This document shows, one piece after another, positions 1-64,000 of a stretch of DNA of 64,000 nt. The notes beneath the pieces were generated by a model. It saw nothing but the letters and a program-made list of their open reading frames with translations, was not told the DNA's origin and ran no database searches. Origin of the DNA: Aplysia californica. Taxonomy: Eukaryota. The stretch spans positions 287,037 through 351,036 of the forward strand of contig NW_004797759.1 in the NCBI RefSeq assembly GCF_000002075.1. The letters run 5' to 3'. Every line of letters begins with the position of its first letter. The stretch's first letter is position 1. The translations under genes and the position numbers were made by a program.

Positions 1-309
1 GTGGTGGTGGGGGTGAACGATTTTGTTTTGTTTTTCTGTTGTCACAAAGACGCGACAAAAAAGGGTCAGGCTGAAATAAGAAAGAAAAAAAATCTCACAA
101 CAGTTGAGATCTTTTAAAAATGTGAGCGACAACACACCGAGAATGATTTTTAAACCCCTGTGTTTGTTGTGTGTTAACGTTTCCGTTTTGTGTTTCAATC
201 TGAGCGAAATTGCTCTCATGGTCAAGAGGCATGGAGGAGTTTGTCACAAGGAAAGGAAAGATTTATGTCTTCGTTGACGTGTATATATCTATTCCGAAAA
301 AAAACCCCG

Positions 310-490
310 TTACTTTAACTTTAACTTTTATCCGCCGCTTATACCCTTTTGAGTGTCACGGGAAGAAAGAGACGTCTCTGTCGCCAGCCGGAGAGCTTGG
401 GCCAGGAGGATGCCGTGGGTGGTTAATGTTTCCCTGACTCCGTCTATCCAGGTCTTTCTCGGTCGCCCTCTAGCCTTGTTGCCATCGAAT
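310..490 (-). mobile_element. RTE-clade LINE 3' fragment
   Basis: Translates GNKARGRPRKTWIDGVRE (RTE C-terminal RGRP..W motif), followed by a short (AAGTTA)n tail. Confidence 0.6.
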
Positions 491-548
491 TTTTTTCCTG
501 AAAAAAAAGACAATTAAAATTAAGACTCTTATCAAACAACCAAAATCT

Positions 549-738
549 GTGAAGAAGTTCCGCAGAGGGCCGGCCGACCAATAACATACAAAACAGGGGA
601 TACTTTGAGCGGGATATACCCTAACCCTAAACACTAACCCTAACCCTGTCCCTATATAACCCTAACCCTAACTCTTGTTATAGTTTGCTCTGTGGACCTT
701 TTCACGCTAAGTGCCGGCCCCCCTCCGGAACTCCTCCC
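549..738. mobile_element. Small inverted-repeat element containing (CCCTAA)n
   Basis: GAAGTTCCGCAGAGGGCCGGC at left vs reverse complement of GCCGGCCCCCTCCGGAACTCC at right; several CCCTAA units at about 618-672. Confidence 0.5.
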
Positions 739-950
739 AAAATTTGAAAATGGTCTTCAGAGTAATTGGGGTTTAAATCGTTTCTAGCAACAAGATCACC
801 AACGAACAATTCTTTTTTCGTGTACCAAGTGACCATAATCACAGAGCAGAAATTGGCTACCATTAAGACAATACAGAGACAAAGCGTAGCAAAAGGAGCG
901 GTAATTAAAGAGGAAAGCGGCTGAAGATTTGACCTCGAAGCCTAAATACT

Positions 951-952
<2 letters not shown>

Positions 953-1038
<86 letters not shown>
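953..1038. repeat. (GA)n microsatellite
   Basis: Direct reading. Confidence 0.95.
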
Positions 1039-1539
1039 GGAAAAATAAGGTACACTTGAGAAGTGTCAAAGACATTTTTCACGACATGTCATTGTACAAA
1101 ACAAATTTAAGTTATAATTAGAAAAAAAAAAGTAGAGGAATCGACTTTCTTACTGATTGATGACACTAAACAATAAAAAAAAACAACAAACAAACGACCT
1201 GAGTACTACAAAAGACATTTTGGAAGCTATTATAGGCATCACACTTAATCGCAGTGTTCTGAAAAATTTCAGATGTCAGAGAAGACTTAAATAGCAATGA
1301 TAATAATAATATAATAATAATACATATTATGTAGTGACATGCATTTGAACTGAGCATACCTTTGACCGAAGCTATGGGCCATGCATGCATGCGCTTCACA
1401 GCTCATTATAATATTACAACCCCAGAAGACCCTATGATAATTCCGAAATTTTCTCAACTTCCTCTGAAGTCTCACGCATTCGATGCCAGGCTATAGGATC
1501 TTTCTTAGCCTAGCGATTCAATTCCGTAATTTAGTGCAC

Positions 1540-2033
1540 GCTGCCAATTTGTATGGCTCTTTTCGTCTACGCAGACGATCAATGTGCTTAGCTTAAAATG
1601 GTCTCAAGCTTCTTTCATGGCAAATTCTTCCTATGTTTGAAGCGCAGATTCTGTCGCAGTGCTTGCATGTCAGTGAGGTAGATTGAAGCTCTGTATCTCC
1701 GCTGTTTTCCTTTCGTGGTTTGCGCTTTTCAGCCTGGTTGTTTCTGAGGCTGCTCTCTAGTATTATAGTGCTTTTTAAAATCATTTTCCTCCATGATTTC
1801 CTGTCCTCAGCTCTTTCTTCCCAGGTGCTGACATCTAGGCCTACTCCAAGCTTAGATAGGCTGTTTTTGTAGCAGTCTTACTCTTTGTCCCTTAATTTTG
1901 GCCTTCCTCTTGGTTTCTTTCCCTGAGAAAATGTTCTGTAATATAGAGCTGCCATTTTGTATGGCTCTTTTCGTCTACGCAGACGGTCAATGTGCTTAGC
2001 TTAAAATGGTCTCAAGCTTCTTTCATGGCAAAT
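1540..2033 (-). mobile_element. RTE-clade LINE 3' fragment with duplicated 86-bp 3' end
   Basis: GKKPRGRPKLR, WEERAEDRKSWR and CKHCDRICASNIGRICHERS zinc-finger end; 1540-1625 repeated at 1948-2033. Confidence 0.7.
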
Positions 2034-2185
2034 ATACCAAGTCTTGTCACTGCTAAAGGGCTTTAATTTCCTCTGTCGTAGCCATAGCCGAGTAAACATC
2101 CCCACCCTGGGGAAAGAAGTAAGTGAATTTACTTTTATAATAATGTCATTTTTTCAATTCTTTCTCAATGATTGCTCCCTTTCAG

Positions 2186-2332
2186 TGGCCAGCTCCCAAA
2201 TCCTCGACTGCAACTTCGACAAAGATTTTTGTTCATGGACGCAAGATACGACTGATCAAAAGGACTGGGCACGACAGGCCAACGGAACAGCTACTCAAGG
2301 GACAGGACCAAGCCAGGATCACACTTCTGGGC
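2186..2332 (+). CDS. Exon 1, MAM1 N-part ([18 protein letters not shown]...[10 protein letters not shown])
   Basis: ttcag acceptor, gtatgt donor, phase 1-1. Confidence 0.9.
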
Positions 2333-4798
2333 GTATGTGTGCAATTCTAGTCATTTTTATGTAATTCTTTAAACATAATAATAATATTAATAATAATAAA
2401 TAGCTTTTGTATAGCGCATATCCCCACTCAATAGCAGGCTCTATGCGCTTTACACTATATTATCAGTTAGTTAACCCTATCCATAAGTCATATTTTGCTA
2501 TTGTATCCATACGACATGGGGAGCTCTGTGCTCCCACTTTCCAAAGAGGAAATTTATTATTTACTATTTGCATAGCAGTCTGTCAAAATGATTTTTTGAG
2601 AAATACTGAAAGTTTCAAAGAGATCTCCATACTAGAAGTATTCTAAAATGTGAAGAATACAACCCCGGGGGTACAAAATGACCCCAGGGCGTACGGATAG
2701 GTTTGAAAAGCCTAAGTATTTCGTAAGTTTTTATAATATCTTGATCTGTGGATTGTTTTATAAAATTGAAAAGTTTTCCCTTTTATTTGAAGACAAAAAA
2801 AAAAGCAGGAGGGTGCTATATTCATTTCAATAATAAGCGTAAGTATCTAGATCTGTAGAGGGTGCGGCATAGTGGTTAGTGCGCTTGTCTCCAAAGAGAA
2901 AAGTACGGGTTCGTGCCTCGGTTGGGACACAGATTTTTTCGTCCCCTCCTGCACACCCAGCAGCAATGGACCTGACTTCGAGTTGGGGAAGTAAAGGCAG
3001 TGTGGAAAGGAACTGGCCACCCTACCACAATATGCCGAGGGCCCAGGAAGTTGTCTCACTAAAAAGACAATCCGGATCGGATGCAGGAACAACTTTACTT
3101 TTTATCTTGATCTGTGGATTTTTTGATAAAATCAAAAAGTTTTCCCCTATTATTCGATGAAAAAGAGCAGGCTTCAGTCCAATGTTTGTAGAGGTGTTGT
3201 GGGTATGAACCCCGTTTGTCGTTTTTTCACTTGGTTTTTATTGTATTTTCCTCAACTATTGCTATTTTGTATGTTTTAAATATTAGTAATGACAATGAAA
3301 TGTCATTCATTCATCTGTTTAGCCATCCTACTTCTTTTTGGTTTGTTTGGAAGTGGCTACGATTCTTTAGGTAGGTCTACCCCCCCACCATCTATATATT
3401 TATATAACCCGATACCCGTTCCTACCACAATATGCCAAAGGCCCAGGAAGTTGTCTCACTAATAAGGCAGTCCCCAATGTCCGGATCAGATGCAGGAACA
3501 ACTTTACTTTTTACCCATTCCTACCTGGGTGAAGTGAGGATAATTCAAGCAAAGTTCCTTTCCCAAGCACAAAATGTTGGGCCTTTGATGGGATTTGAAC
3601 CCACAACCTTTCAGTTGTTAGCCCTACAAATTATCACTAGATACCTATGCTACATGTATCTTATCTATAGGAGAAACATTGTGCTCTCAGTGTTAGTAAG
3701 GATGTAGGCTTACTTGTTGTTCATACAATTTTGTGCAGATGGATATTACGCCTACTTGGAGACGTCGACTGGTTTCCGAGGCAGTTCTGCACAGTTGATC
3801 AGTCCGAAAATCACTGTTGGAACGGGAAAAGCCTGCTTAACATTTTGGTATCACATGTATGGACCTCATGTTGCTGACTTAAATGTCTATGGGTAAGAAT
3901 TTTAGATTTCCCTCTTTTTTTCTAAATCTTAAAAAATTTTGTTTAGTATTTTAAGGCAAGACCTTATAAATCTCTGTAAAATTAGCTTACAAAAGTTGGA
4001 AATAATCTTCAAGCTGGTTAGACATTTTTCTGATCAGAAAAGTCTTAATTTTTTTTCAATACTCTTCATTTATCTTGTGATGTTAGTTCAGTAGAATGTC
4101 AACATAATAGAGAGAAACACACACACATATAATATATATATANNNNNNNNNNNNNNNNNNNNNNNNNNNNNNNNNNNNNNNNNNNNNNNNNNNNNNNNNN
4201 NNNNNNNNNNNNNNNNNNNNNNNNNNNNNNNNNNNNNNNNNNNNNNNNNNNNNNNNNNNNNNNNNNNNNNNNNNNNNNNNNNNNNNNNNNNNNNNNNNNN
4301 NNNNNNNNNNNNNNNNNNNNNNNNNNNNNNNNNNNNNNNNNNNNNNNNNNNNNNNNNNNNNNNNNTGTGTGTGTGTGTGGAATCAGGCGCTTGTCAGCAT
4401 GTGGGGTTATAGGTATCATCTTAAAGCCAGTCCATTTGCCTTTCTTCTGATGAAAAAAAATATTCCTTTATCTTGGGTACTAGTCAAGATATTGGTGACT
4501 GAAGGAGGTTTGGGCAGCCTGGTTCAGAGGTAAAATTAGGGCGAAAATGGCCACCATAGTTGAGTTATTTCCTAAGCTTGAGAGACCGTGGAAACTGAAA
4601 TTTTACATCTTTTATGCCTTTAATCAACGTATTTCAGTAAATTACAAACAGAAATGTGTTCTTTAATGGGCATGAAAGGTGTTTAGCTGAGAAAAAAAAT
4701 CAGATAAAAATCCCCTAACCTGCCCCCAAAAATGCCAGTTTCTTGACTTTCAATATTTTGAAGAGCACCTGATTTCACCATGCTGACTCACACACACA

Positions 4799-4835
<37 letters not shown>

Positions 4836-7108
4836 ATTATGCCACCATTACAGCTTATTGAGTAAATGTGATGAAAAGGGTCAAAGAAATCTAAAGCATT
4901 CGTGTTATAGTACCATTAATCCCCTTTTTTGTGATCTCAACAACTCTGTTGATTGTAATTTGAAGTTGATGTTTCTTTGACCTAGTCCTACAAACAAGAT
5001 TATATGGAATCGTAACGGGAACCAGAACAATATTTGGAAGCAGGCCAGCGTGGATGTGTCTGCCGGTTCCAGTTTTTCTGTAAGTTTCTCTTTTTCTCTG
5101 TATCTTTAGGGGGCCTTTCTAAAGCCCAAACAAGTGTAGTGAGACGATGATTAAAGATGGACATTATAATGCACAATTAAAATTTTTGAAAGGAGGTGGA
5201 GAAAAATATTTCTTANNNNNNNNNNNNNNNNNNNNNNNNNNNNNNNNNNNNNNNNNNNNNNNNNNNNNNNNNNNNNNNNNNNNNNNNNNNNNNNNNNNNN
5301 NNNNNNNNNNNNNNNNNNNNNNNNNNNNNNNNNNNNNNNNNNNNNNNNATCCTCAGCATCACCACCATTACCAATGATGATGTAGATGATGATGATGATG
5401 ATGATGATCATCATCATCATCGATGCGAATGGAGTTATTTGGACGAGTGGAGGTGCCTCTAAGTATATTGACAATGGAGCCGAAAAAGAGCCTCACTCTC
5501 GCTCGAAGATTTCTTGTGGAGTCTGCCAGGCCCATTAAGGAAACAAAAAAAACCATCATCATTATTTAGAAAAGTACAAATCCTCAGCACCCCCACCATT
5601 ACCTGTCCCTGTTATTTTAAGCAAGAAAAATTCTGAAAATTTTGCAAACTGAGCCAAAAAATATGAAATTATACGAATCTGTTAATTTTAACAAAGAATG
5701 ATAAAGGAAAATAATCAGAAATTAAGTAAAAAATGATCAAATTTTGCTAAATTATGGGGGGTGCATAAAACCACGGGGACAGCATTATCAATCATCATCT
5801 TCATCATCATCATCTCGAAGATGTGTATTCTGGGTACTCCAATAAGCAGGAACAAAGTATCACATGTCGCTGGGACCAAGTTGAGCTAGTGAGACTGCGG
5901 TCGGACCATCATGGGAGCTTGAGATGGTATAAGAACTTTTTAAATGAAGAGTTCAGGCCATGTTGCCGAAGATGCAGCCATGAAATGGAGGATGTCAAAC
6001 ATAAGTTTGAATGTCCAGGAACAATGGCAATTCGAGAGAGAGTGGCTACGACGAGTGGAGGTGCCTCTAAGTATATTGACAATGGAGCCAAAAAAGAGCC
6101 TCGCTCTAGCTAGAAGATTTCATCGTGGAGTCCACCAGGCCCATTAAGGAAGCAAAACCATCATCATCATCATCATCATTATCATCATCAAATTGTAAGC
6201 ACGATAATATAAAAAGCTAAAAATTGGTAGAGACCTGAGTATTTCAATATTCATTGCACTGTAAAAAATATCTAAGTTCAATATTTCGCCCTGTGGGGTG
6301 CATTGCGAAAGTGGTAAATTGATATTATAATAAAAATACTTTGGAAATAAAACCATACATTACTTACACTATGATGTGCTATGGTGCTGTACCAAATTGA
6401 GTTAATTTTACTCTTTGTTATATTTTTTTGACAGATGTAATCTTCTTGATGTTGTGTATTTGAAAAGTCCTTTCTCTTATTTTTCAAATTTATGTCACAA
6501 TAAATTTTTGGTGTTTTTTTGAGAAAAAAATCACAGGTTTTTTCCCATAGATGTGAGATTTTAAAATTTGTTTCATTTCCAGATAAAAATAGAAGCAGTG
6601 AGAGGGACTGGAATCAAAGGAGACATTGCCATTGATGATATTGTATTTAAAAATTCTGGTCCTTGTCAAGCAGGTGAGATTCAGTATAAAAAGAGAAAAT
6701 GTTCATATTTAATTCTTGATGTAATAGTTTCAGTAGAAGAAAATAATTTATGTTTCCATAATTGTCCTCTAGATGGGATGTATTGGATGAATGTTATGTG
6801 TCTAAGACTAAGAGTAAAGTTATAGACTGTGACTATTTAAGTATGAAACATAACAAAGTATCAAAAGAAATGTTTTAATCATATTTCGATTACACAGAAT
6901 CCATCCAAGCTGTAGACCATCATGAGTTTGTATGTGCGTATGTTCGTCTGTGAGTATGTAAGTGTGTGAAGGTGCGTGAGTGCATGAGTATGTGTGTGCA
7001 CGCATATGTAATACTACGTGCCTATAAAATTGATGTGTAAATCCATGATATGTTTCATGTTTAGTGCATAGAGCATTGTATAAGTGGATATGCACTATGA
7101 ATGCAATC

Positions 7109-7156
<48 letters not shown>

Positions 7157-10100
7157 GGGTCAGGGAAGCTATTTATCAACTTTTGTCCCCTCACCCCCCC
7201 CAGCCTACCTTGATTTTCCATTTAAGAGACATTAGTTGAACTCAAGTTGGATTATTTTGTAGAAGATCAATCTGGTTAGTTTAGTTGTCTCACCTTTTGT
7301 AGTAAGTATGGCTAAAAAAAACAACCCATTATAATTATAGTCATGGAAAGGTGAAATCATGGCAAATGGAGTGCATGAAAATAGTAAAGAAAGTAATGAT
7401 ACAATGTCAGTTACCACTAATCACAGGGAACTGCCTCTACAAATTTAGTGCATCAGTATACCCGAGAAAGAGTAGATAAAGGGTACGAGGTATAACTTTT
7501 CTAAATTTGTTTGTATGAAATGGCTCTGTTTCTCAAAGAATGCCAGATTAAATGAAAATATAGTTTGGCATGCAGAGAGCAAAATTGATGGGATACAGTA
7601 ATTTTTTCATTATGTAAGAATTTTCTTTTACACACTGCACATGTTTTAAATACAAAGAAATGCATGCATCAGAAAAAATTCGAGATTTAAAAACATGATT
7701 GCTATGAGTGTGGCTATGTGAATGTTCATAATGAACAGGCACGGGCACACACATACACATTGTATGTGTGCTAGAATGCATTTCTGAGATTTTGGAAATT
7801 AACTGTTTCCAGACAGCTATGCAGAGTCATCTTAAGTATTTTCTTGTAAATGCTGAACTTTCCTCACACTGCACTTTTTCTTCAGCTGGATCATCTTCAA
7901 TCGCTTGTGATTTTGAGACTTCTAGTATTTGTGGATACAAATTTGACTCTGCGGGTAACTTCAACTGGACCTGGAGGGCTGGCTCTTTTCCTGCCACTGA
8001 CCACACGACTCAAACCGCCAGTGGTAAGTCATAGTGAAACATTTGTCTTTTCCTGTCACTGATCACACTACTCTTAGTTTTAGTAGAGGGCTTTACACCG
8101 CTCACAACTGCATAAGGTCATATGAGCGTCAAAGGGTGGGTGTCAACAGAAAAGTCTTTACAGGGAAATCAGACTTACTCTGCTCACCTCTCTAGCTTCA
8201 ACAGCACAAAGTGTGCTTTAACTATCAAGGCACCCCGAAAATAGCAGGTCACAAGAGTGTGACAAACGTACAAAAGAAGTAGAGGAAAATTACAATAGTA
8301 AGGATTAGGAAAGAAAAAGCAGCAGTTCCCTGTTGGAGATCAGGCACAGTTAGTTATGAGCGGGACTCACACTACTCCGTCAGTGGAAAGTAACAGTACT
8401 GATCCCACTACTCAAACCACAAATGGTAAGTAACAGACAAAAAACTTGTCTCCCCCCCACGGTACTGACCACATGACTCAAACCACCAATGGTAGGTCAG
8501 TAAAACACTTGTCTTTATGTTATTCTTCCGTCTCATTTCTTTGTTGTTGTTGTTTGTTTTTTAAATTTTACTTTTTTGACTGACACTTCCTTTGCGTCTG
8601 GTTAGGTAGTGGACTGACAAGAACAAAGTGTCTTCAACTCTTAGGTAGCGGAATTTATTTCTCTATTCAAGCCGTAGGGCTTGAACTCAGATACACAATC
8701 TTGAGTTGCCTTTTGTTAATGAATCGCAGATTTCAAAGTGTACTATACTCATGTAGTAACTTAAAAATTATTGTGGTACCAGATGGTGAAGAAAAGCAAA
8801 TGTAAGCAAAATTAGACTCAAACTTTGCTTCAAAATCTTTATTTTGAATGAAATAGAGTGACAATTTAACAATCTTTTCGTTTATTTTAACAACATGTTT
8901 AAATAAATTTTGCCAGGGCACTTTCTTGTGGCTCGCGTCTCTGGAACCAGAGGTAGGGCCCAGAGAGCGAAACTTGTTAGCCCCAGTTTTCCTCGATCGA
9001 GCAGTCAACGTTGCTTGCAGTTTTGGTATACCATACCTGGATCTACCGGAAGTCTAAGCGTAGTTGTTGGAAGTCCATCATCAACAGGGGTGTCTTGGTC
9101 AGGGCGATCACCAGTCAATACGTGGATGATTGGTCAAGTGAATATTCCGACAGGAAGTGGACAAATTCAGGTTTGTCATTTTGCTTGTTCTTTGGTAGGC
9201 ATCACTGCTACTTTAATTTAAAAAAATAATAGAATATTGTGGCGTTAGTGGCCTAGTGGTTAGGATCTTGGACATGCAATAAGAATGTCATGTGTTCGGA
9301 TCTTGTCAGGGACCCTACACTGTGTCTGTAGAAAAGGCTCTTTACACGACAAATTTTCCTCACTTCACCCAGGTACAAATACCTACTCGGATGTAGACAA
9401 AGAAAGATCTTGTCAGTTTTGTTAGTGTTTGAGTGCGTGCAATCTGCAGCTTGCAGCTTGCTCTGTATGTTTCCAGGAAAGCGAAGAATGTTTCTGAGTG
9501 TTCTAGGGTCTGCTGGGGTAATACGGGTTGTAAAGCACGTAGAACAAGCTGTAGAGCATGGATATGCGTTATGTAAATGCAATTATTATTATTGTTATCT
9601 GCAATCATCAACACACTTCTATATATAAAATACGTCATTAAATGTATGAAAGATACTGAAATTTTTAAAAGAGCTTTAGGAAACCAGATCATTCTCATTT
9701 ATTTCAAACTTTTCTTGCTTGATTTTTTTTGTTTGTTTGCTCTTTTTGTGTCTGTCAATTGTCTGCTGTAAATGATTGTACAGCTCTCAGAGCTTTTTTC
9801 TTAAAGGGAAGGAGGTTTATATAATTGCTATTTAATATTATCATTTAAAACATTTCTTGTGAAAATGAAAAAAGAGCAGTGAGAATAGGGGGATGTAAGT
9901 CTCCTGTAATTATACTGATTCTATTTTGAGTGAATATCTTAGCAATTAATTAAATGCAAATGAGCTGATTTCTGTTTGGAAATTACTTGCTCTTTTTGGA
10001 ATGATGTTCACTTTTGTGTATGTTTAGTGCTCTATTTCAAAATGATATGCATCTTTGTAATTCTTTTTGGGAATATATTATGCTTTTTGTGCCTGTTCAG

Positions 10101-13100
10101 GACTGGTGTACACTTTTGTGCTTTATGTGAGAATGCTTTGCATTGTTAAGCTCAATTTTGAAATCATATAGGTTTGTGTGCTCTATCAGAGAATGATGTA
10201 TTTTTTGGGGTGCTATATTTGGGACAGGCTTCTTTCACGGCTCAGATAGCACCCTTCGGAACAAGTGTTGTAGCAATAGATGATGTTTCCATCAGACCAG
10301 GACAATGCAGAGCAATTGGTAAGTTTAGTATTGTTCATCAGGAACAATTTGCATTTAATTTGACAATTTGCTACATGAAATGATAATTAGGTTTGAAATA
10401 TTTGTCTTTGCAATAGGTTTCTAAGACAGAGATGCTCGTATCGGTATGACTCCCTGCATTTTTAATACTATTGCAGAAAAATAATCATTGCTTTTAAGCA
10501 AGCTCTTTGTTTTAAAAAATTTGTTTTTTATTCTTCAAATTAACATTAATGCAGGCTCCATCTACATTTTGGTTTGAAAAATCATCTAGTGTAGTGACTC
10601 TTTATTCTTGTCAATTACATAGACTCACTTTTACTTTTTCATCCTCTGTTGCTGTTAAGCGTCGAGGGGAGATGCAGTTTTCTATGGTAGGTCAGCTCCA
10701 CAGCTCTTTCTTTCGATTGGAATATCACAATCATTGAAGTATTCCTTTATTATTGCAGGTTTTTGCGACTTCGAGAACAACGACTTTTGCCTGTATTCAA
10801 ATGACCCTGCTGATCAGTTTGACTGGATTGTCAGACAGGGTAGCACAGGGACTTATGGAACAGGGCCTTCTTCAGATTTCACATTTTCTAATAGCAGTGG
10901 TACGTACATATTTTTGAAAGACATACTTGCAAAATCTCCTTGTAGGTGAGACAAGTCGGAATTGAGTGCATCCTGGGAAAAGGGTATATTTTTCAGAAAT
11001 TCCAAATGCCTTTCTGATTTTCTTTTAAGATAACCTTTGCTTAATAATCCTGTCATACACGGCTGAGATATCTTTCTTACTTCTTTTTCTTTGTCTTTTT
11101 ATAAGTATAGACATGGCTATTATTGTAAGTCATGGTGAGTAACTATGGTTAGAAAAAGGAAATTACTAGTGAGTTTCCCTTTTTGCGTGTACTTAAAGAG
11201 TTGGATTTTGTCCTAGCAACATGAGACTTTATTTTCTCGTTTTTTTCTGTATCACCCAAAAGACATAGATTATACGAATCAAATCATGGTGGAATCAGAA
11301 GCTCCTCAAATTTTGGGCTTATAGAGTTCTTGGTATTGTCTTTAAGTTTGTTCATTTGTCTCTCTTCCGATGAAATTAATAAATACCAATGTATCTTGAA
11401 AAGAAATCTCGATATTTGCGATTGAAAGAGGTGGGGTTGCCTAGTACCAGAGGTAAGATTAGTGAGAAAATGGCTGCCAAATATTTTTCGTGCCTTTGAT
11501 CAACATTTTTCAGTAAAATCCACACAGAAATATGTTTCTGAAGGGACAGGAGAAATGTTGAGCCCCCCCCCCAAGATAAAAATTGCCTAACCGACAGCAA
11601 TACCTAGTACTCATTGGCACAATCGGTTTGTTTTAGTTTGGTAGGCAGGGCTAACCAGATTGAGGGCAAAGGAACAACTATATACATTTCGCTGCCAAGA
11701 GCGAAATGCTCGCAGCTAAAGGAATTTGAAAACAACAACAACGTATATGATGTAGCAGTTTTGAATCCAAAGTTGGAACACAAACAATGATTCATGAATA
11801 GAGGAAGGATAATTGTTGGTGGAGGTAACAGTCACTAAAATCTGTGTGCATTAGAAGCAGCAGGAGATGAATAGAAAGAAAAATCTTCAGCCATTAACCC
11901 ATCAAGCTTTGCTAACAAATAGCCTGTGGCGGCAGGGGAAATTTTAATCGAAACTGTCTGAGATGGTTATCCATAGTCGTGGTGAAAAGTGGACGTAAAT
12001 TTTACTCGGTGACATAATAATGTAAAAAAATATGCAAGGGGGTAAATAGGAAGGTGATTGTCTTATACTGGCGGCCATTAAGAGCAGGTTTGACTGTATA
12101 TGATTTCGCCACATCATGTTGGAAAATGCTTGAGAATAAACAAATAAGCAAGAAGAAGCCATAAACCTATACATTTTCAGAAAGTTGAATGTACTTTGGA
12201 AGTAAAGCTCATTTGTGAATATTCCAGTATTTTTTTCTTCTTCTGTGAACAGAGCACATACAGTAGACTTTAATTATATATTTTTTTAGCAGATTGTGTT
12301 AAATGAGTGCATATTGTCCCTAATTCCTCAGGTCACTACATATTCACGGATTCCGATCCTCCCAGAAAGCCTGGAGACTCTTCTCGACTGATCAGTACGT
12401 TGATTCCAGCAACTGGTGTTTCAAATTGTTTCAATTTTCGCTATAACATGCATGGCACAGATGTGGGAAGCCTTAATGTTTACCTCAAGAATGGTTCGGC
12501 GTCCTCTCTCGTGTGGACTCTTTCTGGAGACCAAGGGACTGGCTGGAAACTGGGCAGCTTTCCCATCCCAGGGACTTCCGGTACCGGCAACACATACCAG
12601 GTCAGTTCATTTGTGTGTGTTTTGAGTTCTGCCTCTTTGAATATTTAGACCAGCAGCTCATTTTCCACTCTGTTAGTGTGTAAAATAATAATAGTAATAA
12701 TAANNNNNNNNNNNNNNNNNNNNNNNNNNNNNNNNNNNNNNNNNNNNNNNNNNNNNNNNNNNNNNNNNNNNNNNNNNNNNNNNNNNNNNNNNNNNNNNNN
12801 NNNNNNNNNNNNNNNNNNNNNNNNNNNNNNNNNNNNNNNNNNNNNNNNNNNNNNNNNNNNNNNNNNNNNNNNNNNNNNNNNNNNNNNNNNNNNNNNNNNN
12901 NNNNNNNNNNNNNNNNNNNNNNNNNNNNNNNNNNNNNNNNNNNNNNNNNNNNNNNNNNNNNNNNNNNNNNNNNNNNNNNNNNNNNNNNNNNNNNNNNNNN
13001 NNNNNNNNNNNNNNNNNNNNNNNNNNNNNNNNNNNNNNNNNNNNNNNNNNNNNNNNNNNNNNNNNNNNNNNNNNNNNNNNNNNNNNNNNNNNNNNNNNNN

Positions 13101-15982
13101 NNNNNNNNNNNNNNNNNNNNNNNNNNNNNNNNNNNNNNNNNNNNNNNNNNNNNNNNNNNNNNNNNNNNNNNNNNNNNNNNNNNNNNNNNNNNNNNNNNNN
13201 NNNNNNNNNNNNNNNNNNNNNNNNNNNNNNNNNNNNNNNNNNNNNNNNNNNNNNNNNNNNNNNNNNNNNNNNNNNNNNNNNNNNNNNNNNNNNNNNNNNN
13301 NNNNNNNAGGGGGGGGGTTAAGAAGTCTGTTTATGGGTGAGTTAACATTCAGTTTTAGTTTGATTTTTACGCACTTGAAATGCAAATAGGTCATAAGGGT
13401 TGAAGATAAGAGGTGTTACTAAAGAGTAAATTACAAGGAAAAGAAGGAGGAGACGTAAAGACGATAGATGTTTGATAGGAAAAAGGAGCAAATCTCAATA
13501 GTGCACCCACCAAGCTCCTACAAGTTAATATTCAGCTATAGAAAAGAAAAAAAGACAGTCTAGAGTTTTTGCTTTCTTCCTGTATCCATTTTCTTTCTTT
13601 CTTTCTAGGCTTGTTCCGTCCATTGCAGGATGTAGCCCTCCAACATTTACCTCCACTCTGTTTTATCAGCTTTTTTCCTTGTCCAGGTTGCTCTTTGATG
13701 ATGTTGTCCAGCCATCTTCTTTTTGGTCTACCTCGAGATCTTTTTCCTTTTCTTGGTCTCTATTCCGGAAATTTTTTTGTTTATCTGTTGTTAACCTTCA
13801 TTCTGCCGATGTGACCAGCATATTTTTTCCATTGTTCACAGATCATCATAGAGGCCAAGACTGGTAAAGGAAATAAAGGAGATATTGCACTGGATGATCT
13901 AGAAGTGGTGTCACTCACGTGTTCAAGTAAGGAATATAAGAAACCCCCCCCCCCTTTTTTTTTCAAGAGGTTAATTAATGTTGCTAGCCTTCCTATTGTG
14001 TTGCCCTCCTCTTTAATAACCTAATAGTTTTGAAAAAGGCGTTAAACCCATATCATTTCACCATTTCACCTATTGTGTTGTATAAAAGTATTGGTATGGT
14101 CGTTAATCTTTTTTGTTTTATGAGATTGCTTTTTGTATGACTGAACATAATGAGTTGCCCTGAACACTCATGTCTTAGAGCAGTTTTATCAATTCTAAAA
14201 GTATTAGATGCCAATATTTGTGTTTCGTGCGCTCATATGACCTTACGCAGTTGCGAGTGCCGTAAAACCCCATACAAAATAAAAAAAAGATGCCAATGTT
14301 TGTGCAGCATGGGTCTATTTTGTAAGATTTCCCTTGATAAATGTGCTTAATAAATGGTTAATAAAACCAATGGGTGCTGGAAAATGTTTGTTGTAATGAG
14401 TACATAGGAAAGAATAAATGATTTGCTTTAGACTGCATTGTATTGCTAGTAATCTTTTATCTTCCAGCTTTTTTTTTATGTGAAAAGCAAACTGACAGTT
14501 ATTTGAATGTGCTCTTTAAAACTTAAAACTAATTTAGTTAGAGTTTTACGGCGCTCACAGCTTCATAGGTCATATGAGCGTGCATGTTATTCTTCAAACA
14601 TTGCGCTACAAGTGAATAAACTGTACACCTTTTTTTTGTCTGAAGTTTCCCCATCTTCTGCTGGACCCAACTCACAAAAATCGACCACCTTAACTACAGC
14701 TTCAACAGCTAGCACTGGACCACCATCAAACCCAAGTAAGTCTACCACTGATGATTTAACTCCTTGAGCTCTCTACTCCCCCCCCCAACCCCCCCTNNNN
14801 NNNNNNNNNNNNNNNNNNNNNNNNNNNNNNNNNNNNNNNNNNNNNNNNNNNNNNNNNNNNNNNNNNNNNNNNNNNNNNNNNNNNNNNNNNNNNNNNCCCC
14901 CTCCCCCAACCCCCACCTCATCTTAGTTTCAGTTCTAAATTAGCAAGCCTTCTGTAGAACACTTAGAACAATTGGCTGAAGAGTGTCACTGGTTGGTTCG
15001 ACTTTTGTTCTTTCCCTCTATTGCTCCTGTCTGTTTCACTTTTTTTCTAATCACTTAATGACTGTTGTTGTTATTATGTCGGAGTATTTCTCATTACTCA
15101 AACATACAGAGAGGGGCTTAAAGACTTTGTGAAATTGATTTTTAGTCAGGTGTAGTTGGGAATGGTGTCTGTTTGTTTAACTTTTCCCCAGCTTTAAATG
15201 ACCATTGTTGCGCATCACGATGTGCTCCTCTTTACTCAAACAAACAGGCAGAACTTTTCAGTATAATTTGCTCTTTTTTTGACACAGATACTGTCACCTG
15301 TAACTTTGACGGGGGGCTCTGTGGTTGGACACAGCTCACAACTGATAATAAGGACTGGATTCGACACCAGGGTACAACTAATAGTTATGGAACCGGTCCT
15401 TCAAGTGATCACACAGGCAGAAGTAAGGAAAATAATATGTGTTTTGATGTTATGTATTCTTGATATTTGATCTAAGTTAGACGAGCACAAGACGATAGTA
15501 AACATTCAGCCATATTGATTTCATAGGGAAGGGAAGTGTTTATTTTCGTATCAAACATCTTCACAATATTCGAGTATAAGTATCAAATATCATGACAATA
15601 TGTTTACTATATAAACTTTCTATTCATTAAAAAACCCTATCCGTACGCCCTGGGGTCATTCTTCCCATTTTAGAATACTTCTAGTACGAAGATCTCTTTG
15701 AAACTTTCAGTATTAATTTTCTCAAAAAATCATTTTGACAGACTGCTATGCAAAGCCTTCGGATCGGATTAAGGAGTAAATTTCCTCTTTGGAAAGTGGT
15801 GGCTCAGAGTTCCTCACATCGTATGGATACGATAGTAAAACACAATGTACGGATAGGGTTAAACAAGAAGTATGAGGAGAAACCTCTTAACTTGCAATTT
15901 CGAGGGTTAAATGGAAGCCCATGATGTGCGCCTATTCTGTCTGCTTATGATTATCTTTTGGAGTCATCTCTTTCTTGTCATC

Positions 15983-16057
<75 letters not shown>

Positions 16058-16267
16058 NNNNNNNNNNNNNNNNNNNNNNNNNNNNNNNNNNNNNNNNNNN
16101 NNNNNNNNNNNNNNNNNNNNNNNNNNNNNNNNNNNNNNNNNNNNNNNNNNNNNNNNNCACCCCCCACCCCCCACCCCCGGGCCTATGTTGTGGCCGTCCC
16201 GTCTGGTAAGGGAACAAATCTAATTCATGGATGATCATAATCACATTCTGTTTGTTGCACCAATTCT

Positions 16268-16349
<82 letters not shown>

Positions 16350-16463
16350 GGATGAGTATTCATGGTGGAATACCTAATGTGCATAATATGCAAAACATAC
16401 TAAGCCTCTAAAAAGGGAAAAATAGATGAAAGGAGGAATTACATTTTATCTTCATCACCGATT

Positions 16464-16519
<56 letters not shown>

Positions 16520-19500
16520 TGTTAGTAGCAGGGAATAAAAAAGGGGTTGACACTTTGTAGTTTTTTCAGATTTAATACAGGTTCAACGTTTCGCCCTGTA
16601 AAGGGCTTCATCAAGAACACGATACAAAAAATAATGTAGGCTAAGATGTAATGACTACAAGCTATAGCAACAAAAGCGCGCGCATCATCATCATCATCAT
16701 CATTGTTGTAAGTACGATAAGAACACCCCCCCCCCCCACACCAAAAGTTGATTAACTTTTGAATATTTGAAGTTTTATGACATTTTGAAATATATTCAAT
16801 GTCTTGCCCTTATGGGTTTCTTCAGGAACAGGTTAAAAAACAGTAACAACACTATGGAAACAAACTATATGTTCTCTCGTAGCATGATGAGCAATGGTGC
16901 GTGTGACAAAAATATAGCAGAAAGACCCCCCCCCAAAAAAAAGAAGAAAAGCTATAGTTAGTTATAGTATCAATATAATATTATGTACATGTAACATCAT
17001 ATCATTATAATAATAAGAATTATCATTATTGTAAGAATAATTAGTAGTAGAAGTATTAGCAGCAACAGCAGCAGTTGTAGTAGCAGTAGCAGTAGTAGTT
17101 GTAGTTGAAGTAGAAGTACCATCATCACCATCACCATCACCATCACCATCACCATCACCGTATCACCATCATCATCATCATCATTCTCAACAACATCAAG
17201 GATTTTCATGCCTTTTTATATTTGGCTATAGAGTTCTGAGCCTTTCTGAACTGTTGATCTTTTTTACAAATTATAAATGAACAGTTTTGGTGAGGTAATA
17301 AGGAGTTATGGCATATTTTTTTGTTTTGATTTATTCCAATATAACAAAACATTTCTAAAGATCATTCGTAGCCAGTTGGCTGTAATTGATATCAGCTTTT
17401 TTTCAGATCAGTGCTTACAAATATGTGTCGCACTGTGGTGGAATCTGGTGCTCGTCAAAATAATGAAATCAGAGAAACCGACATTTTTGTGCTTGGCTGA
17501 CAAGGTTTATCAAATTATTGTTTTTTTGGTCTAAACACCTTTAATGTCCATTAAAAAACCCATTTCTGTGTGGATTTTACTGAAAAGCATTGATTGAAAA
17601 GCATAACAAATATACATTTCAGTTTCCAAGAACCCTCAAGCTATGGCAGTCATCACCCTTTGGCGACTATTTTTTATAGCTAATTTTACTTCTGAAACCA
17701 GGCCACTCCAACCTTCTTCCGTGGAAAATATCTCTACCTTTGTTCAAGATAGATGGGTGTTTTTTCTTTAAAATCAAGTCATATGAACAAGCTTTAAGTT
17801 GGTATCAATAACTCTACATGTTCAAAAATTGACGAGCGCCTGATTGCACTATGTTGTGTCTCATAAAATACAGTATCTAATTTATAGGAACACCCCCCCC
17901 TCCCCTCCCGATAACACTGCCTTTGTCCTTAGCTATATGGGTGCCCTCTAGTAGCTAAAACAATGTGTTTTTGAGATACTTACCTTTCCTGTTTCCTTTT
18001 GTCATGTGTAAGTAAAAAAGTAAAAATACAAAATGATTTCTTTATTGCGATGGTGATTTGGTTTCGGGGGTATTCATCGTGTCAAATACTATTTTTCAGA
18101 TGGCTATTACCTTTATTTGGAATCATCAACTGGTCAGTTTGGCGATGCAGCAAGGATTGTTAGTGGCACAATTCAACCCCGTGCTTCGGTAGAGGTACAA
18201 ATGTTTTTTGTTTTTCATTTTTTTTTCTATGGGAGAAAGTGAAGTAAACTTTTTTTGTCTTTGAGTTGTTTGATTAATTTCCAAGGATCAGCAAAAGCAT
18301 GAATGTCTTTGATCCTTCATCCTTCTCTTTATGTCAAGAAATGAACTAACCTTCTTTTTGTTTTTTTCTTCAACATAGAAAATATGTTTGTTGAAGTTGT
18401 TGCATGTTGTTATTGTGGCATATTATGAGTTACAAAAAATTCAAGAGAATCAGTCAGGAAATAGTGAATTGTACGAGTTATTCGTGATTTCGAGTATTCT
18501 GTGTTTGTGTTATCTGTGCTTGACTGCAGTTTGATTTTTCTTTCAATGACAAGTGTGATCAGCTGCCACAGTGATTGTTCTCAGGGGCGGTTTGTTAACT
18601 GGACAAGACCGGCGGTGCCGGTCAAATTTTTGTCAACTGGACAGTTGACAAGAGATTTATTGCAGATGATGATTTTCATTCAGTTTTAATTAAATCCAAA
18701 CAAGCATGTATCAACAGTCAAAAAGCGCCTTGCCTATTTGAAGGCGTTCAAATAGACAAGTGATTCACAGCTGTTTTGTCGCGTTTGTTTATCACGCCGG
18801 CTCACAACTGTTACAGTTAAATCGTCTCCTGTCACGTCGCGGAACTTCGTCTGAGGACAAACCGTACACGGCTCGCTCAGCGATGACGTCAGTCCGCTGG
18901 GCAAATCCATCGACAGTCTACAGAAGGAATAGAANNNNNNNNNNNNNNNNNNNNNNNNNNNNNNNNNNNNNNNNNNNNNNNNNNNNNNNNNNNNNNNNNN
19001 NNNNNNNNNNNNNNNNNNNNNNNNNNNNNNNNNNNNNNNNNNNNNNNNNNNNNNNNNNNNNNNNNNNNNNNNNNNNNNNNNNNNNNNNNNNNNNNNNNNN
19101 NNNNNNNNNNNNNNNNNNNNNNNNNNNNNNNNNNNNNNNNNNNNNNNNNNNNNNNNNNNNNNNNNNNNNNNNNNNNNNNNNNNNNNNNNNNNNNNNNNNN
19201 NNNNNNNNNNNNNNNNNNNNNNNNNNNNNNNNNNNNNNNNNNNNNNNNNNNNNNNNNNNNNNNNNNNNNNNNNNNNNNNNNNNNNNNNNNNNNNNNNNNN
19301 NNNNNNNNNNNNNNNNNNNNNNNNNNNNNNNNNNNNNNNNNNNNNNNNNNNNNNNNNNNNNNNNNNNNNNNNNNNNNNNNNNNNNNNNNNNNNNNNNNNN
19401 NNNNNNNNNNNNNNNNNNNNNNNNNNNNNNNNNNNNNNNNNNNNNNNNNNNNNNNNNNNNNNNNNNNNNNNNNNNNNNNNNNNNNNNNNNNNNNNNNNNN

Positions 19501-22500
19501 NNNNNNNNNNNNNNNNNNNNNNNNNNNNNNNNNNNNNNNNNNNNNNNNNNNNNNNNNNNNNNNNNNNNNNNNNNNNNNNNNNNNNNNNNNNNNNNNNNNN
19601 NNNNNNNNNNNNNNNNNNNNNNNNNNNNNNNNNNNNNNNNNNNNNNNNNNNNNNNNNNNNNNNNNNNNNNNNNNNNNNNNNNNNNNNNNNNNNNNNNNNN
19701 NNNNNNNNNNNNNNNNNNNNNNNNNNNNNNNNNNNNNNNNNNNNNNNNNNNNNNNNNNNNNNNNNNNNNNNNNNNNNNNNNNNNNNNNNNNNNNNNNNNN
19801 NNNNNNNNNNNNNNNNNNNNNNNNNNNNNNNNNNNNNNNNNNNNNNNNNNNNNNNNNNNNNNNNTGTGTTGTGAAGGAAGGGGGTGGGGGGAATGAGAAA
19901 GAGTCGATGTGAATGACGGCCGGTCAGTTCTATAAACCACGAACCGCCACTGATTGTTCTTTTGTCAGATTGTGGGTGTATATATATGTATTTGAAAGAA
20001 CTGTTGTTGTCTGTATGGGCTAGTTTGCATGAAATGTGTCCTTGTGTAAGCTGATGTTTTTTTGGGTTTTTTTTATTTGTGAAGCGCCTAGAAGCATTAG
20101 GGAGTGGGTGCTGTACAAGTGAACTTAATTATTATAATCAAGTGCTTCAAAAGTCTAAGTAAAGCTAAACAACAACAGAGTTAAATTGGGATTCATACTT
20201 AATTTTTGTGGCAACTGCTCATCATCATCATTTTTACAGCCTGCGTCATTCACGGATAGAAATTTTAAAGTCACTGCGGCCAAACAAAACCATTTAGAAA
20301 AAGTTACGTCTTAACTTGATGTTTTGTTTGATTACATGTAGATTAACTCCACTTAGGTTGACTAGAGCACAATTATTCCTTTAACTCTTTCACTACAGGG
20401 GGGTTTTCCTCACTGTGACCGGGCCCTATCTGTGACCTACTTTCTGATTCTGACTACTGTCGGACAAATTACAGATTTTAAAGTTCAATTTTAAATTTTA
20501 GCCACATATATCATATAGGGAAATAAAGTGTAAATAATGACCTATGTCCACATGTTGCTAAAAACGATCGTTCTGCAGCCTGAGATTTCAGATTTGATTA
20601 TTACAAAAGCATGTCTGGTTTTGAAGCGGGAAGTGGAGAGCCGTGAAACATGGCGCGCGGTCCAGCGCTAGGGGTAACACGAGTCTTGAAACACGGCTTG
20701 TGGTAGTGAAGGAGTTAATTTAGGCCGCACACAGGTTTTTGGGGGTTCAGTTTGGGTCCAAACAATGTTTTAGGGGTTTTGAGAAACTTCCCCTGAAAAT
20801 GATGGGCTGAATCGAATGGAAGTATTCCCAAAGGTCTATTTCAAAGACATAGCTCCATAAAGTTCATGTCATTGTGAGCCAATACTATGCTTTAAAGCAA
20901 TATTGAGCTGTTTTTGCTCCTTTCCTCAAAATGTTCATTTCTTGGCCTTTAAAGCTAAAAACTCAAAAATGATTCAAGATAAATACATGAAATTTTGAGG
21001 GTAGGTGCACCTTGCAATCCAAATAAAATTATGCTAGCTTTTTCTGATTAAAAGAATATAAATATTTTAAATATTTTTTATTACTTTGCTGTTTTAACTA
21101 TTTTCGTCATTTGCTAATATGCAAGTCTTCAAAAAGTAATAAGATGATAAGTATTTACAATTTCAAGAAAAGCTAATTTCAATTTAATAAGATTTGTATG
21201 CAGATTACAAATATGTTTTTAGTTCACAGATAGTAGGGATAGCTTTTGAGTTTTTAGCTTTTGAAAATAGTCCTTCAGATAAACCGGTTTCACTCTAATT
21301 TGCCACTTCTGTGACTACTTAACTGACAATGATTCTCAAAACTGAATATTTTTAACCCTTTAATGGAATACTTTGAGAAAAGGAGAAAAAACAAGTAAAA
21401 ATAACTTAATTGTAGATTTTGGAGCTAAGAAGTAGAGTGTGGCCTTACCTCCCAGCAGTTTTGCCTGTTTTGGCTTTTCATTTATGTTTAAGGGGTCCTC
21501 ATACCCTCAAGCCTCATGCAATAATCTATATACTCCAGATAGACATATTATTATATTTGGAAAGGGAATTAGAAAGACTTTCAGACCTAGCCTGTAGATT
21601 TCAATTTTGTCAAGCTGTCTTGAAGTGGGACCTTTTTATCTTGTTTCTAAAAAATACAAACAAAAACAGAAATCACACTTTTCCAATAGTCACAAAAAAA
21701 GGGGAAAAAAATTGTTTGAGAATTTAGAGGTTAGGCTAGCAATTATTTCATGTAAAAGTGCATTCAGGTCTGCATATTACATGTCAAAGATACACCATTC
21801 TTTTGGAAAATAAAGAAATGAGAGCCATTTTAGTTCATCCTACAATTCCTAGTTATTGTCCTTGAATCTTAGAAATTTCATATAATATTGACTTTTTGCT
21901 CTCGAGCCCCCTGCAATAACCTATCTGTTCCAGACAGACATTATATCATATACCAATAGAAAGGGAATTAGATGTTTTTTCAGACCTAGGAAATAGATTT
22001 CATATTTGTCAAGCTTTCTTGAGGTGTGATATGTTTTTTGTCTTACTAAAAATAGATGCAAAAACAGAAATCTGACTGCCCCAACAATCACAAAGAAGAA
22101 TTTTTTTTTTCCAATTTAGAGTTTGCATTAATTTGATGAGAAAGTACATTCAATTTTGCTTTTAATGTGTTAAAAAACACTCCATTCTGTTGAAAAATAA
22201 AGAAACGAGGGCCGTTCTTGTGCATTCTACAAATTCTCGGTTATTGCTTTTGAAACTTAGTGGCGTCGGTGGCCTAGTGGTTAGGCTCTCGGACTCGCAA
22301 CCGTAAGGTCGTGGGTTCGAATCCCATCAAGGGCCCGACGTTGTGTCCTTGGGAAAGGCACTTTACACGAATTTTCCTCACTTCACCCAGGTGAGAATGG
22401 GTACCCGGCTATAGACAGCGAAAGATATTGTCAGTTTGTTAGTGTTTGAGCGCTTAATCGGCTGCTCGCACTGTATGCTTCCCGGGAAGCTGAGAATGTT

Positions 22501-23522
22501 TCGGATTGTTCTATGGTCTGCTGGGGTAATAATATAGTGTAAAGCGCATAGAGCCTGCTGTTGAGCGGGGATATGCGCTATACAAATGCTATCTATTATT
22601 ATTATTATTATTTAAACTGGAAATTTCAGAGCGAGAGTTTTATAATAAAACCATTAATTTTAATACCTATTTTATATTTTTTAGTCTATTTGATCATTTT
22701 TATTTGATAAAAATACCTTACAAAATCTTTCTTTAAGAAAGTAAATGTATTTTATAGGCGAAATACCACATCACCAGCCATCGTATATATTTATGCGATA
22801 TAGTACTGCATAAAACGCTGGGAGTTAAAGTACAGCCCCTATAAATCCGTGATACATGCATTTTGTGTTCAGATTTTTGGGTGTGTTTTAGCACTTCATG
22901 GAAATGAAGTTTGCAGGCGTTTAAACAATTTAAAAAACGAAAAAAACTGGCTTTCTTTGTTTGAGTATCTTATCATACTGAGCTGTTACTTTCAGAATAT
23001 TCTGTTGTGTTTTTACACAGCTCTGGCTTATCTACTCTTGTTCTTTTACCAAGGATTTTGCGGATGGTTGGCAAGTGCTCTAGTGTGGTTTGCGTCTTCT
23101 TTCCTATCAAACATCTATCATCCTGTTCTCGTCTCCTTTTTTGTGTTTGTTACTTTCTTGTAACACCTCTAATCTTTGGCACTTTTATGATCTTATTGCA
23201 TTGCAAATGTGGTAATACTCTTACTAACATTAAAACTATGTGGTGTTTTTTTTTCTTTTGCAGTGCTTAACATTTTGGTATCATATGCAAGGAAGTTCTA
23301 TTGGCTCTTTGTCCATATACATATACCATATCACAAGTATTGGTTCTCCCTTGTGGACAAGATCAGGATCTCAGGGCAACGTATGGATTAAGGGTTCTCT
23401 TTCCATCTCACGTCAGTCCTCGTACAGAGTGAGTATAAATGTTCTCTTTGGTTAGTTCAGTAGATTTGGTTAATTTCTCTCTTTGTCTCTTTCCCTCTTT
23501 GTGTGTGTGTATGTGTGTGTGT

Positions 23523-23553
<31 letters not shown>

Positions 23554-26500
23554 NNNNNNNNNNNNNNNNNNNNNNNNNNNNNNNNNNNNNNNNNNNNNNN
23601 NNNNNNNNNNNNNNNNNNNNNNNNNNNNNNNNNNNNNNNNNNNNNNNNNNNNNNNNNNNNNNNNNNNNNNNNNNNNNNNNNNNNNNNNNNNNNNNNNNNN
23701 NNNNNNNNNNNNNNNNNNNNNNNNNNNNNNNNNNNNNNNNNNNNNNNNNNNNNNNNNNNNNNNNNNNNNNNNNNNNNNNNNNNNNNNNNNNNNNNNNNNN
23801 NNNNNNNNNNNNNNNNNNNNNNNNNNNNNNNNNNNNNNNNNNNNNNNNNNNNNNNNNNNNNNNNNNTATATAAAATATAAAATGTGTATATTATATATTT
23901 ATATTTTAAAAAAGATATATGTAGATACCACTTGTCTGCTTTCGTCTCCTATTTCTGCCCCACCCCTCATCTCCTTTGCCCCCTCCTGTGGATTTCAGAC
24001 TCTTTCTGCAGCCTTTCTATTGTTACCCTTTAGCTCCTTCTTACTGCTGTCTTTCAGCCACACCCCTAATCTTATGGTAGGTAAGATCTACATCTAACCT
24101 TCTCGAATAAGGGCGAAAAATCTCGGAGGTTTCGTGTGCAAGTTGCACACGTTAATGATCCCTTGGTGGTCCAAGATCAATGAGAGTAGGCTTCGGCCAC
24201 CACTCAGGCAAAAATCAAAATTTCCTACCAACTGAAAATGTTAAATGTGTCCCATGCGCTCATATGACCTTACGCAATTGTGAATGCCATAAAACACTCA
24301 CCAAACCACCACCCCCCCAAAAACCCCCCAAAAAACCCACTCACTGTTGAGGAGAAAAGTGGCCGTCTTAGACAAGTGGATGTCTCATACACTGTCTTTC
24401 ATAATAATATTTTTTAAAAAGCAAGGGAGAAAATGGGAAGTGGTCGCTTCCACAGGCTACTTGACTCATAATCGTGAGGTAACGGGTTTGGGGCTTTGAG
24501 TCTCAACTTGGCTAGACATTGTGAGCTTGGTTTACACAAATAACCATCTATGCCCAGCCTCTGACTGGTGTTAGGATAAACATGTGGTAAGTTCTACTTA
24601 AAATGTTTTATCTCATTTCAAACTGACGAGTTGCTTTTTACTTTTTTCAGCTTGTAATTGAAGCGAAGAAAGGTACTAGCTACACTGGAGACATTGCCAT
24701 TGACGATATCATGCTGGTGGATGGCTATTGTGCTGGTAAGTGAACTGTGTCCTGCTTTGGCATGCTTTGTGAGGGACATTATTGTGTTGCAAGAAAACTT
24801 GAGCTTTACAGGCATTTTATTTCTTCTTTTTGAAACATTATACCAAGCTGAATTCAGGAATGACCTTATGCAGTTGCGAGTGCCATAAAACTTTTACTTT
24901 ACTAAACTGAAATCAGAAGAGCAAGACCAATGACTCTGAATTAGTAAGTATCATCAATGGTATCGGTAGTCTTGTGGTTAGAATACTGGACTGTAATTGT
25001 GAGGTGAGGGTTTAGGGGTTCGAGCCTAAAATCAGCCCTACATTGTGTCCTTGGGAAAGACACTTTACACAAAGTTTCCTTGCTTCACCAAGGTGTGAAT
25101 GGGTACCCAGCTGTAGACAGTGAAAGGTCTTGTTAGTATTTTAGTGTTTTAGTGCCTATAGAATAGCAGCTTACACTGTATACATCCAGGAAGTTGAGAT
25201 TGCTTCAGAATGCTATCAGGTCTCCTGGGGTAATAATACAGTTTCCAAAGTGCACAGAGCTTGCTGTTGAGCGGGAATTTGCACTGTACTAATGTTATTT
25301 TCATTGATTATTATTATGTATCTAAAGAGATACCTCTTTAGGGTTATTCTGAATGGAATGCTTGATAGAGAATGCACAGCTTTATTGATGTTATAAGGGT
25401 TCGGTATTTGTTTCAGCGCAAGACGATTTTTTTTTCAAAGAGGCAAATCCCCTGATTTGATATTTTTTTTCTGAAGGACTATGCCACTTTAGTGAGGAGC
25501 CATAAAATCTTTTCTATTACATCTCTCACAACACGCCCATCTTTGTGTGATTTAACACTTTGCGGTCACTTGAAGATTATCCATTCAGGTCACCTGAGGC
25601 AGTTCTGTGCCAGGCCCGAGAAGTCTGTGGCTGGGTGACCAGATGGGGTATTTTGTACTGGTTGTTGTGTGACTGCAAAGTGTTAAATAATTTATACTGT
25701 TTTCTTTTTTACCAAAATTTTAGGCTGATTGATCATAAATTTGATCATGTTTGTACCTTGCATAACAACAGCTGCAGGCATTTTGTTGGGACATTGTATA
25801 ATTTTCATACTGGTTTGTTTTTGTAGATGCCACATCGACGGCCAGTGGTGTTACTAGCTTGCCTTCCCCGGGATCTGTGATAAACTCCTGTGACTTTGAG
25901 GATGGTTCCAAAATGTGTAACTACACAAATGATGCAGCAAATACACAACAGTACTCTTGGCGATTGACTTCCCACACTTCTGGTAGTTATGCTACCGGAC
26001 CTAATAACGACCATACTTATGGGACAATCATGGGTAAGAATTTTTTTTATTTAGAATTTTAGAATGTATAAAGTGCGCAGAGCTAGGAAGACTTTTGTTT
26101 TGATTTTACTGTAAGAAGACATTTGATAAAGGACGGACAATTTTGTGTCTTGTTTACTTGAGTTACAGGAAAGTATGTGCTCTTAAGATGATTGTTTAGT
26201 GCTTGGAATAACCAAAAGTAAATCTGACCCCACTCCCCCCCCCAAAAAAAACCCCAAACTAAAAACAAACTATGCAGAAGAAATACTTCCAAAGTAAGTA
26301 TCAGTATCAGTGACTGCTGTAAGTAAAGCTTTTTTATCACCTTTCCTGTGAGCCTACATTTACCTGGTAGACGTTTGCCATCAAAATAAATATGGGCCTT
26401 ACTGTCTGTGCTTTATGCTCCTTCGGCACATGTCAGGTAATTTAGGAGATTTGCTGCTAAACCCTACTTATCGGGGCCAACAAGGTCTTAATGGGGCACA

Positions 26501-29500
26501 GCATCTCAACTGACAGTTGGGAATACTCGATTAAGAAAAAACATACCTGTTTGGGAATTAAACTCACCTTTTCTGTGAGGAACAGCAAAGAGCCTAACCA
26601 CTACACCACAGTTAATTGCTGTTAGTGGGTGATAGGTGGGTGCTCTGATGTGGTTTGCTTCTTCTTTCCTATCAAACCTGTGTCGTCTATATTGCCCCTG
26701 CTCCTTCTTTTTTGTGTTTGTAACTCTTTTGCAACACCTCTAATCTTGAGGCTAAAACAGCACCTGGACATGGATGGCTGGTGCCTCTATAAATAAATCA
26801 TTGATGGTCTCTAATCTTGGGCACTTGTAGGACCTTCTTGTGTTGCAAGTGCCGCAAAACACTTACTGATGGCTCTTGTGGTCCAGAGGTTAAGGTGTTC
26901 AATAGGTCCTGGGTTCGAATCCGGATAGCAACGGAAATTTTTCTTCTAAAATTGTCTCTTTTCACTTTCACCTCCTTTCCTGCTCTCTAGCAATGTTCTG
27001 TCATCTGCTTTCGTCTCCACTTTCTTTCCCACTCACCTCCTTTGCACTTCCTCTGGGCTCCTGACTCTTTCTGCAGCCTTTCAAGTGCCACTCCTTAGCT
27101 TTTTCTTACTGCTGTCTTTCAGCCACACCCCTGATCTTCTGGTAGGAAAGATCTACACCTAGCCTTCTCGGACAAGGGCAAAAAATCTCGGGGGGTCCCG
27201 TGTGCAAGTTGTGTACGCTAAAGGTCCCTTGGTTGTCCAAAATCAATAAGAGTAGGCTTTTGGCCACCACCCGGGCAAAATTCAAAATTTCCTACCAACT
27301 GAAAATGTTTATTGCCTCCCCCCCCCCCCCCCCCTGCCCTCTCATCCGCTTTTGATGGCTGGCAGCTGTAATAGAGGAGCAACATGAATTTTTAAATGCT
27401 ATTACCGCTGTTCGGGCTTACTGTTCCCATAGTTAATTTTTTTTATTCCATACTACGATTTACTGATGTTTGTGGTTAGCAGTTAGATGATTCACTGTCT
27501 CTCGCTGGAGCCGTAACTTTAAATACCGAATGGAGAGCATTTTTGTTGAGTATATTGGTCTTTCTCCTGGAATGTAATATATCCCTTTTAGCCTGGGTTG
27601 ACCCTGACAGGCAGGAAGCCTGTCTCCTAAATGATCTAGATTGTGTGGATGGGGGCGTAAAAACACCTAATTAAAAAAACCAGAAGGCTACCTTTTTTGT
27701 TTTTTTGAATGTGAAATGGTATTCAGACCCAGCTCCCTTTACATATTTTTGCCACTCAATAAACCCGGGAGTTTCTATTTTACTGCTTTTTTTCAGGGCA
27801 CTATGCTTTCGTTGATGCATCGTATGGTAATGCTGGACAGAAAGCTCTATTCCTTACCCCAAGTTTTTCAAATGCTGGCAATGTACAAGCTTGCTTGACG
27901 TTCTACTACTACATGTATGGATCAAATGTTGGAACGCTGGATATTTTTTTAAAGGTAACTTTTTTCTTTTCATTTTGTGATGTTTATGAAGTAAATGTCT
28001 TGTGATAAATGGAAAACTTGTTTTTTTTCCTTCTTTTTACAAAATTGTACAAAGACAGAGTCATCAAGTTCAAATATGGGTCTATGCTGAACTATGATAA
28101 TAAATATGAGGTTATTTTCATTTCTGCGTACCAATCTGATCAATATGTTTTCTTAGGATGTGAGATGTGTAACTTGAATTGGTCATTTTAAAAATAATGT
28201 TTGGTTGGTTCTTAAATTATTTTTTTCTCAAAATGTGATTTTTCCTTTTTCGTGAACTGCAGAAAGTTACACCTTTTTTTTTTTACAAAAGCGGTTGACA
28301 TTTTTTGACAAACCGTGACATATCCTCTGTGCGTCAATCAAGTTCTTTTCTCAAGTCACATGACTTTGCTTGTGTTTGAAGAAAGTTTGTTGGCAGTTCT
28401 CTCCCTTTCCTATAGCATGAAAGTGTAAATTTCACACTTTCTCAGAAATGTGTGGAGACCTTATCAGTTTAAAGGATTTGAATCTAACGTTGATTTAATG
28501 AATTAACGAATATCAGCTAAGCCTTACATCACATTTACTCTAAGGCCCCATTTACACGTACATTTTATTGATCTGCAAACTGTAGGATATCGAAAGGATG
28601 GTCAGCATCCTGTCAACTTCCCGGTAAAACTGAGCCTGGAAATGAGCAATCCTCTTGATATCGAAGGGTTCTCAGTCCAACCTCCTGATATCTGGCAACA
28701 CCAGATATTTGCTGGCCGGCGAACAGAAGGCATGACGACGAGGGCACGACTTCTTTGATGTTGCCCCAGGCGGAGCTGAAAATGCTTTCCAAAATTTTCC
28801 TAAATATTGGTCAAATAGAAAAAAAAAAAGAAGAGTTTTATGATCAGCGATCCAAAATTAGTCAAATTCACGAAGGGAACACAATTTAATGCCGGATTAC
28901 CAAGTTAATTTTTTTTGGTTTAACTTTAACGATAAAAAAACAGTACGTCTAAATGGAACTTCTCTCGTCGATCGTCTGTCTGTTTAACGAAGACCCAGAT
29001 CTAGCGTCGGTCGATTAAACTATCAGTTTGTTGATGAATGAACTGTACATGTAAAGGGACCCTAAAACCCAAGCTGCTCAAGTTTATTCAGTAAATAGGT
29101 GAAGAACAGCCTAGGAATTTTCAGTTTTCTTAAAACCGGAAAAATGGTTGTATGTTGCATTTTGTTGCGAAACTGTTCATGTCTATGATTTTGTTTTTTC
29201 CAGACTGGAGGTTCTCTTGGCCCATCCTTGTACAATGAGACTGGAGACCACGGCCAGAGATGGATTATTGGTCAAGTGACTCTCCCTACAGCAGGACTGA
29301 CCAGTTCATATCAGGTGAATCTAATACAGTAGAGTCCACGAATCTTGAACACGAAAATCACTAATTCTTGGGTATATCGAACACAATGCTCAGTCCCGTT
29401 TCAGTCATTATGTTTTCTTTGAATTGACTTAATGGAGTTCCTGACCACTCGGAACACGTTACACTCGAATCTCGAGCGAATCCACTTCGCATTCTCAACT

Positions 29501-32500
29501 AAAGACTGGGCTCTACAGCCTTTCTGGCTGCAAGTAGGTGTTTCTTTGTTACTGTTACAGCTAAAACGGGGTCCTTGTCTCACCACGAGAGGCTGGAGGA
29601 AGTGGGGAGGGGGAAGGGGGGTTTGGGGGTTGATGCTGACCGCACCACATGACTGGTTTGCCACGCGTGCAATCATGCTGTGGGACACGCGCTTTGCAGA
29701 TGGCGAGAGGCGTAACTTTCTGAAAGCCAATGAAATGAGAGGAAAGGAATGACGTGGGAGTCGGTTGTGCACACGTGAGATTTTCTGCTTTCCACTCTCA
29801 TTCATCTTCTTGCTTTCACACCATCAACACGTTCATCAAGGGAGCTAACCATGTTAATTGTTTTAGTGTACTTTTTTACCTCCCTTGATTTTCTCTCTAT
29901 TTATTTGTATTTTGGGCTTTCACGGACGTGACGAATTATGGAAATCTCAAACACTTTTTCCAATCCCCAACGAATTCGAGTTTCCTGTGTTTGACTGTAA
30001 ATAGATCTTGACATAAGTGAAGTCTGATAAAGCAGCAGTGTTTAACTCATTCGGTACGTATTATTTTCGGCTTGTGGACGAATTTTTTTTCGGGAGGGCG
30101 AATGAGATGATGACTAGTGGGCAGTTAAAAGGTCTTTGTGGCCACAAATTCAAATAAATATCAACGTATTATACACCAATATTTTCAGTATGGTTTGTAG
30201 AATACATCTGTAATGTTTATTTATGTATTTTTCAACTTTGGTTCCTGTAAGAGACGATTATGCAACACAATTTTGATTAGATGCGGATGAAATTTGAAAA
30301 TAAAAAATTAATAGTCTTTGCTGAAACTCAAAAAATATATTTGCACCTAGTCAAATTATGCATCAAAATAACCAAAAATGAATATAGAACTGGAAAATAT
30401 TGAAAAGTTTGCAGTTATTTACCTACATTCCATAATATTTGTACATTTTGAACATAACATCCGATATTGAAAAAAAAAAAAAAAAAAAAAATAATCTTGA
30501 AAAACGATCACAAACAGGAAAAACCCACTCGTATCTTATATGGAATTATTCAGAATTGCATTTGGAATAAACCTATACATGTCTTGAGAGGCACTTTTGT
30601 GTAATTTTATCAAAAAGTAGTGATTTTGGGGAGAAAAAACATATTTTGACAATTTAGATCTAGACCTAGATCTAGCACTCAAAAATATTGATTTCTCAAT
30701 AACAGTGCACTGGCAATATGAGTCCAATCGTATCAATATTATAAAAAAGAGTCGTACATTTCTTTAGTGGGCAAAATAATGATAGATTTTGTTGTGTAAA
30801 ATTACTAAGACTGGTGTCCGGGCTATAATTTTGGCATCGCGATAAAACAAGGTCGAATAAACTACGAAATTGCGTTTCAAAACTGATTCTAAATTTCCGA
30901 TTTTCAGTGGAAATGCTTGACCCGGAAGGGAACATTGTATTATGACCTTTATTTTAACATGGATATGTGGATTGGAATAGAATCTAAGCTAAATTTGAAG
31001 ATAGGTTCTCGAGCCGCCGGGGGCGCATAGCGTACTGACGGCACTTGACTCGCGCCGCCCCCCCCCACGGCTCGGCGTAGCGAATGAGTTAACAACATAA
31101 CTGTCCCCATTGTTTTATGCAAGAAAAATTCTGAAATTAGGCAAAATGAGCCCAAAAATGTGAAATTATGTGATTCTGTTAATTTTAACAAAGAATGAAG
31201 GAGAATAATCAGAAATTATGCAAAAAATTGTCAAATTTTGCTGAATTTTGCGGGGTGCATAAAACCACGGGGGACAGACATAAGAATAGGAACACTTCAC
31301 TTTGTTGAGATACTGTGTTTAATTCATATTGTTTTTTGTTGTTGTTTTTTTAGTATATCGACAGATAGTGGTTTACTAGACTGTACCATGTTTGGTGAAC
31401 TTTGCCAAAACATGAAAGTGTATTTGCCTGTATAACATACAGATGTTTAAATTCATGGTTTCAGTTTCTGGGTTAGTATTTTCTAAAGATATTTACCTTA
31501 GAGTGTAAAGGTCCTGAATTGATAGTTGACTGATATTTTGTATACTGTTTGATGAGAGGAGTAGTGATTGTAGCTGAAAACTGAAAAAGTTTGGATAAAA
31601 AGAAATCTCTATTAATCTTCTACTTTTAGCTATGAATGGTAATTTCATAAGGACATATTTTTTCAATCAAAAGAAGAGACTTTGTAGCACAGGGTATTTT
31701 TTAAGCTTTAAAATAATGATTTAGTACGTAGACCTACTCACACTCACTCATATTACCTTATTCTCGTCGAGAGTGCCGTAAAACAATTACCAACCCCCCC
31801 CCCAAAAAAAAACCCCAAACTTACTCAATCATTGAGGAAGGTAAATATAAATCTTTTTTTCTTTGCAGGTGGTTTTTCAAGGGGTTCGAGGCAATAGCTA
31901 CCAGGGAGACATTGCCATTGATGATGTAAAGATAACTGCAGGAAGTTGTCCTAATCCTGGTGAGGACTTTGCTTCTGTGTTGGCTAGAACTATAAAATCA
32001 AGTAGGCAAAATCATGAACCATCTTGTTCTCCTGAAGACGTGCGCAACCTCTATGGAGTGGAAATTTTATAGTTTTCATAGCTTTGGAACAATGTTTTAG
32101 GAAATATACAAAGTCCTAACAGTCCAGATGCTATCCAGCAGGGTGATTTTTGGTTGAAGCTATCTTACTTTTGAACATTTTGATGATGGAGAGCTCCAGC
32201 TTGTTTGCATTTATGAACTTCAGGTTTTGACAAAGAACATTTACTTCTTTTTTTTTTCTTTCACTTTTACAAAGAATTTCTGCATTTGACAATGGCTCCT
32301 CATTTTCAAACACTGAAGAATAGTTTTTGCTTCTATTTGTAATTGTACAAGGTATTTGTACATTAGTCAATGGTTCCTCAACTCTGGATTTTAAAGAATG
32401 GTACAAGTATTTACTTTCGCTTTCCCATTTACAAGGTATGCATGCTTTTGACAAAGGCTCCTCAAATTCAGATTTATAAGAACGATTATTAGGCCAATAA

Positions 32501-34257
32501 ATAATTGCCTTTATTTTCCCTTTTCCAAGGTACATGTGCATTTGACAAAGGCTTATGTACGTGGACAAACGCTGCCGCTGGGGATGACTCAGACTGGAGT
32601 AATGAACGCCCTGACCCTGCCAAGAAAACGCCGTCCGCTGATCATTCCACTTCAACAAATACAGGTCACAAACTTGATTATAATGTCACCTACTATCTTG
32701 ATTTTGAGTTACTTAAACTACACAGTAATCGCTTTCCTTGCTGCTTTTGGTTGCATTATTTTAAAAAAAGGTGAAATGGTATGGGTTTAACGCCCCTATC
32801 AACACTATTAGGTTATTTAAGGGGTGAGACCTCCTAGTTTAACGTCCATCTCCGATAGGACTGAGCCAAGTAGGAAGTTCGTGTAAAGTGCCTTTCCCAA
32901 GGACACAACGTCGGACCGAGATTTTAAAAGACACCTGTATTATCTCTACCCCTATGTTGATAGGGCTCCTTATATCTCGCCACATTTTACTACTTTCTAT
33001 TGTGCTGTTCATCTGCAATACATTTGTTGAAACTACTTGTGGTATTGTTATTTCACACTTTCACTATTGGAAATAAGTAGCGAAAAAGAAAAACATGAGA
33101 ACTATTGGTGTCACTTGCATTCTGTTATGCCATCACTCAAGAGGAAACATGTTTTTGTGCTATGTGGAATATACCTCATAAAAATAAAGGGCTCCACAAA
33201 ATTTATATAGATCTTTCTTTTCATCGTTTCTGCAAGCAATCAGCTCAAGTCCAAACATTTTTTTTTTACACTCTCCCAAAGCTCTATCAAAGGTGCACAC
33301 TTCAACCATAAAAAACCCAGATTAATGCTACGTTATCTGTGTGTGCCTCTTTTTCTTTCTTTTCTTTTGGTTTGAAGTGTCATTTTAACAGTTAGTAGAC
33401 AGGTTTCTCTTCTTATGCATCTTTTCCCTTTTCAGGTCTCTATATGTTCTTTACTAGTAACAGTAGCCTGTCAACTGGGAAGAAAGCCTGGTTGATTAGC
33501 GAGACTTTCCAACCCACATCTCCCTCAGGACGTTGCATGTCCTTTTGGTATTTCATGACTGGAAATGTGCAATCCACTCTGAACATCCGGATCCGAATCC
33601 CAGGTCAGTGCGTTTTGATAATAATAATAATAATAATAATGATAATAATAATAATAACAGTAATAATGACAATAATAATAATAATAATTATAATTATAAT
33701 AAAATATCAATAATAATGACAATAATATTGATAATAGTAATAAAAGTAATAATAATAATGATAATAATAATAAATAATAATAATAATTGTATTTATATAG
33801 CACATATCCATGACCCACAGCATATTATTACCCCCCAGCAGACCCTAGAACACTCAGAAACATTCTCAGCCTCCCTCGGAGCATACAGTGCAAACTGTGA
33901 ATTACACGCACTAAAACACTACCGAACTGACAAAGATCTTTGCTGTCTATAGCCAGATATATACCCGTTCTCACTAGGGTGAAGGGAGGAAAATTTGTGT
34001 AAAGTGCCTTTTCCAAGGACACAATGTCAGGCCTATGACGGGATTCAAACCCACGATCTTAGGGTTGTGAGTCCGAGAGCTTAACCCCTAGGCCACCAAA
34101 GCCACATAAGAGAAAAAGATTGTTTCTGAGTGTTCTAGGAACTGATGGGGTAATAGTGATTGTAAAGTGCACAGAGCATGCTGTTGAACGTATATATGAG
34201 ATATTAATATGCAACTATTATCATTAGATTTTTTATGTGAACCTAGAAAGGAGCTGT

Positions 34258-34315
<58 letters not shown>

Positions 34316-37300
34316 TGTTTGTGTGTGTGTGTGTGTGTGTGCGTGCCTGCGTGCGTGCATGTGTGCGGGTGTATGCATACATACATGCAGGTATGAGTAC
34401 TGTTTCCCTCATTAAATAGGGAAAAGTACTGGTGTAAACAATCTAATTTTGCTTCCAAAATATAAAATAAACAATAATATTTCTTGTCAGAACTATGAAG
34501 CCCTTGTCTTTGTGATTGGTGAATTTGGTCTTTGTAGTATTATATTATTACATAGTATTCTATTGAAACCCAATCCAGACTGGTAATAACAATTGAAACA
34601 CAGTTTGGCATTACTATTTTAGTAGGTGATTGGTGGGTGCACTGATGCGGTCTACTCCATCTTTCTCATCAATCATCTATTGTCCTTATCTATCCTCTTT
34701 CTTTTATTTGTATGTCACTGTCTAGTAACATCTCTAATGTGGATGGTTGGCGGGTGCTCTGGTGTGGTTTGCTTCTTCTTTTCCATCCATCGTCTTTATC
34801 TCCCCTCCTTCTTTTTAGTGTTTTTTTACTCTCTTGTAACACCTCTAATCTTCGGCACTTATATGACCTTATTGTGTTGCAAGTGCCGTAAAGCACTTAC
34901 TAAAAACTAAACTAACATCTCTAATCTTTGGCCCTTGTATGATGCATTTGTATTGCAAGTAACGTAAGACTCTTACTAAAGCCACTTACTATTTCCAGAT
35001 ATCAACAAAGATGAGTATGTATGGCAAATCAAGGACACCAACCAAGCCTCAAACTGGCAACAAGCCAGACTGCCAATTCCTGTGATCAGCCATGATTACA
35101 CTGTTGTCTTTGAGGGAGTTTACGGAGCAAAAACAACTAATCCTATTGGAGGCATAGGTTTTGATGATGTCAGCTTTACAGATTCTTCTTGTGCAAGTAA
35201 GTTATGTTCATCAAGTCAATTTGCAAATGTAGTTTTTTTTAGCTTTTATTTATTTTTGTGTGCTCTGTCTGTTAGCTGAGAAAGTCAGTATCAAATGTTT
35301 GAATTAATGGGAAAAGATAATAGAATTCCTCCCACATGGCTTATAAAAAATTTGCAGTAAAAATGTTTTTGAAGTATGAACAAAAATTTCTAGCTGAAAA
35401 TTGTGACTTTTTCTAAATTTTTCAGCACATTGACCTTTGAGTGTTGCTAATAAAAAAGCTAAAATTTAGAATTGAGATGTATCGTGGCAACAAAAATGCC
35501 TATCAAAATGAAACTTGCTAGGCCTAGACGTTGTACTCTGCCAGAATAAAAGCCATTCACCCGAAATAAAAGAAAATAAGTTTCAGGTTGTGTAGATGGA
35601 TAAATTTAACACATTACACCCTAAGGGTCTGGACGGGAAGTCCATTGTTAGATCCTAAGCAAGGGGAAGAAACCCACCTCCCGTGAATACAAGCGTTTAA
35701 AAAACAAAATAAAAAAATACTAAACAAATTCCCAAAATCCTGAAAAAATAAAAGTTAAAAAAAAGAAAAATGAATGTAGTTTCAGAAATATATATAACTT
35801 AATGTATGCACAAACTGTTGGAAATGTTCTTACTTAGTTCAATCGGGGTGTCCAACCTGTCACTCTTGCTCTCAGCCTCACGGTCGCGCCCTAGGTCTAA
35901 ATTCTAAGTTTTCTATGTCTATTCAATCTGAATCGCCCCAGACTCTTGCTACAATGTTTTCATCAAAATCTGAGTTTTCCGATTTGTCATATGCTTGTTT
36001 TTGCTCAAATCCATCGTTATTTCCTTTTTCAAACTCAATTGTGTCTCTTTTCAACAAGTCAAGACACCTTCGAAGTGTCGGTAACGCGATCGCACTTTGG
36101 TCGGCTCTAATACTTAAACTACTGGCCCGAAAAATTTAGTTTTGGTATCAAATGAAAGAAGAAACTTTTTGCAATAACTATGCAAATCAAAATCTCGGCC
36201 CCAGAGTCTCGTGAAGGCAAGACTTCGTTTCTAAAGACACTAGGTCAGCGCGGGCGGTTCCGGGCGAGTCAGGGTGGAGCACGTAAGGGAATTCGTGGGC
36301 GGTCCCGGATGTGTTATGTGTTAACATTGTCTAGTCTCATTGATTTCATCTTGTGTGGCTTATTCTTTTCTTATGATTTTTAATCTGATGCTGTCTCCTT
36401 TTTACATGGTCTGATCTAACTGGATCTCATCTGATCTAATATCATCTCATCCCCTCTCCTTTCTTCTTTCATAATCTCATCAGGTCTCATGTTGAATTAA
36501 TTTGAACTGATGATGCTCACGCATGGGCCTTTGTATTTGTGTTATCTGTTTTCTGAACAGTCCTCCCAGCAAACGCTGCTCCTTCCGCACAACCGAGCCA
36601 AAGGCCAACTCAAGTCACGGGAACTCCAACTGGTGCCATCAACTGTGACTTTGAGAAAGATTTCTGCGGCTGGGTCTCTGATACTGCAGCTCAGATACAG
36701 TGGAGTCGGAATGTCGGTAGTACCAGCTCAATAGGCACTGGTCCTTCTGGCGATCACACTAAATCTGGAGGTAAGATCTTGGTTAAAAAAATGTAGTTCA
36801 CGAGGAAAAAGTAAACTTGGACTTCCATTTAGAATTTACTTGATCTAGTGCGCAAATCTGGGCACACTTTGGGGGTTCATGGTGGGGCTGATGCTGTGAG
36901 ATATGGCAAAAAAAAGAAGGAAAAAAATCACATACTAACTTATTGCTCTCCTCAAGGACATTTGTGTAAAGTAAGGACTGAAAGAAAGATATTGCATTTA
37001 TATTGATATTTGCAGAGAAATCTGTATTCAATGAAATGAGAACAGTTGCTCGTGAACTGATATTTTCGAACAAACAATGCCATACTATTTCTAAGCTCCC
37101 AATGTAAAGTTTTCTTTGTAGCTAGGGTTAAACTTTGCACTGCATGAAGTTGTATTGGACGCGCTTTGACAAAAGCAAAATGTTGAACTTAACAGCGTTT
37201 GTAAGAAGTTTAGAGACTTGAGGAAGAGACTTTAGATTGGCATATCTCTTATTTGTCTGCGGAGAATGATTAATGTTTTATTGTTGTTGTTTTTTTTCAG

Positions 37301-40300
37301 CTGGTGGTTACATCTACATGGAAGCCTCTTCTAAAAGTTCTGGTGACAAAGCAAGAATATTAAGCCCCAAAGTGACTGCTGGCACTTACTGTCTCCAGTA
37401 AGTTTTTAGTCTTCAAGGCATCTGAGGCAAAAGTCATTTCAATTTGCTTGTTATCTTTTTCCATAGTTGGCTGCTGTTTGAGCTTTTTTGTCATGGTACA
37501 CTTTTTTGTTTGTATTTTTTTTTTAGATGGTTGCCTAAGAGGCTTTTCTTCTTCTTCTTATACAAGCTCTACTGAAATACATAATCTGTCAAAATTTTCC
37601 CTATAGATTTCCTTTTTCTTTTTCGAACTTACTAGGCGGAGTTGGTGGTCTTATAACAAACATTATATACGTGAGGCATCATTTTGAAATCAAGCAATCA
37701 TCAAAATACTGAAATTGAAGAAACAGGCATTTTTCTGCCAGTTGGCTTTAAAAAATGTTTGTTTGTTTTTTGGTCCAACACCCTTTATGTCTATATAAAA
37801 ACACATATGCGTGTGAATTTTGACTGAAACACGTTTATTAAAGGCATAAAACATGTAATTTTACTGTTTTCAAAGACTCTCAAGCTATTGAAGTTACCAA
37901 ACTTTGACGGCCATTTCCTCGCTAATTATACCACTGAAACTAGGTGACCACACCTTCAATCACAAATATCTGGAATTCTATTTAAAATAGATAGGTAGTT
38001 TTTTTCATTGAAAGCAAGAAAAATGAATAAGCTTTTAGATAACACCAGTAACTCCACGTGCCTCAAAAATTGATGAGCTCCTAACACATGTTGTCTGCCA
38101 GATGTTCAACTGTTCTCATCCCAGAAAACAGACTTGAAAATTTTTTTTTTAGTAGAGTTTTACGGCGCTTGCAACTGCATAAAGTCATATGAGTGCCAAG
38201 GGGTCTATGTCAACAGATAAGTCCTTACAGGGAATCAGGCTTACTCTGCTCACCTCCCTAGCTTCAACAGCACAAAGTCTGCTTCGACTATCAAAGCACC
38301 CTGGACCTGGAAATAGTGGGTCACACGAGTGTGACAACATAAAAAAGAAGTAGAGAAAAATGACGATAGTAAGGATTAGGATAGAAAAAGCAGCAGTTCC
38401 GCGTTGCAGTTCAGCCACAGTTATGAGTATGACATTGATGAATCAGCCCATTTACAATTTTACTGAGCAAAGAACATGTTAATGTCCCCCCTTTGGGAAT
38501 GGTCTAAAGACACTTCAGTTAGTAGCACAGCCGCAGGGGGGTGAATTAAAAAAAAAAATTAGAGAGAGAATGTTTCATTCTTTAAAGAACTGTACCTGGA
38601 ATCTAAATTATGTATTTTTTCTCACTTTCTTCAACATTTAGAATTTGAATTTCAACAAAATATTTCTCGAGCATATTATGCAGTGATACCACAGATCAAG
38701 AAACTGCATTACAAAATAAAAAATCAACCTTGGGCTTAGTCATGATGTGGTAGAATGAGAAATTCATCCTTTGTAACCCCCCCTCCCACTCCCCCCTTTG
38801 GTCACTCTTCATGAACTATGTCATCAAATTTCATTAAAAAGCGAAAGGAGAAAAAATTCTATTTGCTGTCTATGGTAATCATAGATGTGAGAATTAAGTT
38901 CACTGGTTAACTATTTATTGATTTCGTTGTTGTCCTTTTGACAGAAGAGTTTAATTAATGCTGTTTTTATCCGAACCTACTCAGATTTTATTTCAACATG
39001 AATGGACAAGATGTGGATAACCTGAACGTATACACTAAGACTGGCACTACGCTCCCTTCAGCACTGTGGTTCAGGCATGGTACACAGGGTAGCCAGTGGG
39101 TTTCTGCCTCAGTGGACATTTCAGTACCAATTGATTTCCAGGTAGGCTGCTCTGTCTATTTTGTTTTGCGTATATATATATAAACACACATGCAAACAGG
39201 GCACTCCTGTTAGCTGGGCTGTCATGCAGAATGCCCTAGTTCGAATTCTCAGTGGGGAGCTCTTGAATATTAGTTGTATTGCGGAGTTTTCCAGGCTCAT
39301 TCATTTACTGCGCTTGGTGTTATCAGAGACTGATGTGGAATTTAGAAGTCCTGCCTCTTAAATAACCTTACTGTGTTGAAAATAGTGTAAAACCCATACA
39401 GTTATCAGATAAATTATTACCGGTAATTACAAACAAATTCAGATGAGTAATTAATAGAGAATACAGTTATTGAATATAAGATTTCTTATGGTAACTAGCA
39501 ATAGTGTTTTTAAAACTTGATTGGAAAATACAGTCTTGCATGCACATAATGAACACACAGGTATTGAAATAGGCACATAGCAAAATGATTGTCATGTTCA
39601 AAATATTTTCTTATATGTGGGGCATCTGGTGTGAAATGAGGCCTTCGTCAAAATATTGAAATAGAAGAAAGAGGCATTTTTGTATTAGTTTGGTAAGTTT
39701 CATCGAATTTTTTTTTTTTTTTGCTCAACGCCTTTTATGTCTATAAAACAACACATTTCCATGTGAACTTTACTGAAAAATGTTGACTAAAGGCACAAAA
39801 CATGTAAACTTTCAGTTTTCATGGACTTTCATGCTATAGAAAGTACCAAACTTATGTGACCATTTTTTTCGCTTATATTACCTCCGAAACTAGATGACCC
39901 CCATCTACGTCAATTACAAATATCTCGACTTCTATTCAAGATCGATGGGTATTTTATTTTGGAAAGCAAGCAAATGAACAAATTTTAAAGTTATACCAAT
40001 GACTCTACGTTCACAAAAAGTGACAAGCGCCTGATTCCACCGGGTCATGAGACATAATAATAATGTATATTCATTGTATTTACAACCTGTACACAGCAAA
40101 ATTTGAAAATATCAAAAAGATCTGCGTCCCACTGATCTGGCTATGTGCGTGCTGGACTAGATATTGATTGTGGGACTATTGCACGTTGTACATGTAATAT
40201 AATATGTTAGGTATGCTGACAAAATGATTTACATGTCGGATTTTAGCCCTGTGGACATACATAGAGAAGTCAAATAATTTATAAGTTAAGTTTGTGAATT

Positions 40301-42682
40301 TTATTATATGAAATGATAAAGTACAAGTCAAACTTACAAAAACTTGGCATCAGCTGAAATAGTACCAATTTGATGTGTTGATTTTCTTCCACATTGTCAG
40401 ATACCGTCAGTTAGATGCAAAGTCTGTGAGTGACTAAGGTGGGAAGTGAAATGTAATTTTCTTACTGTGCCTCCTCCTTGACGGAAAAAATGCCTACACG
40501 TAGTCTCCTTTTGAGCTGTTCAATGACTAAAAATTTTTCAGAAGCAATTTTCCAAGATTAAAAAATGTGAAGAAATGAAAAAGCTCTATCTTGAATGCCA
40601 AGTCATCGATTATTCTTTTTTGGTTACTTCCAGGTTGTATTTGAGGCTGTTCGAGGTAGCGGCTATATGGGTGACATTGCATTGGATGACATCAAACTCA
40701 ACACTGGAACATGCTCATCAGGTATGCTGTGAATTTGTTTTTTTAAAAGGATTGTTTTATGCCCTCATCAACACAATTTAAAGCAATTCGGTGTTTGGCA
40801 TTCAATTCAGTCATTGTACTTTCTTAAATTTATTGGTACCAGTAGGTTAGAAGCAGAAATTTTGTCTTAGCAGAAGTAAGGTCCTCGCCTCTAATTTTGC
40901 CAGGTTTTCCTCCCTTTTGAATCCAGGGTAGGGTTGTAGATGGAATAAAGTACAAAAAGCTCTCTTGGATGAGGAATAAAAACTTGCAGGTCCCTTGCAC
41001 ATTTGAAAATTGGAGAAAAACAGGGTTATAAAAGCTGGGTGCATGAGCAAAGTAAAAAAAAAACCTTAATCCCTCATATTAACCTCTTCACTGCTGAGTA
41101 GACGTATGTTCTGGCTTGTGTTCTCCACGTATGTTATTTCATCAGGCTGACCATAGAGATTTTAGTTGGTATAGTTACAGCTTATGATTTTTCTTATTCT
41201 GAAACAATCCTCTGTTTACATATTCCTTGAATTAACATTTTATCTTGTCTGTACAGATGTTGATGGAAACGTTTCAACAGTGAATGGGTTAAAGATTTAA
41301 AAGACATAAATAAAAATAGTTGTGCCAATGACTTTTGAACTGCCTGAAAGACTAACAAGCGTAACTTTAGTTGAAATACAAAATGCATTTTTGGATCAGA
41401 GTACTGTTTTTCATTTTTTTGGTCAATGTGGAGCGGTTTCATGTAACCCTATGAGGGAAACGGTAGGTAATGGCTTAGAAATTGATGGGGATGTGTACAC
41501 ATTTTTACCCCCTCAATCTAATGGATGTCCTGGGCACTCTGGAGTGAAAGGCAATGAGGAGGCTGATAGGCTGGCAGGCAGTGCCGTAGTTGATGGTGAG
41601 GTGAAATTTGACAACGGAGAAGTGTTGGAGACCCTGGAGAAAAAGTTGAGGGATGAAGAAGACAAGGAGACAGCATAACACCACGCAATCATTAAGATGC
41701 GGGAAATGGGGATAGAGAGGGGAGAAGGAAGAAAGGAACGATTATCTGGAAAGGAAAGACATCGCCATAATCAGACAGCCACTGGAACAATCAGTATGGA
41801 TACCTTGCGGGCTTTGGTGCTGGGGAGAACTGAGCACTTATGGACCTGTCCGGTGTGCAATGACGTTGTTGCCCAGGACAGGTAATACAGGTAACAGGTA
41901 ATGGATGCACTGCACTGTTATTACAACATAACTTTTACTTTCCCTCTGTTGTTTCTATCTGTCTGTCTTACTTTTTCCCACCACTAAACGACCATTATTG
42001 TGCTGATGTGCTTCTCTTTACTCAAACAAACAAACAAACAAACAAACAAACAAATAAACAAAAATTAATTTATTCAGGGGCACTGACATTACAAAATGAG
42101 CTCAGCTTGATGCTAACCTCATTTTTCTCTCTCTTTCTTCAGTTACTCCAAGTCCTGGTCCCTCTGGTGCTACAAATGTAGTCTGTACTTTCGAGAGTGA
42201 CCTGTGCTCTTTTAGACAGGACACAACGGATGATTTTGATTGGGTCAGGCATAATGGTGGAACTTCATCCTATGGCACTGGGCCATCCGCTGACCACACA
42301 AAAAACACTGCTTTCGGTAAGCTTACTTAACCCTATCCGCTCTTTGTGTTTTACTATCGTATCCGCACGACGTGGGGAACTCTGTGCCACCACTTTCCAA
42401 GAGGAAATTTACTCGTTAATCCAATCCGTACGCTTTGCATAGCAGTCTGTCAAAATGATTTTTTTGAGAAATACTGAAAGTTTTAAAGAGATCTTCATAC
42501 TAGAAGTATTCTAAAATATGAAGAATACAACCCCGGGGGTACAAAATGACCCCAGGGCGTACGGATTGGGTTAACAGTAAAAGCTGGCCAACCTTCTTTT
42601 CTTAGGTTGGAATCAGGCTGTCATGGCCATGAGAGGTTGTGAGTGAGATCACTCTTCTATCAGAACTTTAGTTGTGTGTGTT

Positions 42683-42742
<60 letters not shown>

Positions 42743-45700
42743 TGTGTTTGTGTTTTTGTGTGTGTGTGTGGGTGTGCCATGTCCAGGTCCTAAATTTTGA
42801 AGGACTATGGGACCCAGTCTTGGAGTTCTACTTTTTTAATGTTATGACAGTGCTGCATGTCTGCACTATACATGTAGGCTACACTCCTCATCAGGCTGGA
42901 GATTCTAATAATGGCTGTGCGTGGAGATTATGAAAGGGACTTGTCACTGGTGCCACTGGTATAATATAAATGTGAGTGTGGGTTTAGTATAGTTGACTCA
43001 CTTGAGTTATAGTTATTTTTCACCCAACAACCATTGCAGCCTGACAATTTGGGGGTATATTGAATTGTTGACCTCAAAAAGACTGAAAGCTATCATCATT
43101 TTAAAAAAGAAACAAAAGAAAGAAAGAAATGCTCTCATAGAAAAAGAAAGCTGTATCTAATTTGTCCAAATAGTTTTTATTTGATCAGTATTTAGAAATG
43201 GCAATGACTGGGGGTTATGCCATTTTTTTGTGTTCAAAATATAATAAAATCATCTATTGCAATATGTGGGGTGACTGATGTAGTCCGTTACAGCTCATAA
43301 GGTATCTCTTATAACTTTACCAAAATTGTAGTAAAATGAAACGAGTTGGTCAACTGTTGGCTTCCTGCTTCCCGTAGCTTGCAACCAAAAAACAGCTGAG
43401 AAATTGATCGATAAAGCTCATCCCTTATATATACATGGGATTAGGCCACCAGGCCGGCGGTGCGTCCCATAAATACTGAGGAATAGGCTCAAGAAAGTTA
43501 ATACAGCCACATAAAGCTTGCTGTTGAACGGATATATACTTACCGGCAAAAGTAATGTGAATTCACATGACACAAGAAGAGGAGAGTAAATTGAAGCAAT
43601 ATTTGTATTTAGAGAAACAGGTTTGAAGTGTCTCAAATTGCACAAAACAATGCTTGAGAGTTGGGGATTTGCTTGGGAACAGATTTTGTTATAAGTACCA
43701 GTCAGTATCTGGTATGGCCCCCTTTAGCATTGATGACAGCAGTGCATCGGAGGTGCATAGAGTGGACCAAGCGATTGATTTGGCAGTTGGGGACCTGAAC
43801 CCACCCCTGAAGAATAGCAGCACCCAGTTGTGCAGCTGTCCGGGGTATGGTCTGGAGTTGGTTGAGACGCCTCAGAAGGGTTTACATCTGGTGATTGGGG
43901 TGGGTGAGGCATGGTGGGTATGTTGTTCTGCACCAGGAACTGCTGAGTAGCACGTGCTGTATGAGGCTGGGCTTTTTCCTGCTGAAAGAGGTGGTTTTGA
44001 TGTCTCTGGAAAAATGAAGCAACATGAGGCTGCAGGACTTTGTTGATGTAGCTCTGTGCCGTCACTCTGTTGCCACGTCCAGGTCCTAAATTTTGGAAGA
44101 TTATGGGACCCAGTCTTTGATTAATACCGATTGCGTCCCATATCATCACGCTTTGACCTCTCCACCTCTCTATCTCATGATGTTTTATTAAGCTTTTTCC
44201 TGGCTTTAGTTTCTGCTTTCTGAATGTGTTGTGTCCATGTGAGACGCTTGTCAAAGATTATTCCAAGATACAAGGTACTTCTGTTAATTCTCTAACTTTG
44301 GGGGGGGGGGGGGGGGGGGGTGTCCAATGTGATGTTTTTAGGCTCAGCCTGGCGGAGAGTGAAGAGTGTAGCAGAAGACTTTTCTTTGTTTACGGTTACA
44401 CACCAGGTTTTTGTCCATGTAGTGATTCTGTCCAGTGCTAATTGCATGCGATATGTGGCAGTGGTGACAAATTCCTCAGAGCACCAAATAACCAGGTCGT
44501 CTGAATACAATGCAGCATGTATTCCTGTGAATGAAGCAATAAATTATACCTGTCACTATCCAGGTGATCCCCACCGCCCATGACTCCCCACCAAAATTTA
44601 CAAATCGCCCACTAGCGGATGTTATCACCAGGTTGGCAAGATTTGGCCTAGCCTCTCTGGGTTAGACTTTGGGGATTAGGTCACATGCAAGATTATGCTG
44701 ATGAAGCAAATCCCCCCTACAAATTACTAATTTGTAGTGAACAAATTATGCTTCTCCCCTGAACCTCTGTTTTTGATGGATGTACATCATTACCTCCCCC
44801 CCCAAAAAAAAACAACAACAAAAAAACAAAAACAAAAACACCAAACAAACCAAGAACTTATTAGCTTGAGGTCCTTCTGAAGAAGAGCCCATTCTAATAC
44901 ATTTTCAATCTGATATCTGATTTAGCAGAAATAATCATGGATGTTTCACTTTGTTTTTAGGCTACTACATGTATGCAGAGGCTTCATCCCCTCGAGTTTC
45001 TGGAGATAAAGCAAGACTGGAGAGTTCTACGATTCCAGCAAACCCTTCTAAATCTGTTTGCTTGAATTTCTGGTACAACATGCATGGAAATGGAATTGGT
45101 TCCCTCAACGTCTATGTCAAAAAAGGAGGAGTGATGGGAACTGCAGCCTGGACTCGTCATGGTCAGAAAATTGAATGCTCTGTTAAGCTATTCTTTGGCC
45201 TAAAAGTCAATTTTGTGGAGCATTATGACTTGCTGTATTCCCAGTTTAATGAGTTTGCCGTTTATCTTACTGTCTTCTTTTCATTTTGTTCAAAGTATCG
45301 TCCACTCCTTCCTATATATTATTTGGCATATAAGCCAATTTTGTGGAGCATTATGACTTGCTGTATTCCCAGTTGAATGAGTTTGCCGTTTATCTTACTG
45401 TCTTCTTTTCATTTTGTTCAAAGTATCGTCCACTCCTTCCTATATATTATTTGGCATAAAAGCAAATTTTGAGGAGCAATATGACCTGCTGTATTCCCAG
45501 TTTAATGAGTTTGCATTTTATCTTACTGCCTTATTTTCTTTCTCTACAAAGTGTCTTCCTCTACTTCTTCATTTTTTTGGTACCAATCTGCTTTCAAGAT
45601 TGTTTAAGCCGCTCTGTGTCTGTTTTGTTTTAAATACTCTGACCGGATGTGTTGCAGGAGGCTGACACTGGTAAATCCTACTTTTCTGTTAACCTTTTAC

Positions 45701-48700
45701 TATCAATATGTTGTTTTTAATTGGTCTTGCTTTTTCTTAGCACTAAAGGACTTTTTTATGTTAATGTGCTGATGTGCTTCTTTTTACTCAAAACTAAGCA
45801 CGAAATTAAAAAAAATTTTTTTACTGTTCACTTGCTGGATTTGAACAATTTTTTAAAAAGTGCTGTGCACCACACATGAAAGACTTTCTGCTTCACAATA
45901 TTTTCTGTTGAGAAATGATTTTTGCTGTTTCTGTGTGAATATATTCGAGGTTGATGTATGTTGCATATGCATTCTTATTTCTGTGTGTGACNNNNNNNNN
46001 NNNNNNNNNNNNNNNNNNNNNNNNNNNNNNNNNNNNNNNNNNNNNNNNNNNNNNNNNNNNNNNNNNNNNNNNNNNNNNNNNNNNNNNNNNNNNNNNNNNN
46101 NNNNNNNNNNNNNNNNNNNNNNNNNNNNNNNNNNNNNNNNNNNNNNNNNNNNNNNNCAACTTGTTTTTTCTATTTGGCTTAACTCCTTTCATTTCCATTT
46201 AAAAGCACATTTCTGTTTTGAGTTTACTGAAAAACTTTGATCAGAGGTACAAGAAAAATTTGGAGTTTTCAAGGACACTACAACTTTGGATGTCATCAAA
46301 CTTTGGGGCCATTTTCTTGCTAGATTTACTTCTAACACCGGCCAATCCCCTCCTCTTCATTCACAATAATAATAATAATAATAGATAGCATTTGTATACC
46401 GCATATCCCCGCTCAACAGCAGGCTCTATGCGCTTTACACTATATTATTACCCCAGCAGACCATAGTACACTCCGAAACATTCTCAGCTTCCTGGGAAGC
46501 ATACAGTGCGAGCAGCCGATTAAGCGCTCAAACACTAACAAACTGACAAGATCTTTCGCTGTCTATAGCCGGGTACCCATTCCCACCTGGGTGAAGTGAG
46601 GAAAATTCGTGTAAAGTGCCTTTCCCAAGGACACAACGTCGGGCCCTTGATGGGATTCGAACCCACGACCTTACGGTTGCGAGTCCGAGAGCCTAACCAC
46701 TAGGCCACCGACGCCACATAATCTTGACTTCTATTCAAAAGAGAAGGGTATTTTTTTTCCCCAAAGGATTGGCAGGTGAACAGGTTTTAAGACCACTCAT
46801 TGCTCCATGTGCCGAACAATTGATGAGCACCTTATTCCTCTGCGTTGTGATACAAATTTTTACTCATGATTGATTTATACAGATAAAATGTATTCGGTCA
46901 GTATTTCCATGAAGAGGTACATGAGTGTATTCGAAATGTTTAGGTGCTCACACTTTCGCTTTCCTTGTTAGCAGCACAGGCATCATCATCAATGCCTTTC
47001 ACCCCTGGCAGGGTATAGGCCACATACAAGCTCCTTCCATTTATCTCTATCCTGGGCCATCCTTCCAAGCTCGTTCCTAGTGAGCTTCCCCTCTCTCATG
47101 TCCCTTTCCACACATCTCCATATCTCTTGTGGCCTACCCCTGCCTCGTGGCATCACCCACTGTTTATTTTGCTTTACACAGATCATCAAGGCGCCGACTG
47201 GAAAGAGGCTTCGGTGAGCATTCCGTCCAGCAATGCTCCGTTCACAATTGTGTTTGAGGCAGTGAGAGGCTCATCTGCTTATGGCGACATTGCCATTGAT
47301 GATGTACTAGTGTCCGATACAAGCTGTGCTCACCCAGGTAAATCCTCTGTTATTTTAAAAAAATTTTTTTTTCTGTTCACTTACTAGATTTGAACAATTT
47401 TTTAAATTAAAAAAAAACAAACATTTTAAGTACTGTGCACCACACGTGAAAAACTTTCTGCTTCACAATAATTTCAGTGTTGGGCAAGGGAGGTACTATT
47501 TTCTGTTGAGAATTGATTTCTGCAGTTTCTGTGTGAATATATTGGAGATTGATGTATGTTGCATATGCACTCTTATTTCTGTGTGTGATCCTCAGACCTT
47601 AAGATCATAATAATAATAAAAATAAAGATAGATTGCATTTATATAGCGGTCTATATCATACGAGTTTAAGCTCTGAGCGCTTTTCATTGATAACATTTTC
47701 ACTGAGCATAATACTTCATTCACAAAAGATGAAACATTTCACAGTAACAAAAAAATCAGTTCGACCACATAAAGAGGAACTTTCACAATCATGCATTAAT
47801 TATATACATGCAAGGACAGCAGTAACAAAACATATCAGCACTTACTAATACTCTGCAACTAAAAATTAAGCAAATGAGTTGAGCAATCACTTAAATGTAT
47901 CTAGATTTGTTATTTCTTTGAGGTCCTGGGGCAAGGAGTTCCTGATTTAAGGGCCAAAAAATTTGAAAATTCTCTCACCAAAAGAGCTGTAAGCCTTGTA
48001 AGCTTTTCCCTACCTAGAAGTTCTGTAGTGGAGTTTTCTTATCCTACATAGAGATGGTCAGCCATGAGAGGAGCTGTATGGACCGGTTTTCTTGATACTA
48101 TTGTAGAGACTTGACAGAACATCGAGTTGTGAACTAAGTAGAGACAAATTAAAGTTTATTCATAAGCGCCTTATATACACATGTGCTCATTAACAATAAT
48201 ACAACACTGTTTTAACTGGACTACTTTTCTTGCAAGTGTCGTGTGACTAAGTCACTACACTATCAAGGTGTAGAGGGAGGAAATAAAAATTCTGAGGTTT
48301 TAAATTTGCTTCGGTCAAAGGTTTATCATTGATTACAGTGAAGATTTTAGAGTCTTTATTTGCTGTGCAAATCTCATTGTTTTTGTCATGTAATAGGCGG
48401 TACCCATAGGATGATCAGTTTGATTAATTGGTCTCTGATGGCTTCAGTGTAAATTAACTGATCACGTGACTCACGGCCTTGAAAACAAAAGCATCTGTTT
48501 TCGAAAGCCATTGTCGGTTTAGTTCAGTTGGTACCGATTATAGTACCTTTTGCTCCTTCATGGAGGAAAATATGGCTAGCCCCGATGACCAGACCAAACC
48601 GAAACAAGCCAAACCAATCCTGCCAATGGGCACCACATCAAAGATCAAAGTGATTTCTCATCTAGGACAATCAGGTACCCTCTCTTCTGACTTGTGAGGA

Positions 48701-49945
48701 TTCGAGCCTTTGCAGATCTAAAAGATTGGTGTCAATTAAAGTGCTGAGAGGAGGATCAAAACAGTTGAGCTAAAAATGTATTCTATCAAGTTGTCACTGC
48801 TGCTTTATATCATTTAAAGAAAACATCTTTTTGTGGAAGGCGGGGGACAATTAGAATTATTCTTTTACTTTTTTAGCTTTTATTAGAAAAGTGAGGTATC
48901 TTTTGACTGGCTCAATCTGTGTTATTCTCACAGGCAACTGCAACTTTGACACTGGCTATTGTTCATGGACCAATGATGTTGTTCATGATCAGTTTGATTG
49001 GCAGAGGACCAGCAGAACGACTGGGTCCTATAACACGGGGCCAGTGAATGACCACACGTTGAAGAATTCCTCAGGTGAGGTGAACGTTTTCAAAAGATGT
49101 ATGTTCTCCTTCAGAATGCTGTTTTTGGGCTGACTTTCAAATTTTGGAGATGTGTGTTTTCCCCATCTCAGGGGGTTACATCTTTAAAGAGTTAAAAATG
49201 TGTTCTTATTGCTGCTGTCATGAACTGAATTGTCATTCTGTGCTGAAGCATAGGTAAAAGTAAAGTTAACATGAATGTTATGTCACTGTCGAAGACTTCG
49301 ACCTGTCTAAGACAACCATTTTTCTCCTCAGGAATGAACGGTCATCTTAGACAATTTTGACTGTATATCAAAGCTTTGCCTTGTAAAACTTTCAACTCTT
49401 TTCTTCTATTCGTTGTAATAATCTGTATTATAGTTTGGTAATACTGATGACCGTAAATCTCAGTGTAAATATTTACTTGCTAATGTTCGAGATACAGGCA
49501 TTTTGAATGCGAAATGGCACTGTAGTTCCATTAACTTTTGTCACTGTCATAACACTCTCATATTGGTACATTTTTTCAGGTCAGTATGTGTTCATCGATG
49601 CTTCGAGTCCTCGTGTGCAAGGTGACACTGCTAGATTTGTGAGTCAGGACCTGAACTCTACCTTACCCTCTTGCTTGCACTTTTGGTACAATATGCATGG
49701 CAACACTATCGGTACTTTGAACGTATGGGTGTCTCAGTACAGTGATGGTAGCCTCTTGCCTATCTGGTCACTCCAAGGACAACAGGGGACGGACTGGCTT
49801 CCCGCTTCAGCCAAGATCCCACCTCAGACTGATAGCTACCAGGTAAGATTAATAAGATAAGATAAGATAAGATACATCTTTATTGTCCAGATCCTGGCAC
49901 ATTGGTTTGGTGTTCCACCACGAGTACACACACACACACACACAT

Positions 49946-49985
<40 letters not shown>

Positions 49986-50955
49986 ACATGTACACACGTG
50001 CACGCACATGACCACAAGTAGGCTTACAATCACATACATAATGTAAATGAGCAGCAATATAAACAATAATAATCGTAAGCTAGATACACACAATGTGATA
50101 TGTGAAGTGTGCTGGCAAAAGGAGCTACTTCTCAGATTCAAGTCTCATGTAAATACATCACGCTTATAGGTGAAGCTTTTACAATTTATGAGTATAAAAT
50201 AATGAAAGGCATGGTATAGTTTAAAAATATGGCATAAATAGAAAATCTACAAATTTGACCCAAGTGTCGATTTTTGGCCAATGTCTCAATTTGACCCAAG
50301 TGTTGATTTTTGGCCAATATCTCCATATGTGGATTGTGAGAAGCAACTAATTTTGTCAGCACACCTCACATATGTAGGCCTGCAATGTGTGTTTGGTGCA
50401 TCTATAATAATTTGAAGCTGTAGACGTTTTACCACACACCCACTGACCACAATTTAGATAATTTAGGCTGCTCATTTTAAGATGGGCTGCTTCAGCCCTG
50501 TCTGTCAGGGTCAGCCAGAGTAAAGAGGAATAGAGGGAGGGAAGGTTTGGATGAGGAGGAGGAGGAGGAGGAGGAGAATGACACACGTCCACAGAATTCT
50601 TGGCTCTTTGGGCGAGCCAGCCAAGTACATGTCATGTTGTTCTCAAACGCAATGTTGTGTTTTTTTATAACCTGTAACTATAACTTAGGGGAAGTGCAAA
50701 TTTTAGTTTCTTCAACTGACTGTATCAAACCACAGTGTTCACTTTACACATAATGATGACTCATAGCCATGACACTGAATCCACACTCATCTCTCACACA
50801 GGTGAGAAGCATTGGTAAAACTAAACCCACTGGGTTTTTCTTGTCTCTTTTTGCAGGTGATATTTGAAGGCAAAAGAGGAAGCAATTGGGATGGAGACAT
50901 CGCACTTGATGATATCACATTTGATGGTGCTGCTTCTTGCGATGGTACGTGTGCG

Positions 50956-50998
<43 letters not shown>

Positions 50999-53900
50999 AT
51001 GTGTGCGTGTATGCATGTGTGCATGCGTGCATGCGTGCATGTGTGAGAGAGTTGGTGTGTATGGATGTCGGTGCGCATGCATGTGTATACATGAAGGGGT
51101 GTGTATATATATGTGTGTGTGTGTGTGCATGCGTGCATGCCAATGTGCCAATGTCTGGACAATAAAAAGATTTATCTAACCTTATCTTAAATGATGCCTT
51201 GAACCTTCCCATGACAACCAATATAAACAGTTTTGTTAAATAATTTCAAAAGTGTTCATCCCTATGTCGGATAGTGAAAATATAAATATATTTATTGAAT
51301 AATTTCAGAAGTGTTCATCATTATGTCAGGTAGTGAAAATATAAACATTTTTATTAAATAATTTCAAAAGTGTTCATCGAATTAAAACTTACTTAATTTT
51401 GAAACTGATGAGTGGTAGGAGAAGCCCAGGATAATCAATTGATTTTGTTACGAGTTTCTGAGCAGAGAAATAAGTGGTGAACCATGATCTCCGATGTCTG
51501 TTTCAGATTTTGCACTTGAAGATGAAAAGTATTTGCTGTTCGGATTGTATTGTTTATAAGACTGTCAGCTCATTTCCTGGATGTCTGATCTCCGGTCCTA
51601 AAATTCTCTTGAAAAAACGGCTCGCTAAAATTTGCACTGTTCTCCTACAGATAAACGGTTTAGAGCTATGGTGGATATTCATCAGTGTACAAGTATGTTT
51701 GAGCAGTGTGTAATTTTTTTAGTGGAAGTTTTCTCTCTACATGGATTGTGCATGTGTACGATATACATTATGTGATTTTTTTTTATTGGGTTGCACATTG
51801 AATATCTATCTCTTGGGGATGAAAATGGACAATACAAGTGTGATTTATTGTTATCTTATTATCATAAAAGCCTATTTAAGATACTGGAACTGTCATTGCA
51901 ATGACCAATCTGCTGTATTGAGATTAGTTTTTCAATATAGCTGCTACCAAAGAAAGTAAGACAGTCGAAGTAGTCCGAGATGGCCATCTATCGTCGAGAA
52001 GGAAAGTGGTTGTCTTAAAGAGGTGGACATCTTCGACAGGATCGCTATGATAAATGTGGCATCATGATGAAATCAGGTGCTCATCAAATTAATGAAAAAG
52101 AAGAAATGGACACTTTGCCGCTTAACTTTTCCAGAAAATTTGATTCATTGGTTGCGATGGATTTTTTTTCAGTGTCCCCTACAAAGGCAAGGCCAACTTT
52201 TGGTGCTGTGACCCTTCCCCCTAACCTGGTCAATTCAAGCCCAACATCAAGCACCACTGGAAAACCGTCTTCCACTCCTTCAGGTAATGACATTTTTTGG
52301 TTATTCCCATGACCCTGACCTTTATTCTTTTAGACTTTCTTAAATAAGCCCTCAACAATCGTCGTGTTGGACTGTCCTGGGCTGATATAATTAGTTGCTG
52401 GAACATTTAATATGACGACATACTCGTTTATGCTTTTTTGTATGAAGCTGTTCCATTATATTCAGAAGTACGACTTTCATTTTCCACCATTTTCAATTCC
52501 TTTGTAATGTTTGAAGGGGCCAAAATATTGATAAATGACACCAACGTTTTTGTTTACAAAATTGACCCAGATTACATCCCAAATGTTATAATATAGTAAT
52601 GGTTTATCATTTGAGACTAAAAGAAGTCGACATTTTCGACATTTATCCCCCAAAAAGTGGTTTTTGGTGCACCTCGGTGCAATTTTAAATATGACGAATA
52701 GGAAGAAGGTCTTGAAAGGTCCTCTCAGTTCAAAAACCAAAAGCCTGTGCACATAATGTTCCTCATTTAATGTACTTTCAGAAAATGTACAGGTTTTTGG
52801 AAGCAAAGTTCTATTTTATAAATAGTTTGAGCAACCATTTGATCAATAGGGACATTTTATGGTTGGCTGAGAATATTCTGGCTACTGGAAACCATATAAC
52901 AGGTCAAAAATGTCACAGTACAGTAACAGATAATTTTCTGAGAGGCCTATAGTTTTTCTGAAAAAAAGCAAAGCAACTGGATCTTGACCATCTCTGATAC
53001 TAGGTACCAGAAACTAAATTTTCAAAGTAGCTATATGCCAAATGAATCCGTTCCGTATGAAAGGCCAATATCTCCTGAGAATTGTAATGCCTTTCTTTAA
53101 CATCTCAGTTGATTTTAAGAAAATGGTAGCTTTTTAAAATTTGGTCAAATTTGTTAAAGTCGCTCACTGGCTGCAACCCCATGTTTGACAGATAATAGAA
53201 GGGTACCAGGTTCACCAAACATCTCCACATTAATGAGTACAATAACTATAACATAGATATGGAGCCTAATTTTTTTAAAGACTGTAAGATCATTACAAAT
53301 CAGTATTTTATCGCCACAAACACGATGATCTGTCATTATTTCAACAAAAACACTGAGCGTTGACCCAGCCGGCACCCCCCCCCCCCCCTTGCGGCGAGCG
53401 TGTGGGACCACATGCTGTTGTGTACCGAGGGCTCCCCGTGTGGGACCACATGCTTTCTGGGTTTCGCGGAAGGATTGATGAAAAATTGTACCAAGACGAT
53501 TACTTTATTCTAATAGAAAATAAACTGATCTTTCTTCTGATATCTTTTTTGAGCCGGTATTTTACATATTTCGTGTAAAAAATGATCTTTAAAAACTTTG
53601 ACAGCATTTTTAAAGGCTTTCTATTTAAACACCAAAAATATACCATGGGAAAGCCCATTCAAAGCTCTACAGTTCTCCGCCAATGAAAAGACGGTATTTG
53701 ATCATGAATCTTTCCGAGAAGCATTTGAATGCATGTGTGTCACTTTTTGAACCGGCCGACTACGCATTCCGACCACGAGGGGCTTCGCTTTCCTCGGCGA
53801 TTCTCCAGCACCATTGTAATGAGGAAAAGCAGAACTTTGACAGGGTGTACAGCATTTGGTGTTTTATAGCGAAAGAGCAAAGAAACAGTGATCTGAATTA

Positions 53901-56900
53901 CCCCGATCTTACCAATACCACGCGCTCAGAAGGCCGCGAGTGCCCGCAAGGCCGTGTTTACGCTACCTACTGATACTGTTTGGTTAGACCAGTCAGTGCT
54001 CACTACCTGCTGGTTGGTCATAGAAGTTACGATGCTTGATTTTGATTTTGTCACTTGGATACTGAAATCAGAGCATATTCATGTAACAAATTTAATGCTG
54101 AACATGCTGATTTTTTAAAATTTTAGAAGTATCCTGAGTAGTTTTAAAGGCATGCCTCATTTTGTAACACTGAATGTTAAAACAAAGTTTGGTGAAAAAC
54201 CAAATTTCTAGCTTATTTTATAATCTTTGATGAAGTACATGTACAACACGTTGCAAAAATAACTAATTAAAAATATTTAGACTTAAAGTAGTATAAATCC
54301 TTTCAATATGTTAGTAAGCAATGGTAAAACATGTTTTTTCTGATGGAACTTAATTTTTTAACCAGCTATGACTTTTGTTGCCCATTCACCCTGTTGCTCA
54401 AAAATAACTGTGCTGACTACTTGGACCTTTCTCCAGGCACACTCACTAATTTTTCAATATTTTGTTTAGGTTCCTTAACTTGGTTTTGGCATGTCAAGGT
54501 CCCCAAAAAACTGTGTGGTGGTTGGATGTTTGTTCGAAACTCTGATCTGTTTGAAGATGGTGTCAGATTGTCTTGTAATATGTCTCTGGATATTATTTGA
54601 CTAGAATTGATGAAATGTGTTGGCCTAAGATCACAAGTATAAAAAAGATCAACAGCTTTGTAAACGACCCATCACACCCCCTTTCCAGACAAATTGTAAG
54701 ATGACGCAGATATGTACCTCTAAATACAAAGATAGAAAGATGCTAAAAATATCTCTTGCCATTTTGGTTATTACTGTCAGAATAAACATCAATGTGTATT
54801 GCTTTTTTGAGTATGTATCTATATAACTGTAAAGGTCTTGTAATTAAATTCCTGCATGTGGTTGAAAGATGCATCTGATGTTAAATGTACTTTTTGTCAG
54901 CTTTACTTTCTTTTCGTATTGAATTTTTATGAGAGTAATATATCATTTAATTTGTATGTATACCTGCATGACATTGTGTTTTTAGGGTCCTGTAGAGTCA
55001 AGAACAAAGTTCCTCTGGGACAATAAAGTAATATCTTATCTTATCTTATCTGATTTTGTATGGTCCTATCTCATCTTAGCATATCTTATCTTATCTTATC
55101 TTACTTTATCTTATCTAATGACCAAGACACGTCTATGTTCTGCTAGATGTGTGGGCTCATGAAGAAGCTGAGTCATATGTGAGGCATTGTAGTGGAATAA
55201 AAGAAAATGGAATTTTTCCAGCAGATTTAACAGTTTCTATCAAATTTTTGTCTTTTGTTTTTCGGCTCATCACCTTTTATGTTCATTTGAGAACACATTT
55301 CTGTGTTGATTTTACTGAAAAATGTCGATAAAAGGTGTCAAAATATAAGTTTTCAGTTTTTAAGGATTCTCAAGCTATTGAACTCACCAAACTTTGGTGG
55401 CCATTTTATCTATAATTTTACCCCTGAAACTGAGTGACCCCCTGCCTCATTCAATCATGAATATCTCGACTTCTATTCAAGATAGATGGTTTTTTTTTCA
55501 TTCAAAGCAAGAAAAATGAACGCGCTACACGCCTCATGATGATATCAATAACTCCATAAGGCCAAAAACTGACGAGAGTCTGATTTTATTGTGTCATGAC
55601 ATATATACTCAACACTGGTGCCGGTATAGCGCCTGCGATTTTCGGACAGGCAGTTGTGAAACTTGTTAAAGTAATTGTGTCACGACGCAGTGGAATCAGG
55701 TTCTCATCAATGTTTGGGGATGTGGAGTTATTGATATCATCTTAAAGCTTGTTCATTTTCTTGCTTTTGATGAAAAAATATCCATCTATTGGCCTATAGA
55801 TATTGAATAGAAGTCAAGATATTTATGCTTGAAGGAGGTGAGGGTCGCATAATTTCAGAGGTAAAATTATGAAGAAAATTGCCACCTAAGTTTGGTGAAT
55901 TTTATAGCTTGAGAGTCCTCAGAAACAGAAAATTTACATTTCTGTGCCTTTAATCAATGTTTTTTCAAAAAAATCCGCTCAGAATTGTGTTTTAAATCAA
56001 CTTAAAAGTTGTTGAGCCAGAAAACAAATTTCATTAAAAATTGCCAAAATGGCAGAATATGCCGATTTCTTCGATTACATTTTTCAGACGTGTGCCTAAT
56101 TTCATGATGCTGACTCAAAATTTTTAAAGTCTGTATAGGTGTTAGTTTTTTGTTCTACAATGAAAAGTTGTGCTCTTTGTGATATCACTTTGTTTCATTA
56201 TTTTTTTGGAAATTATTCTTTTTATGTTTGGGCTCGGGTAATATATTAACTCATTAACATGTAGGCCTATTTTTATAACAGGTCAAAGCGTCTCTTGTGA
56301 CTTTGAGTCCAACACTTGTGGATGGTCTCAGAACCAAAATGATGACTTTGACTGGAGGAGGAACACATATGGGACATCTTCTACTAGCACAGGTCCAACA
56401 AGAGATCACACGACTGGTAGGTTAAAGAAGTTTATAATCCAGAGTTGACCCACATCAAGATATGGTGTAATTATTATTATTATCTATTAATAATTAATTA
56501 ATTAATTAATTAATTAATTAATTAATTAATTAATTAATTAATTAATTAATTAATTAATAATGATAAATAATAAGTAGCATTTATATAGCATATGTCCCCA
56601 CCCAACAGCAAAGCTCTCTGCCGTTTGAAATCTATAATATATCCCCAGCAGGTCCTAAAACCCTCAAAAAACGTTCTCAGTTTCTTGGGAGGCATAAGGA
56701 TAATGATAGTAGTAATGATGACGATAATATTAATAATAATAGTAATGGAAATAATTCATTTAGTGCATAANNNNNNNNNNNNNNNNNNNNNNNNNNNNNN
56801 NNNNNNNNNNNNNNNNNNNNNNNNNNNNNNNNNNNNNNNNNNNNNNNNNNNNNNNNNNNNNNNNNNNNNNNNNNNNNNNNNNNNNNNNNNNNNNNNNNNN

Positions 56901-59900
56901 NNNNNNNNNNNNNNNNNNNNNNNNNNNNNNNNNNNNNNNNNNNNNNNNNNNNNNNNNNNNNNNNNNTCGTAAACTGTCTGTGGTGTTAGAATCTATAATT
57001 ATGACAATTTCTTTGGGGAAGGAATTCCAAATTTTAGGGACCTAAGAAGAAAAATCTCTTTCACTCCGCTTATTTAATTTTACAGTGGGTACTTTCATGA
57101 GATTACCATCTGCAGATCTCAGATATCTTGATGGCACACTCAGTTAGACCTTTAGGATATTGTGGGGCCTTATTGTTCATTCATTTGTGACATGTGTGTC
57201 GTGATTCAGTGGAATCAGGAGTTTGTCAATTTTTGGGCATGTGGAATTATTGATATCATTTGAAAGCTGATTTATTCGCCTTTATTCCAGTGAAATAAAT
57301 ATCCATTTATCTTGAATAGAATTCAAGATATTTGCGATTGAAGGAAGTGAGGTTGCCTGGTTTCAATGCTAAAATTAGCGAGAAAATAGCCGTCAAAGTT
57401 TGGTAACTCCAATAGCTAAAGAGGCTTTGAAAACAGCAAAATGACATATTTTATGCCTTTCATCAATGTTTTTCAGTAAAATTTACATTGAAATGTATTT
57501 TTATATGGACCTTAAAGAGGTTAAGGCAAAAAATAAAAATTCGATAAAACTTTCCAAACTGCTGGAAAAATGCCTTTTTCTCAAATTTCGTTAGTTTGAC
57601 GAGTGCCTGATTTCACCACGCTGTCTCACATATATGTCATCTGCAGATCTCAAATATCTTGTTGGCATATATATATATATATATGACTCAATTGTATATG
57701 ACTCTATTAAGATATTGTGGTACCTTGTTGTTTATGCATTTGTCACATAAAAGAACTATTCTATAATCAATTCTTGCTTTTACTGGTAGCCAGTGTAACT
57801 TTATCAATAAATGTGTTATGTGTTGTTTTGGGGATTTTTTAAAGACAAAATGCGCAGCTCTCTTTTGTAGCTACTGCAGTCTGTTAGTCATTTTCAAACT
57901 TAAATTGGCAAGGAGAGAATTACAGTAATCAATATAGTGCTTGCTGCAGGTTACACATGATAAAACACTATCTGATGAAATCTTTCACAGTCTATTACAA
58001 TTACCACCTGAATGAAATGAGGAAAATACGTGTAAAGTGCCTTTCTCAGGGACACAACATTAAGCCCCTGACGGAGTTTGAACCCACAACCTTTTAGTTG
58101 TGAACCCAACAGCCTAACCACTAGACCACCGCCATTAGAGGGGGTGGGATAAATTAACTCATTCGCTACGTATTATTTTCGGCTTGTGGACGAATTTTTT
58201 TTGGGAGGGCGAAATGAGATGATGACTAGTGCACAGTTCACAGGTCCTTGGGGCCATAAATTCAAGTAAATATCAACATATTATATACCAACATTTTCAG
58301 TATGGTTTGTAGAATACATCTGTATTGTTTATTTGCGTATTTTTCAACTTTGGTTCCTGTAAGAGGCAATTATGCAACACAATTGTGATTGGCTGCGGAT
58401 AAAATTTGAAAATAAAAAATTAATAATCTCAGGTGAAACTCTAAAAATATGTTTGCACCTAGTCAAATGATGCATCAAAATAACCATAACTGTATATAGA
58501 ACAGGAAAATATTGAAAAAAGTGCAGTTATTTACATACATTCCATAATATTTGTACATTTGGATCATAACATCCGATATTGAAATAAAAAATAATTTTAA
58601 AAATAATTTTGAAAAAGGATCACAAACGGAAAAAAACACTCGTATCTTATATGGAATTATTCAGAATTGCATTTGAAATAAACCTATACATGTCTTGAGT
58701 GGTACTTTTTGAGTACTTTCCCCAAAAAGTAGTGATTTTGGCGATAAAAAAATATTTTGACTATTTAGCTCTAGGCCTTGATCTAGTACTCAAAAATATT
58801 GATTTCTCAATTACAGTACACTGGCAATTTGAGTTCAATAGTATCAATATTATAAAGAAGAGTCCTACATTTCTTAAGTGAGCAAAATAATGATACATTT
58901 TGTTGTGTAAAAGTACTAAGATTGAAGTCTTGGCTATAATTTGGGTTTCGCGATAAAACAATGTCGCATAAACTTCGAAATCGTGTTTCAAAACTGAATC
59001 AAAACTTCCGATTTTCGATGGAAACGCTTGACCCTGAATTCAACATTATATTGTGACCTTTATTTTAACATGGATATGTGGATTGGAATAGAAACCAAGC
59101 TAAAATTGAACGTCGGTTCTCGAGCCGCCGGGGGCGGCTTAGCGTACTGACGGCACTTTAGCCGCCCCCCCCCCCACAGCTCAGCGTAGCGAATGAGTTA
59201 AACAGAAGGGTGTTCATATTGACAAATTTGACGATGTTTGTTTGACGGTTTATTGAAAAAGATGTCAAAAAGATCAAATTATTGCTCTTTAGATGGGTCC
59301 TCTTTTTTAAAATAATTTTTTTTAGACACAGATTAGATAATGCGTCTGGATAATGATATTATATTGTTCATATATTTGTCCGCAGGATTTGGCTATTACA
59401 TGTACATTGAAACCAGTTCTTACAACTATGGCGATAAAGCAGTTTTAACTAGTGCACAAATTTCAAGGCCTACAGGTTCAACAAAGTGTTTCTCAATGTG
59501 GTATGTAATAATGAGATTGTCTAAACAATTGAAGACCTGAGAGCAACAACAAGGTTAAGTCACATTTTCCTAAAAATAGAGATCTGCATGTCATCCGACA
59601 AAGGACTATCTATTAGTAGCACTGGCAAAGCGCTATTCTCTTCCTAGGTCCAGTTATTCTTGTCCAAAAATGCAAAGGCTAAATGCAACAGCAAGGTCAA
59701 GTCCAATAAAAAGTCTTTTTAAGCCCTCTGATCGGAACCATCTTGAATGTGTTTCACGAATTAGGTTTTTGGCTCATTTTCCGGAAATCAACTAAATGTG
59801 ACTTGACCTTGGTGTTTTTCTCAGGTCTTCAATTTTGTACGTTACACATGTTTTTTCCTTCCCCCTCTTGTGTCGACAGTGTTTAATCTTGTTCTTTTAT

Positions 59901-62749
59901 GCCTTATAACCTAGACAGGAGAACATTTATAGCCTTATGGAAATATACAAGAATGTATAATAATTATCAAAAGTATTTTGTTAACTTTTGTGGATTTTTG
60001 GAAAAAACGGGAAACAATCAAAATTCGAATTTAGACTGCATGGTTTGAGGGCACCAGTAATAAGTTCCCCTTCTTTCCTTTCTTGCTGTTGATTCTGTCT
60101 ATATGTTTTGTGTTTTCTAAACTTGAAACGACCTTTTTTTAAATGTATTTACATTCTTCCTTTTACAAAGAAAAGTAAGGACCCAAACATAATAAGGTTT
60201 ACAGTGCTGGAAGAATTATAGATGTACAGGAAGCTTCTTCTAAACTTTGTAGCATTATTCCATTACAAGGCTTTCTTAATTATGTAATGTAAAGTAATTG
60301 TCACTTTACAATCATTTGTTAATGATTTTGCAAGCTGATTAGTCCCTTTTTAGTTTCCTTATTAATGATATTACACGTTTTTTTTTCTTTTTTTCCTCGT
60401 TCTCGATATTGCATGTAATATTTGTCCCTTTACAGTTTGTGTTGATGAGGTTACGTATATTGTCCATTTTTCATGATTTGTTAATGATGTTACATGTAAT
60501 AATTCTCCATTTTTGATGATTTGTTAATGGTATTCCACTTGTAATATTTGTCCATTTTCACTGACTTGTAAAGATATGTCGTAGAGTATTTTACCTTTTT
60601 CTCAATGATATTGCCTATAGTATTTGTCCCCTTTCAGTATATTGACTCAGTAATATTGCGTTTAGTATTTAACCTTAATCTGTGGTTTCTTAATCTTGTT
60701 ACAGGTATTCTATGTATGGAGCTTCGGTGAATGAACTTAAAGTGTCCACCGTGTCATCTGGCTCACGGAATACAATTTGGGTTAAGCATGGGAACCAAGG
60801 TCCTGGGTGGAAAAAGATTACATATGATCTGGATAATTCTGCTCCTACACAGTTCACGGTTGGTTCCTTTTTGACACTTTCACTATATTTNNNNNNNNNN
60901 NNNNNNNNNNNNNNNNNNNNNNNNNNNNNNNNNNNNNNNNNNNNNNNNNNNNNNNNNNNNNNNNNNNNNNNNNNNNNNNNNNNNNNNNNNNNNNNNNNNN
61001 NNNNNNNNNNNNNNNNNNNNNNNNNNNNNNNNNNNNNNNNNNNNNNNNNNNNNNNNNNNNNNNNNNNNNNNNNNNNNNNNNNNNNNNACACACACACTCA
61101 TGCAAGNNNNNNNNNNNNNNNNNNNNNNNNNNNNNNNNNNNNNNNNNNNNNNNNNNNNNNNNNNNNNNNNNNNNNNNNNNNNNNNNNNNNNNNNNNNNNN
61201 NNNNNNNNNNNNNNNNNNNNNNNNNNNNNNNNNNNNNNNNNNNNNAGGTTTAGGTGTTGGCCTCTCATTCAAAGGTCCCGGGTTCGATTCCGGGTAGCGA
61301 CCAAAACATTTTCTTCTCTAAAATTGTCTCCTTTCACATCCTTTCCTGATCTCTAACAATGTTCTGTTGTCTGCTTTCATTTCCACTTTCTGCCCCCACC
61401 CCCTCACCTCCTTTGCCCCCTCCTCTGGGCTCCTGACTCTTTCTGCAGCCTTTCTACTGCTACTCCTTGGTTCCTCCTAACTGCTGTCTTTCTGCCACAC
61501 CCCTGATCTTCTGGTAGGAAAGATCTACACGTAGCCTTCTTGGACAAGGGCGAAAAATCTCGGAGGGCCTGTGTGCAAGTTGCGCACGTTAAAGATCCCT
61601 TGGTGGTCTAAAATCGATAAGAGTAGGCTTCGGCTGCCACCCGAGCAAAATTCAAAATTTCCTACCAACTGAAAATATTAGGAGTGTCCCGCGCGCTCAT
61701 ATGACCTATGCAGTTGCGAGCGCCATAAAACCCTTTACAAAAAAAAACAAAAAAACACACACACACACACACACACACGCACGCCAACACATACAAACAC
61801 ACACACTTATNNNNNNNNNNNNNNNNNNNNNNNNNNNNNNNNNNNNNNNNNNNNNNNNNNNNNNNNNNNNNNNNNNNNNNNNNNNNNNNNNNNNNNNNNN
61901 NNNNNNNNNNNNNNNNNNNNNNNNNNNNNNNNNNNNNNNNNNNNNNNNNNNNNNNNNNNNNNNNNNNNNNNNNNNNNNNNNNNNNNNNNNNNNNNNNNNN
62001 NNNNNNNNNNNNNNNNNNNNNNNNNNNNNNNNNNNNNNNNNNNNNNNNNNNNNNNNNNNNNNNNNNNNNNNNGTGTGTACATATATATTTATGAATGAGC
62101 TTTTCCCAAAAGGTGGGGGCTTCATGAGGGTTAATGAGGCCAAAAATAAACGTTGATCAGTGAGTCCGCTTAAACTAAACGCAGTTAACCTAAAAACAGT
62201 GGTAAATTGTAAAGAACAATAAAATCCCCAATTTTTAAACTTCTATTTGAGCAGCCATTCTAAACTGAAAACTCGGCTAAATAAAAAATAATTTGGTGGT
62301 CCCACAGATTTCATTTTAAGTGGACTCCACTGTATATATATATAAAATGCACAGTTGAAGTTGTCTAAAACGGCCATTCATTATAAAGGAGAAAAACTGT
62401 TGTTTTAAACAGATAGACATCTTACACAGTGTCATTATAATGTAAACATTTATAAAAGGGAGGGAATGGGGAGTGGTTGTTTATACTGATGATTGTCTAC
62501 TGCAGGTGGCTGTTATAGTAGGATAGAGTGTATATTATATGGCTTATAAGTCGTTTTTATGAAAATGAATTCACTTTGAAAATTCTTGTATTCTATGTGC
62601 ACATTTTATGTATAAATTTAAATAGTTTGGTTATTTTTCTGCCCTTCTGATTTCTCTTTAACAGCTTGAGATCTCTGCAACTCAAGGCACTTCCTTTACA
62701 GGAGATATTGCTATTGATGACATTCAACTCTCTGATGGAGATTGTGCAG
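2186..62749 (+). CDS. Partial multi-exon gene: extracellular tandem MAM-domain protein (10 MAM domains + S/T/P linkers; MALRD1/MAM-LDLa-family-like), 37 exons, 5' and 3' ends outside window
   Basis: Repeated MAM motifs CxFD/E..C.W, DW.R..G.T....TGP..DHT, GYY.Y.E.S, CL.FWYHMYG, W...G.QG..W, GDIAIDD...C. All exons have AG/GT ends and compatible phases; joined length 5277 nt with no stop. Confidence 0.93.
2475..2703. mobile_element. TTAA-type (piggyBac-like) MITE, family CCCTATCCG, copy 1
   Basis: TTAA|CCCTATCC ... CGGATAGG; similar to 15635-15858 (inverted) and 42331-42570. Confidence 0.75.
2857..3102 (+). mobile_element. tRNA-derived SINE with (ACTTT)n tail, 13-bp TSD
   Basis: Box A-like GGCATAGTGG, box B-like GGTTCGTGCC; TSD TATCT(A/T)GATCTGT at 2844-2856 and 3103-3115; truncated second copy at 3427-3511. 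Confidence 0.7.
3739..3892 (+). CDS. Exon 2, MAM1 (GYYAYLETS...[19 protein letters not shown])
   Basis: gcag / gtaaga, phase 1-2. Confidence 0.92.
4366..4790. mobile_element. ~430-bp non-autonomous DNA element family A, copy 1 (other copies about 11284-11545, 17425-17862, 37670-38090, 39615-40055, 46195-46850, 55177-55600, 55676-56118, 57195-57630)
   Basis: Shared blocks GTGGAATCAGG, ATCTTGAATAGAAGTC.AGATATT, AGCTTGAGAGTC, CTGATTTCACCA; imperfect TIRs; both orientations. Confidence 0.75.
4986..5079 (+). CDS. Exon 3, MAM1 ([31 protein letters not shown])
   Basis: ctag / gtaagt, phase 2-0; not in ORF track; W..G.Q..W motif. Confidence 0.88.
5603..5782. mobile_element. MITE, TIR CTGTCCC(C), 6-bp TSD, copy 1
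   Basis: CATTAC|CTGTCCC ... GGGGACAG|CATTAT; homologous to 31101-31277. Confidence 0.75.
5815..6190 (+). mobile_element. I-group/Ingi-like LINE 3' end with (CAT)n tail; shorter second copy at about 5425-5565
   Basis: [12 protein letters not shown]...CRRC....EDVKH...CP matches the non-LTR ORF2 C-terminal CCHC knuckle; about 130 bp duplicated. Confidence 0.6.
6583..6673 (+). CDS. Exon 4, MAM1 C-part ([30 protein letters not shown])
   Basis: ccag / gtgaga, phase 0-1; GDIAIDD. Confidence 0.92.
7886..8023 (+). CDS. Exon 5, MAM2 N-part ([13 protein letters not shown]...[10 protein letters not shown])
   Basis: ttcag / gtaagt, phase 1-1. Confidence 0.9.
8074..8366 (-). mobile_element. Retroposon (SINE-like family B) with perfect 11-bp TSD; second copy at about 38150-38425
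   Basis: TSD TCACACTACTC at 8063-8073 and 8367-8377; tail CGCTCATATGACCTTATGCAGTTGTGAGCG. Confidence 0.8.
8917..9170 (+). CDS. Exon 6, MAM2 middle (HFLVARVS...CLQFWY...QIQ)
   Basis: ccag / gtttgt, phase 1-0. Confidence 0.88.
9239..9592 (+). mobile_element. tRNA-derived CORE-type SINE, diverged copy
   Basis: Colinear with 22260-22611. Confidence 0.85.
10228..10318 (+). CDS. Exon 7, MAM2 C-part ([30 protein letters not shown])
   Basis: acag / gtaagt, phase 0-1; AIDD..C. Confidence 0.85.
10759..10899 (+). CDS. Exon 8, MAM3 N-part ([12 protein letters not shown]...GTGPSSDFT)
   Basis: gcag / gtacgt, phase 1-1. Confidence 0.9.
12332..12600 (+). CDS. Exon 9, MAM3 middle (HYIFTDS...[10 protein letters not shown]...GDQGTGW...TYQ)
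   Basis: tcag / gtcagt, phase 1-0. Confidence 0.92.
13600..13820 (-). mobile_element. RTE-clade LINE 3' fragment
   Basis: Translates [15 protein letters not shown]. Confidence 0.6.
13842..13926 (+). CDS. Exon 10, MAM3 C-part ([28 protein letters not shown])
   Basis: acag / gtaagg, phase 0-1. Confidence 0.9.
14646..14735 (+). CDS. Exon 11, Ser/Thr/Pro-rich linker ([29 protein letters not shown])
   Basis: aag / gtaagt, phase 1-1, 90 nt, mucin-like composition. Confidence 0.75.
15288..15422 (+). CDS. Exon 12, MAM4 N-part ([13 protein letters not shown]...[11 protein letters not shown])
   Basis: acag / gtaagg, phase 1-1. Confidence 0.92.
15635..15858. mobile_element. TTAA-type MITE, family CCCTATCCG, copy 2 (inverted)
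   Basis: CCCTATCCGTAC ... GTACGGATAGGG|TTAA. Confidence 0.8.
15983..16519. repeat. Microsatellite cluster (TCTG)n, (CT)n, (CAT)n
   Basis: Direct reading. Confidence 0.9.
16581..16619 (-). ncRNA. Degenerate minimal type I hammerhead ribozyme motif (Penelope-type), copy 1
   Basis: Minus strand GTTC-TTGATGA-A-GCCCT-TTAC-AGGGC-GAAA-CGTT-GAAC: stems I and II, GAAA and palindromic AACGTT intact; C3 is T. Confidence 0.6.
16793..16830 (-). ncRNA. Degenerate minimal hammerhead motif, copy 2
   Basis: Minus strand TGTTC-CTGAAGA-A-ACCC-ATAA-GGGC-AAGA-CATT-GAATA: CUGANGA intact, GAAA mutated. Confidence 0.45.
18100..18194 (+). CDS. Exon 13, MAM4 ([31 protein letters not shown])
   Basis: tcag acceptor; donor after 18194 or 18188 (both phase 0). 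Confidence 0.85.
18582..19952. mobile_element. hAT-type DNA transposon (mostly assembly gap)
   Basis: TIR CAG(G/T)GGCGGTT(T/C)GT; perfect 8-bp TSD ATTGTTCT at 18574-18581 and 19953-19960. Confidence 0.8.
20385..20714. mobile_element. TTAA-type MITE
   Basis: TTAA|CTCTTTCACTAC ... GTAGTGAAGGAG|TTAA. Confidence 0.75.
21510..22259. repeat. Diverged tandem duplication, unit about 395 bp
   Basis: GCAATAA...GAAAGGGAATTAGA...TTTCAGACCTAG...TGTCAAGCT blocks at about 21518 and 21913; second unit interrupted by a SINE. Confidence 0.7.
22260..22611 (+). mobile_element. Full-length tRNA-derived CORE-type SINE with L2-like tail
   Basis: Box A TGGCCTAGTGG, box B GGTTCGAATCC, CORE-like TGTGTCCTTGGGAAAGGCACTTTAC...CCTCAC...AATGGG, tail TGTAAAGCGC...GCGCTATACAAAT(TAT)n. 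Confidence 0.9.
23080..23235 (+). mobile_element. Short retroposon family E (other copies about 26625-26868 and 34625-34915)
   Basis: Shared GGTGCTCT..TGTGGTTTGC, TAACACCTCTAATCTT.GGCACTT...AAGTGCCGTAAA..ACTTACT. Confidence 0.65.
23264..23428 (+). CDS. Exon 14, MAM4 ([10 protein letters not shown]...[11 protein letters not shown]...SSYR)
   Basis: gcag / gtgagt, phase 0-0. Confidence 0.92.
23925..24305 (+). mobile_element. Nin/Deu-domain-like SINE, 5'-truncated copy
   Basis: Colinear with 61247-61740. Confidence 0.75.
24651..24735 (+). CDS. Exon 15, MAM4 C-part ([28 protein letters not shown])
   Basis: tcag / gtaagt, phase 0-1. Confidence 0.92.
24958..25316 (+). mobile_element. CORE-type SINE, old diverged copy
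   Basis: Colinear with 22260-22611. Confidence 0.8.
25827..26033 (+). CDS. Exon 16, short linker + MAM5 N-part ([26 protein letters not shown]...[13 protein letters not shown])
   Basis: gtag / gtaaga, phase 1-1. Confidence 0.9.
26870..27312 (+). mobile_element. tRNA-derived Nin/Deu-domain-like SINE
   Basis: Box A TGGTCCAGAGG, box B GGTTCGAATCC, pyrimidine-rich body, GTCCCGTGTG...TAAAGGTCCCTTGG...TAAGAGTAGG block. Confidence 0.75.
27797..27954 (+). CDS. Exon 17, MAM5 (HYAFVDAS...[21 protein letters not shown])
   Basis: tcag / gtaact, phase 1-0. Confidence 0.9.
28544..29062. mobile_element. PIF/Harbinger (Tourist)-like MITE
   Basis: TAA|GGCCCCATTTACACGTACA ... TGTACATGTAAAGGGACCC|TAA; 3-bp TAA TSD. 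Confidence 0.7.
29204..29314 (+). CDS. Exon 18, MAM5 ([27 protein letters not shown]...SYQ)
   Basis: ccag / gtgaat, phase 0-0. Confidence 0.88.
29327..29997. mobile_element. Tc1/mariner (pogo/Tigger-like) MITE
   Basis: TA|CAGT... ...ACTG|TA termini with subterminal TCGAAC / TTCGAG motifs. Confidence 0.6.
30046..31088. mobile_element. ~1.04-kb TTAA-type (piggyBac-like) non-autonomous element, copy 1
   Basis: TTAA|CTCATTCG(G/C)TACG TIRs; colinear with 58158-59197. Confidence 0.88.
31101..31277. mobile_element. MITE, TIR CTGTCCCC, perfect 6-bp TSD, copy 2
   Basis: ACATAA|CTGTCCCC ... GGGGACAG|ACATAA. Confidence 0.8.
31869..31959 (+). CDS. Exon 19, MAM5 C-part ([30 protein letters not shown])
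   Basis: gcag / gtgagg, phase 0-1. Confidence 0.92.
32530..32664 (+). CDS. Exon 20, MAM6 N-part ([13 protein letters not shown]...[11 protein letters not shown])
   Basis: caag / gtcaca (weak donor), phase 1-1. Confidence 0.85.
33436..33603 (+). CDS. Exon 21, MAM6 (LYMFFTS...KAWLIS...CMSFWYFM...IRIP)
   Basis: tcag / gtcagt, phase 1-1. Confidence 0.88.
33619..34105 (-). mobile_element. CORE-type SINE with expanded (ATT)n tail
   Basis: Reverse complement of the 22260 family at about 33780-34105; tail expanded to about 170 bp of AAT repeats next to the exon 21 donor. Confidence 0.8.
34999..35196 (+). CDS. Exon 22, MAM6 C-part ([18 protein letters not shown]...VVFEG...[15 protein letters not shown])
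   Basis: ccag / gtaagt, phase 1-1. Confidence 0.88.
35610..36320. mobile_element. TTAA-type non-autonomous element
   Basis: TTAA|CACATTACAC ... GTGTTATGTG|TTAA with GC-rich subtermini. Confidence 0.65.
36561..36770 (+). CDS. Exon 23, P/T/Q-rich linker + MAM7 N-part ([37 protein letters not shown]...GDHTKSG)
   Basis: acag / gtaaga, phase 1-1. Confidence 0.9.
37301..37397 (+). CDS. Exon 24, MAM7 ([31 protein letters not shown])
   Basis: tcag / gtaagt, phase 1-2. Confidence 0.9.
38985..39141 (+). CDS. Exon 25, MAM7 (FYFNMNG...[12 protein letters not shown]...DFQ)
   Basis: tcag / gtaggc, phase 2-0. Confidence 0.9.
40634..40721 (+). CDS. Exon 26, MAM7 C-part ([29 protein letters not shown])
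   Basis: ccag / gtatgc, phase 0-1. Confidence 0.92.
41083..41288. mobile_element. TTAA-type MITE
   Basis: TTAA|CCTCTTCACTGCTGA ... TCAACAGTGAATGGG|TTAA. Confidence 0.65.
41528..41898 (+). mobile_element. 5'-truncated RNase H-containing non-LTR retrotransposon
   Basis: [16 protein letters not shown] (RNase H C-terminus), in-frame stop, CPVC end, (CAGGTAA)n tail, TSD TAATGGATG at 41519-41527 and 41899-41907. Confidence 0.78.
42143..42316 (+). CDS. Exon 27, short linker + MAM8 N-part ([23 protein letters not shown]...[14 protein letters not shown])
   Basis: tcag / gtaagc, phase 1-1. Confidence 0.92.
42331..42570. mobile_element. TTAA-type MITE, family CCCTATCCG, copy 3
   Basis: TTAA|CCCTATCCG ... 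CGGATTGGG|TTAA. Confidence 0.82.
43698..44165 (-). pseudogene. Tc1/mariner transposase C-terminal relic (frameshifted)
   Basis: [29 protein letters not shown] and terminal GGHTRY* motifs; a 45-bp piece recurs at about 42775-42820. Confidence 0.8.
44315..44530 (-). mobile_element. Non-LTR reverse transcriptase fragment (I/Ingi-like)
   Basis: [10 protein letters not shown]...MQLALD...W...W.VTVNKEKS (YADD-like catalytic region). Confidence 0.7.
44961..45161 (+). CDS. Exon 28, MAM8 ([21 protein letters not shown]...[10 protein letters not shown]...AWTRH)
   Basis: ttag / gtcaga, phase 1-1. Confidence 0.9.
45190..45570. repeat. Tandem repeat, about 128 bp x 3
   Basis: GGAGCATTATGACTTGCTGTATTCCCAGTT...TTATCTTACTG recurs at about 45217, 45345 and 45473. 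Confidence 0.85.
46365..46717 (-). mobile_element. Full-length CORE-type SINE nested in a family A element
   Basis: Near-identical reverse complement of 22260-22611; family A sequence resumes on both sides. Confidence 0.9.
46980..47160 (-). mobile_element. RTE-clade LINE 3' end with (TGA)n tail
   Basis: [16 protein letters not shown]...[16 protein letters not shown]. Confidence 0.75.
47182..47337 (+). CDS. Exon 29, MAM8 C-part ([11 protein letters not shown]...IVFEAVRG...[18 protein letters not shown])
   Basis: acag / gtaaat, phase 1-1. Confidence 0.92.
47606..47985 (-). mobile_element. L2-clade LINE 3' end
   Basis: [29 protein letters not shown] plus tail TGAAAAGCGCTCAGAGC...CGCTATATAAATGCAAT(TAT)n. 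Confidence 0.65.
48934..49074 (+). CDS. Exon 30, MAM9 N-part ([13 protein letters not shown]...[13 protein letters not shown])
   Basis: acag / gtgagg, phase 1-1. Confidence 0.92.
49580..49842 (+). CDS. Exon 31, MAM9 middle ([15 protein letters not shown]...[10 protein letters not shown]...QGTDW...SYQ)
   Basis: tcag / gtaaga, phase 1-0. Confidence 0.92.
50857..50944 (+). CDS. Exon 32, MAM9 C-part ([29 protein letters not shown])
   Basis: gcag / gtacgt, phase 0-1. Confidence 0.92.
52173..52283 (+). CDS. Exon 33, Ser/Thr/Pro-rich linker ([36 protein letters not shown])
   Basis: tcag / gtaatg, phase 1-1, 111 nt. Confidence 0.8.
54640..55118 (+). mobile_element. CR1-group (Rex1/Babar-like) LINE 3' end with (TATCT)n tail
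   Basis: NDPSHPL....RRY motif; GGACAATAAAG(TATCT)n tail, also seen at about 49849-49890 (-) and 51156-51190. Confidence 0.45.
56282..56416 (+). CDS. Exon 34, MAM10 N-part ([26 protein letters not shown]...TGPTRDHTT)
   Basis: acag / gtaggt, phase 1-1; not in ORF track. Confidence 0.9.
56486..56557. repeat. (TAAT)n microsatellite (self-complementary)
   Basis: Direct reading. Confidence 0.9.
57005..57960 (-). mobile_element. L2-clade LINE ORF2 relic interrupted by a family A element
   Basis: [22 protein letters not shown] and [17 protein letters not shown] motifs. Confidence 0.7.
58158..59197. mobile_element. ~1.04-kb TTAA-type non-autonomous element, copy 2
   Basis: Perfect 13-bp TIR CTCATTCGCTACG, TTAA on both sides. 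Confidence 0.9.
59386..59500 (+). CDS. Exon 35, MAM10 ([22 protein letters not shown]...KCFSM)
   Basis: gcag / gtatgt, phase 1-2. Confidence 0.9.
59531..59830. mobile_element. 300-bp MITE with about 37-bp TIRs and AATT flanks
   Basis: AATT|GAAGACCTGAGA...CAAGGT(T/C)AAGTCACATTT inverted at both ends. Confidence 0.75.
60285..60670. repeat. Degenerate minisatellite, unit about 40 bp
   Basis: Recurrent TGTAATATTTGTCC...GATTTGTTAATGAT. Confidence 0.6.
60705..60858 (+). CDS. Exon 36, MAM10 ([13 protein letters not shown]...[11 protein letters not shown]...QFT)
   Basis: acag / gttggt, phase 2-0. Confidence 0.88.
61247..61740 (+). mobile_element. tRNA-derived Nin/Deu-domain-like SINE with stem-loop tail
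   Basis: Box B GGTTCGATTCC; TTAAAGATCCCTTGG...TAAGAGTAGG; tail GCGCTCATATGACCTATGCAGTTGCGAGCGC. Confidence 0.8.
62158..62332. mobile_element. Small Tc1/pogo-like MITE
   Basis: CAGTGAGTCCGCTTAAA ... TTTAAGTGGACTCCACTG|TA. Confidence 0.6.
62665..62749 (+). CDS. Exon 37, MAM10 C-part ([28 protein letters not shown])
   Basis: acag / gtaaaa, phase 0-1; gene continues downstream. Confidence 0.9.
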
Positions 62750-63381
62750 GTAAAATATTTTAACGGAAAGTTTCATTCATGGTTTCCACACTGTCTCCTT
62801 CTCGCTGAGGTAATGTGGCTCTGCTGGGATGTCTAGTGCATAAACGTACTAAAATAACTAGAAAAATTGATAAAATAAATAATGCTAAACACTTGTAGAT
62901 TACGAGGGGATAAAAAGGCAGGGTTACATTTGGGTGATTTTGAGAAGTCTTGGCATGAAAGCTTGGCACTTCATAACTTCCAAAGTATTAAAATCTTCCC
63001 CTTGTATTTTAAATGGACCCTGCCTCTTTCCTCCTGTTATGCTTATGTTAAATTCCAGTGTGTTTGAACCCCTTTGTGATCTAGGTGATGTATGTGGTTT
63101 GTCATTTTTTTTTTTGTTACGGCGAAGGAGACAAGATGCTTCTGTGACGTATGAAGTTTGTCATGCCTTGCGAAGTGGGAAGACCATGATGATGACTGCC
63201 GTTCATCATAGGCTGTACCTGCATACTGCTTCTGTTAGATGCATTTCTTGAAACTAATTGCAGATTCACCTTCAGCTATATTTTTTCTGTAGAGAGAAAT
63301 CTATTCCTTCTAGAGATAGAAGTATTTACAAACCAGGTCTAATTATTGGTGACCAGCCACTAAATCTAGCGCTACTCAAAA

Positions 63382-63738
63382 GTGGCGTTGGTGGCCTGGT
63401 GGTTAGGCTCTTGGACTCGCAACAGTAAGGTCGTGGGTTCGAATCCCGTCAGGGACCCGATGTTGTGTCCTTGGGAAAGGCACTTTACACGAATTTTCCT
63501 CACTTCACCCAGGTGGGAATGGGTACCCGACTATAGACAGTGAAAGATCTTATCAGTTTGTTAGTGTTTGAGCGCTTAATCAGCTGCTTGCACTGTATGC
63601 TTCCCGGGAAGCTGAGAATGTTTTGGAGTGTTCTATGGTCTGCTGGGGTAATAATATAGTGTAAAGCGCATAGAGCCTGCTGTTGAGCGGGGATAAGCGC
63701 TATACAAATGCTATTTATTATTATTATTATTATTATTA
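63382..63738 (+). mobile_element. Full-length CORE-type SINE
   Basis: Highly similar to 22260-22611. Confidence 0.9.
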
Positions 63739-64000
63739 ATTGTCTCAGAGGTTCCAAAGCTGTGCCTTGTTAAGCACGAACTGACCTGTGTCACAAAAGG
63801 GCTAATGGACGTTAATCTTGGAGGTCCCGCCTCTTAAATTATCTAATTGTGTATTTGACCATTTCACAAGTGTGATTTTACTTTAATTAGTGAATTGAAA
63901 GGAGTTTTTGAAATTTTTCTCAAAGGTGTAGGTGTCACAAGCTTGTCCTGCACATTTGAGATCCCATGTGCTTATCAAAATCAGCAAGGTGACTCCATGG

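What the first reader, a model, noticed from the sequence alone, without database searches (positions are those of the whole stretch)
2186..62749. Giant MAM-only array built from a three-domain higher-order repeat
Seen: ten consecutive MAM domains with no LDLa, EGF or other module between them. Long S/T/P linkers follow MAM3, MAM6 and MAM9. Short linkers separate MAM1/2, 4/5 and 7/8. MAM2/3, 5/6 and 8/9 are fused directly (CRAIGFCDF, CPNPGTCAF, CAHPGNCNF). Known: MAM domains are extracellular adhesion modules, and vertebrate MALRD1 intersperses them with LDLa repeats. Inference: the repeat unit is [MAM-short-MAM-MAM-mucin-like hinge], giving an extended, O-glycosylated scaffold (mucus, adhesive or biomineral matrix candidate) in which linkers may have replaced LDLa modules.
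Basis: partly seen in the sequence, partly recalled or inferred. Interest (0 to 1): 0.7.

Follow-up and report, generated by a model that had tools for sequence, protein, structure and literature searches.

The report
Giant 65-MAM membrane receptor, triplet-built
The ten MAM domains are only the front end of one enormous sea-slug membrane protein (about 12,000 amino acids, 65 MAM domains, LDL-receptor modules further along) of the known MALRD1/MLRP2 family, built from an ancient three-domain repeat also found in corals, and it likely works as a giant ligand-capturing receptor that is taken up into the cell.

Summary
In detail: 37 exons at 2186-62749 encode ten MAM domains in [MAM-short link-MAM-MAM-S/T/P hinge] units, with no LDLa. 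The gene runs about 212 kb beyond the window. One spliced 36,177-nt contig joins the window's first exon to the transmembrane exon. The product is about 12,075 aa: a predicted signal peptide, 39 MAM domains in 13 triplets, 26 more MAM with 15 LDLa, an EGF-like domain, one transmembrane helix and two NPxY motifs. So it is not MAM-only, not primarily a secreted scaffold, and hinges sit beside LDLa rather than replacing them. It belongs to the known giant MAM-LDLa (MALRD1/Diet1, coral MLRP2) family; NCBI's model P0001 covers only its last third. The triplet is real but old and family-wide: a classifier trained on this species assigns the right triplet position to 182 of 247 domains in other animals, corals included. 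A same-genome paralogue keeps the 65-domain layout. I found no paper describing the triplet or the full length. Best guess: a giant endocytic or endosomal receptor of absorptive epithelia; function untested.

The parts
2186..6673 (+). MAM1 (triplet position A); exons 2186-2332, 3739-3892, 4986-5079, 6583-6673. The predicted signal-peptide exon lies upstream of the window (G000:C489:283703-283751).
   Evidence: model; RNA joints; signal exon (inferred)
7886..10318 (+). 9-aa link and MAM2 (B); exons 7886-8023, 8917-9170, 10228-10318
   Evidence: RNA joints; Pfam MAM on 8919-9170
10759..13926 (+). MAM3 (C), fused to MAM2 by 5 aa; exons 10759-10899, 12332-12600, 13842-13926
   Evidence: RNA joints; Pfam MAM on 12334-12600
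14646..14735 (+). Hinge exon 1 (90 nt, phase 1-1, S/T/P-rich)
   Evidence: joint 14735-15288 and record arithmetic; no Pfam family
15288..24735 (+). MAM4 (A); exons 15288-15422, 18100-18194, 23264-23428, 24651-24735
   Evidence: first two exons RNA-joined
25827..31959 (+). 22-aa link and MAM5 (B); exons 25827-26033, 27797-27954, 29204-29314, 31869-31959
   Evidence: model; paralogue exons of like size
32530..35196 (+). MAM6 (C); exons 32530-32664, 33436-33603, 34999-35196
   Evidence: model; paralogue exons 135/168/198 nt
36561..40721 (+). Hinge 2 (inside the first exon) and MAM7 (A); exons 36561-36770, 37301-37397, 38985-39141, 40634-40721
   Evidence: Pfam MAM from residue 28 of 36563-36769
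42143..47337 (+). 16-aa link and MAM8 (B); exons 42143-42316, 44961-45161, 47182-47337
48934..50944 (+). MAM9 (C); exons 48934-49074, 49580-49842, 50857-50944
   Evidence: Pfam MAM on 49582-49842
52173..52283 (+). Hinge exon 3 (111 nt, phase 1-1, S/T/P-rich)
   Evidence: the paralogue has a 111-nt hinge exon at the same place
56282..62749 (+). MAM10 (A); exons 56282-56416, 59386-59500, 60705-60858, 62665-62749
63926..64000 (+). Start of MAM11 (B); the gene continues to G000:C489:562804 (MAM11-65, 15 LDLa, EGF-like, TM, tail)

Best explanation
The window encodes MAM1-10 of a single ~12,075-aa membrane protein of the MALRD1/MLRP2 family (39 MAM in 13 hinged triplets, then 26 MAM with 15 LDLa, an EGF-like domain, one transmembrane helix and a tail with two NPxY motifs), which likely acts as a giant recycling receptor on the apical or endosomal membrane of absorptive epithelia. 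Shown here: the exon structure, one transcript contig from MAM1 to the transmembrane exon, the domain order, the conserved NPxY pair, and the age of the triplet. Inferred mechanism: the triplet array forms a jointed arm of probably semi-rigid three-domain blocks and O-glycosylated hinges, reaching a few hundred nanometres out (rough estimate from domain count); MAM surfaces and the membrane-proximal Ca2+-type LDLa modules would bind luminal proteins; the NPxY motifs would recruit clathrin adaptors (known role of NPxY in LDL-receptor-family tails, recalled) and carry receptor and cargo through endosomes, where the vertebrate relatives Diet1 and endotubin are found.
For: One contig of run X6 (36,177 nt, depth 415.2) holds window 2185-2332 at record 237-384 and the end of the large 3' exon, the last LDLa exon and the exons through the transmembrane exon at record 35131-36177. 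Spliced model: 65 MAM and 15 LDLa positions. Length budget: observed 35,120 nt vs 34,016 modelled + 1,116 for four assembly gaps sized from the paralogue, residual 12 nt. [quoted passage not shown] Two NPxY motifs in P0001 and in amphioxus, abalone, Trichoplax and two spider homologues: 6 of 14 tails examined have two, 2 have one, 6 have none, some of them truncated models. Literature passages: Diet1 and endotubin are endosomal, MALRD1 is intestinal-epithelial (PMC4501364, PMC8804323); a coral MLRP2 antibody stains the larval stomodeum and gives dot-like signal in cultured cells (PMC11997738); two MLRP2-like genes mark one shrimp hepatopancreas cell cluster (PMC12902777).
Against: No localisation, ligand or tissue data for this gene; the runs are coded and contig depth cannot rank tissues. 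Family members are also reported in coral skeletal matrix (PMC4890752), octopus skin mucus (PMC11431876), oyster ovary (PMC8353863) and coral neuroblast-like cells, which fits adhesion or shedding as well; name-based reports may refer to other MAM-LDLa paralogues. Rigidity of the triplet is weakly supported: predicted pTM 0.64 for A-B-C vs 0.57 for B-C-hinge-A, on shallow alignments. It lacks the YWTD propellers and tandem LDLa clusters of true LDL-receptor-family scavengers.
Confidence: 0.5

Rival explanations
1. A membrane-anchored adhesion or spacer molecule: the long MAM arm would bind MAM domains or matrix on a facing surface and tether epithelium to matrix, shell or neighbouring cells; NPxY would serve turnover or cytoskeletal linkage.
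For: MAM domains are described as mediating protein interaction and adhesion (PMC4501364); the coral homologue was found in skeletal organic matrix and discussed among cell-skeleton contact proteins (PMC4890752); a fixed domain count kept in two paralogues suits a ruler or spacer.
Against: Homologues occur in non-calcifying animals (Nematostella, Trichoplax, rotifer, tardigrade); vertebrate relatives are endosomal, not junctional at steady state.
Confidence: 0.2
2. A membrane-tethered glycocalyx or mucus component whose ectodomain is shed (closest to the first reader's idea).
For: S/T/P hinges of 18-43 aa; MAM-LDLa proteins in octopus skin mucus proteomes (PMC11431876).
Against: Hinges are short, not mucin domains; no secreted isoform was seen in the two stretches laid; the tail motifs are conserved.
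Confidence: 0.15
3. An intracellular sorting scaffold like Diet1: it would hold a secreted hormone or enzyme inside endosomal or secretory compartments and control its release rather than scavenge from the lumen.
For: MALRD1 binds and co-localises with FGF19 in an intracellular compartment (PMC8804323).
Against: A 39-domain distal arm seems far larger than needed for one cargo (inference); no cargo is known outside vertebrates.
Confidence: 0.13
4. The array and the LDLa-TM part are separate genes, as the NCBI model implies, and the long contig is a chimera.
For: P0001 starts at C489:524.5 kb; a contig is not a single molecule.
Against: P0001 starts in mid-MAM beside a 2.2-kb N stretch, with no signal peptide; domains are only about 24-50% alike, too different for mis-joining; the C200 paralogue is modelled continuously across this point; coral split models were likewise joined by cDNA.
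Confidence: 0.02

Closest known systems
[quoted passage not shown]
   Same: Long MAM array followed by MAM-LDLa repeats, EGF and a transmembrane segment; split into several gene models by annotation; the Nematostella 4465-aa protein (P0005) shows the same A-B-C triplets (13 of 14 positions called).
   Different: Longer (about 12,075 aa, 65 MAM); no fibronectin II, WSC, ricin or trefoil inserts were seen here; that paper's passages do not mention a triplet period.
Vertebrate MALRD1/Diet1 (nine MAM, nine LDLa, 236 kDa; PMC8804323)
   Same: MAM interspersed with LDLa in a membrane protein.
   Different: Has 9 MAM against 65 here, so no room for a 39-domain array; FGF19 link is untested outside vertebrates.
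Endotubin/MAMDC4 (PMC4501364)
   Same: Several MAM domains, single-pass, short tail with endosomal sorting motifs.
   Different: Far smaller; tail motifs were not compared here.
Lottia P0006 (4146 aa) and Nucella P0003 (4731 aa) database proteins
   Same: Start with a signal-peptide-like sequence, 24 and about 27 MAM in the same triplets with no LDLa, collinear with MAM1-24 of this gene (offset 0, z 11.3; offset about 0, z 10.5).
   Different: They end abruptly without a transmembrane segment: probably N-terminal fragments of orthologous giant genes (inferred).
Megalin/LRP2-type endocytic receptors (features recalled)
   Same: Very large single-pass protein with LDLa modules and NPxY motifs.
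   Different: No YWTD propellers or tandem LDLa clusters; MAM domains make up the body. Works-like comparison only, not membership.

Membership tests
[quoted passage not shown] | Tandem MAM domains | tested here: met
   65 MAM positions in the model; Pfam PF00629 on 4 of 4 MAM exons tested and 21 stretches in P0001
[quoted passage not shown] | LDLa domains interspersed with MAM in the same chain | tested here: met
   15 LDLa from MAM40 on (the first is divergent, 12.6 bits); same transcript contig as the window exons
[quoted passage not shown] | EGF-like domain, one transmembrane helix, short tail | tested here: met
   Six-cysteine EGF-like stretch, hydrophobic helix and tail read directly in P0001; exons RNA-joined. 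Pfam did not call the EGF at E 0.01, so EGF is by cysteine pattern only.
[quoted passage not shown] | N-terminal signal peptide | tested here: inconclusive
[quoted passage not shown] | Closest homologues belong to the family | tested here: met
   The top 32 of 43 long hits are multi-MAM proteins, many named MALRD1/2-like
Vertebrate MALRD1/Diet1 function | Endosomal location, FGF15/19 interaction | not testable with these tools
   Only literature passages for the vertebrate proteins
Secreted MAM-only proteins (MAMDC2 type) | Only MAM domains, no membrane anchor | tested here: not met
   LDLa, EGF-like and transmembrane parts on the same transcript
LDL-receptor family (LDLR/LRP/megalin) | YWTD propeller with EGF-precursor region and tandem LDLa clusters (definition recalled) | tested here: not met
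   Pfam finds only MAM and LDLa in P0001; LDLa are single between MAM
LDL-receptor family (LDLR/LRP/megalin) | NPxY motif in the tail (definition recalled) | tested here: met
   Two NPxY in P0001; 6 of 14 tails examined have two
Mucins | Long PTS tandem-repeat domain (definition recalled) | tested here: not met
   Hinges are 18-43 aa

The most novel reading that the evidence does not exclude
The MAM triplet is a structural super-repeat older than the cnidarian-bilaterian split, a fixed three-domain binding module, and these ~1.3-MDa proteins are an overlooked, ancient class of giant gut scavenger receptors of invertebrates, hidden because annotation splits them, of which vertebrate MALRD1 and endotubin are shortened remnants.
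Probability: 0.25. Interest if true: 0.7.

Novelty: new member of a known kind. Interest (0 to 1): 0.4.

Why it matters
It gives a transcript-supported full length for a family that databases hold mostly in fragments: about 12,075 aa, longer than the 8,388- and 8,714-aa members in the one comparative paper found. It shows that the family's outer half is a three-domain super-repeat with position-specific sequence signatures shared from corals to molluscs, a feature I did not find in print (searches). No solved structure covers tandem MAM domains, so one triplet is a tractable structural target. If the receptor reading is right, it names a candidate for ancient bulk uptake in invertebrate guts and an ancestral context for the bile-acid gene MALRD1.

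Tried and rejected
Tree of the window's ten domains alone: not significant (48 of 200 shuffles as low). No triplet class forms a supported clade in the 38-domain tree (2 of 35 inner branches starred, bootstrap not settled); C domains are less alike among themselves (29.6%) than to A or B (about 31.7%). The classifier does poorly on some homologues: tardigrade 5 of 15 and 7 of 12, sea urchin 0 of 3, spider and krill 2 of 6 each. The first best-match table was biased by a partial domain and was redone with a length filter. A single-exon homologue search gave 1 uninformative hit. No RNA holder is on record as RNA; raw polyA run X23 showed none of the gene's joints: no evidence either way on tissue. 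Predicted micro-exons (window 16826-16831 and four more downstream) were dropped: the first is skipped by an RNA joint; three lay next to N stretches or at frame breaks and two near C489:500.8-501.0 kb were dropped to keep frame. No MAM exon was found in 100 kb upstream. AlphaFold2 of triplet vs hinge-spanning control: pTM 0.64 vs 0.57, hinge pLDDT under 50; suggestive only. Fold search: single MAM domains and unrelated beta-sandwich proteins, best query TM 0.45. Three look-ups of earlier findings returned nothing. PMC12549020 and PMC7853314 had no whole-word MAM mention. The original Diet1 paper was not held.

Full report
Observation. The window is G000:C489:287037-351036. A spliced profile alignment (own script; MAM and LDLa profiles built from the homologues) gives 37 AG..GT exons from 2186 to 62749 in one open frame, encoding ten four-cysteine MAM domains; MAM11 starts at 63926. 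Contigs of runs X6, X2 and X7 splice these exons at GT..AG ends: 11 of the 12 joints among exons 1-13 are listed, and the record coordinates of exons 1-13 match the model to the base. Those joints cross five of the window's twelve N stretches. A six-frame LDLa scan finds nothing above background in the window (best 8.8 bits).

The whole gene. MAM exons continue on the + strand to about C489:555 kb, and LDLa matches begin near 499.6 kb. One contig of run X6, 36,177 nt at depth 415.2, holds window 2185-2332 at record 237-384 and the end of the large 3' exon at 35131-35355, then the last MAM, last LDLa, EGF-like, stalk and transmembrane exons. The same 3' joints appear in X5, X9 and X12. A contig is not one molecule, but the domains are only about 24-50% alike, which makes mis-joining unlikely. 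From the first window exon to the end of the large exon the contig has 35,120 nt; the model has 34,016 nt plus four assembly gaps that the paralogue sizes at 1,116 nt: residual 12 nt, far less than one LDLa exon (compensating errors cannot be excluded). With the predicted 49-nt signal exon and the 3' exons the coding length is 36,228 nt by my arithmetic, about 12,075 aa (one search printed one base less through an off-by-one at the last exon). Order: 39 MAM in 13 triplets; then LM-LM-hinge-LM, two triplets, the same block again, then LM pairs; 65 MAM and 15 LDLa in all; EGF-like, S/T/P stalk, transmembrane helix, tail with two NPxY. Five MAM domains are incomplete in the assembly. The NCBI model P0001 (4187 aa, labelled Aplysia californica, MALRD2-like) covers only the last third and starts in mid-domain.

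Paralogue. A second gene on C200 (about 1,106-907 kb, minus strand) has 65 MAM in the same order with mostly the same exon sizes. For 58 of 65 positions the best match is the same-numbered domain, at 28-72% same-number identity (four of the seven misses went to a partial domain that biased the score). The array therefore predates the duplication and is not being homogenised.

Is the triplet real? In the ten window domains the signal is weak. Over MAM1-39, within-position identity is 34.9% against 33.2% (0 of 5000 permutations), with peaks at lags of 3, 6, 9 and 15. A 38-domain tree (MAM28 left out as too short) needs 6 label changes against 18.4 shuffled (0 of 200), with few supported branches. 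Leave-one-position-out classification gives 53 of 73 correct, against a shuffled mean of 23.2 and maximum of 36 in 100 shuffles. Applied to linker-defined triplets in 21 homologues it gives 182 of 247: Pocillopora 12 of 12, Nematostella 13 of 14, Lottia 22 of 23, Nucella 18 of 19, Trichoplax 5 of 6, rotifer 19 and 20 of 24, but tardigrade 5 of 15 and 7 of 12, sea urchin 0 of 3. A 245-domain tree needs 31 changes against 116 (0 of 200); orthologous domains are not independent, so this overstates the case. Lottia P0006 and Nucella P0003 are collinear with MAM1-24. The triplet is thus ancient and family-wide, and LDLa-free triplet arrays of 23-29 MAM already sit in databases as fragments. Hinges of 17-25 aa stand directly before LDLa in the 3' half, so hinges did not simply replace LDLa.

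How it likely works. Shown: architecture, single transcript contig, conserved NPxY pair (6 of 14 tails with two), LDLa with acidic D-x-S-D-E-type motifs. Inferred: a jointed arm of semi-rigid triplets (AlphaFold2 pTM 0.64 for A-B-C vs 0.57 across a hinge, hinge disordered; weak) that binds luminal proteins and cycles through endosomes by NPxY-adaptor binding (role recalled). Literature seen as passages: endotubin and Diet1 are endosomal (PMC4501364); MALRD1 has nine MAM and nine LDLa, is intestinal and binds FGF19 intracellularly (PMC8804323); coral MLRP2 stains stomodeum and neuroblast-like cells (PMC11997738, abstract and passages; the antibody could not be checked by blot); shrimp hepatopancreas cluster marker (PMC12902777); MAM-bearing trypsins were proposed to dock on MAM receptors in sea anemone gut (PMC6733828). 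Against or neutral: coral skeleton matrix (PMC4890752), octopus mucus (PMC11431876), oyster ovary (PMC8353863), snail immune network hub (PMC8791074). Reports by name may concern other paralogues. I put 0.5 on the receptor reading.

Comparison with what is known. The family and its giant size are in print: Acropora 8388 aa, Lottia 8714 aa, Nematostella 4465 + 5014 aa as split models (PMC4890752, passages and the text of S12 Fig; the drawing itself could not be seen and may show the triplet spacing). Ten library searches (listings, with passages read in eleven papers) showed no description of the triplet, of this gene's full length or of the twin NPxY; subscription papers are mostly outside the library. 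PDB holds only single-MAM matches (16 sequences, one stretch each). It is a member of the MAM-LDLa family, not of the LDL-receptor family, MAMDC2 type or mucins.

Verdict. Observation confirmed; interpretation partly supported. New, unusually complete and very large member of a known family, with an apparently undescribed family-wide super-repeat. Interest 0.4.

Noticed in passing
G000:C489:544565-553927 (L020:3529 to L021:2891): One 9,363-nt exon carries about 16 MAM and most LDLa domains, while the 5' part uses 3-4 exons per MAM; the paralogue has the same region in two exons of 5,960 and 3,373 nt. Looks like 3'-biased intron loss before the duplication (inferred).
   Followed up: partly
G000:C200:about 907000-1106100, minus strand (L036-L057): Full paralogue with 65 MAM in the same order and its own predicted signal exon near 1106090.
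   Followed up: yes
MAM40-57 of the model; MAM1-39: Larger periods on top of the triplet: a nine-MAM block (LM-LM-LM, triplet, triplet) occurs twice, and secondary collinearity peaks at offsets of 9 and 15 domains suggest old block duplications.
   Followed up: partly
L003:4919-5917, minus strand (intron): 333-aa open frame with Tc1/mariner-type transposase domains (DDE_3, HTH_Tnp_Tc3_2).
   Followed up: partly
L007:6860-8017, minus strand (intron): 386-aa open frame with a reverse-transcriptase domain (RVT_1), likely a LINE fragment.
   Followed up: partly
window about 22278-22391, 25016-25120, 63370-63540: Copies of one short interspersed repeat in introns, seen as near-identical translations; many repeat-derived reads pile on introns.
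   Followed up: no
window about 620-670: A few TAACCC (telomere-like) units upstream of the first exon.
   Followed up: no
G000:C15 (about 2.0-2.09 Mb), C644/C2176, C14, C47, C66, C379: Further MAM-domain loci in the genome, some with LDLa nearby; not modelled.
   Followed up: no
P0002 and P0005 (cnidarian homologues): About 118-123-aa inserts between MAM domains of a triplet; one is a ricin-type lectin domain in P0002, and P0005 has fibronectin II and WSC matches.
   Followed up: no
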